Part shown: piece after piece, positions 1-64,000 of the stretch | Position numbering within the stretch: the first letter of the stretch is position 1 | Layout of the letters: the number at the start of each line of letters is the position of its first letter | Assembly: GCA_026770705.1 (NCBI GenBank) | Contig: JANJGN010000189.1 | Coordinates: 248,001-312,000, forward strand | DNA from: Isurus oxyrinchus | Taxonomy: Eukaryota | Direction: 5' to 3' | DNA: 64,000 bases | Notes under the pieces: generated by a model | Told to the model about the DNA's origin: nothing | Database searches by the model: none | Seen by the model: only the letters and a program-made list of their open reading frames with translations | Program-made: the position numbers and the translations under genes

Positions 1-204
1 TTCTCCTTGTCGAGGTTAAGCTAAGAGATGTCCCTCTGGGTGAGGTGTTTCTTGCACATGACTCTACGTCTACCACCCAGATAGACTGGTCACTTCCGCA
101 GTTTGATATTATTATGTTCGTGCCTTTAATATTGTCGCCCTCTATGAATTTAACATCATTTCCTTCTGTCGTTTCCCCTGAAATTCTCATTCTTGTTTTC
201 AATC

Positions 205-1000
205 CCTCCTCAGCCACTCCCTATCTCTGTAACCTCCACCAGGCCTTACAACCCTCCCTATCTCTGTAACCTCCTCCAGCCCCTACACCCCTCCCTATCT
301 CTGTAACCTCCTCCAGCCGCTACAACCCTCCCTATATCTGTAACCTCCTCCAGCCCTTACAACCCTCCCTATCTCTGTAACTTCCTCCAGCCCCTACAAC
401 TGTCCCTATCTCTGTTACCTCCTCCAGCCCCTACAACACTCCCTATCTCTGTAACCTCCTCCAGCCCCTACAACCCTACCTATCTCTGTAACCTCCCCCA
501 GGCCCCACAACCCTCATGATCACTGTAACCTCCTCTAGACCCTACAACCCTCCCTATCTCTGTAACCTCCTCCAGACCCTACAACCCTCCCTATCTCTGT
601 AACCTCCTCCAGGCCCCACGACCCTCAGAATCACTGTCACCTCCTCCAGCCCCTACAATGCTCATGAACTCTATAACCTCCTCTCCACACTATAACTCTC
701 CCTATCTCTGTAACCTACTGTGGCCCCTACAACAGTATCTATTTTGGTAACCTCCTCCAGCCTCTACAACCCTCCCTACCTCTGTAACCTCCTCCAGCCC
801 CCACAACCCCCCCATCTCTTTAACCTCCTACAGCCCCTACTCACCTCCCTATCTCTGTAACCTCCTACAGCCCCTACAACCTTCCCTATCTCTGTAACCT
901 CCTACAGCCTCTAGAACCCTCCCTATCTCTGTTACCTCCTACAGCCTCTACAACCCTCCCTATCTCTGTAACCTCCTCAAGCCGGAACAACCCTCCCTAA
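205..1000. repeat. Minisatellite of ~35-bp units (CCTCCCTATCTCTGTAACCTCCTCCAGCCCCTACAAC-like)
   Basis: More than 20 degenerate copies. The same family occurs at 40665-40965 and, reverse-complemented, at ~16500-16790 and ~51985-52980. Confidence 0.9.
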
Positions 1001-1059
1001 ATCTCTGGTCTGAGTCTCACTCCAGGGAATTCAGTCCCATAACGTCGGTCAACACTCCG

Positions 1060-1710
1060 TGCTGAGGGAGTGCTGCACTGTCAGAGGGTCAGTAGTGTGG
1101 AAGTGTTGCACTATTGGAGGGACAGTACTGAGTGAGTGCTATACTGTCAGAGGTCAGTACTGAGGAAGTGCTGCATTGTTACAGGGTCAGTACTGTGGAA
1201 GTGTTGCACTATTGGAGGGACAGTACTGAGGGAGTGCTATACTGTCGGAGGTCAGTACTGAGGGAGTGCTGCTGTGTCGAAGGGTTAGTACTGAAATAGA
1301 GCTGCACTGACGGAGGGACAGTACTGAGGGAGCGCAGCACTATCGAAGGGTTAATACTAAGGGAGTGCTGCAGTGTCAAAGGGTTAGTACTGAGGGAGCG
1401 CAACAATGTTGAATGAGACATTAAACTGAGTCCCCCGTCTGCTCTCTCGGGCAGGTGTGAAAGATCCCACAGCCACTATTTGGAGGAAGAGCAGGGGGTG
1501 TTCTCCCCGGTGTCCTGGGACCAATATTTATCCCTCAACCAACATCACCAAAAACAGATGATCTAGGCCATGATCACATTGCTATTTGTGGGATCTTGCT
1601 GTGCACAAATCAGCTGCCACATTTCCTACAGTGTGAGTGCACTTCAAAAACATCCTTCAGTGGCTGTGAAATGCTTTGGGATGTGGTGAAAGGCGTTAGA
1701 GAAATGCAAG
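1060..1710 (+). mobile_element. SINE with amplified 33-bp unit (GAGGGAGTGCTGCACTGTCGGAGGGTCAGTACT)
   Basis: Tandem 33-mers followed by a SINE body (ccaatatttatccctcaaccaacatcac...gtgggatcttgctgtgcacaaat) that recurs through the window. Confidence 0.75.
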
Positions 1711-1812
1711 TCTGTCCTCCTCCCCCTCTCTCTCCTGTACCTCTCTCTCTCTCTCTCCCTCTCCCTCAATCCTCCTCTCACTTTCTCCCTGATAAATTCT
1801 TTCTTTTTGCAG

Positions 1813-1869
1813 GTTGACACTGCTTTAGGTTCTTCGACGATTGAGAAATCTGTGGATTCCCCGGACACG
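1813..1869 (+). CDS. hamp: Hepcidin exon 2 (prodomain, VDTALGSSTIEKSVDSPDT); exon 1 presumed upstream of the window
   Basis: Acceptor ttctttttgcAG, donor ACG|GTAGGT. 57 nt, phase 0/0, joins in frame to 4274. Size and acidic/Ser-Thr content fit the short HAMP exon 2. Confidence 0.7.
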
Positions 1870-3459
1870 GTAGGTGGAAATTCATTCCTTATTTTAAGGT
1901 TTCTCCCTGCTCGTTTCTTCCACAGAAAGTTTTCTGATTTCAAGCTGATTTCAGTGGCAGTCTGTCTCGGTTATACTCAGGAGGCATGTTTGAAATCGAG
2001 CCCCCCCCCCCCCCGCCCAACTTTTTTGCAAAGCTGGGAAGAGGCAATTCCAAGGAAGTGAACATATCCCCACAGGAATTTTAAATGTAACCCACGCCGG
2101 GAATAGTGAGAGGGAGACTGATCCAGCCTGGGAGTGGGTTAAAGAGAGGCTGGGAGTCGAGAGTCGGAGAGAGGGATGGAATGGGGGAGGGAGGGATTGG
2201 AAGAGAGAGACAGAGAGTGGGACGGGGAGGGGTGAAAGGGAAAGAACATAGGTGGGAGAGAGTGACAGAGGGAGAAATTAAAGAAGAGATGCAGAGTGAG
2301 GGAAAGTGAAAAGGGAAGAGAGATTGTCCAAGAGAGAGAAATTAACAGGAAAGGGAGAGTTACAGAGTGAGCGAAAGGTACAAAAATAGTGTGAGAGAGA
2401 GGGAGAGATACAGAGTGGGAGAAGGAGACAGGGGAGAGAGAGAGGGAGAGAGACTGGAAAAGGGAGAGAGGAGAGAAAGATTGGGAGAGAGGGCAATTGA
2501 GCGGAAGAGTAGGAGAGAGAGAGACAGGGAGAGGAGGAGTGGATGAGAGGAAGAGAGAGAGAGATATGGAGCAGGAGAACACCTCCTCCGGTCCCGATGT
2601 TCCTCCAAAATCTCTGAAATTCCTGCATCTCCCGGGTCCCCCTGATTCCCATCGCTCCACCATTGGTGGCCGTGCCTTCAGCTGCCTGGGGCCCTGAGCT
2701 CCGGAATACCCTCCCTTAACCTCTCTGCCTCTCTCTCTCTCTCCTTTAAGATGCTCCTTAAAAACTGACATCTTTGACCAAGCTTTTGGTCACCTATCCC
2801 TAATATCTCCATATGTGACTCAGTGTTAGACTTCTCTCTGATTTACGCTCCGGTAATGTGGGCTGGGACATTTTGCAATGTCAGAGGCGCTGTGTAAATG
2901 CAAGTTGTGAGTGTTATGTGGAAGGGAGACCCCAGGCGGCAGTCAGTGCCAGAGACTGGAGTCATTGTGCGCAGACCGTATCTAATCTCTCCGAATGCAC
3001 AATTGGTTTGACTGTCAGCCAAAGCACTTTTGATATTTGATCCTTCTAACTGTTTATAACCAGGCCTACATCATACACCGAGAGGCTGGTTAATCAACAG
3101 ACACCTTAGAGGATCGAGTGAAAGACAAAGAGGACTTGCATTTCTCTATAAAAACAAAGAAAACTGCGGATGCTGGAAATCCAAAACAAAAACAGAATTA
3201 CCTGAAAAAACTCAGCAGGTCTGGCAGCATCGGCGGAGAAGAAAAGAGTTGACGTTTCGAGTCCTGAGAAGGGTCATGAGGACTCGAAACGTCAACTCTT
3301 GCATTTCTCTAGCGCCTTCCAACACATCAGGACGTCCCAAACTGTTTTGCAGACAATCAAGTGCTTTCTTTCTTTCATGTGAGGTCACTGATGTACTGTG
3401 GGAAAAGAATCAGCCATTGGCGCACAGTAAGATCCCACAGACAGCAGCATGATAATGAC

Positions 3460-4185
3460 CAGCGCGCTCCCAGTACTTGCACTGCAAGTGTCAGTTCAGG
3501 GTGTCTGCTCGATTCTCTGCAACTCTCAGCTCTGAGTTAAAAGGACCACCAGGCGTAATTGAGAAATTACCGAGCTGTCGGAGGGTCAGTACCGGCGGGG
3601 GGGGCAGGACAGTCGGAGGGTCAGTACTGAGGGGGTGCTGCATTGTCAGATGGTCAGTCTTGGAGTGCTGCACTGTCAGAGGGTCAGTACCGGCGGGGGA
3701 CTGCACAGTCGGAGGGTCAGTACTGAGGGGGTGCTGCATTGTCAGACGGTCAGTACTGAGGGAGTGCTGCACAGTCGGAGGGTCAGTATTGAGGGGGTGC
3801 TGCACTGTTGAAGGCGCTGTCTTTCAGATGAGATGTTAAACTGAGACAACATCTGCCCTCTCAGATGGATGTAGAGGATTCCATGGCCACAATTTAAATG
3901 AAGTGCGTCAGGAGTTGGGGGTATGTGTGGAGGGGGTGGTGGGGGCTGGATGGGATGCAGTTATGTCTGCTTTCCTGGGGCAAACATTTATCCCTCAACT
4001 GACATTGGTAAAAAACTGAAAATCGGGGCCATTATCACATTTCTGTTTGTGGGATCTTGCTGTGCGTGAATTGCCTGCTGCGTTTCCTACATTACAGCGG
4101 TGAGCTCACTTCAGAAAAAGTCCTTCCTTCAGCTGTGGAACACTTTGGGCCATCCTGAGGAGGGGAAAGGCGCTATAGAAATGCG
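3460..4185 (+). mobile_element. SINE of the same family with 33-bp array, in hepcidin intron 2
   Basis: Same 33-mer and same body as 1060-1710. Confidence 0.7.
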
Positions 4186-4273
4186 CCATCCTCCTTCCAA
4201 TGACGCGCTTGATTGAAATGATGCCTTCTTTCTTTCCGGAATGTTCTCACCTATTGTGCTCCTGCTTTTCCAG

Positions 4274-4390
4274 GGCTCCTTGCTGCAGCGCCAGAAGAGA
4301 ATGGGCAGACAGCAGCTCTGCAGATTCTGCTGTAACTGCTGTAATTGGAGAGAACCAAATGAGACTTGTGGTCTCTGCTGTAGATATTAG
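4274..4390 (+). CDS. hamp: Hepcidin exon 3: GSLLQRQKR|MGRQQLCRFCCNCCNWREPNETCGLCCRY*
   Basis: Acceptor cctgcttttccAG. Furin site RQKR, then the 8-Cys pattern C-x2-CC-x-CC-xn-CG-x-CC diagnostic of hepcidin. TAG at 4388-4390. Translated by hand. Confidence 0.93.
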   Translation, partial: GSLLQRQKRMGRQQLCRFCCNCCNWREPNETCGLCCRY

Positions 4391-4689
4391 ACCCTGGCCT
4401 CATTCACGCAAGGTCATCCTGCACCATGCCACAGCCTCTCCCCTCCTTATCTACTGCTTAGTAATCTACTTAACACAGGCCCTGTTCATTAATTCCAACT
4501 GAAACTTTACCTGCGTTTTACAGCAGGGAAAGAAGCCATTCGGCCCATCTGTTCCATGCTGGAGTTTCTGCTCCACACGAGTCTCCGCCCACCCCTTCTC
4601 CATCTCACCCCATCACCATATCCTTCTATTCATTTCTCCCTCGTGTGTTTATCCAGCTTCCCCTTAAATACATCGACACTATTCACCTC

Positions 4690-5032
4690 ACGTGACTGTG
4701 TTTGTGTCTGTCTTTATGAGCGTGTGTGTGTGACTGTCAATATGTGTGTGTCAATGTGAATGTGTGTGATTGTGTCAGCGTGTGTGTGTGTATGTGTGAC
4801 TGTCAGTGCGTGTCAATGTGAATGTGTGTGATTGTGTCAGCGTGTGTCTGTGTGTGTGTGTGTGTGTGTTTGTGTGTGTGACTGTGTCAGTGTGTGTCAA
4901 TGTGAATGAGTGAGTGTGTCAGTGTGTCTGTGTGGGTGTGTGTGACTGTGTCAGTGTGTGTCAATGTGAATGAGTGAGTGTGTCAGTGTGTCTGTGTGGG
5001 TGTGGGTGTGTGAGTGTGCAAGTGAATGTGTG
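4690..5032. repeat. (TG)n-rich simple repeat
   Basis: Directly visible. Confidence 0.9.
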
Positions 5033-5229
5033 AGGAATCTTATGACTAAGTCATTTGAATGGATGTTACTGGGGTTAATGATAGTTAAAATTCAGAGAGA
5101 TGTAAAGCGGGCTCCTGATTTTGCTGCTTTATGCTCCCGGGCACAGATTCACCCCGACAATGTGTTCATGATTCACCATTATCTTGTCGGGACTTTAATT
5201 GTAAAGATTATGATTTGTGAAAAAAAATG

Positions 5230-5235
5230 AATAAA
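5230..5235 (+). terminator. Candidate poly(A) signal for hepcidin
   Basis: AATAAA about 840 nt after the stop, followed by a T/GT-rich stretch. Confidence 0.35.
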
Positions 5236-6869
5236 CAACTTTTGTCTTCACAAAGTGTCTGACTTGGTATTTCAGGCTACTTGTCTCTCCCTCACCCTCC
5301 CCCCCCCACCATGCCCCCCACACCAGGGAACAATTGTCCCCCGTTCCTCTGAAGTTCTGGGTAAAGATCAGCTTTGTTCAATGCAAGCTGTTCCGACATC
5401 GAGAACGTTGTTACAAATATCTCACAAAGGGCACACGCCATGATAGCCCACTTTCAACAGATTTTACCAGTTGACCAGGTTGAAAACCTTTTCATAAACC
5501 ACAACGTAGGTGTTCAATTCTTGCTGCTGTTTGCTTAATGTTCTCATAACTGCTATAACCTCTCTAGTTCCACTACATAACAACACCAACATAAATAAAC
5601 AGAAGCAGGAGTAGGCCTTTTGGCCCCCCAAGCCTGCTTGTCCATTCAATTTGAACCTGGCTCCTGCTGAAAGTTATTTAAGTTGAAGCGATAAAGCCAT
5701 CAGGTGCAGGGATTAAAATGTAAGCAAAGGAAAAATAATACTTAGACATGAGATTTAAAATCAGTTTCTGTGAAGAATCATACTGAGGCCATTGCTCTGG
5801 ATTCCTTCTTTCCAGAGTGAAGGGTTTAAAACTAGGAGTCACATTCAGCAGCTGCGTTGTCTTCTCTAGTTGACTATTTGGAGGTTGCCTGTAGATGTGA
5901 ATCAGCAGGACAGCAGCTTTGGGGAGTGAGTGAAGGTCCCTTTTATTTACAGGATCTGCCACAGGGTGTGCAGGAATATTTCTGCTGAATTCTCCATCCT
6001 TGCATTCATGAAGGGTTTGAAACTGGAAGTCATATTCAGCAGCTGCAATGGCCTCTGTAGCCAACTGTCTGGAGGTTGCCTGTACAGGTGGACTCAGCAG
6101 GTCAACAGCTTTATAGGGCGGGGGACACGGGTAGTGAAGGTCCCTTTTCTTTAAAGGCTCTGCCAGTGCAACACTTGATGATCCTGGGTCAAAATCATGT
6201 ATCACCCTCCCCAACAGCACTGTGGGTGAGACCTATGGAGGTTCCTTGGCTTCGACGAGCAGCCTACCAGCTCTGCTCTCAATTCCTCTTCACACTTGCT
6301 TCCTTCCTCCTCTGGTCTTTACTTTGTTATAGTGTTAGTGTCCGCTCTGCCTTTTTTGTAGCTTTCCCAATTCTTCCCACCAACTCTCTCTGGCTTGATC
6401 CTTCTCTGTGCTCATCTCATTGGTTTGGGTTTCTATCCGTTCATTGACCTGGTGTAATCTGAAACTGGTGCAATCAGGTAGGGGTGGGGTGGTTGGCGCT
6501 GGCCGTGGGTGGTGATACACGTTACCTTTTTACCAAAATTCTTTCACGGGATGTGGACAGCATTTGTTACCTGTTTCTGACTGACCCCTTGAGAAGGGGG
6601 TGCTGAGCTGCCTTTTCGAAGTGCTGCAGTTCACCTGGTTTGACTGGTCTGTGGCGGGTTTTGATATAACTCAGTGGCTTGCTCAGCCATTTCAGGGGCC
6701 AGTTAAGAGTCAACCACATTGCTGTGGGTCAGGAGTCACACGTAGGCCAGAATGGGTAAGGACGGCAGGTTTCCTTCCCCAAAGGGCATTAGTGACCCAG
6801 ATGGGTTTTTGCAACAATTGGCCTTAGTTTCATGGTCACCATTACTGAGACTAGCTTCGCATTCCAGAT

Positions 6870-9075
6870 GTCACATCCAGTCGTGGACAATTAAACAACT
6901 CACTGGAGGAGGAGGCTCCACAAATATCCCCATCCTCAATGATGGAGGAGCCCAGCACATCGGTGCAAAAGACAAAACTGAAGCATGCGCAACAATCTTC
7001 AGCCAGAAGTGCTGAGTGGGTGATCCATCTCGGCCTCCTCCGGAGGTCCCCAGCATCAGAGATGCCAATCTTTAGCCAATTCGATTAATTCCACGTGACA
7101 TCAAGAAAGGGCTGAAGGCACTGGATATTGCAAAGTCTCCAGGCCCTGACAATATTCTGGCAATAGTACTGAAGACTTGTGCTCCAGAACTTGCTGCGCC
7201 CCTAGCCAAGCTTTTCTGGAATTTTCTAGTACAGCTGCAACACTGGCAACTACCTGGCTATGGGGTACGTCCTGTACACAAAAAGCAGGACAAATCCAAC
7301 CCAGCCAATTCCCCAGCAGTCTATTCTTGATCATTACTAAAGTGATGGAAGGGGTCATCAACAGCGCTTGCAAGCAGCACCTGCTTACCAAGAACCTGCT
7401 CACTGACGCTCAGTTTGTGTTCCACCAGGATCATTCAGCTCCTGGCCTCATTACAGCCTTGGTTCAAACATGCACAAATGAGCTGAACTCCAGAGGTGAG
7501 AGGGACTGCCCTTGACATCAAGGCAGCATTTGACTGAGTGTGGCAAATCAAGGAGCCCGAGCAAAACTGGAGTCAATGGGAATCGGGTGAAAACTCCCCG
7601 CTGCTTGGAGTCATACCCAGCACAAAGGACGATGGTTGTGATTATTGGGGGTCAATCATCTCAGTTCCAGGACATCACTGCAGGAGTTACTCAGGGTAGT
7701 GTCCTAGGCTCAAACATCTTCAACTGCTTCATCAATGACCTTCCTTCCATCATAAGGTCAGAAGTGGGGATGTTTGCTGATGTTTGCACAATGTTCAGCA
7801 CCATTCACGGCTCCTCAGATACTGAAGCAAGTTATGTCCAAATGCAGCAAGACCTGGACAACATCCAGGCTTGGGCTGACAGGTGACAAGTAACATTCAT
7901 GCCACACAAGTACCAGGCAATGACCAGCTCCAACAAGAGAGAATCTCATTGAAGGTGCAGAAAATTTGGATTTATGTTCAAGAGCCAGCCAGGACCAGCA
8001 GCTAGGGCGCCAAAGCGTACACATCCTTACGTGAAAACTTAAAAACCTGTACAAAGGGCTCAGTTGGAAATTTGCAATGAGGAAATGGGAGACACACACA
8101 CAAGGACACAGGGTGACTCAATCAAGAAATGGGGAAGGTTATTTCACACCGTCCGATGGCCTTGAACCACATCCAGTCAGCCTCCGGAAACCTTTTGTAT
8201 TGAACAAACATAGATTCTTTGCTGTCTCAAAAGGACAATAGCCAGTCTCTGCCCTGTAATTACTGTACAAGAACACAATTATCAGCCCACCGGAGGGTCA
8301 TTGTGCTGTGGCCTTTGTCTAACTAATACCATTACCTTGTAACTGAGAGTAAAAATATATAAACTGTGCTCATTTGAACCTCGGTGGAGAAGCGCCTGGA
8401 CTGCCCAGCGTTTGCTCCCCACATGCGTAATAAAGGAACCACTTGAATATTGCATCTGGAGTCCGAGTGTTGAAATTTTGTACCAGAATATTCCACAGAC
8501 CATTCATAACCATCGCCCCTTGGCATTCAATGGCATTACCATCAATGAATCCCCCAATATCAACATCCTGGGAGTTACCATTGAGCAGAAACTGAACTGG
8601 ACCAGCCATATAAACACTGTGGCTGCAAGAGCAGGTCAGAGGCTGGGAACCCTGCAGACAGTAACTCACCTCCTGACTCCCCAAAGCCTGTCCACCATCT
8701 ACAACGCACAAGTCAGGAGTGTGATGGAATACTCTCCACATGCCTGGATGAGCACAGCTCCAACAACACTCAAGAAGCTTGACACCATCCAGGACAAAGC
8801 AGCCCGATTGATTGGCTCCCCTTCCACAGAGCTAGATAGATTCTTGATTAACAAGGGGGTGAAAGGTCTTTGGGGGTAGGCAGGAATGTGAGGTTGAGGT
8901 GACAATCAGATCAGCCATGATCTTACTGAATGGCGGAGCAGGTTCGAGGGACTGAGTGACCTACTCCTGATCCTAACTCAGATATCCAGATGTTCTCAAA
9001 GGCAATTGGGGATGGGCAACAAATACTGGCCTAGTCAGCGACACCAACATCCCTGAAATGAATAAGAAAAAAATG
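6870..9075 (+). mobile_element. Degraded non-LTR retrotransposon (CR1/L2-group RT), interrupted by a ~550-bp insertion (~7950-8506)
   Basis: RT motifs AGVTQGSVLG, FINDLP, MFAD, NILGVTIEQKLNW, YNAQVRSVMEY with frameshifts and stops. Confidence 0.85.
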
Positions 9076-10324
9076 TATCAATCAATTAAATTTATTGATT
9101 AATCGAATTGAAATTCCTCCAGCTGCCGTGGTGGGATTTGAACCCGTGCCTTCAAAGCATTCACCTGGGCCTCTGGATCACTGGCCTAGTGCCATTCCCA
9201 TTGTGCGACTGTCTGCTATCATCATGGCTCTTTCACATCGATGTGGAAGTCCTGATAACAGAAGCATTGGACGAGGTACAGAAAGGTGACAAATCAGGAG
9301 CTCCATTGCTCAATATGAACGGATAATAAAGATAAATGAACATAAACCTTCCAGTCGCTAATTAGGGAGTCACTGTGGAGCCCATGAGTCCCTCGCAGCG
9401 CTATTGCAACCTTCTGGATCCCCAGTAGGGGACTCGGGGTGCAGCTGTGTCTTCCTCATCATTTGGAAAAGCCGGAATTGTTCGGGTGCCCCTTCAAACA
9501 GGCCTACGAGTGCAGTGGGTGATGTCTCCCACAGGCCCTGGGAGACCTCGCCTGCCAATTTGTTTTGTAGCTTATTCTTCAACTGCGACATTGGATCAGC
9601 TTGAAAAAGGGTGAGGCTGAGGCAATACCACCAGGTAAGCGTCTATCCCCTCACACGTCACCCCCCGACCCCCGTAACCGTCACAGTCCCTCCCATCGTG
9701 CTGGAGGAGCATAATGTGCACATTCCCCTCCTTCCAATCAGTCTCCTCCCTTCCTCTCTAATCCTTGATCTTATTGTGTTTGGGGTTGACATCCCAGTCC
9801 TCCTCCCTAGACTGTCTGATGTTGACATCCCAATGCCCCATGTAGACCTGACCTCTCTCCAACTAGAGGCCCATTGTACTGTGACTTACAGAGACCACCG
9901 GCCCCCCTCGATTCCCACCCCCACCCCTACTCTCTATATTACCTGCTCCCCACTGACAGGCTGCAGATGCCTCCCCTGACTGGGATTGTGCCACCTGCGG
10001 CCTAGTATCAAGCCACCCACCCCCAGGATGGACGTGTGTGAGGGACTGACCACGTCACTCACACCATGCTGGGCACGACCAACCCAGGACTGCCAGGCTG
10101 TCCCCACCACACTGGACTGGGACTAGAATAGGCATGCCAAGCACAGCTCTCTAAATCGTGGCGCAGACCCACAGCACTCGCAATGTTTTGTGGCCCGAAT
10201 CCTTGCTGAGGAACTGCCCAGCACTAAAAGCAAAAAAACTGCAGATGCTGGAAATCCAAAACAGAAACAGAAACAGAAATACCTGGGAAAACTCAGCAGG
10301 TCTGGCAGCATCAGCGGAGAAGAG

Positions 10325-10870
10325 CTGAGGGAGTGCTGCACTGTTGGAGGCTCTGAACTGAGGGAGTGCTGCACTGTCGGAGGGTTTGAACTGAGGGAGA
10401 GCTGCACTGTCGGAGGGTTTGGACTGAGGGAGTGCTGCACTGTCGGATAGTTTGAACTGAGAGAGTGCTGCACTGTCGGAGGTTCTGAACTGAGGGAGTG
10501 CTGCACTGTCTGAGGGTTTGAACTGAGGGAGTGCTGCACAGTCGGAGGGTCTGAACTGAGGGAGTGCTGCACTGTCGGAGGGTTTGAACTGAGGGAGTGT
10601 TGCACTGTCAGAGGGTCTGAACTGAGGGAATGCTGCACTTTCGGAGGCTCTGAACTGAGGGAATGCTGCACTGTCGGTGGCTCTGAAATGAGGGAGTGCT
10701 GCACTGTCGGAGGGTTTGAACTGAGGGAGTGCTGCACTGTCGGAGGGTATGAACTGAGGGAGAGCTGCACTGTCGGAGGGTTTGAACTGAGGAAGTGCTG
10801 CACTGTCGGAGGGTCTGATCTGAGGGAGTGCTGCGCTGTTGGAGGGTTTGAACTGAGGGAGTGCTGTGCT
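10325..10870. repeat. 33-bp SINE-derived tandem array (~16 copies)
   Basis: Repeated ctgagggagtgctgcactgtcggagggtttgaa; source of the spurious repetitive ORFs. Confidence 0.9.
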
Positions 10871-11215
10871 GTCTAAAGAACATTGTACAAATTGCACAAA
10901 ATTGCATCTGATGCCTGTGTCTCATGCTAACATGAAGTTCATGCACACAACAGGAATATTTCTCGCTGTTTCTCTGCAGCAAGACAGCTTTGGTATCACA
11001 CCAGCCACTGGCAAGTGTGTGCAGTTACAATGTGACATGTTTACATTGGAAATTTCTATTATAAAGATGGACAGAGGAATTCATCTGATTGGAATACGTG
11101 ACAACAGGAAGTAATGTCTTTGAGCCAAGTATTTTGCAGCAAAACAAGAATTTTAATCTTTAAATATCTACAGAACAGGCTGAGCATTTTAATCACTTGA
11201 GTTAATCAATGTAAT

Positions 11216-11221
11216 TTTATT
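11216..11221 (-). terminator. Candidate poly(A) signal of gene C
   Basis: AATAAA on the minus strand ~385 nt after the stop at 11605. Confidence 0.45.
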
Positions 11222-11604
11222 CATAAGCCAAATGCTTCTTACAATCTATCGCAGCATGAAAAAGGTGCAGCATTCAGAAAGCTCATTCCAATCAGAGAAC
11301 AGAGTTTAGCGACGTCACATTTCTGTTCATTCCTATTCGATGAACAATTTCAAAAGGAAATTGGACGGAAATTGGAAATAAATTTGCAGGGATACGGGGA
11401 TAGAGCGGGGGATGGGACTGAGTGGATTGCTTTACAGAGAGACAGCATAGACTCAATGGGCCAAATGTCCTCCTCCATTGCTGGAATGACTCGATGATAC
11501 GGAGATGATTCTAACCAGGACACTGACCAGTTTCATTACAACTTAACACAACATCACACGTTATTTGTCCGCACTGACTGACCAGATTGTTGCTGTACAA
11601 AGCT

Positions 11605-11744
11605 TTAAACAGTCTGTCGATTTCCTTTCACTGTTTGTCTCTCCCAGACACAGACGCCAGCTATAGTGATAACCACAGCCACAAGGAATATCACAGCTCG
11701 TATTCCCAGGATCAGGATCACGTGCAGAATCTCTCCTCCACTGT
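11605..11744 (-). CDS. Gene C terminal TM exon: (D)SGGEILHVILILGIRAVIFLVAVVITIAGVCVWERQTVKGNRQTV*
   Basis: Acceptor ttctttctgtgtgttctctAG, phase 1. Hydrophobic helix with Arg (CGA, 11698-11700) and a 12-aa Tyr-free tail. The ORF track shows the wrong frame. Confidence 0.88.
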
Positions 11745-14700
11745 CTAGAGAACACACAGAAAGAAATCATCACTGACTCTCCGCTTTCAATCTCTCACTC
11801 TGGCTGAACAATCAAGCTTCATATCACTGCAACATTTGCTGTAATATTGACCCATTCACTGGGATTCAATGTGGAATGAATGTTTTCACTGTAAACACTC
11901 TAAGAGTGGACAATCGGAACTTTCTCCTTAGCGTGGAACATTGGTGAGAATGGATCATTGTGCTGTTGGACTCTCTGTCCAATGTTTCTCTCCATCGCTG
12001 TGTACAGGATTGTGCTGTAGAAAATTCTGGAAACGTTTAGTGCAGGGTGGAAATCCATCTCGGACGCGTGTGCGAATCGGGCAGGATCGAGATGGACTCC
12101 CCCACGGTCTTACACACCCCGCTTAATAAACAGTTCCAATCTTTACCCAGAGAGAGGGGAGAATGTGGAACTCGCTCCCACAGGGAATGGTTGAGGTGAA
12201 TAGTAGCAAATTAGGAAGTGAAATTGCTTGAAAAGCTTGGAGATGCAAGGGTTAAGTGTTACCGTGCTACCACTGGTGGGAGAGTGTAACTACAGCGTGA
12301 TGTTTACATAGGCAATCCCCATTATGAACATGGACATCATGTGAAAAATGGGCACTGGAAAGCTGAGAACTTGATGTAAGCTTTTCAGCAACAGGAATTC
12401 CCTTCCTAAACCTCTCCACTTCCCTCTTACTCTCAGATACTCAAACAAAATTTCATACGAAATCACGTAAGGAGGAATTGGGACAGGTGACTGGTCAAAG
12501 AGTTAGATTTCAGGAAGGTTCTTAAAGTAGGATAGAGAGTTGGAGAGGCAGAGAGTATCTGTGAGTATCTCTGTGCATCTGAGTGTCTGTAATAGACTTT
12601 GCAATTTCCATATTCTTCCATAAATATGAAAGGGAACACAAATCCCAGAATCCAGGTCAACTCTCCGGTGCAGCACTGAGGGAGGTCAGGTAATCCACAG
12701 GGGAGTATGTGCTAGTGTGTTTGTTTGTGAGTGTGTCTTTGTGTGTGCTCATAGATGTGGGATTGTGTGTCTGCAGGTGTCTGTTTAAGGCTGGATATTT
12801 ATGTGTGTTTTTGTAGTGTTTCAATCTGAGAGAGATGTTGAAGTTTGTCTTAACTAACGTTCCACAGTGATGGTTATGAACCCCTCCACTGCTCCATGTT
12901 CATTCTCTGAGCACACTGATAGTCTCCAGTGTCCCTGGATGTAATGTGAGGAATCACCAACCACAGCTCATTGTTGGAACTTGTTCTGTTCATTGTGATA
13001 TTCAGATGTCAGGACCGGACTCAACAAGACAGATTGCAGGTTTACCAACAGAAAGTGAAAAACAATTTATATTTAAAGGGAAGAGAGTGCTGGTTAATCA
13101 GCAAGTGGTCTCTGATTGGAGGAGGTGTTGCCATGGAAAATAATGTGTGTGAGATGTAAAGTTTAGACAGCTTGTCTCTTCATTCAGCAACAATCAAATA
13201 AAGATCAGTTAACTTCTATCGACTGTGAAGCACTTTGAGAGGCATGAGAATGTGGACACTGAGAACGGGCTGCACTGTCAGAGGGTCAGCGCTGAGGGAG
13301 TGCTGATGTAGAATGAAGGGTGTCCGTACTTACCTTGCACATTTAGTACGAGGGTCCGCTCCGATGAAACAGATGGATATCTCACTCTGCAGCTGAGTGT
13401 GTGTCCGTGGTGTTTGAGTGATGGGATCAGGGTCAGAACAGAAGTATAGGTCAGAGTGACACCATGCTGAGTTACAGTGTTTGAGACTGATCCAGGTACG
13501 TCAGTGGGAGTGTCCCAGGTTAAGACAGGTGCTGCTGTTCCATTGCACGTTGTGTTGAAGGTGCAGCTTACATCCACAGGCTTTCCTGCAATAATTTCAG
13601 CAGGGAATATCGTGGGTTTATCTGTGAAATCTAACAGACAGAGAATGGATCCTTTTAGAGAAATATAACGTGAAGCATCAGTTCAAATAGAAATCACAGT
13701 CCCACAAGAAAAAGCACTTTTACAAGGATGATATCAGATCTGAGAGATTACAATGATCAGGAGAGAATTTCCTGCTTTGAGACTTTGGTGTTTCTGTCTC
13801 TCAGCTTAATACACGTTCAGTCCGAGACACTTGAACTGATAATAGTGGGTGAGGGTGAAGGAGCAGACCAGAGTTTGGAGTGCACTACCCCATCATTCAC
13901 TCAGCAATCTGGGCCATTTATTACTCTGCAATTTGTGGGAGCTTGCTGTGCGCAAATTGGCTGCTGTGTTTCTCACATTACAACAGTAAATACAATTCAG
14001 GAATCAGCTCATTGGCTGTGAAGTGATTTGGTCCGTGCTGAGGTGGTGAAAGGTGCTATAGAAATGTGAATCTTTCTTCTGTCGCTATGTCAGACTTCGA
14101 GACAGGATTAGAGAGATCGATGGGAGTGGATAACCTGATAACATTGATGGACACAGTCAATACATTTTATCATTGATATTAAAGTGAGTATTAGAGGTTC
14201 CTTTAGGAGTGAACTGGAAGCTATCACCAGGTTATTGAGAATCAGACAGTGTGTTATAATAAGCTGTGTTTTGTGTTAATATGTAAATGTCATAGTTCGT
14301 GTTATTTCCCATTGAGTGTTGAATGTGAATTGGTGAGTAATTATAACACAGCACTTACCAGAAACGTGAAGCTGGGTTACAGGGTAATAGTTATAGCTCG
14401 GACCATTGTCAAATTCTATTCTGAAAAAATAAGGTCCTGCATCTTCCCGTGTGATGTTGTTTATAATCAGGGAACAGTCGCCATCTTTCAGGTCTCCAGA
14501 CAGCCGGGTCCGATGGTGGAACCGTGGTAACTCGTGACTGTGATCCTTGGAGTGAAAGGCTATAGACGATGTTCTCCATTCCTCATTATTAAGCCAGACT
14601 CCACCTCGCGGTTGGTTTTCCAGACACGATGGATAACTGTAATGACATGGAATCTGTACACAGGAACCTTCCTGCACTGTCACCTCTCGTGGAGTGTCAC

Positions 14701-17700
14701 CTTTCCACTCTTGCGAGGGTTCAGCTGGGGAGAGAAATCTCAATATTTAACTCTGAATGGTTTGTGGATCCACTGAACCCGATATTTACAGATGAGGCTG
14801 AATTGGGGGGATGGTCAATACTGAGGAGAAAGGCAACAAATTATATTGTCAGGAAGAATAGAAAAACAGGATATAATTTAAATGGAGACAGGCTGCAGAA
14901 TGCAGTACAGAGGGATCTGGGTGTCCTTGTACATGAATCACAGAAAGTCAGCATTCAGGAACACCACGGAATGAGGAAGGCAAGTGGAATGTTGGTCTTT
15001 ATTGCAAAGGGATGGAGTATAAAAGGAGGGAAGTCTTGCTACAGCTGCACAGGGTGAGATTGTATCAGGAGCAGTGTGTACAGTTCTGGTCTCCTTACTT
15101 AGGGAGGGATAGACTTGCATTGGAGGCAGTTCAGAGGAGGTTCACTGGGCTGATTCCTGGGATTAAAGGGTTTGTCCTGTGAGGAAATGTTGAGCATGTT
15201 GGGCCTGTATCCATTGGAGTTTAGAAGAATGAGGGGTGACATTATTGAAACATATCCGATTCCGAGGGGGCTTGACAGGGTGGATGCTGGGAGGATGTTT
15301 CCCCCTCGTGGGGGAATCTAGAACCAGGGAGCACAGTTTCGGAATGAGGGCTCTCCCATTTAAGACTGAGGTGAGGAGGAATTTCCTCTCTCAGAGGGGC
15401 GCTAGCCTGTGGAATTCTCTTCCCCAGAGAGCAGTGGAGGCTGGGCCATTGAATAGACTCAAGGCTGAGTGAGGCAGGTTTTTGATCGACAAGGGAGTCA
15501 AGGGTTTGGGGGACAGGCAGGAAAATGGAGTTAAGGCCACAACCAGATCAGTGAGAGCCGGCTCGAGGGGCCGAATGGCCTGCTCCTGTCCCTATTTCTT
15601 ATGTTCCTACATTCTTACCTTCTTAAAATATTAAAGCTGCAGAATAAACATGCAAGTGACTGACCCGCTCGACCCACCTTCCATCTGGGGGTCCCATGGG
15701 GAGGACCCTTCCTGAGCCAGGTCCACCAGCCAACATGGTCTGGATCCGAGCACAGGAGACATGGGGGGGAGTGACTAACAGGCTCCTTGTGACAGGCCCC
15801 GTCTGTCCAATGGCTGGCTTTCAGCTGCCAAGGCCAGAGTGGTCCTTGCTAAAACCGGCTCAGGACAGGCCAGGACCCCTGTGCAGGCCCCCTCCAGCGC
15901 TGCAGCCTCTGTACAAACCCCTCACGCGCTTGTGGAGAGACACAAACAAGGCTGCACATTACCGAGGAGAATCCCCTCTACGGACTAAGGGGCTGACTCG
16001 TCACCTTAAACTCCGCAAATGAGGAGGCTCTCGCTCGGTATCGGGGCTTGGCATTCGCTCAATAAAAATAATCAAATGACATTTTGGTCAGAAATCGAAG
16101 GAGGTTGCACATTCCCTCAAAAATAAGACTCAAGCTGGGGTCGAGGGTCAAAGGGCAACAACTTATATTTACACAACAACTTTAACATGACAAATCACCC
16201 CAAGGTGCTACACAGGAGCGTCATAAAACAAAGTATGTCACCCAGACACATGTGGAGATATTAGCGACAGCTGACCAGAAGAGGTCGGTGTTATGGAGAA
16301 TCTTCAAAGGGGGATGAAATGGATAGTGAGAGAGAGACAGAGAGATAGAGAGAGTGAGAGAGAGAGATGGAGAGGGGTTGAGGGAGGTTATTACAGAGCT
16401 CGGGTCCCAGGCAGCTGAAGGCACGGCCGCCGATGTTGTAGTGATGGGACCGGGGGATGGTCAAGAGGCTGGAATTGGATGAGCACAGAGACCTCAGAGG
16501 GTTGGAGGAGCTGGAGGAGGTTACAGAGATAAGGATGGTTGTAGTGATTGGAGGAGTTACAGAGATAGGGAGGGTTGTAGGGTCTGGAAAATTTAAGAGA
16601 GATTGGGAGAGTGTAGGGTATGGAGGAGTTCGCAGAGATAGAGAGGTTTGTAGTGGCTGGAGGAGGTTGCAGAGATTGGTAGGTTTGTTGTGCAGGATGA
16701 ATTTACAGATATAGGGAAGCGGTGGAGGCTTGAAGAGGTTACAGAGATAGGGAGGGTTGTAGGTACTGGAGGAGGACGAGGAGATTACAGGGATAGTGAG
16801 GAAACAAAGATGAAAATTTGGACATTGAGACTTTGCTTGACCAGGAGCCAGTCTCGGTCATCGAGCAGAGCGGGTGATAAGGGAATGGGACTTGGTGTGA
16901 GTAAGGACGTGGTCAGCAGTTTTGGATGGCCTCAAGTTTATGGAGTGTAGAGCGTGTGTTGGAACAGTCGAGTCTGGAGGTAATGAAGGCGTGGATGAGG
17001 GTTTCAGCAGCAGATGAGCTGAGACAGGGTGATGTCGTGCGATGTTACGGAGGTGGAAACAGACGGTGTTAGTGAGGGCGCAGATATGAGGCCGGAAGCT
17101 CATCTCAGGATCAAATGGGACAACAAAGCTGTGAACAGATTGGCTTCAATCTCAGAGAGCTGCCAGGGAGAGGAATGGAGTTGGTAGCGAGGGAACAGAG
17201 TTTGGAGCGGGGAATGAAGACAATGGCTTCAGTCTTTCCAATATTTAATTGGAGGGAATTTCTGCCCATCCAGTACTGGATGTCGGATAAGCAGCCTGAT
17301 AATTTAGCAGCAGTGGAGGAGTCGAGAGAGGTGGTGGTGAGGTAGAGCTGGGGATCCTCAGTGGACAGGTGAAAACTAACACTGTTCAGATGATGCTGCA
17401 AAGCCATTGCAAGTGATTCTCTGGCTACGATGAGATGGATAAGAATGGAGCCAGGGGAGAGCAGTCCCACCCAGCTGGACGACAGTGGAGAGGTGTTGGA
17501 GGAGGATGGTGTGGTCGAGCGTGTCAAAGGCTGCAGACAGATCGAGAAGGACGAGGAGGGAAAGTTGACCTTTGTCACAGTCACACAGGATGCCATTTGT
17601 GACCTTGATAAGAGCTGTTTCAGCACAGTGGCTGGGGTGGGAACCTGATTGGAGGGATTCAAACATGGAGTGCCAGGAAAGATGGGAACGGATTCAGGAG

Positions 17701-20700
17701 ATGGAAACACGTTCAAGGACTTTGGAGGGGAACGAGAGGCTGGAGATGGGACGGGGGTTTACACGGACAGTGTGAGGGGTGGAAGGTGTAGTGGGGAGGA
17801 GATACTTCACTCAGGGGGGAGGTGTCATCACCCCTCAGCTCGGTTTAGGTTACAGCTATGATGTGGATACAATCACACACAATAAGCTCATGGATCTGGG
17901 AGCAGAAATAGACAAATCATTAAAAATAGTGACGCTGGTTAACACGGCCAAAAAACAAGCAAATCAAACACTATTATTTCCCATTGAGTGTTGGATGTGA
18001 ATTGGTGAGTAATTATAACACAGCACTTACCAGAAACGTGAAGCTGGGTTACAGGGTAATAGTTATGGCTCGGACCATTGTCAAATTCTATTCTGAAATA
18101 ATAATATCCTGCATCTTCCCGTCTGATGTTGTTTATAATCAGGGAACAGTCGCCATCTTTCAGGTCTCCAGACAGCCGTGTCCGTTGGTGGAACCGTGGT
18201 AACTCGCGATTGTGATTCTTGGAGTGAAAGGCTATGGTCCCTCTAGACCTTGTATTCCATGTATTCCATGTGTACCGTTTCACGTACCAGATTCCGACAC
18301 GTGCTCGCCCTACTACATGTGCTGGATAACTGTAGTTACATGGAATCTGTACACACGAACCTTCCTGCGCTGTCACCTCTCGTGGAGTGTCAACTTTCCA
18401 CTCTTGTGACAGTCCAACTGGGGAGAGAAATATCAATATTTAACTGTGGATGGTTTGTAGATCCACTAGACTCGATATCCACCCCCTCCTTCACGGGGTC
18501 AGAGTGGCTGCAGTGTGGACCATCTACAGGACACACAGGGATCTCCCCAATGGTTCACAATGGATGGAAGAGAATCCTGGACACAAAAGCGGAAATATTC
18601 ATGCTACATTGGCTCATGGTGCTCAGGACCCTATTTGTGTACAAACCTGCTCTGCAACAGAACTGAAGTTGGGGAAAATCCATTTGGAATTCCACTGTCC
18701 AGGGCATTGGGTTAACTTGCTAAGTTTGTTTTAAATCTAACATTTATTTTTGGTCTGTTGCCTTAAAGGAAGTGTAACTGGGAGTCAGGTTAATTAGGAA
18801 TTTTAGGAGTTATTATAGCAGTCATTGTAGTCTTACGTACGTGCTTGAAATCTTTTATTTTGATGACAAATATTTTAATTTATTGTTTTAAATCTCTAAA
18901 TGTCTTGATGGAGTTATTGCTTCTGAATTCAGTGCACAATCATAACAAATACAAATTGCAAAATCATTATGACAGTGTGACCAAGTTTCTCTCATGGACT
19001 TGGTCTGCCTGGCACACATCACCTGCCAAGTGATAACACTGTTGTAATATGCCTTTCAGGGACAGCAGCATGACATCACTCGAGGGGAAGTGTGTCATGT
19101 GATTTTTAGGAGTTGGGCTTGGCTTAAGGAAGCTCTCTGTGTATTTGTGTGCGTTAGGCATAAGGTCTATCTTTAAGTTCAAGTTTAGTTTGTATTTCTG
19201 TATTTGGGTGTTTAGAAAAGGGGGAACTTGACGTAAAAAGAAGCCAGCATTCCATTGAGGTTTTATGACTGTTGAAGGGAAGTCAAAACAAATACAAGGT
19301 GTAAGAAACTGTGCTGTTGCCTAGCAACAGTGATCCATAGGGAAGGACCTACAGAGACCGAGAAAAACAGAAAAGTACTTTCAGTTCTGTTGAAAGGAGT
19401 TGCCAGGAGAAGCAGCAAAGGAGCGGGACAGATAGTCAGTCCCAAAGTAAAGATGAAGCGAAAACCATCGAGTGGAACAGGAGAAAGGGCCCAAGAAAAC
19501 CTTCTAGTCAAATCTGTAAAAGGCCCTGTTAAGTGAAGTTAAGAGTGAGGAGCAGAAGAAGGCTTCAAGCTTAAAGGAAGAAGCAGCAGGACACAGGCCT
19601 AAAGCAAAATAGGCTTGTGAGAAGCCAGAAGATCCTAGGAGACACCACAGGTTGGTGACTCATTACTACGGCCATGTGAAGCCATGGTGTTCCATTGACA
19701 CGGCTGAGCATTGGAGAGACAGGGCGTGGAAGGAAGGCTGAATGCACGTGGCGATCCAGGGGGCAGGAACATGGGAAGGAGAGTTTGAAATAGTGAAAGT
19801 GGACCCGTGTGGAAGGTGTCTGAGTGAAAGTGTCATGTTGGAGAAGATTCCAAAGTGAGTTCTTGGAGAGTGGAGATTGGAAACCCTCATATGAAAGAAG
19901 CTTTTCAGTGAGACTGGTTGGCTCACAGTGTAACAAGCGTCTGGGGACAGATGAGACATAGAATTTGTTTCAAGTGGGCTCTGCCACTTGGTTTAAGAGT
20001 GTGGTGTCCCTGACCACAGGTCGTCTATTGGTTTACATCGACTGTGTAGTTAGTGTGAACATGAGAGTATAAGATAGTTATTGTAACTTGTGTTATCTTT
20101 GTGAATCTGTATATATCTGCAAAGATATAGGTCTGGGTGAAGGAGTAATGTAATATAGTTTGTCTTTCCTAGTTTAATAAATGTTTTATTCTTTTGTTAG
20201 AAGTTCATCAGATGATTCCTGTGACTCTGTTCAGTAGCCGCACTCCACATTCCTAAATAAAAAATAAAAGTTAGGACCTATCAAACTGAGTTCCACCCTG
20301 GGATCTGACTTGCCCAGTAGTAACATCAGCTGGGATGATAACACCATCCAGTCCAAGTTTCACTTTGGCCTGTGAGCAGAACACAGCTCACAGTTTGGCT
20401 GCAGGTGTCTCCCAGCTTTCTATCCTTGTATATCTGTTCTCATGTCCCCATTCTAAATAAATGAACCCACAATGTATTTACCCAATTCCGAATCAGTGGC
20501 TGGTGCCTTTATATCATTATAAAAACACAACATGGTGATCAGCGGTGGCCAAACATTCTGGCAGCAAGATTCAGTACAGGTATGACGTGGTGAACAGCCT
20601 TAGATCGAGATACATGACATGAGACGACCCTCGAAACTTTGGTCAGACCACAACAGAGACATAGCATCAGAGAGGGTTGAAATCGCAGTGTACTGACTGC

Positions 20701-23700
20701 TCAGGAAACCTTTGAAGACACAGTGACGGGAAAGAGCTCAAGTAAAGAGCTGGGGAGCAGACGGATCCCTCGTGGTGAGATTACAGCACACGGCCTGTAG
20801 GTCAGTGAGTGGGACAGTGTGTATCGCCAGGACCAGCAGCGGGTTAGCTCAGTCAGGGAAGGCGAGTGACCAGGGTGTGGGCTGGATCGATAGTGAGCAA
20901 GGGAGAGTCAAACACACAAAACCATTATAAAAATCAGCCCAGAGAAGTTAGTGATTATAACGGGCGGCTTCGAGATTGCTGAACAGCAAATTAAATAAAA
21001 AACAAAGACTCCATTACTCCGTGGTGTGTTCCTGCCACAACCCGTCTCCGTGGGCGGTGCTTCGGAAAAGCACACGAAAGGGGCTAAAGCGACACTCATC
21101 CCAGATCCTGTAGGAGAAGGAATGTCAAACGAATATTATCAGAATGTCCACGAAATTCCCCAGTTTGAACTGGGATGTAGCTGACCGACTATCTGAATTC
21201 AGAATGTTTAAACAGCGTACAGAGCTCTGGTTTCCTGATTCAGGTGTGACTGAACCAGACGAGCCACCCATAAAAATTCACCTCGCGATTGGGAATGAAG
21301 GTCTACACAGGCTGAACACGTCAGGATTAACAGCAGAAGAGCGAAAGGATCCCCAATAGATATGGACGATATTGGAAGACAGGTTCAGAATCAGGTTAAA
21401 CTCCATATTCATCAACTAGAGTTTATGTCATTTCATCAGCCTTCACAATCCATAGACCACTTCATCAGCCGATGTAGAGAAAAGGGTACGCACTGTGATT
21501 TCAAACACAGAGCCTGCAGACACAGTTGTTGAGTTGGTGATCGCATCCACTCCCATGGAAGCCTTCCAGAAAGATCTGCTAGATAAGACCAAAACCTATA
21601 GCATTGAAGAGCTACTCAAGGATGGACATAAATACGAAGTGATCCTCGCAGGTCAACAAGCTTACAGGTCCTCAGTAAACATCAGTTGTTGACACACTCA
21701 CTAGAACATCCAAACCTAGTGAGACGTGTGGAAGGTGTGGCCTTCTTCAGGCACCAAGGAAATGCCCAGCTTTCCACCAATCCTGCAAGGCTTGTGGCAG
21801 AAAGGGCCATTGACAGCGGCAGGGCACTAGAGCAAAGGCTGATGCAGTTACAAAGAGCCGTGCGCTGATCCAAACAGACCCTACACAATGGGGAACCTTC
21901 AAGCAATAAGAATGACCATCCGCTATCCCATCAGGAACATAGACATGTGGTGATTGACAAACCAGGAAATGGCGATGATGTGCATGGCGAGACGAGGAGC
22001 GGTGATCGATATTCCACCTCTCACACATATCCTGACGTGGCTTGCCAATAAGTTGTGAATTGTGGTCTTTATTGATCTCTCTGGGCACATCGAATAAACT
22101 GAAAATGTCCCATAGGGGTGGGATTTTCTGGCCCCACCCACTGCCAGGATTGTCCGGTCCGGCCGAAAGCCAATGGATTTATGTCTGTCCCTGTCTCAGA
22201 AACTACCCCATTACCTCTGTTCATGACATAACATTGAAATATGCAGAAAGATTCAACAATATTGGCAGTTTCAAGGGAGCTGCATCATTACACCTGCAGG
22301 AGAATGCAAGTCTGTCAGACTCCTTGCATTAAAATTAATACAATCCAACTTTGTCACACTATCCTGTGCCTTAACTGGCCAATAATTTCTATGCCTTCCG
22401 GCTTCACTTTCTCTCTCTTCTAATTTTGGCTGTGCCTCTCCCTCTGCTGAACCTCCTCTCGGGATCCCATCCCCTGCCATGTTAGTTTAAAGCCTCCCCA
22501 ATTGCATCAAGGGCAAAATGCCAATTGAAACCAGGGACAACATCCAAGAATGACAATCCCACAGATCACTGTGAGCTTTTAAAGACACCTCCAGACAAGG
22601 TTACCACCACAAGATCTGGGCGTCACAGCAGATCACGTCAATGCGTTAGAGACTCAAATATTAGCAGATCTAAACACTTGTATAATTGTCAAGAAATTTG
22701 AAAATGATACCAGAAACCTCTTGTTCCCTGTCCTTCTCAAAGATCCATCCCTGCAGCGGTAGCCTTAAGAGTTATTGATGTGGGGCTTAATTTATCAGAT
22801 TGTAGAATGATCCGGAAGAGAAGGAAGCCATTTGCCCATCGAACATGTGCTGGGCCTTTGAAAGATCTGTCCAATAAGTCCCACTCTCACCTCTGCTCTC
22901 TCCCCCACAGCCCTGCAAAATGTCCCCTTCAAGTATTTATCCAGTTCCCCTTCTGAAAGTTCCTGTTGAATCTGCTTCCACCGGCCTTTCAGGCAGTGAG
23001 TCAATGGTCTCTCTCTGAGCTGCAAAGTGCTCAGATTCTGTGAAATTTAAACTCTGCAGCAGATCAGAGACAATCATGATAACTCAGAATATTTGACAGT
23101 TTTACACACGGACAGCTTTGCCTTCCTTCTCTCTTTCAGTTATCTTGCTCCCTTATTGAAGTATCTGGCATGGTGAGAATGGACAGGAAGTGTGACACTG
23201 AACAGCCTGTCTATTCTAGGAGCTGCTGTGTTGTCTTCATGGGAAATTCTGACTAAAATCAGCAAAAGACACAAATTTCAGGGCAATGTTATCCGAGTCC
23301 TAACATCGGGATAGACTTCATTCCCCAGTTTTTATCCCTGATTCTCTATGCAGCCGATCGCTCCCCTGTCACTGGCTGAACTACACTGGCTCCCAGTCCA
23401 GCAATGACTCAAATTTCAAATTCTCATCATCGATTTCTTACCCCACCATCCCCCCTCTACACTCTCTATCTGTGTAACCTCCTCCAACCCTAAAACCCTC
23501 TGTGATCTCTGCTCTCCTCCAATTCTGCTGTCAGACAGGGAGTCAGTGTATATCAGTGAGCACAGGGGTGATGGGTGAATGGGACTTGGTGTGAGTTTGT
23601 ACACTGCCTCACTGCTGAATCAGTTCCCAATCAGAGCTCAATAAGAATGATCTTTTACAAAGACTATTCACCATGAATCTGTCCGAGCTGACGATGATAT

Positions 23701-23743
23701 TACCTTGGAGAAGCGACAGGAGGAAGCAAGATTTCCCGATCAT
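11605..23743 (-). CDS. Gene C: putative activating Siglec-like receptor, leader-V-V-C-TM(Arg), 409 aa; join(23704-23743,18031-18417,14359-14724,13334-13630,11605-11744)
   Basis: All exons have GT-AG boundaries and phase 1, giving an open frame of 1230 nt. Siglec Cys pattern and YxFR motif in both V domains. Confidence 0.8.
12859..13010 (-). pseudogene. Pseudo-exon: 3' half of a C2-set Ig exon homologous to 43459-43740
   Basis: Matches ...MNRTSSNNELWLVIPH...GAVEGFITITVE. 5' half and acceptor missing, 1-nt deletion near 12910, donor GTGAGT changed to GTTAGT. Confidence 0.85.
13334..13630 (-). CDS. Gene C Ig C-type exon (Siglec domain-2 type)
   Basis: DFTDKPTIFPAEIIAGKPVDVSCTFNTTCNGTAAPVLTW...LSCRVRY...VLNVQ; 297 nt, phase 1/1; carries the BC-loop Cys for the interdomain disulfide. 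Confidence 0.92.
14359..14724 (-). CDS. Gene C V-set exon V2
   Basis: AEPSQEW...GSCVQIPC...DCSLII...DAGPYFFRIE; 366 nt, phase 1/1; essential Arg present. Confidence 0.93.
14785..15605 (+). mobile_element. CR1 LINE 3' fragment (paralog at ~51075-51905)
   Basis: RDLGVLVHESQKVS, FLSQRGASLWNSLP and the typical CR1 3' tail. Confidence 0.85.
16820..17770 (-). mobile_element. L2-type LINE RT fragment (paralog at ~53000-53950)
   Basis: ETALIKVTN, LLVLLDLSAAFDTLDH, LQLNIGKTEAIVF; frameshifted. Confidence 0.85.
18031..18417 (-). CDS. Gene C V-set exon V1 (includes end of signal peptide)
   Basis: VGLSQEW...GSCVQIPC...DCSLII...DAGYYYFRIE; 387 nt, phase 1/1; essential Arg present. Confidence 0.93.
19043..20343. 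mobile_element. Solo-LTR-like element (paralog at ~55215-56505)
   Basis: TGTAAT...ATAACA termini, internal AATAAA near the right end, no coding capacity. Confidence 0.5.
21144..22320 (+). mobile_element. Degraded Ty3/Gypsy gag-like remnant (paralog at ~57310-58490)
   Basis: SEFRMFKQRTELWF...IHLAIGNEGL...; the same premature stop after KDPQ in both paralogs, so it was dead before the duplication. Confidence 0.6.
23704..23743 (-). CDS. Gene C leader exon MIGKSCFLLSLLQ
   Basis: acaATG start, donor CAAG|GTAAT, phase 1. Completes the signal peptide with VGLSQ of V1. Upstream acceptor at 23786-23787. Confidence 0.85.
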
Positions 23744-24029
23744 TGTCCACTCCCAGATATTTCCCCAGCTTCTAACTCTGAAGTTCTGAAAGAGAAAGGA
23801 GTTAATGAGACCTCACCTCTTGTCCGACAGCTCTCGAGAGATCAGAACTGCTTTTAGACAATATCTTCACAGACTAATTTGATTCTCTGTGGGATGATAG
23901 GTGCTCTGCAGAGAGTTACAAGGCTTTAAGAAAGAAAAGCAAGGAAGGACTTGCATTTCCATAGCACCTTTCACCTCCTCAGGGTGTCCCAAAGCTCATG
24001 TCTCTGCAATTCCTCATCCCTTTGGTGCC

Positions 24030-24240
24030 AAGACTGTGGTTGAATGGCCTCATCCTGTTCCTGTGTAACAGATTCAAGGTGGCTAAATAGGCCTCTTCCT
24101 TTTCCTGTGTGACAGGCCTGAGGGGGCTGAATGGCCTCCTCTTGTTCCTGTGTAACAGGCTCGAGGGGCTGAATGGCCTCCTCCTGATCCTGTGTAACAG
24201 GCTCGAGGGACTGTATGGCCTCCTTCTGTACTGTAACCTT
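24030..24240. repeat. ~42-bp tandem repeat derived from the CR1 3' tail
   Basis: About 4-5 copies of gtgtaacaggctcgaggggctgaatggcctcctcctgttcct. Confidence 0.75.
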
Positions 24241-24311
24241 GTTGCTGTAACTGCCTCTTTTGTTTCATTCAGCTGAATCTTCAGCTCTTTAGTCTATTCC
24301 TTTTATCTCTT

Positions 24312-24772
24312 GGGTCAGTACTGAGGGAGTGCTGCACTGTCGGAGGGTCAGTACTGAGGTAGTGCTGCACTGTCAGAGTGTCAGTACTGAGGGAGTGCTG
24401 CACTGTCAGAGGGTCAGTACTGAGGGAGTGCTGCACTGTCAGAGGGTCAGTACTGAGGGTGTGCTGCACTGTCAGAGTGTCAGTACTGAGGGAGTGCTGC
24501 ACTGTCGGAGGGTCAGTCCTGAGGGAGTGCTGCACTGTCGGAGGGTCAGTACTGAGAGAGTGCTGCACTGTCGGAGGGTCAGTACTGAGTGAGTGCTGCA
24601 CGGTCAGAGTGTCAGTACTGAGGGAGTGCTGCACTGTTGGAGGGTCAGTACTGAGGGAGTGCTGCACTGTCGGAGGGTCAGTACTGAGGGAGTGCTGCAC
24701 TGTCAGAGGGTCAGTACTGAGGGAGTGCTGCACTGTCAGAGGGTCAGTACTGAGGGAGTGCTGCACTGTCAG
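24312..24772. repeat. 33-bp SINE-derived tandem array (~14 copies)
   Basis: Near-perfect units visible. Confidence 0.92.
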
Positions 24773-25029
24773 AACTGCCATACTTCAGATGATGTTTGAA
24801 ATTAGCAACATGCCTCGTTTAAAATTCTAAATCATCAGCTCAATATAAATAGATTAGTACTGTATGTTTCACTTTACTGCAAATTGTTCATGGTTTCATT
24901 TCCTTGTTAACCAGGCTCATGTGATCACTATTTTTAAATAATGTTTGTTATTTGGAACTACAAACAATTTAAAGTTTTAAATTTTTATTGCACTCTATAA
25001 TTATATTACCTCTGATATCTGTCTCTACA

Positions 25030-25905
25030 ACCCTGGGGACTCATTCTCCTGTAAGTAAAACAATTGCTGCTCCTGTCAAATCTCTTCTGTACAGTATGGT
25101 CTCTGGATGTCCCAGAACACTTTACAATAGAGTTCACCCTTTCTTTGAAGCGCAAGAGGTTTTTATAAAACTAAATTAAACATTGATTAACAAGAAAAAT
25201 GATTTTTAAGCATTCACATATGTCTATAAATTACCACGATAATAACTTCTAAATCTCTTAATTAATCTAACTTCCATTTACACTTTTGTTAAGGCAGCAG
25301 TAAAACACAGAGACTTTAAAAGTCCCAGGAAAAGTAAATGATACTCTGAATAGTAGTGTTCAAAGTGAGTTTTCTTAACTTCAGTCCCTGGAGGCAGCAG
25401 TTTGGTACATGCAGTCTGAAGGCTTTTCACCGTTGCTAGTTCTTAAAAACACCGACCCTTACACACAGCCTTCACTCCTTGATACATATTTTCTCCTCTG
25501 AACGCAAATTCCCATTGTTTCACTATGTCTTTGGACTTTATCTTTGTAATAATACAAATCTCTCATAGCCCTAACTTTTACCTGAGCTTTGGCAAAAATA
25601 AACACACTGTTTCTTATCTTGACCTGGCTCGGTGACACATTTCTCTCCTTCTTTGAAAACAATCTAGTTTGGTTTAATTTAAAATGCAAATTGCTTCCTT
25701 TACACTTCACATTCTAAAACTTCCCCATGTTTACCTAATAAACAGTTTACGAACTTCTCACATCAAAAAACCCGGACCAGCTTCCTCTAATTCAAATAAG
25801 TCTCACACAAACACATCACAGACACATGTGGACACAGAGACATGGACTCTATTTTACAATAAATTCCAATAACATTATGGAGATTATTATATATTCCTGA
25901 CATGC
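25030..25905. mobile_element. LTR-like element related to 32448-33409
   Basis: Shared blocks in the same order (attaacaa..., aaggca-cagt, aaaaataaacacact, aaaatgcaaatt). Confidence 0.5.
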
Positions 25906-26182
25906 TGTCACTCAGTCGCAGTTTCCTGTNNNNNNNNNNNNNNNNNNNNNNNNNNNNNNNNNNNNNNNNNNNNNNNNNNNNNNNNNNNNNNNNNNNNNNN
26001 NNNNNNNNNNNNNNNNNNNNNNNNNNNNNNNNNNNNNNNNNNNNNNNNNNNNNNNNNNNNNNNNNNNNNNNNNNNNNNNNNNNNNNNNNNNNNNNNNNNN
26101 NNNNNNNNNNNNNNNNNNNNNNNNNNNNNNNNNNNNNNNNNNNNNNNNNNNNNNNNNNNNNNNNNNNNNNNNNNNNNNCGGG

Positions 26183-26412
26183 GAGTGAACTGGCTCCCTT
26201 TCTATTCAAACCCCATGGTTGGTCGCAAAAAAGCGTTTTAAAATATATTTTCCCCCAAATGCAATTTCCAAAACAAGTGTCTTTGGTTGTTAAGGTTCAA
26301 CTTAACAACCAAGACACTTGTTTTGGAAATTGCATTTGGGAGGAAATATATATTTAAACGCTTTTTTGGCGACCAACCCATGGGGTTTGAATAGAAAGGG
26401 AGCCAGTTCACT
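26183..26412. repeat. ~230-bp palindrome between two N gaps
   Basis: agtgaactggctccctttctattcaaaccccatgg... is the reverse complement of ...ccatggggtttgaatagaaagggagccagttcact; centre near 26295. Confidence 0.9.
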
Positions 26413-28399
26413 NNNNNNNNNNNNNNNNNNNNNNNNNNNNNNNNNNNNNNNNNNNNNNNNNNNNNNNNNNNNNNNNNNNNNNNNNNNNNNNNNNNNNNNN
26501 NNNNNNNNNNNNNNNNNNNNNNNNNNNNNNNNNNNNNNNNNNNNNNNNNATGCATACACAAACAAACGCACACACGCACACATAAACACACACACACACA
26601 CACTCACAGACAGGTACACAGAAACGCATAGTCATACACAAAGGCACACACACACACACAGACAGGCTCACACACACACAGACAAATGCATGCACACACA
26701 CAAGCTCACACAGACAAGTACAAAGACACTACTCATACACACAGACAGGCACAGACACACACACACACACGCTCACACAGGAAGGCACACACACACACAC
26801 ACATACACAAACACACACATACTCACAAACACAGACAGATATCAGAGGTAATATAATTATAGAGTGCAATAAAAATTTAAAAGAGGATATGATTATATTG
26901 TTTGCTTGTCTTTGTGGTGTCGGTTGTGAATGTTGAAGCTGTTTTAAATTAGTTGGTTTGCTCTAGAATCCTGTAGTTCATCTAGCTCAGACTTGGATGT
27001 GTTTGAAGACATTCTGTTAGCTTCAGACAGAGAGAGAGAGGAAAGCGAAAGAGAGACAGAGAGAGAGAGAGAGAGAAGGAAAAAATCATTTCTGCTCTTT
27101 TCCAGCAGTGTTTGTGGAAGACTGCCATATTTCTTTTTCCCCTCCTTTCTCTTATATCTGCTTGGCAGAACCATTTGTTAAACTTCTGTCTGTATATTCC
27201 TGAGAGGGAATTCGATCAGCATGTTTTACATTCATTGTTATAGTCCAAGTATTCCCATTTTTTATCTTTGCATCTCCAAAACATTTGATGCATTTCAAGA
27301 TATAAATCAACAGGAGATGGGGGTATTGCATCCTCCACAGGGGGTTTTGAATGGCTGATGATTATCCGCTTGGTGAGCAGTTCCCAATGTTTTGACAGAA
27401 CTACAGCTGATCAAAGTCCAGCACTTTGCATTTTAATACCTTCCTTTGAAGAGTGTCCCTGTTTGAAGTGGACCCTGACACACCGCAGGCGTGAATTTCC
27501 ATGCAACAGGATCTGAAGTGCAATTCATTTGAACTTTTCCAGAGAAGTGATCAACTTCACAGTATCAGCAATCAGATCACTTGTGTCAGCCATTTTTCAC
27601 CTGTGCACAATCTTGTATTTCTTTGAAAAATAGGTCACTTTTAGACGGTTCAATACATCTTTGGTCTGTTAGCTAAGTTGTAGGAAGCTCTTAATCGCAG
27701 TTTGCTGTCGTTGGGATATTATCTTTGTGTGTGTGTTTGTACATGCGTGTGAGTGAGTGTGTGAGTGAGTGTGTTTGTGTGTGAATGTGAGTGTGTTTGT
27801 TTGTGTATGTGTGTGTGCATGACTATGTGTGTGAGTGTGAGTGTGCCTGTGTGTATGTGTGTCTGTCTGTATGTGTGTGTGTGTGTGTCTGTATGTGTGT
27901 GTTTTTGTGTGAGAGAGAGAGCATTTCACAGAGTGAAACTTCCCTGAGTCTGGCCGCTGTGTTTAACATTTAAGCCACACAGACAGGATGTGGTTAAAAG
28001 GTGAAACCACAAGGAGTGAGTGTGTTTCTCAGTGACTGTCTCTCTGTGGGTTTCCTGTGGGTTTCTGTGAACTGCCTGTGGTTTTAAAAAAAAATCTTCC
28101 AACCCCACATGCACGGCATCAAATAAGGATTTGGAAGCTGCAGCTCAAAGAGTAACTAGTCCCCCGAGAATTCACAGCCCCTCAAACACAGATTAACAGC
28201 ATTAATCCTGACCGTCAGCCCACTCACTCATTGCCTCTTGTCTCAGACACTAGAAAGTGGAAGTTAAGGCCGGATTTTCACTCCCAGGTCGGGGATCACA
28301 GAGACGGCAGAATTCCCGGCTCCGCCAACTCGACCTCTAAACCTGTCAGTCCCAGATTCCGATGTGTGGTCCAGGGGTCGGGGGGCTGTGGGTGGGTCG

Positions 28400-29860
28400 G
28401 TCATGGTGGTGGGGGTGGGGGGAGGGGGGGTGGTAGGGATGGTTGGGGAGGGGGGTGGGTTGGTCGGACATGGTGGTGTGGGTGGGGGTGTGGATGGTGG
28501 GGGGGTGGAGGTGGGGAAGAGGGTGGGGGTCTGGATGCGGGTGTCGGTGGGAGTGTGGGTGGGGCTGGGGGTGGGGGTGGGGGGTGGTGGGGGTGGGGGT
28601 TGTGGGGGGTGGTAGCATGGGTGATGGTGGGGGTGGAGGTGGTAGGGGGTGGGGGGAGGGGGTGGGGGTGGTGATGGGGTGTGGGTGTGGGTGGGGGCGG
28701 TGGGGGTGGGGGGCAGGGGAGGGGGGTGGTGGTGGAGGTGGTGATGGGGGTGGAGGTGGGAGAGAGGGGGGTGGGGATGGGGGGTGGAGATGGGGGAGGG
28801 GGGGATGGGGGTGTTGGTGGGTTTGGGGGTGGGGGATGGGGTGGGGGGTGTTGGTGAGGGTAGGGTGGTGAGGGAGGGGTTGATGGTGGGGGTGGTGGGG
28901 GGTGGGGGTGCGGTGGGGGGTGGGGATGTTGGGGGTGTGGGTGGGGGAGGGGGTGGTGGGGGTGGTGGGGGTGCGTGTGGGGGTGGGTGTGGGGGTGGGG
29001 GTGTGGGGTTGGGGAGGGGTAGGGTGTGGGGTTGGGGGGGTGGGGGTGGGGGAGGGAGTGGTGAGGGTGGGGGAGGGAGAGGGTTTGGAGGTGGTGGTGG
29101 GGGTGGGGGAGGGGGTGGGTTTGGGGGTGGGTGTGGGGGGTGGGGGGGTGGGGTGGGGTTGGGAGTAGGGGAGGGGTGGGGGGTGTGGGTGGGGCCGTGG
29201 GTGGGGGGTAGGGAGGGGGTGGGGTGGGGTTGGGCGTGGGGGGTGGGGGGTGGGGGGTAGGGAGGGTGTGGGGGTGGGGTTGTGGATGGGGGTGGGGGTG
29301 GGGGTGGGGGTGGTGGGGTGTGGGTGGGGGTGGGGGTGGGGGTGGTGGGCGTGGGGGGTGGGCGTGGGGGTGTGGATGGGGGTGGGGGTTGGGGTGGGTG
29401 TGGTGGGGGGTGGGGGTGTGGGTGCTGGGCGTGGGGGTGTGGGGGGTGGGGGTGGGGTGTGGGGGTGGGGGTGGTGGTAGGTGTGGGGGAGGGGGAGGGT
29501 GTGGGTGGGGGTGGGGGTGGGGTGGGTGGGGGGTGGGGGTGGGTGGGGGGGGGTGGGGGTGGGGGTGGGTGGTGGGGGTGGGGGGTGGGGGTGGGTGTGG
29601 GGGTGGGGGGTGGGGGTGGGTGGTGGGGGTGGGGGTGGGGATGTGGGTAGGGGTGGGTAGGTGTGTGGGGCTTTGGGTGGTGGGGTTGGGTGTGGGGGAG
29701 GGGGTGGGGGTTGGGTTTGGGTGTGCGGGTGGTGGGGGTGGGGGTGGGGGAGGTGGACGGGGTGGGGGGTATGGGGGAGGGGGTGGTGGGGGTGGGGGTG
29801 GGGGTGGGGTGTGGGTGTGGGGGTGGTGGGGGTGGGGGTGTGGGTGGGGAGGGGGTGATG
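28400..29860. repeat. G-rich low-complexity tract, (GGGGT/GGGGGT)n
   Basis: About 1.45 kb of almost only G and T on the + strand. Confidence 0.95.
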
Positions 29861-31409
29861 TGGTCTAGAATAGCAGTCCGACTGGGTGACCCCGGAGCGG
29901 TGAGGGGTCAGGGGAGGGCCCGGTGGGGGTCGGGTCCCTCGGGCACCGATAAAAAGCGGGGCCTTCAGAAAGGCCCATTTGAGAGGTGGGTGGTCAATGG
30001 TGAAGACCCTGTGTCTCGGGGGAGACGTCGTCGTCTTGTCAGGCGAGTGTCTGACTGTAAACTCTGTCCGCCTGTTACCTGAGCCTGGAACGTTCGGCCC
30101 ATCATGGGCTTTCCCATCAATGGTGAAGTCCCTGTGGGGGAGGGGCAGTCCCTTGAGTAATGGTGGGGACAATGGACGAGCTTCTTTATGTGGGAGGGGT
30201 CTCACCAGGGATTGGCTGAGAGCAATTGGGAGATGGGAGGAGCTCATGAGAATCTGTTTTTACACAAGGAGCGTCTGGCGATGACCCCGCCCCACACAGG
30301 GGCAGCCCTGGCTACATGGCCACGCCCCCCAGCTGCTCTGTCATTGGCCGCTTCCTCATCCTCATCCCTTCCAGATTCTTCCAAACGGACAGAGGAGCAG
30401 GCAGCACATTCTTCATACCCTTGCTGGGGCAGATTGCAGAGCTCCACCTGAGGCCAATATTTACCCCCAACTAACACCCTAAAAACAGATGGTCTGGCTC
30501 ATTCTCACATTGCTGTTTGTGGGAGCTTGCTGTGCGCAAATTGACTGTGGTGTTTCCTACATTACAACGGGGATCTGCACTTCACAGATAGTCCTTCATT
30601 CCCTGAGAAATGGTTTTGAACAGTGGATGCTGTGGAACAGTAGGAAACATGGCAGACAATTTCTGCACAGCAGGATCCCACAAACAGCAGTGAGATACAG
30701 ACCCAGAACATCTGTTTTTTTTAATGATGTTGGTTTAGGGATAAATATTGGTCCCAGGACACTGGGGATAACTGCCCCACCCGACTCCATACCCACCCCC
30801 TACACTTCACCCAAAAAGTGTCCATGGGGTTTTTGACATCCATCCGAGGTGTCCACTCTGTGCCTGTTCCAGGATCTTGAGGCTCAAGACCCAACATTGG
30901 GTTCACTTTGAGCCTATCCAATCAGGCACAGGGACTGTTCCCACAAACTGCCAGGCCCTGACTTAAGGCTATTGTTCCCTCTCGGCATGAGAGGGATGAT
31001 GGGTTGAAGGTCATCTTTCACCCGAATCCTGTCTTAACAACATTGTAAACGCAGTAGGAAAAATCCCACTGGCCCCTTGTATCTTAACAACATCGTAAAC
31101 ATGACCTAAAGAATCCCCTGGTCACCCCTGAGTGTTTCTAATATTGTAAACACAGTGGGCATATTTCCTCCAGCCTCTGAGAGGTAAAACTATGACACTA
31201 GAGCACCGCCACTGGCAGGAGGGTGTAACTACAGTGTGACATGTTTACATGGGAATGTTACATTACAAATGAAGGTACATGATTGTAAATAATGAAAAGG
31301 GCATGTGATAACAGGAAATGGTGCCTTGAGAATGGAATTATTCACCAGAGAATGGTATTCACATTTGAAAAACAATGTACAGAAATGTCTGAGCATTTTA
31401 ATTGCTTGT

Positions 31410-33506
31410 TTTTTATATTCATTTATGGGATGTGGGTGGCGCTGTCTAGGCCAGAATTATTGCCCATCTCTAATAGCCCTTGAGAATGTGGTAGTGAGCT
31501 GCCGTCTTGAACTGTTGCAGTCCATGTGGGGTAGGTACACCCACAGTGCTGTTAGGGAGGGAATTGCAGGATTTGGACCCAGTGACAGTGCAGGAACGGC
31601 CGTATATTTCCAAGTCAGGATGGGGGTGAGTGACTTTGAGGGTAACTTCCAGGTGGTGCTGTTACCATGTATCTGCTGCCCTGTAATTCGAGATGGTAGT
31701 GGTTGTGTGTTTGAAGGTGCTGCCTAAGGAGTCTTGGTGAGTTCCTGCAGTGCACCTTGTAGATGGTACACACTGCTGCTACTGTGTGTCGGTTGTGCAG
31801 AGAGTGGATCTAGCGGGGCTGCTTTGTCCTGAGTGGTGTTGAGTTTACTGAATCTTGTTGGAGCTGCACTCATCCAGGCAAGTGGAGAGTCTTCCATCAC
31901 ACTCCTGACCTGTGCCTTGAAGGTGGTGGACAGGCTTTGGGGAGTCTGGAGTGAGTTACTCACTGCATGATTCCCAGACACTGATCTGCTCTTGTAGCCA
32001 CAGTGTTTATATGGCTAGTCCAGTTCAGTTTCTGGTCAATGGTAATCCCCAGGATGTTGATAGTGGGGGATTCAGCAATGGTAATGCCATTGAACATTAA
32101 AGGGCGATGGTTAGATTCTCTCTTATTGGAGATGGTCATTGCCTGACACTTGTCAGCGCAAGCCTGGATATTGTCCAGGTCTTGCTGCATTTGGACAAGG
32201 ACTGCTTCAGTATCTGAGGAGCCGTGAACGGTGCTGAACATTGTGCAATCATCAGTGAACATCCACACTTCTGTCCTTATGATGGAAGGAAGGTCATTGA
32301 TGAAGCAGCTGAAGATGGTTGGGCCGAGGACACTACCCTGAGTAACTCCTGCAGTGAAGTCTTGGAACTGAGATGATTGACCTCCAACATCCACAACTAT
32401 CTTCCTTTGTGCTGGGTATGGCTCCAACCAGTGGAGTGTTTTCCCTCTGTTATGATGTGGTAGATGATGTGTGCCAGGGGGACAAAATCCACAAGGGAAA
32501 CTTGGTCACACTATTACAACGGTTTTGCAATTTGTATTTATTATGAGATGTGTGCACTGAATTCAGGAGTAATGTGTCAACCAAGACATTTAGAGATCTT
32601 AAAAATTAAATTTCAATATTTATTAACAAAATACAAGATTTCAAGCACACACATAAGGATACGGTTACTACTATAACAAATCCTAAACTTCCTAATTAAC
32701 CTTAAAGATGGTGGACAGGCATTGGGAAGTCTGGAGATGAGTAGTACAACCCCATTTAAGGCAACAGTCCAAAATAGATTTTAGATTTAAAAACAAAACC
32801 AGCAAGTTAACACAGAACACACTTGAGAGTGGAATTCCAAATGGCTTTCTCAATCTATAGTCACTGAACATAACAGACCTATGGACAAATGCCTGGAGGC
32901 TTCTTCAAGGCTGATTCACACACTCTTGTTAGATTTTACATGGTCCCCAAAATAGCCTTTCATTCTCCTTTGTTGATGTTTCTCTCTCTTTGATATGTAA
33001 ATTTCATTGTTCCATATGTCTTTGGAATGATACATTTCCAATAATATAAAAACTTTCATGTTGCCAATGTTGTCAATAACCTTTGGGAAAAATAAACACA
33101 CTCCTTTGCCTTGCATATCGGCCTCGTTGTAAACAGACCAACAGCCCTTTGAAATCCAAACAATCCCGTCACTTATCTAAAAATGCAAATTCCCCTCACA
33201 CCTTACATGCTAAGTCAGCCTCCATGTTCACTCACTAGCATTTCAAGTACATTTCTACATCTAGCTTCTTTTGATAATCTCAAACTTGCAGTCTACCTGA
33301 CTCCAGATGTAATTAAGCCACACAGACAGACCCATCTACACTCACACCCATAAACCTAGTTTACAACAAACCAGGAAAATATTAAGCAAATTATTATACT
33401 TTCGTACCACCCCTGATTCCCATTGATTCCAGTTTTGCTCGGGCTCCTAGATGCCACACTCGGTCAAATGCAGCCTTGATGTCAAAGGCAGTCACTCTCA
33501 CCTCAC
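31410..33506 (-). mobile_element. 5'-truncated LINE (same family as 6870-9075) inserted in the 3' region of gene B
   Basis: AGVTQGSVLGPTIFSCFINDLP motif; flanked by CTTGT at 31405-31409 and 33507-33511. Confidence 0.85.
32448..33409. mobile_element. Solo-LTR-like element nested in the LINE
   Basis: TGTTATGA...TCGTACCA termini; the LINE sequence resumes collinearly on both sides. Confidence 0.65.
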
Positions 33507-33700
33507 CTTGTATTAACAGATGTAACATTATACATAATTCATAAGCTTCTCACAATCTTTTACAGCATGGAAAAAGGTGCAGCATTCAGAAAGCTCACTC
33601 AGAAACAATAAAAAAAAGTTGAGCAACATCATATTTCTGTTCATTACTATTTGGCCATGTTGGCTGCACACACCCCACAGCCCCGCTCCCTGTTTCACAC

Positions 33701-33949
33701 TCAGTTTTTCTGGAACCTGATCTGTGCGTATTCCGTGTCCTCGCTCCTGTGCACAGTCCTGTCACCGCCGGGCAGCTTTGAAAAGTTGATGTTGGCGTAG
33801 AGAAGCTCGTCGGGTTTGTCAGGGTTCCCATGTCCAACATCGCCTCCTACTGGACCTTCAGAGAGATCCCGGGGAGCTGGGGTCTCCCCCTCACTAGTTG
33901 TGTCTCTGGTTGTGTTCCGGGGCTCAGTAATCAGCACGTTCTGTTTACC
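33701..33949 (-). CDS. Gene B terminal exon, distal copy: ...DELLYANINF...DTEYAQIRFQKN* (ITIM + ITSM-like)
   Basis: Acceptor tttctctgtAG, phase 0, 249 nt; LxYxxI and TxYxxI motifs. Confidence 0.88.
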   Translation of the reverse strand, partial: GKQNVLITEPRNTTRDTTSEGETPAPRDLSEGPVGGDVGHGNPDKPDELLYANINFSKLPGGDRTVHRSEDTEYAQIRFQKN

Positions 33950-36900
33950 CTACAGAGAAATGGAAACAGAAGACATCCTCACATCAATTACTGGTACTGA
34001 TAGGGTTAAATTATTGTGCAGACTTGTTTAATTCTCTGTCTCCTATCGGATAAAAGGCACCACCTATGGCAGTGCAGTGCTCCCTCAGTACTGACCCTCC
34101 AACAGTGCAGCACTCCCTCAGTGCTGACCCTCCGACAATACAGCGCTCCCTCAGTACTGACCCTCTGTCAGTGCAGCACTCCCTCAGTACTGACCCTCCA
34201 ACAGTGCAGCACTCCCTCAGTGCTGACCCTCCGACAATACAGCGCTCCCTTAGTACTGACCCTCTGTCAGTGCAGCACTCCCTCAGTACTGACCCTCCAA
34301 CAGTGCAGCACTCCCTCAGTACTGACCCTCTGACAGTGCAGCACTCCCTCAGTACTGACCCTCTGACAATGCAGCACTCCTTCAGTACTGACCCGCTGTC
34401 AGTCCCGCACTCCCTCGGTAATGGCTCTGGTGAGTGACGGCTTGGATTCTGCACTCAGGTGCCTGGTGTGAGGCTCAATAACATGAACCTTGTAATCAGA
34501 GAGAGGATGAGAGAGAGGGATAGAGGAGGGATAGAGACAGAGTGTTATTAATCTATTAATGTTTGTATTATAAATGCAAACTGTCTTTTTAAACAGAGGT
34601 TTAGTCTGTGTGTGTGTCTGTGTGTATTTAAATTGGATTAAAGACAGCCAGTCTGGGTGCTTTGATGTATAGTAGTTTTGAGATGCAAACAAAGAGGTAA
34701 AGTGGTAATTTGCATTTTTAAATAAAACATTCAAAGTCTGAGAGTGAAATCTTAAACCAATCAACGTTTATATTACTAATAAAATTGATACGATGAAAGG
34801 GGATTTATTATTGGAAGAGATGGAGTTCAAAGGTCCTGATGATACATTGCGAATTTACCTTCAAACAGAAGCCATAAGACCATAAGACATAGGATGAGAA
34901 ATTAGACCATTCGGTCCATCGAGTCTGCTCCACCATTCATACATGGCTGATATGTTTCACAAACCCCATTCTCCCACCTTCTCTCCTAACCATTGATCCC
35001 CTGACCAATCAAGAGCCCATCAATCTCCATCTTCTTCACACTCAAGAGCTGGGTATAACTTGAGCAGTTTTGTGTGTGCAGAGCAGAGGCTTGTGACAGC
35101 AAAGCAGCTGTAAGCCTGCACCTGTCTGCAAAGGAACCAAAGTGAAAGGAACCTCATTTGGAATTTGTGAGGTGAAAATGCTTTGCCTAGTGTCTGCTTA
35201 AAGTCTATGGGTTGTCTTGGAGGAGATTAGTTTGAGAATTTGTTATACAGTTATGATAATACTAGTTTGTAGCCATGTGCATATGTTTAACTTGTGAAAA
35301 TTAATAAATGTCTCATTTAGATTGATATAAAATCATCTTGAGAACTGGTGGTCTTATTCCTGAATTTAGAGCTGCATCTCAAACATTCCACTGGGAAATA
35401 TAGGTTACGACAGCTGTTTAAAGTTTCCCTCTGGGATTTTAAGCAACAGCCTTTACCAGTTGCTGTGTCATAACAGAGAGACAGCATGATACTGAACCAT
35501 TGCTGACTCCACAGGTACAAATCAGTGGGTAACTGGGCTGGGAATCTGGGACATATGTTGTCTACACACTGAGATTGAAGCTTTGGAGTGAGTGTAAACA
35601 GCTCCTGTACCTGGTGCTTCACAGAGAGTGGACTGGGGTTCAATGCAATGTCACTGGTCCCTGAAACTCTCTCCTCCATCGCTGTCTTTCTCCTGCAATA
35701 ACAAAATATCACACTGTGGTTATCATATAGCAGAGAGTCAGTGCAGCACAGACACAGAGCCCACTGTAACCTTACACCAATGACTGGACTCTCTTTAAAT
35801 CACCTCTGCACAAAGCACAGAATCAAGACGCTCGACACCATCCAGGACAAAGCAGCCCGATTGATCCATACCACATCCACCACATTAAACATTCACTCCC
35901 TCCACCATGAACACACAGTGGCAGCAGTGTGTGTACCATCTACAAGATGCACTGCAGCAAATCAGCAAGGATCCTTCAACAGCACCTTCCAAACCCACGA
36001 CCTTTACCATCTAGAAGGACAAGGGCAGCAGACACATGGGAACACCACCACCTGGAAGTTCCCCTCCAAGTCACTCACCATCCTGACTTGGAAATATATC
36101 ACCGTTCCTTCACTGTCGCTGGGTTAACATCCTGGAATTCCCTCTCTAACAGCATTGTGGGTGTACCTACACCACATGGACTGCAGCGGGTGAAGAAGGC
36201 AGCTCACCACCACCTTCTCAAGGGCAGTTAGAGATTGGCATCAATGCGGACATCACCAGTGACAGCCACATTCGATGTAAGAATTAAAAACCTCACAGCT
36301 CAATGTATTTATTGTGACCCTGCTGCACACACGCCCTGTCGAAGGAACCTCTGTGGTTCCATTGTTAATCGAAGCAGATCAGAGTTACTGCAACAACTTG
36401 CATTTATATAGCACCTTCAATGTAGCAAAATGTCCCAAGGCTCATCCGGGGATTGTTAGTCACATTTCACCTGACTCTGAGGCACATGAGGAGATATTAG
36501 GGACAGGAGACCAACAGCTGAGTCAACAAAGTCAGTTATTAACGGGCATCTTAAAGGAGGAGCTGGAGATAGAGAATGAGAGACAGACACAGAAAGAAAG
36601 AGAGAGACAGAGAGGAAGAGAGAGAGAGAGAGAGAGACAGTGAATCTCACTCCCCAATGGCTCAGCATCCAGTCCTCTCTGGAGAAGCATTTCATTCCAA
36701 ACCACACCAACCGTAGCCCAATTCCATCCCTTCCTCCCTCTCTCCCCCTCTCCCCCAGTGGGTTGTTTCCTGTTCCCAGGAATCTCAATCCCTACCCGCA
36801 CACCCACACCTCCTCACTCCCACTCCCCATTTCTCATTCAGTTATTCTCAAACCTGATCTGTGCGTATTCCGTCTCCTCTTCCCTGTGGACAGACCCATC

Positions 36901-39900
36901 ACCACTGGACACCCTCAAAACTTGGGGATTGGCGTAGAGAAACTCTTCAGGTTTGCCGGGGTTCCCAAGTCCAGCATCGCCTCCCACTGCACCTTCAGAG
37001 GGAACCCGGGGAGCTGGGGTCTCCCCCTCGCTAGTTGTGTCTCTGGTTGTGTTCCAGGGCTCAGTAATCAGCACGTTCTGTTTACCCTACAGAGAAATGG
37101 AAACAGGAGACATCCTCACATTATTTACTGGCACTGATAGGGTTAAATTATTTTGCAGCTTCGTTAATGTCAGTCGTGTTTCAGTGGGTTTAACTCTCTC
37201 TCCCATGTCTTATGAAAGAAACCACCTATGGCAGTGCAGTGCTCCCTCAGGACTGACCCTCCAACAGTGCAGCACATCCTCAATAGTGACCCTCTGTCAG
37301 TCTCGCACTCCCTCAGTACTGACCCTCTGTCAGTCTCGCACTCCCTCAGTACTGACCCTCTGTCAGTCTCGCACTCCCTCAGTACTGACCCTCCGACAGC
37401 GCAGCAAAAACCTCAGTACTGACCCTCTGACAGTGCAGCGCTCCCTCAGTACTGACCCTCCGATGGTGCAGCGCTCCCTCAGTACTGACCCTCCGACAGT
37501 GCCGCGCTTCCTCAGTACTGACCCTCCGACAGTGCCGCGCTTCCTCAGTACTGACCCTCCGACGGTGCAACTCTCCCTCAGTACTGACCCTCCGACTGTG
37601 CAGCACTCCCTCAGTACTGACCCGCTGTCAGTCTCACACTCCCTCGGTAATGGCTCTGGTGAGTGACGGCTTGGATTCTTCACTCAAGTTTCTGGTGTGA
37701 AGCTCATTAACATGAACCTTGTAATCAGAGAGAGGATGAGAGAGAGAGAAAGAGAGAGAAAGAAAGGGAGGTTGGGATAGAGAGAGAGACTGGAATTTGA
37801 GAGGTGAAAATGCCTGGAATCTGCTTAAAGACTATGGGTTGTCTTAGAGGAGATTAGTTTGAGAATTTGTTAAAAAGTTATGATAATACTAGTTTGTAGC
37901 CATGTGCATATGTTTAACTTGTGTAAATTAATATATGTCTCATTTAGTTTGATATAAACCCATCTCGAGAACTGGTGGTCTTATTCCTGAATTTAGAGAT
38001 GCATCTCAAACATTCCACTGGGAAATATAGGTTATGACAGTTGTTTAAAGTTTCCCTCTGGGATTTTAAACAACAGCCTTTACCAGTTGCTGTGTCATAA
38101 CAGAGAGACAGCATGATACTGAACCATTGCTGATTCCACAGGTACAAATCAGTGGGTAACTGGGCTGGGAATCTGGGACATGTGTTGTCTACACACTGAC
38201 ATTGAAGCTTTGGAGTGAGTGTAAACAGCTCCTGTACCTGGTGCTTCACAGAGAGTGGACTGGGGGTCAATGCAATGTCACTGGTCCCTGAAACTCTCTC
38301 CTCCATCGCTGTCTTTCTCCTGCAATAACACAATATCACACTGTGGTTATCATATAGCAGAGAGTCAGTGCAGCACAGACACAGAGCCCACTGTAACCTT
38401 ACACCAACGACTGGACTGTCTCTTTAAATCAGTTCTGCACAAAGCACAGAATTAAGAAGCTTGACACTATCCATGACAAAGCAGCCCGATTGATCGACAC
38501 CCCATCCACCACATTAAACATTCACTCCCTCCACCATGAACACACAGTGGCAGCAGTGTGTGTACCATCTACAAAATGCACTGCAGCAACTCAGCAAGGC
38601 TCCTTCAACAGCACCTTCCAAACCCACGACCTCTACCATCTAGAAGGACAAGGGCAGCAGACACATGGGAACACCACCACCTGGAAGTTCCCCTCCAAGT
38701 CACTCACCATCCTGACTTGGAAATATATCATCGTTCCTTCACTGTCGCTGGGTCAAACTCCTGGAACTCCCTCTCTAACAGCACTGTGGGTGTACCTACA
38801 CCACATGGACTGCAGCGGGTCAAGAAGGCATCTCACTACCTCATTCTCAAGGGGCAATTAGGGAATGGGCAATTAGTATTGGCCACGCCAGTGACAGTCA
38901 CATTCGATGAAAGAATTTAAAATCTCACAGCTCAGGAGGAAGCCACTCAGCCCATCGTGCCTGTGCTGGCCCTTTGTAAAAACTGTCCAATTAATCGTAA
39001 ACAAATGTTTATATTAAAATCAAGTTAAATCTTCAGACTTACTTTCTCACACAGATGAAGATGAAGATTCCAGCCAGGAAAACACTCAACATGATCCCAG
39101 TCGTGAACAATCCTACTGTCCATTTACTGGAGTCTCTACCTGTAAAAACAGCCATTAATTACTGCACTACAGGTTTACAATGATGCTCCGATGTATCTCG
39201 AGAAGCGATACACTCACTCAGTGTTTAAATACTCATTCTCGGGCAATGCTGACATTTATTGTCCATCCCTAGTTTCCCCTTGAGAAGGTGGTGGGGGGTC
39301 TTCCTCCTGAACCACTGGTTTGTCCCAAATTGGGAGACCAGTTCAGAGGGCAGGTAAGAGTTAACCATGTTGGTGTTTGAGACTGGAGTCACATATACAC
39401 CCAGACCTGTTAAAATGGACAGGTTTCCCTCACTAAATGTGTAATTATATCTTTAATTTCTATATATATGTATCAACTAACATCACTAAAATAATCATTT
39501 ATCACCTCATCTTCACACTGTTGTTTGTGGGATCTTGCTCTGCACAAATCAGCTGTTGCGTTTCTCAACGTAATCTATGTAACATTTATATATAATATTT
39601 ATCAATGTAATCTATGTAACATTTATATATAATATTTATCAATGTAATCTATGTAACATTTATATATAATATTTATCAATGTAATCTATGAAATGTTTAT
39701 ATATAATATTTTATCGTTTGGGAGGAGAACCTGAGTATTGCTGAGAAAGGACATTTTGTCAAAGCTTTCTGTCTTGCACCCAATGAAGCAGCTTATCTGG
39801 GGGAGAGGGTTCCAGATTTCCACTCCCCTTTGTGTGAAGAAGTGCTTCCTGACATCACCCCCTGAACGGCCTGGCTCCAATTTGACCAAGTGTTGCCATT

Positions 39901-42900
39901 GTCACATGAGGCCAGACGATTCAAAGCTTGGTCAAAGGGGTCAGTTGTAAAGAGCATCTTAGAGGAGGTAGAGAGAGAGGTGGAGAGGTTGAGGGAGGGA
40001 ATTCTCGAGTTTAGGGATCAATCCAGCTGAGTGGAGATCGATCCTGAGCGAGTCTTTCACCTTTGACCCACAGATACATCTTGAACATGGCTTCCCCGTG
40101 TGGGTTTTGAACCGAGCAGGATGCAATCACTCCCCCCTCATCCTGGGGTCTCATCAGGGTGAGGGAACCAGTCACCAGATGCCCATCTCTGACCTGCCAC
40201 GACACAAAACCTCCGTGTGTTTGGTTACCACTGATGTTGGCACTGGGCAGGTGCCAGGTGAGGTCTCCGGGTGGGTTGGAGTTGGCCACACAGATGCAGG
40301 TGACCCCCTCTGACCTCCGAGTGCACTCTGACTGCTGGGAAATCTCCGGCTTATCTGAGGAGGGAAGGACAACAATGAGACAACTTCATAGCAAAGTTAG
40401 AGCGTAAGATAGAATCTTCACACTGAAACACTCATTCCTGCCTTTGTTACCTCCGTACTCGACTATCCCAACACTCTCCTGCCCGACCTCTCATCTTCCA
40501 CTCTCCGGAAACATCAGCTCATCCCAAACTCTGCTGTCCCCATGTCCTAACTCACACCGAGTCCCGTTCAGACATCACTCCCTGTTGGTCACTGAGCTAC
40601 ACTGGCTCCCGGTCCGACAATGCCACAATTTTAAAATTATCATCGTTTCAAATCCCTCCTTACTCCCTCCCTATCTCTGTAACCTCCTCAAGCCCCTACA
40701 ACCCTCCCTATCTCTGTAACCTCCTCCAGACCCTACAACCCTCCCTATCTCTGTAACCTCCTCCAGACCCCACAACCCTCCCTATCTCTGTTACCTCCTC
40801 CAGCATCTACAACCCTCCCTATCTCTGTTACCTCCTCCAGCCCCTATAACCCTCCCTATCTCTGTTACCTCCTCCAGCCATCACAACCCTCCCTATCTCT
40901 GTAACCTCCTCCAGACCCCACAACCCTCCCTATCTCTGTAACCTCCTCCAGCATCTACATCCCTCCGAGGTCTCTGCGTTCCTCCAATTCCGGCCTCTTG
41001 ACCATCCCCCGATTCCTATCGCTCCACCATTGGCAGCCGTGCCTTCAGCTGCCTGGGCCCCGAGCTCTGGAATTCCCACCGTAAACCTCTCCATTTCTAT
41101 CTCTCTCCTCATTTCAGACACTCCTTAAAATCCGGCCTCTTTCTCTGAGCTTTCAGTCCCTGTTCTAATATCTCCTTATGTATCTCGGAGAGGCGCAGGG
41201 TGAAAAAAGCAGGGAGGTGATGCTAGTTATGCTAATCCACAGCAAGGAAGCTGCCCTCAGACAGAAAGTGTTTGAGTTTTAAGCAGAGACAGGGGGAGTA
41301 AAATGCTTACATTGTACGTTCAGGTGGGTGATGTTGGAGGTGCTGTTACCCACTGGGTTCCTCGCTGTGCAGTAGAAACCTGCATCATTCTCCCGTGTTA
41401 CAGGAGTGAAGGAGAGAGTGCGGCTACTTGTGTTTAACTGGGTGCTGGTGTTCCCCTCGATCCTGAACCAGGTGTAATGAGATATCGGTGGGACACTTTC
41501 ACTGGAGCAGGTTAATGTGATATTGCTTCCCTCTCTTATCCCACCTGAGGATCTGCTGATGGACACCATCGTCTCCTGTGGGGGATCTGGAACAAAGACA
41601 GAGAACAATCAGCAGGTAATCCCCACACCCCACAGCTCTCCGAAATCTCTGCGCTCCTCCAATTCCGACCCCTTGCACATTCTCCCATTCCCATCTCTCC
41701 ACCATTGGCGGCCGTGCCTTCAGCTGCCTGGACCCTAACCTCTGGAATTCCCTCCATCATTTCTCACCTCCTTCGGACAAAATCTGACCCCGAGTCACAT
41801 TAGGAGATATTAGGAGAGGTGAGCAAAAGCTCGCTGAAAGCAGGAGGTTTTAACGGTGTGTCTTAATGGTTTTAAGGAGCATCTTAATGGTTGAGAAAGA
41901 GTTGGAGATTGTGTATCTCCCGCGCATCCCCCCTTGCAAATTCCTCTCCCTCCCAGAGCAATGTAAGGGTCCCTCCTGTCTTCACTTTTCACCCCACCAG
42001 CCTCCTCATTCAAAGGATCATTCTCCGCCATTTCCGCCAACTTCAGCATGATGCCACCACCAAACACATCTTCCCTTCACCACATCCGCCCCCCCCTCAC
42101 CCCCCCCCCACGTTGGCATTCCATAGGGATCATTCCCTCCAGGACACCCTGGTCCACTCCTCCATCACCCCTAGCATCTCAACCCTCTCCGATGACATCT
42201 TCCCATGCATTTGCAGAAGGTGCAACACCTGCCACTTTACTTCCTCTCCCCTCACTGTCCAATGACCCAAACACTCCTTCCAGGTGAAGCAGCGCTTCAT
42301 GCAGACTTCCTTCAATATAATCTACTGCATTCACTGCTCCCAGTGTGGTCTCCTCTACATTGGAGACACCAAACACAGACTGGGTGATCGCTCTGATGAA
42401 CACCTTCGGTCTGTCCACAAGCATGACCCAGACCTCCCTGTCGCTTGCCATTTTAACACCCCACCCTGCTCTCATGCCCACATGTCCGTCCTTGGCCTGC
42501 TGCATTGTTCCAGTGAAGCCCAACACAAACTGGAGGAACAGCACCTCATCTTCCGACCTGGCACTTTACAGCCTTCCGGTCTGAATATTGAGTTCAACAA
42601 TTTCAGATCATGAACTCTCTCCTCGATCTTCACTGCTTTTTGAACCCTTTTTTTATGTATTCATTTTAATTGTTTTATTTGTTGACTGTTTTCCACTTAT
42701 TTTTATTATTATTATTTGAAATTCATTTCCATTTTTATTGATTGTTTTATCCACAGATTTTAGTCTATTTTCGATCTTTATTCCCTCCACCGTCCCCTCC
42801 CCCTGCCACACCCCCACGAGGGCCATCTGTCTCTTTCCAGAGTGCTTACCCTGGTCCGCCCATTATCACACTCTGCTTAATGTCACCATTAGCACCTCCT

Positions 42901-45900
42901 TTATCCAATACCACCACTGTTAACAACCCTTTGACCTTTTGTTTATGACATCTTCCACAATCTCTCCATTGCCTCCACCTATCGCTGGTTTTCTATCCAG
43001 CTCCACCTGTCCCATCGCCCCGCCTTAGACAGGATATATTTCACCACATGTCTACTTCCCTTTAGCTCTGAAGAAGAGTCATACAGACTCCAAACGCTAA
43101 CCCTGTCTTTCTCTCCACAGATGCTGCCAGATGGTCAGAATCAGCTGGATGGACAGAAAGACCAATGAGTGGCTTAGATCAAGAGGAGACGTTCAGCAAT
43201 TAAAAGGGTTGTTCAGGACAGTTAGAGAGAGAAAGTTCATCAAGTATGGAGATTGGAAACGAAGATCTGACAGCCTTGTCCTCACAACCATTGAAGGAGA
43301 AACTGAGAGCAAAAACAGAAAGGGAGAGGAAAAATTGGGTGTGTGGATAACGTGGACTGAGCGAGGATTGAAGAAAACTGGATTAAAAACAACACGATCC
43401 CAATGGCTCCATGGAGACCACGGAGACAACAAACAAACAAATGTATCTCCACACTCACATTCCACAGTGATGGTTATGAACCCCTCCACTGCTCCATGTT
43501 CATTCTCTGCCACACACTGATAGTCTCCAGTGTCCCTGGATGTAACGTGAGGAATCACCAACCACAGCTCATTGTTGGAACTTGTTCTGTTCATTGGGAC
43601 ATTAAGATGTCGCCACGTCAGGTTAGAAGCTGGGAAGCTCTCGACAGAGCAGATTATCACTGCAGAATTCCCCTCAATTATATTGATCGATGAAGCGTTA
43701 ATCATATCAAGAGAAGTAATTGATGAGTTCCGTGGTGCATCTAAATACAAATAAAGGTTTCATTGTGAGCAAACACAGTGCACAGCAAGACTCCAGGTAT
43801 CATCTCTCTCCATCTGGTGTCTATGTGCATGTCAAGGCTTCTTTCCCCATTATGATTTTCTATGTCACTATTTGTAACAGACACTGCCAGTGTGTTCCTT
43901 TTTGCATATTCATGGGAAGTGGATGTATCTATCTAGACCAGCATTTATTACCCATCCCTAATTGCCCTTGAGGAGGTGGTGGTGAGTTTTTCACCCCCAC
44001 AGAATTCCCAGCCTCTGACCGGCTCCTGTAGCCACAGTATTTATGGCCGGTCCAGTTAGTTGTTTGGTCAACATCCCCCAGGATGTGGATCGTGGGGGAT
44101 TCAGCGATGTGAAAGTGATTGAACATCAAGGGGAGATGGTTAGATTCTCTCTTGTTGGAGATGATCACAGCCTGGTACTTGTGTGGTGTGAACATTACTT
44201 GTCATTTCTCAGCCCAAGCTGAGTGTTGCTCAGCTCTTGCTGCGTGTGGATATGTAAACTGTCACGCTGTAATTACAGCCTTCCACCAGAGGAGACACTG
44301 TTGGGCTAGAAGAAAAGAAAGTGTCTTTCACATGATCAGGATGTTCACGGAGATTTCACCATGGAGGAATTGCTTTGGAATAGTGGGGTATTGGGTGATA
44401 AACCTACAATTCACTGTTCAGGAGGTTGCTCCATCCAATTCAGTGTCTTGATGATCTGGAGTTTACCTTCCTTCAACACAGAATCAGAGCTGCTACCGAG
44501 ACTCGAGTGCAGCACTGAGACANNNNNNNNNNNNNNNNNNNNNNNNNNNNNNNNNNNNNNNNNNNNNNNNNNNNNNNNNNNNNNNNNNNNNNNNNNNNNN
44601 NNNNNNNNNNNNNNNNNNNNNNNNNNNNNNNNNNNNNNNNNNNNNNNNNNNNNNNNNNNNNNNNNNNNNNNNNNNNNNNNNNNNNNNNNNNNNNNNNNNN
44701 NNNNNNNNNNNNTAACTCACGTTCCACAGTGATGGTTATGAACCCCTCCACTGCTCCATGTTCATTCTCTGCCACACACAGATAGTCTCCAGTGTCCCTG
44801 AATGTAACGTGAGGAATCCCCAACCACAGCTCATTGTTGGAACTTGTTCTGTTCATTGGGACATTAAGATGTTGCCACGTCAGGTTAGAAGCTGGGAAGC
44901 TCTCGACAGAGCAGATTATCACTGCAGAATTCCCCTCAATTATATTGATCGATGAAGCGTTAATCATATCAAGAGAAGTAAATGAGAGATTCTGTGGAGC
45001 ATCTAAGAACAAATCAAGTGTTTAATGTGAGCAAGCACTGTGCACAGCAAGACTCCATGCATCATGTCTCTGTATCTGATGCCTGTGTGCATTTCTAGGC
45101 ACCTTCCCTCAAGATAAGTTCCTATGTCACATTTACAATGGGCACTGCCTATGTAAACTGTCACACTGCAGGAGCATTCTCCCACCAGAGACCCTGCCCA
45201 TCCAGATTTAAAGAAACTCCCTTTCACATCCTCAGGATGTCCCCAAGGGCTTGACAGGCAATGAATTATATTTAATCGATGGAGCACTGAGGGGTAAATC
45301 TACAATTCTCTGTTAAGGATTTTGCTCATCCAATTCAGGGTCTTGTTGATCTGGAGTTTACCTTCCTTCAGCACAGAATCGGAGCTGACACCGAGACTCC
45401 AGTGCAGCACTGANNNNNNNNNNNNNNNNNNNNNNNNNNNNNNNNNNNNNNNNNNNNNNNNNNNNNNNNNNNNNNNNNNNNNNNNNNNNNNNNNNNNNNN
45501 NNNNNNNNNNNNNNNNNNNNNNNNNNNNNNNNNNNNNNNNNNNNNNNNNNNNNNNNNNNNNNNNNNNNNNNNNNNNNNNNNNNNNNNNNNNNNNNNNNNN
45601 NNNNNNNNNNNNNNNNNNNNNNNNNNNNNNNNNNNNNNNNNNNNNNNNNNNNNNNNNNNNNNNNNNNNNNNNNNNNNNNNNNNNNNNNNTGTGTGTTGTC
45701 TGTGTGCGCGTGTGCATGTGNNNNNNNNNNNNNNNNNNNNNNNNNNNNNNNNNNNNNNNNNNNNNNNNNNNNNNNNNNNNNNNNNNNNNNNNNNNNNNNN
45801 NNNNNNNNNNNNNNNNNNNNNNNNNNNNNNNNNNNNNNNNNNNNNNNNNNNNNNNNNNNNNNNNNNNNNNNNNNNNNNNNNNNNNNNNNNNNNNNNNNCA

Positions 45901-48900
45901 TGTGTGTGTGTGTCTGTTGGTGCGTGTGTGGTCTGTGTAACCTGTAAACCTAACCCTTCCACACTGATGGTCACGAACACCCCCCACTGCCAACAAATTT
46001 ATCTCAGTAAGGAACATGGCACTGCCAACCTCGTCAATACCATCTTCTAAACAGGGGATTGGGTAGGAGTCTGGTTTTATTGCTGCATTAACCTTTCTGT
46101 AATCTATGCAGAATCTGGTTGGAAATGAAATACCTGCTCCTTTTTACCTCCCTCCCTACGATGGTATCATTTTAACATATTGATGTGTCACTGCCGATTC
46201 TTTATTCTACAATCTGGGGTGTCTATCAAATAATTTACTTGACCAACCCTCCTAATTACCTTGTGGGGACCACTGAACTGCGCTTTCAGAGGCTCCCCCT
46301 GCCAAGGCAATGATACTAACACGTCATCCCCCTGGTTGTGATGTTCGGGTCACAGCTTGCCTGTCTGCCCCATTCCTTCATCTCTGTTTGAGAAACTATA
46401 AGATGTTCTTGTGCCACTTTGGAGGCTCCCATGAGCCGTTCCTGAAACATGGACACATCATCTGAAATAGAGGATTCATCCCTCTGTCCGGAATATCTTT
46501 CTTTGATGTATTTCAGACAGCCTCTTATCTCGTGTCCATAAGTTATTCCAAAAAGACTAAAACCTGCCGATTCAGTTGGTGAATCTCGTGTGGGAAATGC
46601 AAGAAAATCCAGTCCTTTGTCCCAGTCATGGGGAGTTCATGACAATAGCTTCAATCATTGTTTTGAGGGTTTGTTGGTCCCTCTCTAAAGATCCCCGTGT
46701 CTATGGATGATATGCTGTGGACTTTAACTGTTTTATACCCAAATTACTCATTATGTTCGGAAAATTTTAAGACATAGAGATGGAACCTTGATCTGACTGG
46801 ATCTCCAGCGGTAATCCATAATGGATAAAAAATTGGGTTAACTTCCCTATTACTACTTTAGCTGTAATTGTTCCTAAAGGGATGGCCTCTGGAAATCGAG
46901 TTGTCATATCCATCATAGTGAGGCCATACTGGAGTCCGGCTTTCATTTTCGATAATGGTCTAATACAGTCCACTAATGCTCGTATCCAATGGTAACGGAC
47001 AATTAGCTCACTGGAGGAGGGGAATCCACAAATATCCCCATCCTCAATGAAGGGGGAGCCCAGCACATCAGGGCAAAAGATAAGACTGAAGCATTTGCTA
47101 CAACAATTATCCATTTCTGTCTGGCGTAAAAATAAGTCAGGAAATGGTGCTCAACCAGGGCTTACAAAAGAAATTAGGGATAGTATTAGATCCAGAGAGG
47201 AGACAGAAAATTGCCAGGGGAAGCAGCAATGCTGAGGATTGGGAGCAGTTTAGAATTCAGCAAAAGTGGACAAAAAGATTGATCAAGAAGGGGAAAATGG
47301 AACATGGGAGTAAACTTGCAGGGAACGTAAAAACCGACTGTAAAAGCTTCTATAAATATGTGAAGAGAGAAAGATTAGCAGTGACCGATGTAGGTTCCTT
47401 GCAGTCAGAAATGGGGGAAATTCTAATGAGAAACAAAGAAATGGCAGAAGAACTGAACATATATTTTGGTTCTGTCTTCACAAAAGAGGACACAAATAAT
47501 TTCCCAGGAATGTTAGGGAACCAAGTGTCTAGTGAGAGGGAGGAATTGAAGATAATCAGGATTAGTTTTAAAAAATGGAGCTGGAGAAATTAATGGGTTA
47601 AAGGTTGAACAGTCCCCAGGGCCTGAAAATCTACATCCCAGAGACTAACGGAAGTGACCCTGGAAATATTGGAAGCACTGGTGGTCATCCTCCAAAATTC
47701 TATAGGCTCTGGAGCAGTTCCTATAGATTGGAGGGTGGCAATTGTAACTCCACTATTTAAAATAGAAGGGAGAGAAAAAAACTGGGAATTACAGATCAGT
47801 TAGTCTAACATGGGGAAAACGCTAGAGCCTATTATATAAGGTGTGCTAATGGAACGCTTGGAAAGCTTTAATGGGATTCGACAAAATCAGCATGGGTTAA
47901 TGAAAGGAAAATCATGGTTAACTAATCTATTGGAGATTTTGAAGATGTAACGAGTAGAATAGATAAGGGATAACCAGTGGATGTGGTGTATTTAGATTTC
48001 AAGAAGGCTTTTGATAAGGTCCTACATGAGGCTAGTGCGCAACATTAAAGCCCATGGGATTGCGGGTAATTTACTGGCATGGATTGAGAATTGGTCGATA
48101 GACAGGAAACAGAGGGTCAGAATAAATTAGTCTTTATCTGAGTGGCAGGCGGTGACTAGTGGTATACCACAGGGATCCGTGCTTGGGACCTAACTATTCA
48201 CGATATATATAAATGACTTGGGTGAGGGAGCCAAGTGCAATATTTCCAGGTTTTCTGATGACACAACGCTGGGTAAGGGTGTGAGCTGTGAGGAGGATGC
48301 AAAGAGGCTTCAAGGCGATTTAGACAAGTTGTGTGTGTGGGCAAACACATGGCAGATGATGTGGATGAATGTGACATTGTAGGCTTTGGTGTGAAAAACA
48401 GAAAGGCAGAGTATTATTTAAATGGTGATATAATGGGAAATGTGGATGTATAAAGGGATCTGGGTGTCCTTGTGCACTAGCCAATGAAAGTAAACAGGCA
48501 GGTGCAGCAAGTAATTCGGAAGGCAAATGGTATGTTGTCCTTCATTGCAAGAGGATTTGTGTTCAGGAGTAGGGATGTCTCACTGCAGTTATACAAGGTC
48601 TTGGTGAGACTGCACATGGGGTACTACGTGCCGTTTTGGTCTCCCTCCCTAAAAAAGGATAGACTTGCCGTCGAGAGAGTGCAGAGAAGGTTCTCTAGGC
48701 TGATACCAGGGGCGGCAGGACTGTCGTATGAGGAGAATTGCTACGACTGGGTCTGTATTCACTAGAGTTTAGAAGAATGAGAGGAGACCTGAATAAACGT
48801 AAGAAATTCTAACAGAGATAGACAGACTGGATGGAGGGAGGATGCATCCCCTGGTTGGGGAGTCTAAAACCAAGGGCGACAATCTCAGGATACAGGGCAG

Positions 48901-51900
48901 GCCATTTTGGACGGAGATAGGGAAACATTTCTTCACTCAGAGGGTGGTCAATCTGTGGAATTCTCCATCACAGAGGCTGTGGAGGCCGGGTCACTGAGTG
49001 TATTCAAGAAAGAAACTGATAAATATTTTGATATTAGGGGCATCAAAGGGTACGGAGAGAAAGCAGGAATAAGGCTTTGAGATAGAGGGTCAGCCTTGAT
49101 CATATTGAATGGCGGAGAAGGCTTGAAGGGCTGAATGTCCTAATCCTGCTCCTAGTTTCTATGTACCTAGGTATCTATAGAACTATCTCTCTCCGTGTTC
49201 TATTCTCATGTGACCTTGAGTAACTGATGATAAATACTATCTATTTACATTGTTAATATTAAACTTTTATACTACATCACCCCCAAAATCTTTGACATCA
49301 ATGAAGACAATATTTATATTATCCTATATTGTCTTTTAAGTTCAACCTTGGCCCCCTCTGCCCTATCAGGTAGGCATAAACAATCCCAAGGCTCAATACA
49401 GGAAGAGCTCTCCCTGGTCAATATCACTAATAAAAAAGGACCTGTTTTGTCTTCAACCCAGTGATGTTTGTGGGATCTTGCTCTGCACATTGTAACCTAT
49501 TACAGCTAATATAGAATCAAGGGTTTCAGTACTTACCTTGTACAGTTAATACGAGGGTCCGCTCCGATGAAACAGATGGATATCTCACTCTGCAGCTGAG
49601 AGTGTGTCCGTGGTGTTTGAGTGATGGGATCAGGGTCAGAACAGAAGTATAGGTCAGAGTGACACCATGCTGAGTTACAGTGTTTGAGACTGATCCAGGT
49701 ACGTCAGTGGGAGTGTCCCAGGTTAAGACAGGTGCTGCTGTTCCATTGCACGTTGTGTTGAAGGTGCAGCTTACATCCACACGCTTCCCTGCAATAATTT
49801 CAGCAGGGAATATCATGGGTTTATCTGTGAAATCTAACAGACAGAGAATGGATCCTTTTAGAGAAATATAACGTGAAGCATCAGTTCAAATAGAAATCAC
49901 AGTCCCACAAGAAAAAGCACTTTTACAAGGATGATATCAGAACTGAGAGATTACAACGATCAGGAGAGACTTTCCTATTTTCAGACTTAGTGGAGTTTCA
50001 GTCACTCAGATGAATTCACTTCCACTTTGAGACAATTGAATTGACAATCCCGGGTGAGGGTGGGGGATCAGCTCACAGTTCCTGACACACTGGCTTGTTA
50101 CTTTCTCCGAAATCTGCCAGATTTAAATTCTATCCTGTTCCCAGCAGGAGAGAATCCATTTGAACCAATCACTGAACCGGCATTTAAAGCAGATGATCAG
50201 GTTATTGATCACATTGCTGTTTCTGGGAGCTTCCTGTGCACAAATTGGCTGCTGTGTTTCCCATATTACAACAAGGGCTACATTTCAAGAATTATTTCAA
50301 TGGTTGTGAATCCATTTGCGACGTCCAGAGGTGGTGAAAGGCGCTATAGAAATGCAAATCTTTCTTTTGTTGATATGTAAGAATTTTAAACAGGATTAGG
50401 GAGATTGATGTAAGTGGATAACCTGATAACATTGATGGACACAGTCAATACATTTAATCACTGATATTAAAGTGAGTATTAGAGGTTGTTTTAGGACTGA
50501 ACTGGAAGCTATCACCAGGTTATTGAGAACCAGACAGTGTGTTATAATTAGCTGTGTTTTGTGTTAATATGTAAACGTCACAGTTTGTGTTATTTCCCAT
50601 TGAGTGTTGAATGTGAATTGTTGAGTAATTATAACACAGCACTTACCAGAAACGTGAAGCTGGGTTACAGGGTAATAGTTATGGCCCGGACCATTGTCAA
50701 ATTCTATTCTGAAAATATAAGTTCCTGCATCTTCCCGTCTGATGTTGTTTATAATCAGGGAACAGTCGCCATCTTTCAGGTCTCCAGACAGCCGGGTCCG
50801 ATGGTGGAACCGTGGTAACTCGTGACTGTGATCCTTGGAGTGAAAGGCAATGGGAGCCCAGGGAATCTGTTTCTCATTATTAAACCAGACTCCACCTCGC
50901 GGTTGGTTTTCCGGACACAATGGATAACTGTAATGACATGGAATCTGTACACACGAACCTTCCTGTGCTGTCACCTCTCGTGGACTGTCACCTTTCCACT
51001 CTTGTGAGGGTTTATCTGGGGAGAGAAATCTCAATATTTAACTCTGGATGGTTTGTGGATCCACTAGACTCAAAATTTACAGATGAGGCTGAATTGGGGG
51101 GATGGTCAATACTGAGGAGAATGGCAACAAATTATTTTGGCAGGAAGAATAGAAAAACAGGATATTATTTAAATGGAGACAGGCTGCAGAATGCAGTACA
51201 GAGGGATCTGGGTGTCCTTGTACATGAATCACAGAAAGTCAGCATTCAGGAACACCACGGAATGAGGAAGGCAAGTGGAATGTTGGCCTTTATTGCAAAG
51301 GGATGGGGTATAAAAGGAGGGAAGTCTTGCAGCAGCTGCACAGGGCGTTGGTGAGATTGTATCAGGAGCAGTGTGTACAGTTCTGGTCTCCTTACTTAGG
51401 GAGGGATAGAGTTGCTTTGGAGGCAGTTCAGAGGAGGTTCACTGGGCTGATTCCTGGGATTAAAGGGTTTGTCCTGTGAGGAAATGTTGAGCAGGTTGGG
51501 CCTGTATCCATTGGAGTTTAGAAGAATGAGGGGTGACCTTATTGAAACATATCCGATTCCGAGGGGGCTTGACAGGGTGGATGCTGGGAGGATGTTTCCC
51601 CCTCGTGGGGGAATCTAGAACCAGGGAGCACAGTTTCGGAATGAGGGCTCTCCCATTTAAGACTGAGATGAGGAGGAATTTCCTCTCTCAGAGGGGCGCT
51701 AGCCTGTGGAATTCTCTTCCCCAGAGAGCAGTGGAGGCTGGGCCATTGAATAGACTCAAGGCTGAGTGAGGCAGGTTTTTGATCGACAAGGGAGTCAAGG
51801 GTTTGGGGAACAGGCAGGAAAATGGAGTTAAGGCCACAACCAGATCAGTGAGGGCTGGCTCGAGGGGCCGAATGGCCTGCTCCTGTCCCTATTTCTTATG

Positions 51901-54900
51901 TTCCTACATTCTTACCTTCTTAAAATATTAAAGCTGCAGAATAAACATGCAAGTGACTGACCCGCTCGACCCACCTTCCATCTGGGGCTGGAGGAGGTTA
52001 CACAGATAGGGAGGTTTGTGGGGGCTGGAGGAGGTAACAGAGATAGGGAGGGCTGTAGATACTGGAGGACATTACGCAGATAGGGAGGGTGGTAGGACCT
52101 GGAGGAGGTTGCAGAGATAGGGAGGGCTATAGGGATTTGAGGAGTTTATGGAGATGGGGAACGTGTAGGGACTGGAGGAGGCTGCAAGGGCAGAGAGGGT
52201 TTTAGGGGCAGGAGGAGTTTACAGGGATAGGAAGAGTTGTAGGGGCTGGACGGATTGCAGAGGTAGGGAGGGTTGGAAAGGCTGGTGGAGGTTTCAGAGG
52301 TAGGGAAGGCTGCAGGGACTGGAGGAGTTTACAGAGATGGAGGAGTTTTTGGGGCAGGATGGGGTTACAGAGATAGGGAGGGTTGTAGGGGCAGGACGAG
52401 GTTACATAGATATGGAGTGTGGCTGGGGCTGAGGGAGGCTACAGAGATAGGGAGGGTTATAATGGCTGGAGGAGTTACAGAGATGAAGGAAACTCTTAGG
52501 GACTGGAGGAGGTTACAGAGATAGGGAGGGTTGTAGTGGGCTGGAGGAGGTTACAGAAATATGAAGGGTTGTAAGAGATGGACCAGCTTACAGAGATAGG
52601 GAGAGGTATTCGGTCTGGAGGAGTTTGCAGAGATAGTGGAGGTTGTTAGGACTGGAGGAGGCTACAAATATCGCGAGGGTTATCGGGGCTTGAGGAGGTT
52701 AAAGAGATAGGGAGGGGTGTTGGGTCCGGAGGAGTTTGCAGTGATAGGAATGGTTTTCGGGATTGGAAGAGAGTACTGAGATAGGAGGGTTGTAGGGACT
52801 GGAGGAGTCTCCTGAGATAGGGAGGGTTGTAGGGACTGGAGGAGGCTCCTGAGATAGGGAGGGTTGTAGGGACTGGAGGAGGCTCCTGAGATAGAGAGGG
52901 TTGTAGGGACTGGAGGAGGCTCCTGCGATAGGGAATGTTGCCGTGGATGAAGATAAAGGAGGAGATTACTGTAATAGGGAGGAAAAATATTCAAAAATTT
53001 GGACATTGAGACTTTGCTTGACCAGGAGCCAGTCTCGGTCATCGAGCAGAGCGGGTGATAAGGGAACGGGACTTGGTGTGAGTAAGGACGTGGTCAGCAG
53101 TTTTGGATGGCCTCAAGTTTATGGAGTGTAGAGCATGTGTTGGAACAGTCGAGTCTGGAGGTAATGAAGGCGTGGATGAGGGTTTCAGCAGCAGATGAGC
53201 TGAGACAGGGTGAAGTCGTACGACGTTATGGAGGTGGAAATAGACAGTGTTAGTGAGGGCGCAGATATGAGGCCGGAAGCTCATCTCAGGATCAAATGGG
53301 ACAACAAAGCTGTGAACAGATTGGCTTCAATCTCAGAGAGCTGCCAGGGAGAGGAATGGAGTTGGTAGCGAGGGAACAGAGTTTGGATCGAGGAATGAAG
53401 ACAATGGCTTCAGTCTTTCCAATATTTAATTGGAGGGAATTTCTGCCCATCCAGTACTGGATGTCGGATAAGCAGCCTGATAATTTAGCAGCAGTGGAGG
53501 AGTCGAGAGAGGTGGTGGTGAGGTAGAGCTGGGGATCCTCAGTGGACAGGTGAAAACTAATACTGTTCAGATGATGCTGCAAAGCCATTGCAAGTGATTC
53601 TCTGGCTACGATGAGATGGATAAGAATGGAGCCAGGGGAGAGCAGTCCCACCCAGCTGGACGACAGTGGAGAGGGGTTGGAGGAGGATGGTGTGGTCGAG
53701 CGTGTCAAAGGCTGCAGACAGATCGAGAAGGACGAGGAGGGAAAGTTGACCTTTGTCACAGTCACACAGGATGCCATTTGTGACCTTGATAAGAGCTGTT
53801 TCAGCACAGTGGCTGGGGTGGGAACCTGATTGGAGGGATTCAAACATGGAGTTCCGGGAAAGATGGAACCGGATTCGGGAGATGGAAACACGTTCAAGGA
53901 CTTTGGAGGGGAAAGAGAGGCTGGAGATGGGACGGGGGTTTACACGGACAGTGTGAGGGGTGGAAGGTGTAGTGGGGAGGAGACACTTCACTCAGGGGGG
54001 AGGTGTCATCACCCCTCAGCTCGGTTTACGTTACAGCTATGATGTGGATTCAATCACACACAATAAGCTCATGGATCTGGGAGCAGAAATAGACAAATCA
54101 TTAAAAATAGTGACGCTGGTTAACACGGCCAAAAAACAAGCAAATCAAACACTATTATTTCCCATTGAGTGTTGGATGTGAATTGGTGAGTAATTATAAC
54201 ACAGCACTTACCAGAAACGTGAAGCTGGGTTTCAGGGGAAACGTTATGTCTCGGACCATTGCCAAATTTTATCGTGAAAAAATAAGATCCTGCATCTTCC
54301 CGTCTGATGTTGTTTATAATCAGGGAACAGTCGCCATCTTTCAGGTCTCCAGACAGCCGGGTCCGATGGTGGAACTGTGATAACTCGCGACTGTGACCCT
54401 TGGAGTGAAAGGCTATAGACCATTTAGACCATTTGTTCTGTATGTATCTTCTCATTTTCCAGATTCCGACCTGTGGTTTCTTTACCAAATCTGATGGATA
54501 ACAGTAATGACATGGAATCTGTACACACGAACCTTCCTGCGCTGTCACCTCTCGTGGAGTGTCACCTTTCCACTCTTGTGACAATCCAACTGGGGAGAGA
54601 AATATCAATATTTAACTCTGGATGTTTTGTTGATCCACTAGACTCAATATCCACCCCCTCCATCACTGGGGCACAGTGGCTGCAGTGTGGAGCATCTACA
54701 GGACACACAATGAACTCCACAAGGTATCACACCAGATGGAAGAGAATCCTGGACACAAAAGCGGAAAAGTTCATTCTACATTGGTTCATGGTCCTCAGGA
54801 CCCTGTTTGTGCACAAGCCTGCTCTCCAACAGAACTGAAGTTGGGGACAATGCATTTGGAATTCCACTGTCCGGGGCATTGGGTTAACTTGCTGATTTTG

Positions 54901-57900
54901 TTTTAAATCTAACATCTATTTTTGGTCTGTTGCCTTAAAGGGACTGTAACTGGGAGTCAGGTTAATTAGGAATTTTAGGAGTTATGATAGCAGTCTTGTA
55001 GTTATGTATGTGCTTGAAATCCTTTATTTTGATGACAAATATGTTAATTTATTGTTTTAAATCTCTGACGGTATTGGTGGAGTTATTGCTTCTGAATTAA
55101 GTGCACACATCTCATAATAAATACAAATTGCAAAATCATTATGATAGTGTGACCAGGTTTCTCTCAGGGACTTGGTCTGCCTGGCACACATCACCTGCCA
55201 AGTGATAACACTTTTGTAATATGCCTTTCAGGGACAGCAGCATGACATCACTCGAGAGGAAGTGTGTCATGTGATTTTTAGGAACTGGTGTTCGCTTAAG
55301 TAAGTTCTATGTGTATTTGTGTGCGTTAGGCAAAAGGTCTATCTTTAAGTTCAAGTTTAGTTTGTATTTCTGTATTTGGGTGTTGAGAAAAGGGGGAACC
55401 TGAGTTAAAAAGAAGCCAGCATTCCATTGAGGTTTTATGACTGTTGAAGGGAAGTCAAAACAAATACAAGGTGTAAGAAACTATGCTGTTGCCTAGTAAC
55501 AGTGATCCAGAGGGAAGGACCCACAGAGACAGAAAAAAACAGAAAAGTACTTTCAGTTCTGTTGAAAGGAGTTGCCAGGAGAAGCAGCAAAGGAGCGGGA
55601 CAGATAGTCAGTCCCAAAGTAAAGAAGAAGCCAAATCTATCGAGTTTGACAGGAGAAAGGGCCCAAGAAGACCTTCTAGTCAAATCTGGAAAAGGCCCTG
55701 TAAAGTGAAGTTAAGAGTGAGGAGCAGAAGAAGGCTTCAAGCATAAAGGGAGAAAGCAGCAGGACACAGGCCTAAAGCAAAATAGGCTTGCGAGAAGCCA
55801 GAAGATCCTAGGAGACACCACAGGTTGGTGACTCATTACTACGGCCATGTGAAGCCATGGTGTTCCATTGACACGGCTGAGCATTGGAGAGACAGGGCGT
55901 GGAAGGAAGGCTGAATGCACGTGGCGATCCAGGGGACAGGAACATGGGAAGGAGAGTTTGAAATAGTGAAAGTGGTCCCTTGTGGAAGGTGTCTGAGTGA
56001 AAGTGTCATGTTGGAGAAGATTCCAAAGTGAGTTCTTGGAGAGTGGAGATTGGAAACCCTCATAAGAAAGAAGCTTTTCAGTGAGACTGGTTGGCTCACA
56101 GTGCAACAAGCGTCTGGGGACAGATGAGACATAGAATTTGTTTCAAGTGGGCTCTGCCACTTGCTTTCAGAATGTGGTGTCCCTGACCACAGGTCGTCTA
56201 TTGGTTTACATCGACTGTGTACTTAGTGTGAACAAGAGAGTATAAGATAGTTATCGTAACTTGTGTTCTACTTATGAATCTGTAAAGGTATAGATCTGGG
56301 TGAATGAGTAATGTCATATAGTTTGTCTTTCCTAGTTTAATAAATGTTTTATTCTTTTGTTAGAAGTTCATCAGATGACTCCTGTGACTCTGTTCAGTAG
56401 CCGCACTCCACATTCCTAAATAAAAAATAAAAGTTAGGACCTATCAAGCTGAGTTCCACCCTGGGATCTGACTTGCCCAGTAGTAACGACAGCTGGGATG
56501 GTAACACCATCCAGTCCAAGTCTCACTTTGGCCTGTGAGCAGAACACAGCTCACACAGTTTGGCTGCAGGTGTCTCCCAGCTTTCTATCCTTGTATATCT
56601 GTTCTCATGTCCCTATTCCAAATAAATGAACCCACAATGTGTTTACCCAATTCCGTATCAGTGGCTGGTGCCTTTATATCATTATAAAAACACAACATGG
56701 TGATCGGTGGTGGCCAAACATTCAGGCAGCAAGATTCAGTACAGATATGACGTGGTGAACAGCCTTAGATCGAGCTACGTGACATGAGACGATCCTCGAT
56801 GCTTTGGTCAGACCACAACAGAGACACAGCATCAGAGAGGGTTGAAATCGCAGTGTACTGACTGCTCAGGAAACCTTTGAAGACACAGTGACGGGAAAGA
56901 GCTCAAGTAAAGAGCTGGGGAGCAGACGGATCCCTCGTGGTGGGATTACAGCACACGGCCTGTAGGTCAGTGAGTGGGACAGTGTGTATCGCCAGGACCA
57001 GCAGCAGGTTAGCTCAGTCAGGGAAGGCGAGTGACCAGGGTGTGGGCTGGATCGATAGTGAGCGAGGGAGAGTCAAACACACAAAAACCATTATAAAAAT
57101 CAGCCCAGAGAAGTTAGTGATTATAACGGGCAGCTTCGAGATTGCTGAACAGCAAATTGAATAAAAAACAAAGACTCCATTACTCCGTGGTGTGTTCCTG
57201 CCACAACCCGTCTTCGTGGGCGGAGCTTCGGAAAAGCGCACGAAAGGGGCTAAAGCGACACTCATCCCAGATCCTGTAGGAGAAGGAAGGTCAAAGGAAT
57301 ATTGTCAGAATGTCCACTAAATTCCCCAGTTTGAACTGGGATGTAGCTGACCGACTATCTGAATTCAGAATGTTTAAACAGCGTACAGAGCTCTGGTTTC
57401 CTGATTCAGGTGTGACTGAACCAGACGAACAAGCCATAAAAATTCACCTCGCGATTGGGAATGAAGGTCTACACAGGCTGAACACGTCAGGATTAACAGC
57501 AGAAGAGCAAAAGGATCCCCAATAGATATGGACGATATTGGAAGACAGGTTCAGAATCAGGTTAAACTCCATATTCATCAACTAGAGTTTATGTCATTTC
57601 ATCAGCCTACACAATCCATAGACCACTTCATCAGCCGATGTAGAGAAAAGGGTACGCACTGTGATTTCAAACACAGAGTCTGCAGACAGAGTTTTTGAGT
57701 TGGTGATCACATCCACTCCCATGGAAGCCTTCCAGAAAGATCTGCTAGATAAGACCAAAACCTATAGCATTGAAGAGTTACTCAAGGATGGACATAAATA
57801 TGAAGTGATCCTCGCAGGTCAACAAGCTTACAGGTCCTCAATACAACATCAATTGTTGACACACTCACTAGAACATCCAAACCTAGTGAGACTTGTGGAA

Positions 57901-59913
57901 GGTGTGGCCTTCTGCAGGCACCAAGGAAATGCCCAGCTTTCCACCAAGCCATCAAGGCTTGTGGCAGAAAGGGCCATTGACAGCGGCAGGGCACTAGAGC
58001 AAAGGCTGATGCAGCTACAAAGAGCCGTGCGCTGATCCAAACAATCCCTGCACAACGGGGAAACTTCAAGCAATAAGGATGACCATCCGCTATCCCATCA
58101 GGAACATATACATGTGGTGACTGACAAACCAGGAATTGGCGATGATGTACACGACGAGACTAGGAGCGGTGATCGATATTCCACCTCTCACACATATCCT
58201 GACGTGGCTTGCCAATAAATTGTGGATTGTGGTCTTTATTGATCTCTCTGGGCACATCAAATAAACTGAAAATGTTCCCATAGGGGTGGGATTTTCTGGC
58301 CCCACCCACTTCCAAGATTGTCTGGTCCGGCTGAAAGCCAATGGATTTATGTCTGTCCCAGTCTCAGAAACTATCCCATAAACACAGTTCATGACATAAC
58401 ATTGAAATATGCAGAAAGATTCAACAATATTGGCAGTTTCATGGGAGCTGCAACATTACACCTGCAGGAGAATGCAAGTCTGTCAGACTCCTTGCATTAA
58501 AATTAATACAATCCAACTTTGCCACGCTATCTTGAGCCTTAAATGGCCAATAATTTCTATGCCTTCCAGGTTCATTTGCTCTCTTCTAATTTTGGCTGTG
58601 CATCTCTCTCTGTTGAACTTCCTCTCGGGATCCCATCCCCTGCTATATTACTTTAAAGCCTTCTCAATTGCATCAAGGGTGTAATGTCAATTGAAACCAG
58701 GGACAACATCAAAGAATGACAATCCCACAGATCAATGTGAGCAATTAAAGAAACCTCCAGACAATTTTGCCACCACAAGATCTCGACATAACAGCAGATT
58801 ACCTCTACGCTTTAGAGACTCAAATATTCAACAGATCTATACACTTATGTAATTGTCAAGAAATATGAAAATGATACCAGGAACCTCTTGTTCCCTGTCC
58901 TTCTCAAAGATCCATCCCTGCAGCAGGAGCCTGAAGAGTTACTGAAGAGTGGGTCTTAATTTATCAGATTGTAGAATGATCCGGAATAGAAGGATGCCAT
59001 TTGGCCCATCGAGCCTGTGCTGGGCCTTTGAAAGATCTGTCCAATTAGTCCCACTCTAACCTCTGCTCTCTCCTCCACAGCCCTGCAAAATGTCCCCTTC
59101 AAGTATTTATCTAGTTCCCCTTCTGAAAGTTCCTGTTGAATCTGCTGCCACCAGCCTTTCAAGCAGTGAGTCAATGGTCTCTCTCTGAGCTGCAAAGTGC
59201 TAATGTTCTGAGAACTTTAAACACTGCAGCAGATCAGAGACAATCATGATAACTCAGAATATTTGACAGTTTTACACACAGACAGCTTTACCTTTCTTCT
59301 CTCTTTCAGTTATCTTGCTCCCTTATTGAAGTATCTAGCATGGTGAGAATGGACAGTAAGTGTGACACTGAACAGCCTGTCTATTCTAGGAGCTGCTGTG
59401 TTGTCTTCATGGGAAATTCTGACTAAAATCAGCAATAGACACAAAATTTCAGGGCATTGTTATCCGAGTCCCAGCATCAGGATAGACTTCATCCCCCAGT
59501 TGGTATCCCTGATTCTCTATTCAGCCGATCGCTCCCCTGTCACTGGATGAACTACACTGCCTCCCAGTCCAGCAATGACTCAAATTTCAAATTCTCATCA
59601 TCGATTTCTTACCCCACCATCCCCCCTCTACACTCCCAATCCCTGTAACCTCCTCCAACCCTAAAACCCTCTGAGATCTCTGCTCTCCTCCAATTCTGCT
59701 GTCAGACAGGGAGTCAGTGTATATCAGTGAGCACAGGGGTGATGGGTGAATGGGACTTGGTGTCAGTTTGTACACTGGATCACTGCTGAATCGGTTCCCA
59801 ATCACACTCAATAAGAATGATCTTTTACAAAGACTATTAGCCATAAACCTGTCCGAGCTGATGATGTTATTACCTTGGAGAAGTGACAGGAGGAAGTAGG
59901 ATTTCCCGATCAT
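33701..59913 (-). CDS. Gene B: putative inhibitory Siglec-like receptor (MAG-type scaffold), leader-V-V-C-C-C-C-C-TM-cytoplasmic tail, 881 aa with either tail cassette
   Basis: Eleven coding exons per isoform with consistent GT-AG sites and phases (1,1,1,1,1,1,1,1,2,0), 2646 nt open; Tyr motifs in the last exon. Confidence 0.82.
35611..35692 (-). CDS. Gene B juxtamembrane cytoplasmic exon, distal copy (K)RKTAMEERVSGTSDIALNPSPLSVKHQ
   Basis: Acceptor ttattgcAG, donor CAG|GTACAG; 82 nt, phase 2/0. Confidence 0.75.
35820..36290 (+). mobile_element. LINE 3' fragment, duplicated at ~38450-38920
   Basis: LDTIQDKAARLI...SFTVAG..SWNSL. Confidence 0.75.
36838..37086 (-). CDS. Gene B terminal exon, proximal copy: ...EEFLYANPQV...ETEYAQIRFENN* (proximal ITIM degenerate, ITSM-like kept)
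   Basis: Same acceptor, phase and length as 33701-33949; open frame; minus-strand AATAAA at 36308-36313. Confidence 0.82.
   Translation of the reverse strand, partial: GKQNVLITEPWNTTRDTTSEGETPAPRVPSEGAVGGDAGLGNPGKPEEFLYANPQVLRVSSGDGSVHREEETEYAQIRFENN
38238..38319 (-). CDS. Gene B juxtamembrane cytoplasmic exon, proximal copy (K)RKTAMEERVSGTSDIALTPSPLSVKHQ
   Basis: 82 nt, phase 2/0; matches the phase-2 donor of the TM exon. Confidence 0.82.
39043..39139 (-). CDS. Gene B TM exon (G)RDSSKWTVGLFTTGIMLSVFLAGIFIFICVR(K)
   Basis: Acceptor gtttttacAG, donor AA|GTAAGT; uncharged hydrophobic helix; not in the ORF track. Confidence 0.88.
39570..39716. repeat. AT-rich 37-bp tandem repeat, ~4 copies
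   Basis: gtaatctatgtaacatttatatataatatttatcaat starting at 39570, 39607, 39644, 39681. Confidence 0.92.
40061..40354 (-). CDS. Gene B membrane-proximal Ig exon (MAG domain-5 type)
   Basis: YKPEISQQSECTRRSEGVTCICVANSNPPGDLTW...ASCSVQNPHG; C-x8-CxC pattern; 294 nt, phase 1/1. Confidence 0.88.
41311..41586 (-). CDS. Gene B C2-set Ig exon
   Basis: YPPQET...EGSNITLTCSSESVPPISHYTWF...DAGFYCTARNPVG; 276 nt, phase 1/1. Confidence 0.92.
41915..43127 (+). mobile_element. Penelope-like element fragment (GIY-YIG endonuclease)
   Basis: NIIYCIHCSQCGLLYIGDTKHRLGDR...VACHFN...KLEEQHLIFR; related terminal pieces at ~3150-3300 and ~10225-10322. Confidence 0.88.
43128..43440 (+). mobile_element. RTE-type LINE 3' fragment
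   Basis: RISWMDRKTNEW...RERK..KYG....TTIEG and an (AAAC)n tail. Confidence 0.6.
43459..43740 (-). CDS. Gene B C2-set Ig exon, copy 2
   Basis: APRNSSITSLD...IEGNSAVIICSVESFPASNLTW...DTGDYQCVAENEHG; 282 nt, phase 1/1. Confidence 0.92.
44721..45002 (-). CDS. Gene B C2-set Ig exon, copy 1
   Basis: DAPQNLSFTSLD...DTGDYLCVAENEHG; 282 nt, phase 1/1; near-identical to copy 2. Confidence 0.9.
45940..46985 (-). mobile_element. Degraded Gypsy integrase fragment
   Basis: LTMMDMTTRFPEAIPLGTITAKVV...FFIHYGLPLEIQSDQGS (rve core). Confidence 0.8.
47110..49165 (+). mobile_element. CR1 LINE ORF2 3' portion, degraded
   Basis: KSFYKYVK, YFGSVFTKED, LQLYKVLVRLH, ERVQRRFSRLIPG and CR1 3' tail; many stops. Confidence 0.9.
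49537..49833 (-). CDS. Gene B Ig C-type exon (Siglec domain-2 type)
   Basis: 297 nt, phase 1/1; about 7 nt and 3 aa differences from 13334-13630 by manual count. Confidence 0.92.
50647..51015 (-). CDS. Gene B V-set exon V2
   Basis: DKPSQEW...DAGTYIFRIE; 369 nt, phase 1/1; essential Arg present. Confidence 0.93.
54212..54589 (-). CDS. Gene B V-set exon V1 (essential Arg replaced by Thr)
   Basis: VGLSQEW...DAGSYFFTIKF; 378 nt, phase 1/1, open frame. Confidence 0.92.
59874..59913 (-). CDS. Gene B leader exon MIGKSYFLLSLLQ
   Basis: Paralog of 23704-23743; donor CAAG|GTAAT. Confidence 0.85.
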
Positions 59914-60363
59914 TGTCCACTCCCAGATATTTCATAAGCTTCTGACTCTCAAACTCTGAAAGAGAAAGGAGTTAATGAGACCTCACCTCTTGTCCGACAG
60001 CTCTCAAGAGATCAGAACTGCTTTTGGACAATGTCTTGACAGACTAATTTGATTCTCTGTGGGATGATAGGTGCTCTGCAGAGAGTTACAAGGCTTTAAG
60101 AAAGAAAAACATTGAAGGATTTGCATTTCTATAGCACCTTTCACCACCTCAAGACGTCCCAAAGCTCATGTCTCTGCACTTCCCTCATCCCTTGAGCTAG
60201 AAAGATGTTCTGTACAACAGACTTGAGTCTCACACCCAGATCTCAATAATCAGTAGAAATCTTTCAAAGGCATCAATCATTGGAATCTGTCTTCATAAAG
60301 TCACAACATCAACAAAGGACGGTGTTGGTGGTGGAAGTGAATTCCAATCATTCCGTTACTTAC

Positions 60364-60510
60364 CCAGGACCTGTCCGACTGCTCGTCTGGGGAGGAACTG
60401 CCCACATGCTCTGCTTGGGCTGAATGACCTCTTCCTGTGCTGCCCCCTCTGTATGTTTAATTAGAAAGGGTTGATGTGTCACTGTGAGACAAAATGAGGA
60501 AGTGGGTAAC
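60364..60510 (-). promoter_or_regulatory. Candidate non-coding first exon and promoter of gene B with PU.1/ETS site
   Basis: Consensus donor TGG|GTAAGT at 60362-60363; AAAATGAGGAAGTG at 60491-60504; a further GGAA core near 60432; no TATA box seen. Confidence 0.5.
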
Positions 60511-60729
60511 CAGTGAGAAGATCGAGGATGTTTTGTGCTCTCAGCAAAACGTTTACCATGTGATGATCTGTCAGCTCAAATTTGGGCAGCTGTAGTCATG
60601 AAGCTTCTCCATTGGCTCCGTGGGTTTAGACTCCTCCCCCTCACCTCGGAGGCTGAAACTCAGGCGATAAGAGTTCCTAATACAGGTCTCTGGCCTTATG
60701 ATACATTTCAACGATCCCTGTTATCATTA

Positions 60730-62120
60730 CGGAGGGAGTGCTGCACTGTCAGCGGGAGTTTACTGTGGGATTGCTGCTCTATCAGAGGGTCAGTACTGAG
60801 GGAGTGCTGCACTGTAAGAGGGTCAGTACTGAGGGAGTGCTGCACTGTCGGAGGGTCAGTACTGAGGGAGTGCTGCACTGTCATAGGGTCAGTAATGAGG
60901 GAGTGCTGCACTGTCAGAGGGTCTGTACTGAGTGAGTTCCGCACAGGTGGAGGGTCAGTATTGAGGGGGTGCCGGACTGTGGGAGGGTTTGTACTGACGT
61001 AGAGCGGAGTGCGAGGAGATATCCTTTCATGACAAAGTTTAACTGGAATTTATTTAAACAGAATTTAAACAGTACTGTGTGTTATTGCAAAAGAAAGGAT
61101 TTGAGGAACTAACTCTTGTTCCCGTAAGCCTAAAAATAATTTTCACTGATTTCTATGATTTAGCATTGAAACCTCCCTCTTTGGGCACCAGTCTTGATTG
61201 AAACAACTCGCACAGCACTGTGGGAGGGTGAGTACTGAGGGAATGCTGCACTGTGGGAGGGTGAGAACTGAGGGAGTGCTGCACTGTGGGAGTGTGAGTA
61301 CTGAGGGAGTGTTGCACTGTGAGAGGGTCAGTACTGAGGGAGTGCTGCACTGTGGGAGTGTGAGTACTGAGGGAGTGCTGCACTGTGGGAGTGTGAGTAC
61401 TGAGGGAGTGCTGCACTGTGGGAGAGTGAGTACTGAGGGAGTGCTGCACTGTCAGAGGGTCAGTAATGTGGGAGTGCTGCACTGTCACAGGATCAGTAAT
61501 GAGGGAGTGCTGCACTGTCACAGGATCAGTAATGTGGGAGTGCTGAACTGTCGGCGGGTCTGTACTGAGTGAGTTCCGCACAGTCGGAGGGTCATTATTG
61601 AGGGGGTGCTGGACAGTGGGAGGGTTAGTACTGAGGTAGAGTGGAGCGTGAGGAGATATCCTTTCATGGCAAAGTTTAACTGGAATTTATTTAAACAGAG
61701 AGTCTTGTACTGTGTGTTATTGCAAAAGAAAGGATTTGAGGAACTAAGTCTTGTTCCCGTTAGCCTAAAAATAATTTTCAACGATTTCAATGATTTAGCA
61801 ATGAAACCTCCCTCTTTGGGCATCAGTCTTGATTGAAACAACTCACACAGCACTTCAGGAGAGTGAGTACTGAGGGAGGGCTGCACTGTGGGAGAGTGAG
61901 TACTGAGGGAGTGCTGCACTGTGGGAGCGTCAGTACTGAGGGAGGGCTGCACAGTGGGAGGGTGAGCACTGAGGGAGTGCTGCACTGTGGGATCGTCAGT
62001 ACTGAGGGAGTGCTGAACTGTTGGAAGGTCAGTAGTGAGGGAGGGATACAGTGTCAGAAGATCAGTCCTGTGGGAGTGCTGCACTGTCAGAAGGTGTGTA
62101 CCGAGGTAGTGCTGCACACA
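60730..62120. repeat. 33-bp SINE-derived arrays inside a ~630-bp higher-order duplication
   Basis: Spacer 61015-61215 is repeated at ~61650-61850, each copy followed by 33-mers. Confidence 0.85.
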
Positions 62121-62339
62121 GCCAGACAATGCCGTGGTTATGATGTGTCCACACAGCAGGACTGGGGAGCACCAGGTATAAGGAAAAGTTTCAGCTTGCT
62201 GAGGAGAAGAAGGAGAATCTCTCGTTCCAGGTTTCTCTCCGTACATTAAGAAGCAGGCATGCCGATGTTTCATTGCACTCTGTCTGCTGATGGGAGTCCG
62301 CTTGGAAATTGCTGTTTGTGCTGATGGAAAGAATAAACT

Positions 62340-62950
62340 TTTCATAAATCGAGGGATTGAGTACAAACACAGGGAGGTTATGCTGAACATTTATAAAGCT
62401 CTGGTTAGGTCACAACTAGAGTATTGTGTCCAGTTCTGGTCTCCTCACTTTGGGAAGGAAGTGAGGGTCCTTGAGAGGGTGGGGAGGAGATTGAGCAGAA
62501 TGGGTCCAGGGATGAGGGATTTTAGCTACAAGGTTGGGTTGGAGAAGCTGGGGTTGTTCTCCTTGGAGCAAAGGAGATTGAGGGGGGACCTGATCGAGGT
62601 GTACAAGATGATGATGGGTTTAGATACGGTAGACAAAGAGAAGCTGTTGCCATTAGCTGATGGGACAAGGACTGGGGGACACAGATTGAAGGTTTTGGGC
62701 AGAGGGGGATGTGAGGAGGAACTTTTTTAAACAGCGAGTGGTAATGAGCTGGAACTCACTGCCTACGAGGATGGTGGAAGCGGAGACGATGAACAATTTC
62801 AAAAGGAAATTGGATGGACACTTGAGGGGAAATAAACTCACAGGGATACGGGGATAGAGAGGGGGAATGGGACTGAGTGGATTGCTCTACAGAGAGACAG
62901 CATGGACTCAATGGGCTGAATGGGCTCCCACTGTGCTGGAATGCCTCTCT
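62340..62950 (+). mobile_element. CR1 LINE 3' fragment
   Basis: YKALVRSQLEYCVQFWSPH...LFSLEQRRLRGDLIEVYK. Confidence 0.9.
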
Positions 62951-63059
62951 GATACGAAGGTGATTTTAACCAGGACACTGACCAGTTTCATTGCAACTTA
63001 ACCCAACATCACACATTATTTGTCCGCACTGACTGACCAGATTGTTGCTGTACAAAGCT

Positions 63060-63199
63060 TCAAACAGTCTGTCGACTTCCTTTCACTGTTTGTCTCTCCC
63101 AGACACAGACTCCAGTGATAGTGATAACCACAGCCACAAGGAATATCACAGCTCGTATTCCCAGGATCAGGATCACGTGCAGAATCTCTCCTCCACTGT
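63060..63199 (-). CDS. Gene A terminal TM exon: (D)SGGEILHVILILGIRAVIFLVAVVITITGVCVWERQTVKGSRQTV*; remainder presumably beyond the window
   Basis: Paralog of 11605-11744 with the same acceptor, Arg codon at 63153-63155 and stop position (TGA vs TAA). Confidence 0.85.
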
Positions 63200-64000
63200 C
63201 TAGAGAACACACAGAAAGAAATCATCACTGACTCTCCACTTTCAATCTCTCACTCTGGCTGAACAATCAAGCTTCATAACACTGCAACATTTGCTGTAAT
63301 ATTGACCCATCCACTGGGATTCAATGTGGAATGAATGTTTTCATTGTAAACACTCCAAGAGTGGACAATCGGAACTTTCCCCTTAGCGTGGAACATTGGT
63401 GAGAATGGATCATTGTGCTGTTGGACTCCCTGTCCAATGTTTCTCTCCATCGCTGTGTACAGGATTGTGCTGTAGAAAATTCTGGAAATGTTTAGTGCAG
63501 GGTGGAAATCCATCTCGGATGCGTGTGCGAATCGGGCAGGATCGAGATGGACTCCCCCACGGACTTACACACCCCGCTAAATAAACAGTTCCAATCTTTA
63601 CCCAGAGAGAGGGGAGAATGTGGAACTCACTCCCACTGGGAATGGTTGAGGTGAACAGTATCGATGTATTTAAGGGGCAGGAGGGTCGGTAACCAGAGGG
63701 GCACAGATTGACGAACCGGAGGGGGAGATGAGGAGAATTTGTTTTGACAGAGCGAGTTGTTGTGATCTGGAAGGTGCTGCCTGAAAGGGTGGTGGAAGCA
63801 GATTCAATAGGAACTTTCAAAAGGGGAATTGGATAAACACTTGAAGGAGGAAGATGGGGGCAAAGTGGAGTGGTGGTTAGTGGATCTGATTGGATAGAAC
63901 ATTGAAAGACCTGGCACAGGCACAATGGGCTGAATGGCCTCCTCCTGTGCTGTATCATTCTCCGCTTCCATGATCTCTCCCCCAGTCAGTAACCACTCCA

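Follow-up and report, generated by a model that had tools for sequence, protein, structure and literature searches.

A hepcidin gene of Isurus oxyrinchus predicted to encode a 29-residue peptide with a long acidic loop and no His3-Phe4 pair

Detailed knowledge of the hepcidin-ferroportin axis comes from mammals and a handful of teleosts. Within a 64,000-nt window of Isurus oxyrinchus DNA (the whole stretch analyzed here), one exon is predicted to encode a 29-residue peptide, hereafter the 29-mer, in which the cysteines of hepcidin are combined with an unusual loop and an unusual N-terminal arm. Would such a peptide still act on ferroportin? If it does, the His3-Phe4 rule is not universal in jawed vertebrates, and hormone and receptor have co-evolved; otherwise, either sharks possess a canonical copy not seen here or their iron is regulated in another way. 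Either outcome would date the hepcidin-ferroportin axis and makes the gene a test of early vertebrate iron control. We put at roughly 0.5 the probability that the 29-mer is a hormone-like hepcidin still acting on its own, co-evolved ferroportin.

Such genes may already carry the name 'hepcidin-like' in automated genome annotations. No paper on cartilaginous-fish hepcidin was found in the open literature, nor, by a phrase search, any on glycosylated hepcidin, subscription journals lying outside the scope of both searches. Articles are cited below by PMC number for what stands in the portions available to us; those of PMC6795676, PMC3832898, PMC7067429, and PMC4690021 contain nothing on shark hepcidin, and in that of PMC9207270 a hepcidin appears among the plasma proteins of the nurse shark. 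Word-indexed protein searches (71-2000 and 31-100 residues) returned no candidate and also missed known fish hepcidins, so their blanks are uninformative. A phmmer search of 1.84 billion representatives gave a sole match, P0003, a repetitive singleton of 577 residues that is not a hepcidin. The best ESM Atlas score (0.76) belonged to a plant cluster without a family and was rejected, and none of the 592 pattern matches from a metagenome scan was confirmed.

Gene structure and transcription

The coding part of exon 3 specifies 38 residues followed by a stop codon; the predicted mature peptide is made up of the final 29. It matched the Pfam Hepcidin profile PF06446 at 31.6 bits (cut-off, 27; E 2e-7). 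The mature peptide has Cys at positions 7, 10, 11, 13, 14, 23, 26, and 27, giving the spacing C-x2-CC-x-CC-loop-C-x2-CC, and this full pattern occurred only here in a six-frame scan of the window, in which 1,030 of the 64,000 nt are N. A sequence-only reading of this DNA had proposed a hepcidin of 29 residues with all eight cysteines; the translation and the profile score bear out both points. Judged by its sequence, the stretch is a hepcidin coding exon, a new variant in loop and arm within a known family. The 29-mer contains four Arg and two Glu (net charge, +2) and has a computed mass of 3483 Da with four disulfides and without glycan. The RQKR found directly before it occupies the identical place in the hepcidins of tilapia and mandarin fish (PMC10663414; PMC6887715). 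A second, minimal R-x-x-R site in the exon 3 product ends at Arg3 and is lost in organism C (see below).

Table 1. Positions of the features discussed, numbered from the first letter of the window.
Feature	Positions	Strand	Basis or content
Hepcidin exon 2, 57 nt, phase 0/0, 19 pro-region residues	1813..1869	+	Splice sites; 5' boundary predicted
Intron 2, GT...AG, 2404 nt	1870..4273	+	Donor and acceptor context; depth step in X2
Candidate gene-conversion tract: acceptor, end of pro-region, mature residues 1-8	4257..4324	+	Differences between organisms A and C
Hepcidin exon 3, coding part	4274..4390	+	End of pro-region, convertase site, mature peptide, stop
RQKR convertase (furin-type) site	4289..4300	+	Motif RX(K/R)R; predicted cleavage
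Predicted mature peptide, 29 aa, 8 Cys	4301..4387	+	Translation
N-terminal arm, six residues, human length, no His3/Phe4, Leu6	4301..4318	+	Translation, alignment
Cys5-Cys6 loop, 8 residues, one Arg and two Glu	4343..4366	+	Translation, alignment
Sequon N-E-T	4358-4366	+	Translation
3' UTR to candidate AATAAA at 5230	4391..5235	+	X2 contigs to 4520; poly(A) signal predicted
CD22/MAG/Siglec-like Ig exon cluster, neighbor outside the hepcidin gene	13278..54611	-	Pfam, PDB search

Sequencing runs from related organisms were used to follow the gene beyond the window. Of 24 runs listed, 20 contain the hepcidin stretch, and four were used: X1 and X2 (organism A), X5 (organism B), and X15 (organism C). 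Their contigs were compared with positions 4200-4520 at 80% likeness, and differences were listed from 5%; the end of this comparison stretch sets the limit of 3' UTR coverage in X2. None of the 24 runs is on record as RNA, and X2 was treated as RNA by guess, a guess supported by the presence of the exon 2-3 splice in its contigs. Exon 2 is flanked by an AG acceptor with a pyrimidine tract and by a GTAGGT donor. Among the 596 X2 contigs placed on the comparison stretch, nine continue 5' of 4273 with 27 letters that exactly match 1842-1868, the end of exon 2. The summed depth rises about 500-fold at the acceptor, being about 1.2e3 on the intron side and 6-7e5 in exon 3; contig depth is no measure of expression and cannot rank genes. 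Exon 2 is spliced to exon 3 across the GT-AG intron, and the gene is transcribed, in a close relative (organism A). In one X2 contig, exon 3 is instead joined to a cryptic splice donor at 3218, which lies within a short repeat of intron 2 (3190-3218, forward strand); a related copy of this repeat is found at 10271-10296.

In organism A, four listed non-coding positions differ from the window, and no listed coding position does. This organism is the same or a very close species and, given the four non-coding differences, may be another species. Contigs of X1 and of X5, whose coverage stops at 4468, span the coding part of exon 3, again with no coding difference listed.

Exon 1 with the signal peptide was not found in positions 1-1812, and the window starts only 1.8 kb upstream of exon 2, so exon 1 presumably lies upstream of the window; a three-exon layout is the norm of the hepcidin family (PMC6887715). 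The missing exon is the one point in favor of a pseudogene or orphan exon, which the sequence-only reading had anticipated should no transcript exist. The nine spliced contigs in a close relative speak against this, as do the intact frame, the canonical splice sites, the identical coding sequence in organisms A and B, and the closeness of the window's edge, and we regard it as highly improbable. The presumed intron 1 contains a 37-nt tandem repeat in 21 copies (217-999, forward strand).

In mammals, HAMP, USF2, and MAG share a locus (PMC4453067). About 9 kb downstream of the hepcidin gene, on the opposite strand, begins a cluster of CD22/MAG-like exons. All four V-set exons tested matched Pfam V-set and Ig_CD22 above the cut-off, and five of six further Ig-like exons were above a cut-off; the best PDB matches of the one V-set exon searched were Siglec-5, CD33, Siglec-8, and MAG. 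Because this cluster adjoins it, the hepcidin gene appears to lie at the expected HAMP site, as viewed from the downstream side. The upstream side extends beyond the window and may hold a tandem copy.

The arm and the loop compared with known hepcidins

Human hepcidin-25 (HAMP; the chain of PDB 1M4F and 6WBV) and the 29-mer agree in the register of their eight Cys, in having six residues ahead of the first Cys and two beyond the last, and in Phe9 and the Cys-Gly that follows the loop; both genes have MAG/CD22-type neighbors. The 29-mer differs in its loop (eight residues versus four, acidic versus basic, with a sequon added) and in lacking His3, Phe4, and the N-terminal copper site; the two are identical at 10 of 19 aligned residues. 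With teleost Hamp1 it shares the RQKR site, a six-residue arm ending in Leu6, and presumably the three-exon layout taken as the family norm, whereas its arm matches the Hamp1 motif at one of six positions (Leu6), has no His3, and is combined with a longer loop. The closest solved sequence is 1S6W, with 15 of 19 aligned residues identical, which we take to be the hepcidin of hybrid striped bass, Hamp2-type and antimicrobial. Both have P-N in the loop, a loop sequon, and an Arg-aromatic C-terminus, but 1S6W has one residue before the first Cys instead of six, a loop of five residues instead of eight, and no acidic residue. With regard to the teleost Hamp2 type, the 29-mer points both ways: it lacks the iron-regulatory motif, but its arm is six residues long where that of 1S6W is one. 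Since 1S6W also carries +2 over the aligned part, equal to the 29-mer, net charge would be no bar to antimicrobial action.

The active patch of human hepcidin consists of His3, Phe4, Ile6, and Phe9 (PMC7915682). The hormone touches ferroportin with its first six residues and binds the metal at Cys326/His507 with its C-terminal carboxylate (PMC9882908), a picture with which PMC7655804 is consistent. In sea bass, Hamp1, not Hamp2, lowers ferroportin, and the teleost Hamp2 type is induced by infection and kills directly without an effect on ferroportin (PMC5665920). In teleost Hamp1, the RQKR site is followed by the motif QSHLSL (PMC10663414). At positions 3 and 4, where the iron-regulatory type has His and a hydrophobic residue, the 29-mer has Arg and Gln; it keeps the six-residue arm, Leu6, Phe9, and a two-residue C-terminal tail, Arg-Tyr. 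The sequence-only reading had denied the peptide a ferroportin-type N-terminus. This is right as to His3 and Phe4, which are absent (organism C has His at position 4), and too sweeping as to the remainder, because Phe9 is kept, Leu6 is as in the fish motif QSHLSL, and arm and tail are in register.

The eight-residue Cys5-Cys6 loop containing N-E-T, against four residues in human hepcidin, had been recognized correctly: it follows from the translation and from the four-residue gap that the alignment to the chain of 1M4F/6WBV requires there. PR73 is active although the last 16 hepcidin residues, loop included, are replaced (PMC9882908). The four-residue insertion of the 29-mer falls in this part, which is dispensable in PR73. 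A single-sequence AlphaFold2 model of the peptide consisted of two helices (pTM, 0.38) and had no Foldseek match; run without an alignment, the model is uninformative on the fold.

The mature peptide has a single sequon, N20-E21-T22, with Cys23 directly after it and nine residues following the Asn. The chance of a sequon in an eight-residue loop is about 3% (computed with approximate amino-acid frequencies), and by itself the sequon is a weak signal. Nor is it unique, because the corresponding loop of 1S6W, a hepcidin chain of 21 residues, has N-M-S; the initial emphasis on the sequon as distinctive was overstated. C-terminal NXT sites are efficiently glycosylated after translocation by STT3B (PMC3613688), and disulfides can hinder glycosylation at cysteine-proximal sites, which require MagT1 (PMC4137057). 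For N-E-T, an NXT site at the extreme C-terminus that adjoins a disulfide Cys, we give about even odds to a putative N-glycan. Loop and sequon are identical across organisms A, B, and C. This was considered as a signal of conservation or selection and dropped, because such identity is expected when the background divergence between A and C is about 1%.

A second copy and a mosaic tract

One X2 contig (record 9, 101 nt) aligned without a gap to 4362-4443, differing at 12 of 82 letters (85% alike). Its first 19 letters were unaligned; read in register from the codon at 4343 they translate to NKKGTK, and they were not found in the 64-kb window within three mismatches. If Cys23 is kept, the loop of this second copy would be at least eight residues long, Lys-rich, and devoid of a sequon. 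A long loop thus looks like a trait of a small hepcidin family in this lineage and not of one neofunctionalised copy, and its earlier interpretation as an innovation of the window's copy would no longer stand. The Lys-rich sister would also be the likelier antimicrobial candidate, because the loop of the 29-mer is acidic; the antimicrobial role first suggested for the 29-mer was overstated.

The second copy is represented by one contig with 19 loose letters and was present in one of the four runs compared. Minor letters in X2, reaching 4.6% at 4304 (four contigs) and 7% at intronic 4257 (one contig), point to a second template. Listed were 11 of 603 contig pieces and 6 of 23 loose ends. X1, X5, and X15 gave one contig each at 80% likeness; they comprise 141, 645, and 162 million letters, where other runs of A and C reach 3.0-4.5 billion, and are partial data sets. 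We consider it quite probable that the second copy is a true paralog, and it could be carry-over from another species. Four minor X2 contigs over 4273-4391 (records 4-7) differ by two to four letters (record 4: four in 71 nt, depth 9717); they may stem from the 5' part of the second copy, from a third copy, or from error bubbles.

Of the 12 differences listed for organism A versus organism C, 11 fall within 68 nt (the tract of Table 1), and three of the 11 are intronic. Divergence is 16% in the tract and about 1% outside; that of the second copy is 15%. Random placements were equally tight in 2 of 200,000 trials, or in 29 of 200,000 when two unlisted differences were added outside the tract. 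Six of the seven changed codons are non-synonymous, four of them in the arm. The mature peptide of organism C (X15) carries G2S, R3Q, Q4H, and L6F with a silent change at Arg8, its pro-region has two changes, and no difference is listed in 4325-4461. With Ser2, Gln3, and His4, its arm is nearer the QSHLSL motif than that of the window. Selection on the protein is insufficient to explain the tract because of the three intronic differences. Gene conversion between paralogs, in one direction or the other, would fit the pattern best; a collapsed contig in X15 is a possible source of the difference. Intron 2 of organism C also has a 22-nt insertion at 4225, 48 nt from the acceptor on its 5' side.

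All of this might be read more simply, with an ordinary single hepcidin, a Lys-rich contig that is carry-over, and a tract produced by selection on the arm or by a chimeric assembly. One copy in 64 kb, one contig each in X1, X5, and X15, and a second copy in only one of four runs agree with that account. The three runs are partial, however; the minor letters of X2 point to another template, the intronic differences escape arm selection, and the divergence of the tract equals that of the second copy to within a percent (16% and 15%). We hold a single hepcidin to be rather improbable.

Function of the 29-mer and surroundings of the gene

If the 29-mer is a hormone, its precursor would be secreted by means of a signal peptide on exon 1 and cut after RQKR. 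The peptide would fold as a bent hairpin of four disulfides, its distal turn longer by four residues, and would plug the outward-open cavity of its own ferroportin. Leu6 and Phe9, together with the disulfide core and the C-terminal carboxylate, would make the contacts, those made elsewhere by His3 and Phe4 having been remodelled. The acidic loop would lie outside the known binding epitope, where an N-glycan might slow clearance and leave the target unchanged. The Lys-rich sister would be the likelier antimicrobial member of a paralog family that shares the lengthened loop, and in at least one lineage gene conversion would have traded the N-terminal arm between copies.

The PF06446 match, the exon 2-3 splice, the HAMP-type neighborhood, the length of the arm, Phe9, and the tail favor such a hormone, as may the arm of organism C, nearer to QSHLSL, and the placement of the insertion in a dispensable part. 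Against it, His3 and Phe4 are absent from the contact arm, so that by the human and sea-bass rules the peptide should bind poorly; its core appears closer to 1S6W than to the 25-residue human chain; and a canonical copy could lie upstream of the window.

The main alternative is a neofunctionalised paralog that has left ferroportin for an antimicrobial or other target, iron being controlled by another copy. Teleosts divide the two jobs between Hamp1 and Hamp2 (PMC5665920), at least two copies appear to exist here, and the missing His3 and Phe4, the 1S6W-like core, and the predominance of non-synonymous changes relative to organism C, most of them in the arm, all suit it. In a variant, conversion from the cationic sister would have overwritten the arm, so that ferroportin activity was lost in this lineage only. 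Yet the arm is of full length with Leu6 and Phe9, the loop is acidic where that of the sister is Lys-rich, the downstream neighborhood is that of HAMP, and no His3-Phe4 copy occurs among the 11 of 603 contig pieces listed, in which differences below 5% are unlisted. We judge a departure from ferroportin somewhat unlikely. The sequence-only reading had called the gene a paralog: a second copy seems to exist, which makes this plausible, but the gene itself has the usual HAMP neighborhood on its downstream side.

Carried further, the hormone reading suggests a two-hepcidin system of sharks independent of teleost Hamp1/Hamp2, in which an acidic, N-glycosylated ferroportin hormone without the His3-Phe4 arm would be paired with a Lys-rich, long-loop antimicrobial sister, the arm having been swapped by recent gene conversion; taken as a whole, this proposal is speculative and unlikely to hold in every part. 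A tolerated four-residue insertion with a glycan site would mark a position for a half-life-extending group. The 29-mer and the natural variant of organism C are short enough for synthesis and direct comparison.

Several further features were seen in the window. Between the hepcidin gene and the Ig cluster, 6900-8900 (forward strand) contains broken LINE-type reverse transcriptase fragments, with a weak RVT_1 match, below the cut-off, at 7500-7886. A G-rich, low-complexity stretch of 1.6 kb at 28264-29907 (GC 0.69; GC skew 0.77 in a 2-kb bin) is open in several frames and is probably satellite or assembly noise. On the reverse strand, near-identical open frames of about 160 codons at 35317-35799 and 37944-38423 lie in a duplicated 2.6-kb block. 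Four further I-set/C2-like Ig exons at 40011-45021 (reverse strand), two of which (43193-43759 and 44473-45021) are near-identical, are the stalk of a long CD22/sialoadhesin-like receptor. Two similar blocks at 13278-22200 and 49526-58450 (reverse strand) form a tandemly duplicated Siglec cluster; a C2-set exon accompanies two CD22-like V-set exons in each block. One V-set exon (54120-54611, reverse strand) has Thr where the other three have Arg; as Arg at that position is, we presume, essential for sialic-acid binding in Siglecs, this exon possibly encodes a non-binding Siglec-like domain.

Follow-up and report, generated by a model that had tools for sequence, protein, structure and literature searches.

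A tandem cluster of Siglec-type genes with candidate inhibitory-type and activating-type ends in the shark Isurus oxyrinchus

Three genes, here called A, B and C, lie head to tail in this order on the minus strand of the window, the 64,000-nucleotide stretch of Isurus oxyrinchus DNA (contig JANJGN010000189.1) that was analysed. Gene C (23743 to 11605) comprises five coding exons, all of them open, for a protein of 409 amino acids, and gene B (59913 to 33701) encodes 881 amino acids. Gene A is represented within the window by its last exon alone, and the remainder of that gene is located beyond the window. In gene B, a leader is followed by two V domains and one C2 domain, all of Siglec type, and then by at least four further immunoglobulin (Ig) domains, an uncharged transmembrane (TM) segment, and tails with ITIM and ITSM motifs. 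Gene C has the leader, V1, V2 and C2 exons as in B, and its C2 exon is then followed by a last exon of 140 nucleotides that encodes a TM segment with an Arg (TM-Arg) and a 12-amino-acid tail free of Tyr. At every exon named beforehand, AG/GT borders and closed phases are found on the minus strand. No conserved synteny marker genes were identified within the window. The features of the three genes are as follows.

Gene C, all on the minus strand:
23704 to 23743, leader exon, coding part: MIGKSCFLLSLLQ, ATG at 23743, phase 1 donor GTAATA (loose ends of RNA contigs, pattern search, DNA reading)
18031 to 18417, V1 exon: Siglec-type V-set, F-strand Arg kept (YYYFRIEF) (Pfam, PDB, structure model)
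14359 to 14724, V2 exon: Siglec-type V-set, Arg kept (YFFRIEF), additional Cys in the BC loop (Pfam, PDB, RNA joint)
13334 to 13630, C2-set exon: Siglec domain-2 type, C-x5-C (Pfam, PDB)
12851 to 13010, Ig3-type remnant in the last intron: 3′ half of an exon, frameshifted, 93-94% identical to 44713-44872 and 43453-43611
11605 to 11744, terminal exon: TM with Arg (codon 11698-11700) and His, 12-amino-acid Tyr-free tail, stop ending at 11605 (RNA joint)
Gene B, all on the minus strand:
59874 to 59913, leader exon, coding part (pattern search, DNA reading)
54212 to 54589, V1 exon: Thr replaces the F-strand Arg (YFFTIKF)
50647 to 51015, V2 exon: Arg kept (YIFRIEF)
49537 to 49833, C2-set exon (Pfam, identity to the gene C copy)
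44721 to 45002, Ig3 exon: I-set-like, donor intact 9 nt before the gap at 44523-44712
43459 to 43740, Ig4 exon: tandem copy of Ig3, 97% identical in the exon, 91% with flanks
41311 to 41586, Ig5 exon (Pfam-supported)
40061 to 40354, Ig6 exon (Pfam-supported)
39043 to 39139, uncharged TM exon: WTVGLFTTGIMLSVFLAGIFIFICV, matched in models from great white and basking sharks
38238 to 38319, cytoplasmic exon of cassette b (DNA reading)
36838 to 37086, tail exon 2: FLYANP, then TEYAQI (ITSM-like), stop; tail type kept in great white models P0015 and P0158
35611 to 35692, cytoplasmic exon of cassette a (DNA reading)
33701 to 33949, tail exon 1: ITIM LLYANI, then TEYAQI, stop; tail type kept in basking shark model P0004
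Gene A, minus strand:
63060 to 63199, terminal TM-Arg exon: 135 of 140 nt identical (96%) to that of gene C

These exon positions bear out the order put forward in the earlier note, in which an inhibitory-type gene stands between two of activating type. The exons also confirm its description of a neutral TM with tyrosine-motif tails in B, and of a TM-Arg segment with a 12-amino-acid, Tyr-free tail in both C and A. Specifically, the last exon of gene C translates as D-SGGEILHVILILGIRAVIFLVAVVITIAGVCVW-ERQTVKGNRQTV-stop, which places the Arg inside the TM and leaves the tail without Tyr. The tail region of gene B is built of two cassettes in tandem, and each cassette pairs a cytoplasmic exon with a tail exon. 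Tail 1 carries LLYANI and TEYAQI as a proximal ITIM and a distal ITIM-like or ITSM motif, and tail 2 has TEYAQI alone in canonical form.

The ectodomain exons resemble those of Siglecs at every level of comparison, which proceeded exon by exon for both the searches and the fold prediction rather than with joined B or C proteins. Pfam V-set and Ig_CD22 score above their cut-offs in all four V exons of B and C. The best PDB matches by phmmer are sialoadhesin for V1 of gene C (2e-13) and Siglec-5 for V2 (5.5e-14, with Cys and Arg aligned). CD33, Siglec-7, -8 and -10, MAG, and Siglec-15 are further matches of the V exons; those to Siglec-5, CD33, Siglec-8 and -10, MAG and sialoadhesin range from 1e-11 to 1e-14, with Cys and Arg aligned. 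The bit scores are no guide to whether the exons are nearer to CD33-related Siglecs or to MAG or sialoadhesin. The C2 exon is recognized by Pfam C2-set_2, carries an additional Cys in CTFNTTC (C-x5-C), and matches domain 2 of MAG, CD33, Siglec-10 and Siglec-5 in the PDB. An AlphaFold2 model of V1 of gene C (pLDDT 86.9, pTM 0.82) was compared with the PDB by Foldseek, and all matches listed to rank 40 are Siglec V domains, with target-normalised TM scores of up to 0.90 and with ligand-bound Siglec domains as the best.

The cysteines of the V domains (SCVQIPC and DCSL) align with those of Siglec-5 and CD33, and the F strand reads YFFR, not YYC. This pattern would be that of Siglecs, with a B-E intrasheet pair, an extra B-strand Cys for an interdomain bond and no B-F pair. 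Among 34 aligned sequences, C26 and C90 are invariant and C21 is nearly so. The F-strand Arg is present and aligned in both V domains of gene C and in V2 of gene B, and is replaced by Thr in V1 of gene B; in alignment A1 the listed columns with conservation of at least 90% do not include its position, which is residue 108 of C V1. Judged by sequence, predicted fold, cysteine pattern and F-strand Arg, the genes are of Siglec type, and the Pfam, PDB and fold matches agree with the earlier note on this point. A Siglec fold could nonetheless serve a ligand other than sialic acid, for example a protein, such that the receptors are Siglec-like in shape alone. The missing Arg in V1 of gene B, tandem V domains that are unusual among Siglecs, and a V-domain tree that puts the family outside all tetrapod Siglec groups would fit such a ligand. 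We consider this unlikely, however, given that the Arg and an N-terminal Trp align with ligand-contact residues of sialoadhesin in three of the four V domains, and that the top fold matches are Siglec domains with ligand bound.

The similarity of B and C extends well beyond their exons, as does that of the terminal exons of A and C. The duplicated segments are listed below.

13302 to 24022, segmental duplication, gene C copy: partner 49505-60193, 93-94% identical
49505 to 60193, segmental duplication, gene B copy: partner 13302-24022, 10.7 kb
11338 to 12205, TM-Arg module of gene C: partner 62787-63660, 94% identical
62787 to 63660, TM-Arg module of gene A: partner 11338-12205

The 10.7-kb duplication substantiates the claim that B and C share leader, V1, V2 and C exons, and the two genes stem from a recent duplication. 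Because of this duplication, the two occurrences of the TM-Arg exon and the recovery of predicted joints in RNA contigs (described below), chance is ruled out as an explanation.

Five assembly gaps fall in the region, all of them between genes or in introns, and no reading frame spans one. The gap at 25930-26549 separates the 5′ end of gene C from the 3′ end of gene B; that at 45414-45898 interrupts the C2-Ig3 intron of gene B; and the intronic gap at 44523-44712 begins 9 nt past the intact GT donor of the Ig3 exon, which ends at 44721. The count of Ig3-type exons in gene B, two, is therefore a minimum. With so many gaps, and with near-duplicate Ig3 and Ig4 exons beside them, one might ask whether the likeness of B and C is an artefact of assembly, in which two haplotypes or a collapsed repeat have been placed side by side. 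This is scarcely credible. Divergence between the copies amounts to 6% across the 10.7 kb and to 26% of V1 residues, and the two run on into different downstream exons; Ig3 and Ig4 with their flanks are only 91% identical, and up to ten such tandem domains occur in relatives. On these grounds of divergence and of unlike downstream exons, we rejected a haplotype or assembly duplicate.

Transcriptome contigs carry the splice that defines gene C. The joint 11744/13334, whose absence the earlier note had named among its refuting outcomes, is found with GT..AG ends in contigs from two organisms and four runs, each run belonging to a different study, and all four runs also contain the V2-C2 joint 13630/14359 with GT..AG ends. 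The stretch compared with reads was 3501 letters long and ended short of V1. The kind of each run is recorded as a guess at RNA; we take the runs to be RNA because of the canonical joints and of coverage confined to exons, with introns left uncovered in three of the four runs. The listed loose ends of the contigs show leader-to-V joins only, and led to the leader exon of gene C given above. A peak of RNA depth at 12882-13010 was considered as a new exon of gene C and rejected, as it is the Ig3-type remnant drawing contigs of paralogues.

Close paralogues or orthologues match the letters of the contigs better than gene C does. Over the TM exon they have the letters of gene A (organism A) or of the great white shark (organism B), and over C2 and V2 those of gene B. 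The splice foreseen in the earlier note is thus made by close paralogues or orthologues and may be made by the gene C copy as well; contigs of run X1 that match gene C's own intron at 98-99% are the sole hint that this copy is transcribed. Expression of gene B and its V1-to-V2 splice are predicted on the basis of RefSeq models of relatives.

RNA contigs that lack gene C's own letters at several sites, together with the dead Ig3-type remnant inside the gene, might suggest that C and A are decaying by-products of duplication, either pseudogenes or untranslated transcripts, with no role. Such decay seems very improbable to us. All five coding exons of gene C have intact reading frames, canonical splice sites and closing phases, and the observed splice bypasses the remnant. 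The C2 exon is less diverged between B and C than the introns (p 0.011) with a dN/dS of 0.26, and the TM-Arg exon has a dN/dS of 0.36 between its copies, so that both exons show purifying selection. Moreover, four further shark species, which belong to three orders, have retained the architecture of gene C.

The arrangement of gene C points to a history in which an ectodomain acquired a new end. Gene C would derive from a B-like gene, of which it retained leader, V1, V2 and C2, along with a dead half of the Ig exon that comes next and the flank found 3′ of the final tail exon in B. The stretch between would have been replaced by a module of 870 bp, whose single exon encodes the TM with Arg and the 12-amino-acid tail. 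We base this replacement on the Ig3-type remnant and on the retained 3′ flank: the sequence at 11193-11337, next to the TM-Arg module of gene C on its 3′ side, is 79% identical to the flank downstream of tail exon 1 of gene B (33503-33651). Gene A terminates in the same 870-bp TM-Arg module. In this regard, the locus would show a route from an inhibitory to an activating gene.

Divergence between B and C is unevenly distributed. Nucleotide identity is 94% for the leader, 87.6% for V1, 93.2% for V2 and 97.6% for C2. At the protein level, 92 of 125 residues are identical in V1 (33 differ), 105 of 119 aligned residues in V2 with two short indels, and 95 of 98 in C2. The V1 DNA is significantly less conserved than the flanking introns (87.6% versus 94.3%, p 6e-7) and has a dN/dS of 1.13. 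The 33 differing residues in V1 and the exchange of Arg for Thr in B mean that B and C may not share a ligand. It is conceivable, then, that the two genes form no functional pair and are neighbours in a freely shuffled modular family, each with its own ligand. The rapid divergence of the membrane-distal domain would agree with this, as would the variety among relatives, whose V domains number from one to six and whose ends are of many kinds. We regard this possibility as doubtful, though it deserves serious weight: B and C are adjacent, arose from one duplication, and remain largely identical in V2 and C2, while fast divergence of the ligand face is also typical of paired receptors under pathogen pressure (PMC6288428). 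Of the paired-Siglec logic suggested in the earlier note, the placement of opposite signalling modules on related neighbouring ectodomains stands; the ectodomains match closely in V2 and C2 and much less so in V1, where B lacks the sialic-acid Arg.

Database searches retrieved approximately 100 relatives, all of them elasmobranch RefSeq models, which are named Siglec-8, -10, -12, -13 or -14, CD33-like or MAG-like. They range from one to six V domains, with a variety of ends. The nearest proteins are from the lamniforms Carcharodon carcharias and Cetorhinus maximus, in agreement with the shark origin that the earlier note had read from the DNA. At least nine relatives carry the same TM-Arg end, most of them recognized by screening the retrieved proteins; searches with the TM-Arg region returned 2 and 3 proteins only, because few five-residue words are shared. 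The junction …VQ-D-SGGE… with the TM-Arg end occurs in RefSeq models of Carcharodon, Scyliorhinus canicula, S. torazame and Chiloscyllium, and inhibitory counterparts with the TM and tails of gene B occur in Carcharodon and Cetorhinus; both architectures are thus present across shark orders. The name Siglec-12 given to many shark models refers to the two V-set domains of that primate Siglec, and one TM-Arg model is named Siglec-14. A literature search for papers on a Siglec family of sharks, elasmobranchs, cartilaginous fish or catsharks found none. The earlier note's surmise that the system had not been described therefore holds for papers only, as the family is already in the RefSeq annotations of many sharks and rays under automatic names.

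An IQ-TREE analysis of 56 V domains, which is unrooted, lacks MAG and Siglec-15 rows and does not permit sister relations to be read, yields three groups: an elasmobranch branch (94/97), a tetrapod CD33-related branch (100/100), and a less supported set of CD22, sialoadhesin and teleost rows (91/80, drawn open). Of the domain phylogeny called for earlier, this tree covers CD22, sialoadhesin and CD33-related Siglecs. The recent B/C duplication and the separate elasmobranch clade both fit the lineage-specific origin proposed at the outset.

The locus resembles the primate Siglec-5/14 and Siglec-11/16 pairs in that neighbouring genes combine related Siglec ectodomains with opposite signalling ends. 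In the mammalian pairs, one member has ITIM and ITIM-like tail motifs and the other a basic TM residue and a short tail, with the activating gene descended from the inhibitory kind (PMC6288428), as would also be true of shark gene C. Unlike those pairs, the shark genes have two tandem V domains; their distal V domain is strongly diverged and not homogenised by gene conversion; their TM-Arg end is a separate 870-bp module that is reused by many family members; and, according to the V-domain tree, their system appears to have originated inside elasmobranchs. With 33 of 125 residues different in V1, the shark pair would also be looser than Siglec-5/14. Primate Siglec-12 (Siglec-XII) likewise has two V-set domains, and its human form has lost the essential Arg in one (PMC6288428), just as V1 of gene B has. 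The tandem V arrangement nevertheless arose separately, since the shark and the primate sets fall with their respective lineages in the V tree, and shark relatives have up to six V domains.

With tetrapod CD33-related Siglecs as a whole, the shark genes share a V-set plus C2-set composition, a proximal ITIM (LxYAxI/L), a distal TEYxxI/V, clustered genes and fast evolution, but their V domains lie outside that clade in the unrooted tree. The tail of gene B gives E values of 0.05 to 1.2 against tetrapod members (phmmer, 164 proteins), which are not significant. We therefore did not retain homology of the tails, whose likeness is at the level of motifs only. The route to an activating-type gene has a counterpart in macaque activating KIRs, in which an ectodomain gene recombined with the TM and tail of another gene and the TM Arg selects the adaptor (PMC8102735). 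The shark genes similarly would join an ectodomain to a foreign TM and tail with an Arg in the TM, although the Ig family and the TM module are different. By experiment, the adaptor of the macaque KIR is FcR-gamma, not DAP12 (PMC8102735).

Together, these data make it probable that the window holds part of a tandem cluster from an elasmobranch-specific Siglec-type family assembled from interchangeable exon modules, with B of inhibitory type and C and A of activating type. The signalling modes, the adaptor, the ligand and the functional pairing of B and C we infer as follows. Gene B would be the long inhibitory-type member, with an ITIM and ITSM-like tail supplied by either of its two tandem cassettes; upon phosphorylation, its tyrosines would recruit SHP-type phosphatases and so dampen the cell. 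The products of C and A, unable to signal alone, would pair through the membrane Arg with an Asp-bearing dimer of an ITAM adaptor and thereby switch the cell on. Sialylated glycans, bound through the F-strand Arg of the V domains, are the probable ligands. No adaptor gene is present within the window. A 2014 survey of Fc receptors, the only paper on ITAM adaptors in cartilaginous fish that our search found, reported sharks to be without an FcR-gamma chain (PMC4016189).

According to papers on fish, their genomes hold only Siglec-1, CD22, MAG and Siglec-15, without inhibitory Siglecs of the CD33 type, and work on teleosts describes fish genomes as lacking the CD33-related subgroup (PMC7226832). 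This statement rests on bony fish. Cartilaginous fish, by comparison, possess a large and rapidly evolving Siglec family that includes members of both inhibitory and activating type. As a more tentative proposal, which we hold to be possible and short of probable, sharks and rays may have evolved their own large Siglec system apart from mammals, in which a mobile TM-Arg exon module flips inhibitory-type genes to activating ones, the distal V domain races apart under pathogen pressure, and signals pass through a still unnamed adaptor in a lineage once reported to be without FcR-gamma. The adaptor of sharks, the binding of sialic acid by the V domains and an arms race on V1 can now be tested. 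Given this locus and its relatives, the "brake and counter-trap" logic of the primate Siglec-5/14 and Siglec-11/16 pairs would either date from early jawed vertebrates or have arisen more than once.

Genes A, B and C, the Siglec-type receptor genes of the window, lie head to tail in that order on the minus strand, as the earlier note had read them. Gene C has five coding exons, and its predicted model closes at 409 amino acids. Its leader was placed from a reading of the DNA together with the loose ends of RNA contigs, which give the leader's 3′ end and point to leader exons 5.3 kb 5′ of the exon for V1, the first of two tandem V-set domains (V1 and V2). The last exon begins with D-SGGE and runs into the hydrophobic stretch ILHVILILGIRAVIFLVAVVITIAGVCVW, whose outer third carries an arginine (codon 11698-11700). 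The tail that follows, ERQTVKGNRQTV and then a stop, has 12 residues and no tyrosine. The corresponding exon is the sole part of gene A inside the window, and the two copies of this TM-Arg exon are identical at 135 of 140 nucleotides, with peptides that differ at 2 of 45 residues. Gene B ends instead in a neutral transmembrane (TM) segment and tyrosine-motif tails. All three ends are of the kinds that had been claimed.

Exons of the Siglec-type genes, all on the minus strand
23743 (ATG) to 23704 (donor after), gene C leader
18417-18031, gene C V1 exon, AG/GT borders, phase 1-1
14724-14359, gene C V2 exon, AG/GT borders, phase 1-1
13630-13334, gene C C2-set (C2) exon, AG/GT borders, phase 1-1
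11744-11605, gene C last exon (TM-Arg), RNA joint to 13334
59913-59874, gene B leader
54589-54212, gene B V1 exon
51015-50647, gene B V2 exon
49833-49537, gene B C2 exon
45002-44721, gene B Ig3 exon, I-set-like, near-identical to Ig4
43740-43459, gene B Ig4 exon, I-set-like, near-identical to Ig3
41586-41311, gene B Ig5 exon
40354-40061, gene B Ig6 exon
39139-39043, gene B uncharged TM exon
38319-38238 and 37086-36838, gene B cassette b, cytoplasmic exon and tail exon 2
35692-35611 and 33949-33701, gene B cassette a, cytoplasmic exon and tail exon 1
63199-63060, gene A TM-Arg exon

The splice that would create an activating form, a transcript joining 13334 to 11744, is present in RNA, so its absence, named in the earlier note as a refutation, is not what the data show. 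Four runs, one per study and covering two coded organisms, supplied contigs (69-122 million letters per run, a transcriptome-sized total) that were aligned to positions 11300-14800. The joints 11744/13334 and 13630/14359 each occur in all four runs. They coincide exactly with the predicted exon borders, and their ends read CT..AC on the plus strand, hence GT..AG on the minus strand. Three of the runs cover the exons but leave several intron bins empty. However, the contigs from organism A carry gene A's letters over the TM exon, those from organism B show L10Q, R35G and N41S, exactly the changes of great white shark RefSeq models, and gene B's letters appear over C2 and V2. Thus, the splice from C2 to TM-Arg is established for very close paralogues or orthologues rather than for this copy of gene C. 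Contigs of run X1 that are 98-99% identical over gene C's private intron give only a hint that gene C itself is transcribed. In two organism-B runs the contigs also skip 242 nt of the TM-Arg exon 3′ UTR (11340-11583). Because this skip has non-canonical ends (GT..CA on the minus strand), an interspecies insertion or deletion is a likelier cause than an intron.

Self-comparison of the window reveals how gene C may have been assembled. Positions 13302-24022 match 49505-60193 at 93-94% identity, a duplication whose ends lie 32 nt past the C2 exon and approximately 300 nt upstream of the leader and which so accounts for the leader, V1, V2 and C2 exons that B and C were said to share. The TM-Arg module, 870 bp in length, is a separate match between 11338-12205 and 62787-63660 (94% identical). 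Between gene C's C2 exon and this module, an Ig3-type exon survives as its 3′ half (12851-13010), which has a broken frame and is 93-94% identical to gene B Ig3 and Ig4, and the adjoining 11193-11337 matches the flank downstream of gene B tail exon 1 at 79%. In the simplest reading, the ancestor of gene C would have been a B-like, inhibitory-type gene in which the TM-Arg module took the place of everything from the middle of Ig3 through the last tail exon. Macaque KIRs offer a documented parallel, in which an activating gene arose by a TM-module swap and the arginine selects FcR-gamma, not DAP12 (PMC8102735).

Several repeats accompany these genes. Arrays of a 33-bp satellite flank the gene modules in both orientations and may be a substrate for exon shuffling.

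1062-1398, 3575-3808, 10325-10873, 13269-13305, 24312-24773, 34070-34420, 37232-37649 and 60724-62117, 33-bp satellite arrays

The 3′ breakpoint of the B/C duplication (13302) coincides exactly with a 37-bp piece of this satellite, an array is located 300 bp past the duplication's 5′ end, and others occupy both cytoplasmic-to-tail introns of gene B and the interval from gene A's last exon to gene B's leader. Wide transcription of these arrays accounts for the high contig depth at 13172-13405. Another satellite has a 37-bp unit and occurs at the start of the window (217-999) and at 16497-16774, 40665-40966 and 51984-52934, sites that include the V1-V2 introns of genes B and C and the Ig5-Ig6 interval of gene B. 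Between genes C and B, a 1.45-kb (TGGGGG)n-like array (28404-29857; 69% G+C, GC skew 0.77) forms a long run with G-quadruplex potential. Candidate reverse-transcriptase (LINE-type) fragments, judged by eye from an ORF list, lie between or inside the Siglec genes at 7177-8879, 31960-32427, 47144-48765 and 62290-62730.

The predicted model of gene B closes at 881 amino acids with either cassette. Tail 1 carries a canonical ITIM (LLYANI) and an ITSM-like motif (TEYAQI), and tail 2 carries FLYANP and TEYAQI; the resemblance to CD33-type tails is at the motif level only. Other lamniforms retain both types of tail (Cetorhinus tail 1, Carcharodon tail 2); the cassettes are therefore old, and both appear to be in use. 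A possible donor (ATCAG/GTTTGA) lies just 5′ of the stop in tail exon 2 (36838-36870), in a phase that fits the acceptor of cytoplasmic exon a (35692), and this splice, with two tail cassettes in series, is present in RefSeq model P0184 of the great white shark. Gene B could therefore also encode a long-tail product with four tyrosine motifs.

One assembly gap (25930-26549) separates the 5′ end of gene C from the 3′ end of gene B, another (44523-44712) starts 9 nt past the GT donor of Ig3, which is intact, and a third (45414-45898) lies within the gene B intron from C2 to Ig3. The intronic gaps are bordered by TG-rich microsatellite. The gaps were left unfilled, and none is crossed by a reading frame. 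The low-side flanks of both intronic gaps are homologous (45295-45413 and 44399-44518, 89% identical), so gap 45414-45898 or its surroundings may conceal a further Ig3-type unit, and two Ig3-type domains in gene B are a minimum.

By profile, alignment and model, with each exon searched singly, the V and C2 domains of genes B and C are of Siglec type. Pfam V-set and Ig_CD22 both recognise all four V exons. Among solved structures, V2 best matches Siglec-5 (5.5e-14), followed by CD33, Siglec-8, Siglec-10, MAG, Siglec-7 and sialoadhesin, and V1 best matches sialoadhesin (2e-13). In these alignments the N-terminal tryptophan, the F-strand arginine and three cysteines (two in the B strand, one in the E strand) fall on their Siglec counterparts. 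The C2 exon matches domain 2 of MAG, CD33, Siglec-10 and Siglec-5 and has the C-x5-C of Siglec domain 2. An AlphaFold2 model of gene C V1 (pLDDT 86.9) retrieves from the PDB only Siglec V domains among the best 40 listed, with target-normalised TM scores up to 0.90. V2 of both genes has an extra cysteine in the B-C loop that V1 lacks (YPSC / YPLC; 14620-14640, 50910-50930), and gene B V1 has a different one (HYCYP).

Relatives are numerous. A HMMER scan with V2 yields 33 cluster representatives below 1e-30, and a word-based search yields at least 100 relatives; those listed are all from sharks, rays or skates (Carcharodon, Cetorhinus, Mustelus, Scyliorhinus, Chiloscyllium, Stegostoma, Hemiscyllium, Rhincodon, Heterodontus, Heptranchias, Pristiophorus, Pristis, Hypanus, Hemitrygon, Mobula, Rhinoraja, Amblyraja and Leucoraja). 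In RefSeq they appear as models called Siglec-5, -6, -8, -10, -11, -12, -13, -14, -15, CD33-like or MAG-like. When 122 relatives were retrieved and screened locally, an uncharged TM with ITIM/ITSM was seen in 53, a TM and tail with other tyrosine motifs in 25, a TM and Tyr-free tail in 10, and the TM-Arg end at the same junction (…VQ-D/Y-SGGE…) in nine; the remaining 25 show no TM and are therefore partial or secreted. Carriers of the TM-Arg end (Carcharodon, two Scyliorhinus species and Chiloscyllium) represent three shark orders. Great white V1-V2-C2-TM-Arg models match the TM exon of the window at 93% identity, which makes the source of the window a close lamniform relative.

The phylogeny that the earlier note called for was obtained in part, as an unrooted tree of 56 V domains that lacks MAG and Siglec-15. 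An elasmobranch clade (support 94/97) stands apart from a tetrapod CD33-related clade (100/100) and from a looser group of CD22, sialoadhesin and teleost sequences (91/80, drawn open). V1 of genes B and C is placed with Cetorhinus V1, and gene B V2 beside Cetorhinus V2 and one V domain from Carcharodon; gene C V2 falls at the base of the elasmobranch clade, where branching is unresolved. From these groupings, the V1/V2 duplication appears to be older than these species, and the family expanded within elasmobranchs.

Divergence between genes B and C is uneven. Introns differ by 5.7%, compared with 12.4% for the V1 exon (p 6e-7), 6.8% for V2 and 2.4% for C2 (p 0.011); dN/dS values of the three exons are 1.13, 0.64 and 0.26, respectively (0.36 for the TM-Arg exon, C vs A). 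In V1, 33 of 125 residues differ, with clusters in the F-G region and from the B-C to the C-C′ loops; gene B has threonine in place of the arginine at the sialic-acid position. Because of this strong divergence and the lost arginine, the two receptors may bind different ligands, which makes it a serious alternative that B and C are neighbours in a modular family rather than a functional pair. Of the paired Siglec system proposed in the earlier note, the paired architecture on neighbouring genes stands.

That architecture, an ITIM member beside a basic-TM member, is the one described for Siglec-5/14 and -11/16 (PMC6288428). By analogy, gene B should recruit SHP phosphatases, and genes C and A should need an ITAM adaptor. 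A 2014 survey did not find FcR-gamma in sharks (PMC4016189). Our literature search found no papers on Siglec families of cartilaginous fish, and the fish literature describes fish as without CD33-type Siglecs (PMC7226832). The suggestion that the system had not been described therefore holds for papers but not for gene databases, where the shark Siglec family is already present under automatic names. What this locus adds is the anatomy of module replacement in gene C and the RNA joint.

Follow-up and report, generated by a model that had tools for sequence, protein, structure and literature searches.

L-MAG and S-MAG show that one ectodomain of the Siglec fold can be joined to different tail isoforms. 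LILRB1, PIR-B and SIRP-alpha are multi-ITIM receptors, with repeated tyrosine motifs in a single tail. In IgM, exon C-mu-4 is composite: it combines an internal donor with a short read-through end, and a poly(A) signal lies downstream. Siglec-XII is a precedent for two V domains. Among the closest described receptors are the CD33-related Siglecs (CD33, Siglec-5, -7 and -9). The shark gene analysed here shares with them V-set domains, the inner of which bears their arginine, followed by C2 domains, and its distal tail corresponds in order and pattern to LHYASL and TEYSEI, the motifs given in passages of PMC2722167 and PMC9570199.

The window, that is the whole stretch of 64,000 nucleotides that we analysed from Isurus oxyrinchus, carries this gene on its minus strand, with two similar cassettes at the 3′ end. 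These cassettes are copies of a 105-codon cytoplasmic module (an 82-nt and a 233-nt exon), and we consider it likely that they are spliced in series; their origin and action are reconstructed below. The papers searched, mostly from outside the subscription journals, contain no account of tail stacking or of the expansion of this family. In the whale shark genome paper, Siglecs are mentioned once, as a jawed-vertebrate family (PMC8455134).

A Siglec-like gene on the minus strand

The gene is ordered as a leader, two V-set exons, five further Ig exons and a TM exon, followed by the two cassettes. The coding part of the leader (signal peptide) exon, MIGKSYFLLSLLQ (59874..59913), has the same start as in RefSeq shark proteins. 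The outer V-set exon (V1, 54212..54589) has a threonine, within window 54230-54290, in place of the essential F-strand arginine of Siglecs. The inner one (V2, 50647..51015) keeps this arginine, its YIFRIEF aligning with YFFRVE of Siglec-5. Next come a first C2-set exon (49537..49833), an Ig exon (44721..45002) and its 97% copy (43459..43740), a further Ig exon (41311..41586) and the membrane-proximal one (40061..40354). Four of these five exons were scanned with profiles, the fifth being the 97% copy. The TM exon (39043..39139) is uncharged and ends in phase 2, and its joint to an 82-nt exon is present in RNA-type run X3.

The N-terminal V-set domain is most like the V domains of Siglecs, with matches to the Pfam V-set and Ig_CD22 profiles; the best PDB matches of the V domains are Siglec-5, Siglec-7 and CD33, at E about 1e-13. 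The gene also has C2-set domains and one TM, which is uncharged. An ITIM followed by an ITSM-like motif occurs in the distal module only, where LLYANI and TEYAQI match the consensus set out in parts of PMC2722167 and PMC13358205. Judged by its domains and tail motifs, the gene is Siglec-like and resembles the CD33-related type.

Other features of the window touch on its neighbourhood. Satellites dominate the output of the repeat search, and an intron between two Ig exons contains a decayed retroelement-like fragment (window 47150-46100, minus strand), which from resemblance we take to be integrase-like. A second Siglec-like gene, also on the minus strand (window 23743-11610), is composed of a leader, V, V and C exons, a 5′-truncated Ig exon (13009-12859) and an Arg-TM; over 7.2 kb, it is 94% alike to the 5′ portion of the main gene. 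A short TM exon with an arginine in the membrane span (ILGIRAVIF) and a tyrosine-less tail occurs twice, at window 63199-63060 and 11744-11610, on the same strand. Since such activating-type ends, with Arg-TM and no tyrosine, belong to neighbouring genes, the cluster looks like one of paired receptors, as these arginine-bearing neighbours suggest.

Two copies of a cytoplasmic module

Module 1 starts with an 82-nt exon (38238..38319, phase 2 to 0). Its second exon, of 233 nt (36854..37086, phase 0 to 2), carries FLYANP and TEYAQI and is internal, with a donor CAG|GTTTGAG at 36854|36853 that is used in RNA-type joints and in RefSeq models. A GT-AG intron of 1161 nt (35693..36853) leads to module 2, which is made of an 82-nt exon (35611..35692) and the true last exon (33701..33949) with the ITIM LLYANI and the ITSM-like TEYAQI. 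Behind it, two AATAAA starting at 32624 and 32542 (32537..32624) are the gene's candidate poly(A) signals; a contig of run X1 that ends at 32528 is a weak hint in their favour. Neither tail exon has a family in a Pfam profile search, and the predicted tail is probably disordered, short-motif sequence.

The two 82-nt exons differ by 1 base and have both kept their AG and GT. The stretches from acceptor to stop (37086-36838 and 33949-33701, 249 nt each) differ at 37 of 249 bases. Self-BLAST aligns the cassettes at 93% over 1149 nt and at 86% over 366 nt, so the likeness is not due to chance. The first-pass annotation had already read from the letters a TM exon, 82-nt exons, FLYANP, LLYANI and TEYAQI motifs and splice signals, all of which are borne out, with their coordinates, on the minus strand; the AATAAA that it placed behind the proximal copy (36308-36313) is there too. 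Its description of two units, each an 82-nt exon plus a 249-nt terminal exon, stands insofar as both copies exist; the proximal exon, though, is in the main an internal one of 233 nt and not simply terminal, because its stop codon ends 16 nt beyond an internal donor.

An assembly artefact, in which merged haplotypes would double a single cassette, is extremely improbable. It is true that the family is spread over many contigs with copies 98-99% identical, and total copy numbers may be inflated for that reason. The two units here, however, differ by 14% in their last exons and also by a large indel, and the same arrangement is seen again at 16 of 81 loci, among the RNA joints and in two further species.

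Serial joining of the modules in RNA-type contigs

Four runs, all of assembled contigs and presumed to be of RNA type, were aligned to 35560-37140. All four (4/4) contain a joint 35691|36853 with CT..AC ends, the minus-strand form of GT-AG, at contig depths of 5054, 59, 8.8 and 29. This evidence comes from 3 samples, 3 studies and 2 organisms and applies to the family, not to this particular gene copy; the short side of the joint measures 25-29 nt, below the 31-nt bridging threshold. In run X6, one contig contains the YANP stretch 36853-36979 and 29 further letters, at a depth equal to that of the joint; it differs from the window in 5 of 127 letters, where paralogs are 90-99% alike. The joined 22-mer has no match in the genome. 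At the level of the family, the RNA-type joint shows serial splicing.

The joint of module 1 to module 2 is implicit in automatic annotation already. RefSeq proteins of white and basking shark read ...TEYAQIR-RKTAMEER..., from module 1 into the second 82-nt exon, and 18 of the 68 database proteins retrieved read through this joint, all of them from white or basking shark. The first-pass annotation had instead proposed two alternative 3′ ends, one used in place of the other; this is contradicted by the joining of the proximal exon to the distal cassette in 4/4 runs and in the RefSeq models.

The donor falls within the TEYAQIR codons, in phase 2. Together the two exons of the module measure 82 + 233 = 315 nt, with phase 2 at both ends: it is a symmetric exon module, a multiple of 3. 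The frame is open from the TM to the distal stop, and the predicted tail of 216 residues has tyrosines at 80, 103, 185 and 208, in the motifs YANP, YAQI, YANI and YAQI, respectively. That the phases permit proximal/proximal, distal/distal and proximal/distal use was correct arithmetic. The frameshift expected earlier from including both 82-nt exons does follow when they are joined directly; if the 233-nt exon lies between the two, the reading frame remains open as far as the distal stop.

Regulated skipping could switch between three tails: a full one with 4 tyrosines, a distal-only one with the ITIM and TEYAQI, and a proximal-only one that is frameshifted and ends with TEYAQIRVNRTC* in the last exon. 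We regard it as possible, though on balance doubtful. The window sequence permits all three tails, and the RefSeq isoforms of one white-shark gene show them all (X1/X2/X6, X4/X5 and X3, respectively): isoforms X4 and X5 drop the first module, and isoform X3 skips the second 82-nt exon and stops early, with YANP and TEYAQI only. All these isoforms are computed models, in a family whose genes are nearly identical, and they may be real or mis-mapped. Against skipping, the joint of an 82-nt exon to the ITIM exon is also made by one-module paralogs (32 of 81 loci), on account of which short reads can be mis-assigned, and the proximal-only joint is absent among the joints listed. Joints of an 82-nt exon to a last exon are assignable to neither the proximal nor the distal copy, as the flanks are identical. 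Skipping is compatible with serial modules as a minor layer. The earlier idea of one ectodomain with different tails may survive through exon skipping, as in the RefSeq isoforms, rather than through alternative 3′ ends.

The module family across the genome

A genome search with the distal exon gives about 400 candidates, the top 40 of them with 98-100% identity, and a 23-mer of the tail has 209 exact genome matches. We examined 80 loci, which lie on two contigs and account for 98 of the 100 matches listed; 17 of these loci were extended. The sample is biased toward modules with the 23-mer. Including the window, these 81 loci hold 133 modules. A TM with one ITIM module is the arrangement at 32/81 loci, and the window-like order of YANP then ITIM at 16/81. 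Two YANP modules are present at 6/81, three modules at 4/81 and a mixed arrangement at 1/81. The rest have no TM in view: ITIM exons at 2/81, and two-module YANP pieces at 20/81. Genes have between 1 and 4 modules; in the three- and four-module loci tested, 3 with four modules (8 tyrosines) and 1 with three, the joined frame is open in 4/4, with a single stop at its end.

Six candidates among the two-module YANP pieces were extended upstream, with no TM or same-strand Ig exon found within 15 kb; for this reason we call these pieces orphans (L007, L020, L023, L031, L048, L066 and 14 similar loci). At three loci extended downstream they lie ~5 kb ahead of the leader of the next gene, and they are apparently carried along in the duplication unit.

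Exact end patterns amount to 120 of internal type, 152 of ITIM type and 97 of YANP-last type, which are lower bounds as matches and may include haplotype duplicates. Last-type tail ends number at least 249 when matched exactly, a figure that counts orphans and possible haplotype duplicates as well. These counts suggest a very large Siglec-like expansion in lamniform sharks.

Two single loci are unusual. L110 (G000:C2, near 177209400) consists of a single YANP-type last exon, without an AG acceptor, on a contig of chromosome scale, and no other family exon was found within the 20 kb examined. At L070 with L091 (G000:C71, near 1504800), a YANP-type last exon with AT precedes an ITIM-type exon with TEYTKI, and no 82-nt exon lies between them.

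The donor follows the position of the module. Across the 133 modules of the 81 loci, those that precede another 82-nt exon have GT in 51/51 cases, with G at +5 in 50. The other YANP-type modules have AT in 31/31, through a silent change of the Arg codon. ITIM modules have GT in 51/51, and their +5 base is C (50) or A (1), never G. On contigs C52, C71 and C121, which were listed in full, the next module end follows within 3.6 kb for 67 of 70 donor-type ends, as against 0 of 151 last-type ends; among the 3 exceptions, one is at a contig edge and one precedes a variant ITIM exon (L024). Module counts are not independent, because the copies descend from few events: that the donor tracks module position is a pattern and not a set of independent events. 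For the same reason, a Fisher test on the ends of the three contigs was not taken as a probability.

Probable relics of a former last exon

In most bins, the intron behind internal modules is ~80-89% alike to the 3′ flank of YANP-type last exons; it did not align to the flank of ITIM-type exons. Module 1 therefore appears to derive from a last exon of YANP type, its UTR included, and not from a copy of the local module 2. The proximal stop and AATAAA look like relics of such an exon. Its likely relic end, FENN-stop (36838..36853), now forms the first 16 nt of the intron, and the intronic AATAAA (36308..36313), a putative signal, was likely inherited from the ancestral 3′ UTR.

It is unlikely that the proximal exon also serves as a last exon, the donor being ignored, so that the protein ends in FENN*, with cleavage after the AATAAA at 36313 and a regulated, ITIM-less short tail as the outcome. 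Stop and AATAAA are both intact here, and 27 of 31 internal modules within genes retain the AATAAA; yet 20 of 20 orphan pieces retain it just as well, and we rejected its conservation as proof of use on this ground. The donor is weak, with only 6 of 9 consensus positions matched. One intron contig of run X4 (36651-36768) lies in the putative UTR, its depth of 13 being like that of the joint (8.8), although contig depth is not a measure for ranking isoforms. On the other hand, the joint skips the region in 4/4 runs, and positions 36779-36831 are covered by no contig in any of them, which counts because a joint skips that stretch. Contigs of runs X1 and X5 cross the intronic AATAAA, contigs as such being unable to show RNA ends. 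The proximal-stop sequence, FEHN or FENN, occurs in 0 of the 68 retrieved proteins. We keep serial splicing as the main route; given the X4 contig, a minor terminal use of the proximal exon may exist beside it.

The first-pass annotation had also derived YANP from an ITIM at this locus. The direction of the change is supported by outgroups, but its place is not: YANP is a family-wide tail type, with 192 exact matches, including an isolated copy on contig C2, and is present in white and basking shark as well. One pairwise alignment suggests a compensated +1/-1 frameshift as its origin. Of the annotated relatives in catshark, smooth-hound, epaulette, bamboo, zebra and whale shark, those that extend into the tail carry a single YxxI module there, a tail that resembles ELHYASLNF and TEYSEV of human CD33, as given in parts of PMC9570199 and PMC2722167. 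Among the annotated proteins searched, YANP and stacked modules are limited to lamniform records, and both appear to be lamniform-specific.

RefSeq models of basking shark (P0010, P0036, P0007 and P0014) comprise some with seven or eight V domains in a row, as well as a divergent Siglec ectodomain that is found with the same TM and tail, in YANP and ITIM forms. The latter suggests tail exchange between subfamilies.

Proposed origin and action

We infer that the ancestral shark tail was a single module with ITIM and TEYAQI. In lamniforms, the YANP variant would have arisen and a unit of 82-nt exon, last exon and 3′ UTR would have been duplicated. The GT within the codons for Arg and Phe that follow TEYAQI would have gained G at +5 and become a working phase-2 donor, fitting the phase-2 acceptor of the next 82-nt exon. 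Owing to this match in phase, the unit would be stackable by unequal crossover, up to the present 1 to 4 copies per gene, with the last modules left without a good donor (AT, or C at +5).

Once phosphorylated, the distal pair of LLYANI and TEYAQI would bind SHP-1 and SHP-2, as described for Siglecs in passages of PMC13358205 and PMC2722167. Each extra module would add one more ITSM-like site, and a YANP site instead of an ITIM. YANP would fit the preferences of Grb2 (Asn at +2) and Crk (Pro at +3). According to sections of a preprint (bioRxiv 10.64898/2026.08.18.744962), Grb2 prefers Asn at +2, which YANI and YANP have in common, and Crk prefers Pro or Leu at +3, a feature insufficient alone; in the light of these preferences, YANP may be a changed site rather than a dead one. 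The number of modules, and perhaps their skipping, would set the strength and the mix of the signal.

Stacking may instead be a neutral by-product of a fast-turnover tandem family, in which extra modules are spliced in, are tolerated because the tail is disordered and do nothing distinct; we see this as a tentative reading, with less than even chances. In its favour, module number is freely variable, orphan two-module pieces are amplified alongside, and pN/pS is near or above 1: purifying selection on the coding part was undetected, with means of 1.23 for internal and 0.85 for ITIM modules. As a test of function this ratio is uninformative, ranging over 0.74-1.71 at 1-5% divergence among non-independent copies. 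Neutral stacking is at odds with the sharing of stacked YANP modules by white and basking shark, and with tyrosine motifs that are nearly invariant among variable neighbouring residues. Stops are present in 0 of 93 exons of the three non-orphan classes vs 2 of 40 orphan exons, too few for significance. An intact frame was rejected as proof of use, orphan exons being stop-free in 38 of 40.

If serial modules do act in signalling, a wider picture can be drawn, which we offer as speculative. Lamniforms would have well above 100 Siglec-like genes with a copy-number-variable signalling end and a one-base switch from last to internal exon. Their tails would bear 2-8 tyrosine motifs, in ITIM-bearing or ITIM-free form, and skipping would yield full, ITIM-only-module and ITIM-free versions; the strength and the sign of the signal would be diversified as freely as ligand specificity.

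Comparison with known systems

The nearest named proteins are RefSeq models of white and basking shark, with 84-87% identity to the proximal exon. Those of Carcharodon carcharias (XP_041037215-21, XP_041037234, XP_041037157) and Cetorhinus maximus (LOC144671602, LOC144671591) are Siglec-like or MAG-like models with the same TM, modules and joint. They come from automatic annotation only, whereas the Isurus genome displays arrays of up to four modules together with orphan module pairs.

The locus offers a clear natural example of a terminal exon that has probably turned internal and repeatable, and in which the former stop and poly(A) signal can still be recognized. Near-identical receptors with 1-4 signalling modules form a natural series, to which it belongs, and with such a series one can test directly how motif number affects inhibitory signalling. 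Module stacking may tune the strength of the receptor signal.

Compared with CD33-related Siglecs, whose cited human tails have one ITIM/ITSM pair, the shark pair is a stackable two-exon module, and its internal copies have YANP where the ITIM would stand. Unlike in multi-ITIM receptors and IgM C-mu-4, close paralogs within a single shark genome differ in their number of modules, between 1 and 4, and use of the read-through end is putative here. Finally, in contrast to L-MAG and S-MAG, the shark default seems to be the serial inclusion of duplicated modules and not a choice of ends.

Follow-up and report, generated by a model that had tools for sequence, protein, structure and literature searches.

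The outer V-set domain of a Siglec-like receptor gene from Isurus oxyrinchus, which we call gene B, has a threonine at the position of the F-strand arginine that binds sialic acid in mammalian Siglecs, while the second V domain of the same predicted chain keeps the arginine. The gene lies in the window, i.e. the whole stretch of 64,000 nucleotides that was analysed. Our best explanation, to which we give a probability of roughly 0.45, is a disarming or retargeting directed at the pocket of the first V domain (B-V1), with the second V domain (B-V2) still sensing sialylated self; here both the selection and its cause are what we infer. The direct basis of this reading is the sequence and the position of the change, its rarity, the open frame, its presence in contigs from an SRA run and the predicted fold. 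Siglecs are known to have lost this arginine repeatedly, and what is different here is an Arg-less V1 placed above an Arg-bearing V2. The Thr is real and rare within its family and the layout is distinct, as far as the sequence alone can tell. The features of the window are as follows, beginning with the third gene, continuing with gene B from its signal peptide to its tail, and ending with the neighbouring gene A:

63060..63199, minus strand: transmembrane exon (with Arg) of a third gene of the family, upstream of gene B, whose V exons lie outside the window
59874..59913, minus strand: signal-peptide exon of gene B, phase 1, with 13/13 residues identical to the leaders of shark homologues
54212..54589, minus strand: V1 exon of gene B, V-set of the Siglec type, with the A-strand Trp retained at 54570-54572
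54501..54503, minus strand: additional Cys, C43 in the precursor, presumably without a pairing partner; present in 1/164 homologues
54273..54275, minus strand: Thr codon ACG at the position of the F-strand sialic-acid Arg
54249..54269, minus strand: F-G hairpin containing Gly109 and, next to the lost Arg, the basic residues Lys107 and Arg113 (exon numbering)
54234..54245, minus strand: G-strand N-V-S-P (N129 of the precursor), in which a conserved Tyr is replaced by Val and the next Tyr by Ser, so that an N-glycosylation sequon with Pro directly behind it has arisen
50647..51015, minus strand: V2 exon of gene B, with the Arg (AGA at 50708-50710) and the pocket aromatics retained
49537..49833, minus strand: first C2-set exon of gene B (C1), Pfam C2-set_2
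44523-44712, 45414-45689 and 45721-45898, no strand: three assembly N-gaps separating the V/C1 block from what follows in gene B
40061..45002, minus strand: four further Ig exons of gene B (44721-45002, 43459-43740, 41311-41586 and 40061-40354)
39043..39139, minus strand: transmembrane exon of gene B, uncharged
38238-38319 and 36838-37086, minus strand: proximal tail cassette of gene B, with FLYANP (not an ITIM), TEYAQI (ITSM-like) and a stop
35611-35692 and 33701-33949, minus strand: distal, duplicated tail cassette of gene B, with LLYANI (ITIM-like), TEYAQI and a stop
11605..23743, minus strand: gene A, with leader 23704-23743, V1 18031-18417, V2 14359-14724 and C2 13334-13630, in the same layout as the white-shark model P0018
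11605-11744, minus strand: Arg-bearing transmembrane segment and short tail of gene A

B-V1 reads FTIKF at the site, with ACG encoding Thr119 of the precursor (exon residue 105), whereas the other three V exons of the window read FRIEF with AGA (B-V2 as above, A-V1 at 18092-18094 and A-V2 at 14420-14422); all four exons lie on the minus strand and have AG/GT ends. The original prediction had drawn attention to this difference and to the adjacent change from NYYPVT to NVSPET in an intact frame, and both are confirmed by the codons read directly, by comparison of the exons and by the open frame of 881 aa. It was also right in equating the residue with the canonical Siglec Arg: when A-V1 is aligned to sialoadhesin, the Arg column falls on R97 of the chain and the A-strand Trp on W2, and B-V1 lines up, ungapped, with the motif YFFR in CD33 and Siglec-5. 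The statement that the Arg is lost only in V1 of gene B is valid among the four V exons of the window and does not extend beyond them, as the transmembrane exon of the third gene shows that the array continues. In most mammalian Siglecs the guanidinium of this Arg pairs with the carboxylate of sialic acid, and its mutation abolishes binding (PMC10122656, in the portion of the text available). As Thr cannot pair with the carboxylate, B-V1 has most likely lost canonical sialic-acid binding, judging from mammalian Siglecs; by the same analogy, sialic-acid binding by any shark V domain of this family is putative.

Despite this change, B-V1 is predicted still to fold as a Siglec V-set. Its AlphaFold2 model, built from a 50-row alignment, has a mean pLDDT of 89.5 and places the Thr within strand 100-108; the best matches by structure are MAG (Z 18.0, rmsd 1.7 Å, 117 residues) and sialoadhesin (Z 17.8), while matches by sequence rank CD33 and Siglec-5 first. 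Pfam V-set and Ig_CD22 score above the cut-off in all four V exons, and gene B has an N-terminal Siglec-type V-set domain followed by C2-set domains, together with a leader and a transmembrane segment, as in a type I membrane protein. The B-E cysteine pair of Siglecs and their extra V-domain Cys for the inter-domain disulfide are represented by the conserved C21, C26 and C87 (exon numbering), which would form these bonds, and the F strand reads YFF and has no Cys. Gene B is Siglec-like by its fold and cysteines; the defining hallmark, the F-strand Arg that Siglecs need in their first V domain, is present in B-V2, A-V1 and A-V2, and Thr stands in its place in B-V1.

The rare changes of B-V1 fall in the pocket. 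W6 and H114 are retained, and Y116, the second aromatic of the G strand, is missing from B-V1 alone among the four exons; the roles of the A-strand and G-strand aromatics in the sialic-acid site are those that we assume from solved Siglec structures. The Y116 column contains Tyr in 156/172 homologous V domains and Val in none of them, and an N-x-S sequon at the G-strand column is likewise absent (0/172). This sequon, at N129, may be empty, since Pro follows N-V-S and Pro at +3 is strongly depleted in used human glycosites (according to the part of bioRxiv 10.64898/2026.09.03.749169 at hand). Among 46 highly conserved columns (at least 85%), B-V1 departs at three, an ordinary number for the family, of which two belong to the three pocket columns (hypergeometric P=0.009, with the pocket columns picked after seeing the data); two non-conservative pocket changes in one domain occur in 0/172 homologues. 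The F-G segment of B-V1 has seven differences, within the family range of 0–8 among 66 close homologues, and includes E107K and S113R next to T105, while the D-E framework (exon residues 72-100) is free of rare changes.

Gene B consists of 11 exons, all with AG/GT ends and in phase, which encode 881 aa without a stop in the order leader, V, V, five Ig domains, transmembrane segment and tail; over its full length it is best matched by a whale-shark model (68% over 875 aa). In B-V2 every pocket residue is retained, namely Trp, Arg, His and Tyr; if mammalian Siglecs are a guide, the receptor has therefore probably kept sialic-acid binding through V2. The earlier description of gene B as inhibitory is compatible with the ITIM/ITSM-like motifs in the tail and with the uncharged transmembrane segment, with the reservation that the join between V1 and the tail spans the assembly gaps and relies on scaffolding, exon phase and the architecture of homologues. 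Depending on which of the two is spliced, the distal cassette would offer both LLYANI and TEYAQI and the proximal one only TEYAQI; LLYANI ends in Ile and is therefore outside the strict signature [ILVS]xYxx[LV] quoted in the accessible part of PMC7226832.

The reality and the history of the Thr codon were followed in contigs of four of 24 listed SRA runs (X1, from organism A; X7, from organism B; X5 and X6) aligned on positions 54050-54750, with about half of X1 read, and with a 90% likeness filter that favours AGG over AGA. Summed contig depths were not taken as copy numbers. At 54274 the summed depth of X1 is 2,527, of which 1,037 is Arg, 1,360 has the base of the window and 131, from a single contig, is ATG (Met). 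Even with every unlisted variant at the 5% limit, at least about 850 of the 2,527 must read ACN. The original prediction would have been undermined by reads with AGA; the X1 contigs give ACG as well, which makes a base or assembly error at this codon unlikely. Two X1 pieces of depth 304 and 61 keep K107 and V116-S117 and have 4–5 differences from the window, including G111R and R113S. The longer of them spans the codon and very likely reads Thr, as deduced by matching depths and end distances; residues of the Thr type are thus present in more than one haplotype. The Met contig is of the kind that a site freed from constraint might show. Only Arg contigs cover the codon in X5, X6 and X7, with no Thr contig among them (contigs drop rare variants), while X5 contains the C-C' segment of B-V1 (54440-54521) with one difference. 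X6, presumably RNA, shows no splice joint on the 701-base stretch.

The Arg depth of X1 is divided into 1,009 for AGG and 28 for AGA, and in X7 AGG accounts for 21 of the depth of 121, with a residual depth of 10 keeping S101 and K107. Since AGG-Arg versions exist, one non-synonymous step (AGG to ACG) is enough to produce the Thr. The claim of two substitutions in one codon is therefore correct against the AGA paralogues of the window and incorrect in general, given the AGG-Arg contigs of X1 and X7. Given this AGG intermediate, we rejected the double change in the codon as an argument for selection; codons differing at two or more bases are in any case common among these exons (12/125 between B-V1 and A-V1).

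The rarity of the change was assessed in a survey of 130 of 262 homologous proteins, which yielded 188 V domains, or 172 distinct ones after 16 duplicates were dropped, a search among near-length proteins contributing only 3 proteins; 132 unnamed representatives and 47 of the 167 matches of one search fall outside it, and isoforms may count some genes twice. The Arg column of these 172 shark and ray domains contains 158 R, 12 K, 1 Y, 1 S and no T, and in the V1-type domains of basking and white sharks (n=10) it contains 9 R and 1 K. Two to seven V domains are found in 34/130 proteins. Arg is kept in 46/54 internal V domains, and Arg or Lys in 53/54, which suggests from sequence conservation that the internal V domains of this family may be functional lectin sites. 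The homologues of gene B are shark and ray proteins, the closest being from basking shark (76%) and white shark (75%); their protein names are automatic and are no functional evidence. B-V1 itself is 77% identical to a basking-shark domain and 73% to A-V1, whereas B-V2 reaches 93% with family domains. A tree of V domains (40 rows, with 4 short ones and 5 duplicates removed) places B-V1 with the V1-type domains and in no starred branch, so that no orthologue or one-to-one partner can be named.

Across the family an inhibitory bias in the loss of the Arg is unsupported: non-Arg states occur in 10/91 proteins with Tyr-motif tails and in 1/12 with an Arg-bearing transmembrane segment (P=0.62), in an underpowered comparison of rough classes that missed the Arg-transmembrane proteins P0018 and P0024 and placed P0086 in the tail class through an extracellular match. 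A literature search, covering few subscription journals, retrieved no description of a shark Siglec family, of tandem-V Siglecs in sharks or of their Arg loss. Siglecs appear a single time in the available part of the paper on the whale-shark genome (PMC8455134), and fish genomes are said to lack inhibitory CD33-related Siglecs in a teleost study whose accessible sections do not mention sharks (PMC7226832).

Gene A encodes 409 aa in an open frame, with Arg in both V domains; the Arg of its transmembrane segment sits in the N-terminal third of that segment. It had been presented as the activating partner of gene B that keeps the Arg in both V domains. The Arg residues are confirmed, the Arg-bearing transmembrane segment and the short tail are of the activating type, and the term "partner" is doubtful, as the V1 domains are just 73% identical (33/125 residues differ in V1 and 14/119 in V2). 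Genes A and B share a 7.5 kb block at 93% identity and have opposite signalling ends; the block ends at 49505, and the A-type sequence that follows C1 is missing from B. Their divergence is 13.0% in the V1 exon, 7.1% in the V2 exon and 2.4% in C1, and in the introns around V1 it amounts to 1.8% in the 1.2 kb on the 3' side and about 5% over the greater part of the 5' intron, rising to 10.3% in the 300 bp of that intron adjoining the V1 exon. Because the peak of divergence extends these 300 bp into the 5' intron, a conversion tract is suggested rather than point selection alone. The pattern fits conversion tracts that stop at V1 or replace it, with another paralogue as a possible donor.

Under the preferred reading, of a change directed at the V1 pocket, the outer domain would remain folded, its carboxylate-binding Arg would have been turned into Thr by the single AGG-to-ACG step, and the conserved G-strand Tyr would have become Val, with a weak N-glycan sequon arising on the neighbouring strand. 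V1 would no longer be a canonical sialoside binder, V2 could still bind and keep sensing sialylated self, and the altered outer surface of V1 could allow escape from a sialic-acid-coated or V1-binding pathogen, or could serve a new ligand. Pathogen-driven escape is plausible, and pathogen pressure on inhibitory Siglecs has precedent (portions of PMC7379906 and PMC6288428). A far more specific version, which we consider a long shot, holds that V1 was disarmed under selection and is capped by an N-glycan beside the former Arg, that V2 reads sialylated self, and that the Thr/NVS lineage is maintained in multiple haplotypes. If true, it would represent Siglec escape in a cartilaginous fish without cost to self-recognition, with pathogens that mimic sialic acid unable to engage V1.

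Relaxed constraint is a possible but doubtful alternative, according to which V2 and the many paralogues make the V1 pocket dispensable, V1 acts as a spacer, and the Thr, the Val and the sequon are tolerated changes that drifted in and were reshuffled through gene conversion. The ratio dN/dS is about 1 across all V1 and V2 pairs and 1.24 for B-V1 versus A-V1 (Fisher P=0.35), not significantly above 1; a value above 1 in V1 is thus unsupported, and a ratio of about 1 fits relaxed constraint equally well. The hypervariability of the F-G segment across the family, the several X1 haplotypes with a possible Met variant, and Lys in both V domains of the best full-length homologue (whale-shark P0022) point in the same direction, and relaxed constraint has been reported for the converted exons of Siglec-11/16 (PMC5701461, in the part available). 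However, Arg or Lys occupies the site in 170/172 domains of the family and in nearly all internal ones, so redundancy alone seldom frees it, and the rare changes of B-V1 are on the pocket, not on the framework.

It is rather unlikely that V1 binds sialic acid or another anionic ligand (candidates being a sulfated glycan, polysialic acid or a membrane lipid) through a shifted basic site made of Lys107, Arg113 and a basic C-C' loop, with a change of specificity instead of a loss. The side chains of Lys107, Arg113 and the lost Arg would presumably share one face, as in Siglec structures generally. The two basic replacements flank T105, B-V1 has 18 K+R versus 12 D+E, and X1 variants have Arg at 111 in place of 113, but A-V1 is equally basic (17 versus 12), and Lys107 accompanies the Arg in 10/172 column counts and in an X7 contig, and hence predates the loss. 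A precedent is Siglec-6, which binds gangliosides without the canonical Arg (passages of PMC10122656 and PMC12953582).

Most easily set aside is an assembly artefact, mainly a false link between the V1-V2-C1 block and the tail of another paralogue scaffolded across the three N-gaps between C1 and the second C2 exon (one of them flanked by near-duplicate exons) rather than a base error at ACG, for although no aligned piece reproduces the exact haplotype of the window and position 54287 differs in all X1, X5 and X6 contigs, the ACN depth in X1, the agreement of all exon phases, the V-V-5xIg-tail order shared by homologues and the absence from B of the A-type sequence after C1 make it very improbable.

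The closest known parallel, already proposed by the original prediction, is human Siglec-XII (SIGLEC12), which has two N-terminal V-set domains, an ITIM-type tail and the change R122C in V1 (sections of PMC6288428 and PMC7379906). Gene B has the same two V-set domains, a putatively ITIM-like tail and a replaced V1 Arg, and it gains an extra Cys as well, but at another site than the new Cys of Siglec-XII; its V1 change is to Thr and comes with G-strand changes. According to the available text of one paper (PMC10803920), both V domains of Siglec-XII lack the Arg, whereas in B-V2 the whole pocket is kept. Siglec-XII is decaying, with common null alleles, while the frame of gene B is open, and the tandem V layout of gene B probably belongs to a separate shark expansion.

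The same Arg has also been lost in human SIGLEC17P (R to W) and, polymorphically, in great-ape Siglec-5/Siglec-14 (R to H or Y; PMC7379906, in part), again within a gene cluster that mixes inhibitory with activating receptors. In the ape pair both members changed, whereas in the shark the activating-type neighbour, gene A, keeps the Arg. Ape Siglec-5 and Siglec-14 have a single V domain each. Like the Siglec-5/14 and Siglec-11/16 pairs, genes A and B are neighbours, have 5' blocks in common, show signs of conversion and would signal in opposite ways (parts of PMC5701461 and PMC6288428); those pairs are homogenised in the ligand-binding exons (same portion of PMC5701461), while V1 is the most diverged coding part of A and B.

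The loss of the Siglec Arg has so far been treated mainly as a hominid story tied to the loss of Neu5Gc or to pathogen mimicry, and the shark would show an independent change at this site at the base of the jawed vertebrates. The near-identical, Arg-bearing V2 in the same chain offers a built-in control for telling escape from ligand switch and from decay. Taken alone, the single substitution carries modest weight, which a measurement of binding could change, and the larger gap may be the surrounding family, with its tandem clusters, up to seven V domains, nearly all with Arg, and inhibitory- and activating-type ends. Shark and ray homologues belong to the same family as gene B, and the combination seen in B-V1 is private to it in that none of their 172 V domains has the Thr, the Val or the G-strand sequon. 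In its modelled fold B-V1 resembles MAG (Siglec-4) and sialoadhesin (Siglec-1), the A-strand Trp matching W2 of sialoadhesin. MAG and sialoadhesin are conserved, single-V, single-copy receptors; unlike them, the shark genes form a fast-evolving tandem cluster.

Two to seven tandem V domains are present in 34 of 130 shark and ray Siglec-like proteins, and nearly all of these domains carry Arg at the F-strand sialic-acid position. An extra Cys in the B-C loop distinguishes internal V domains (34 of 51) from first V domains (1 of 102) in these homologues. These observations concern the following homologues and exons:

P0001-P0029, P0086, P0224 and P0225, shark or ray proteins
50647-51015, minus strand, B-V2 (second V exon of the inhibitory-type gene B)
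14359-14724, minus strand, A-V2 (second V exon of the neighbouring gene A)

This B-C loop Cys, usual in internal V domains, would enable the Siglec inter-domain disulfide to recur from one V domain to the next. B-V1, the first V domain of gene B, has an extra Cys of its own (codon 54501-54503), found in 1 of 164 homologues; it is probably located at the surface, and could mediate the formation of disulfide-linked dimers.

At the Arg column, Lys is a frequent replacement in carpet-shark homologues (P0022, P0025, P0071, P0096, P0226, P0234), among them the protein that gene B matches best over its full length. One contig from SRA run X1 (depth 131) has ATG (Met) at the Arg codon (window 54274); this may be a further non-Arg state, or the contig may be an error branch.

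In gene B, duplication has given the cytoplasmic tail (33701-38319) two cassettes, each with a separate stop, of which only the distal one contains the ITIM-like LLYANI; alternative splicing of these cassettes could tune signalling. Doubled tails also occur in white-shark models P0026 and P0039. Two near-duplicate C2 exons (43459-45002, about 90% identical including flanks) are separated by a gap (44523-44712), and reflect either a true duplication or two joined haplotypes. Reading-frame remnants within an intron (45361-47150) presumably resemble, according to their motifs, LTR-retrotransposon reverse transcriptase and integrase.

A gene A intron contains a 5'-truncated, frameshifted C2-exon remnant (12860-13010) resembling the gene B C2 exons; the gene A reading frame is open provided that this remnant is skipped. 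Directly upstream of gene B lies a third gene, whose Arg-bearing transmembrane exon with flanks (62787-63660) is 94% identical to that of gene A (11338-12205), and which could be the real counterpart of gene B.
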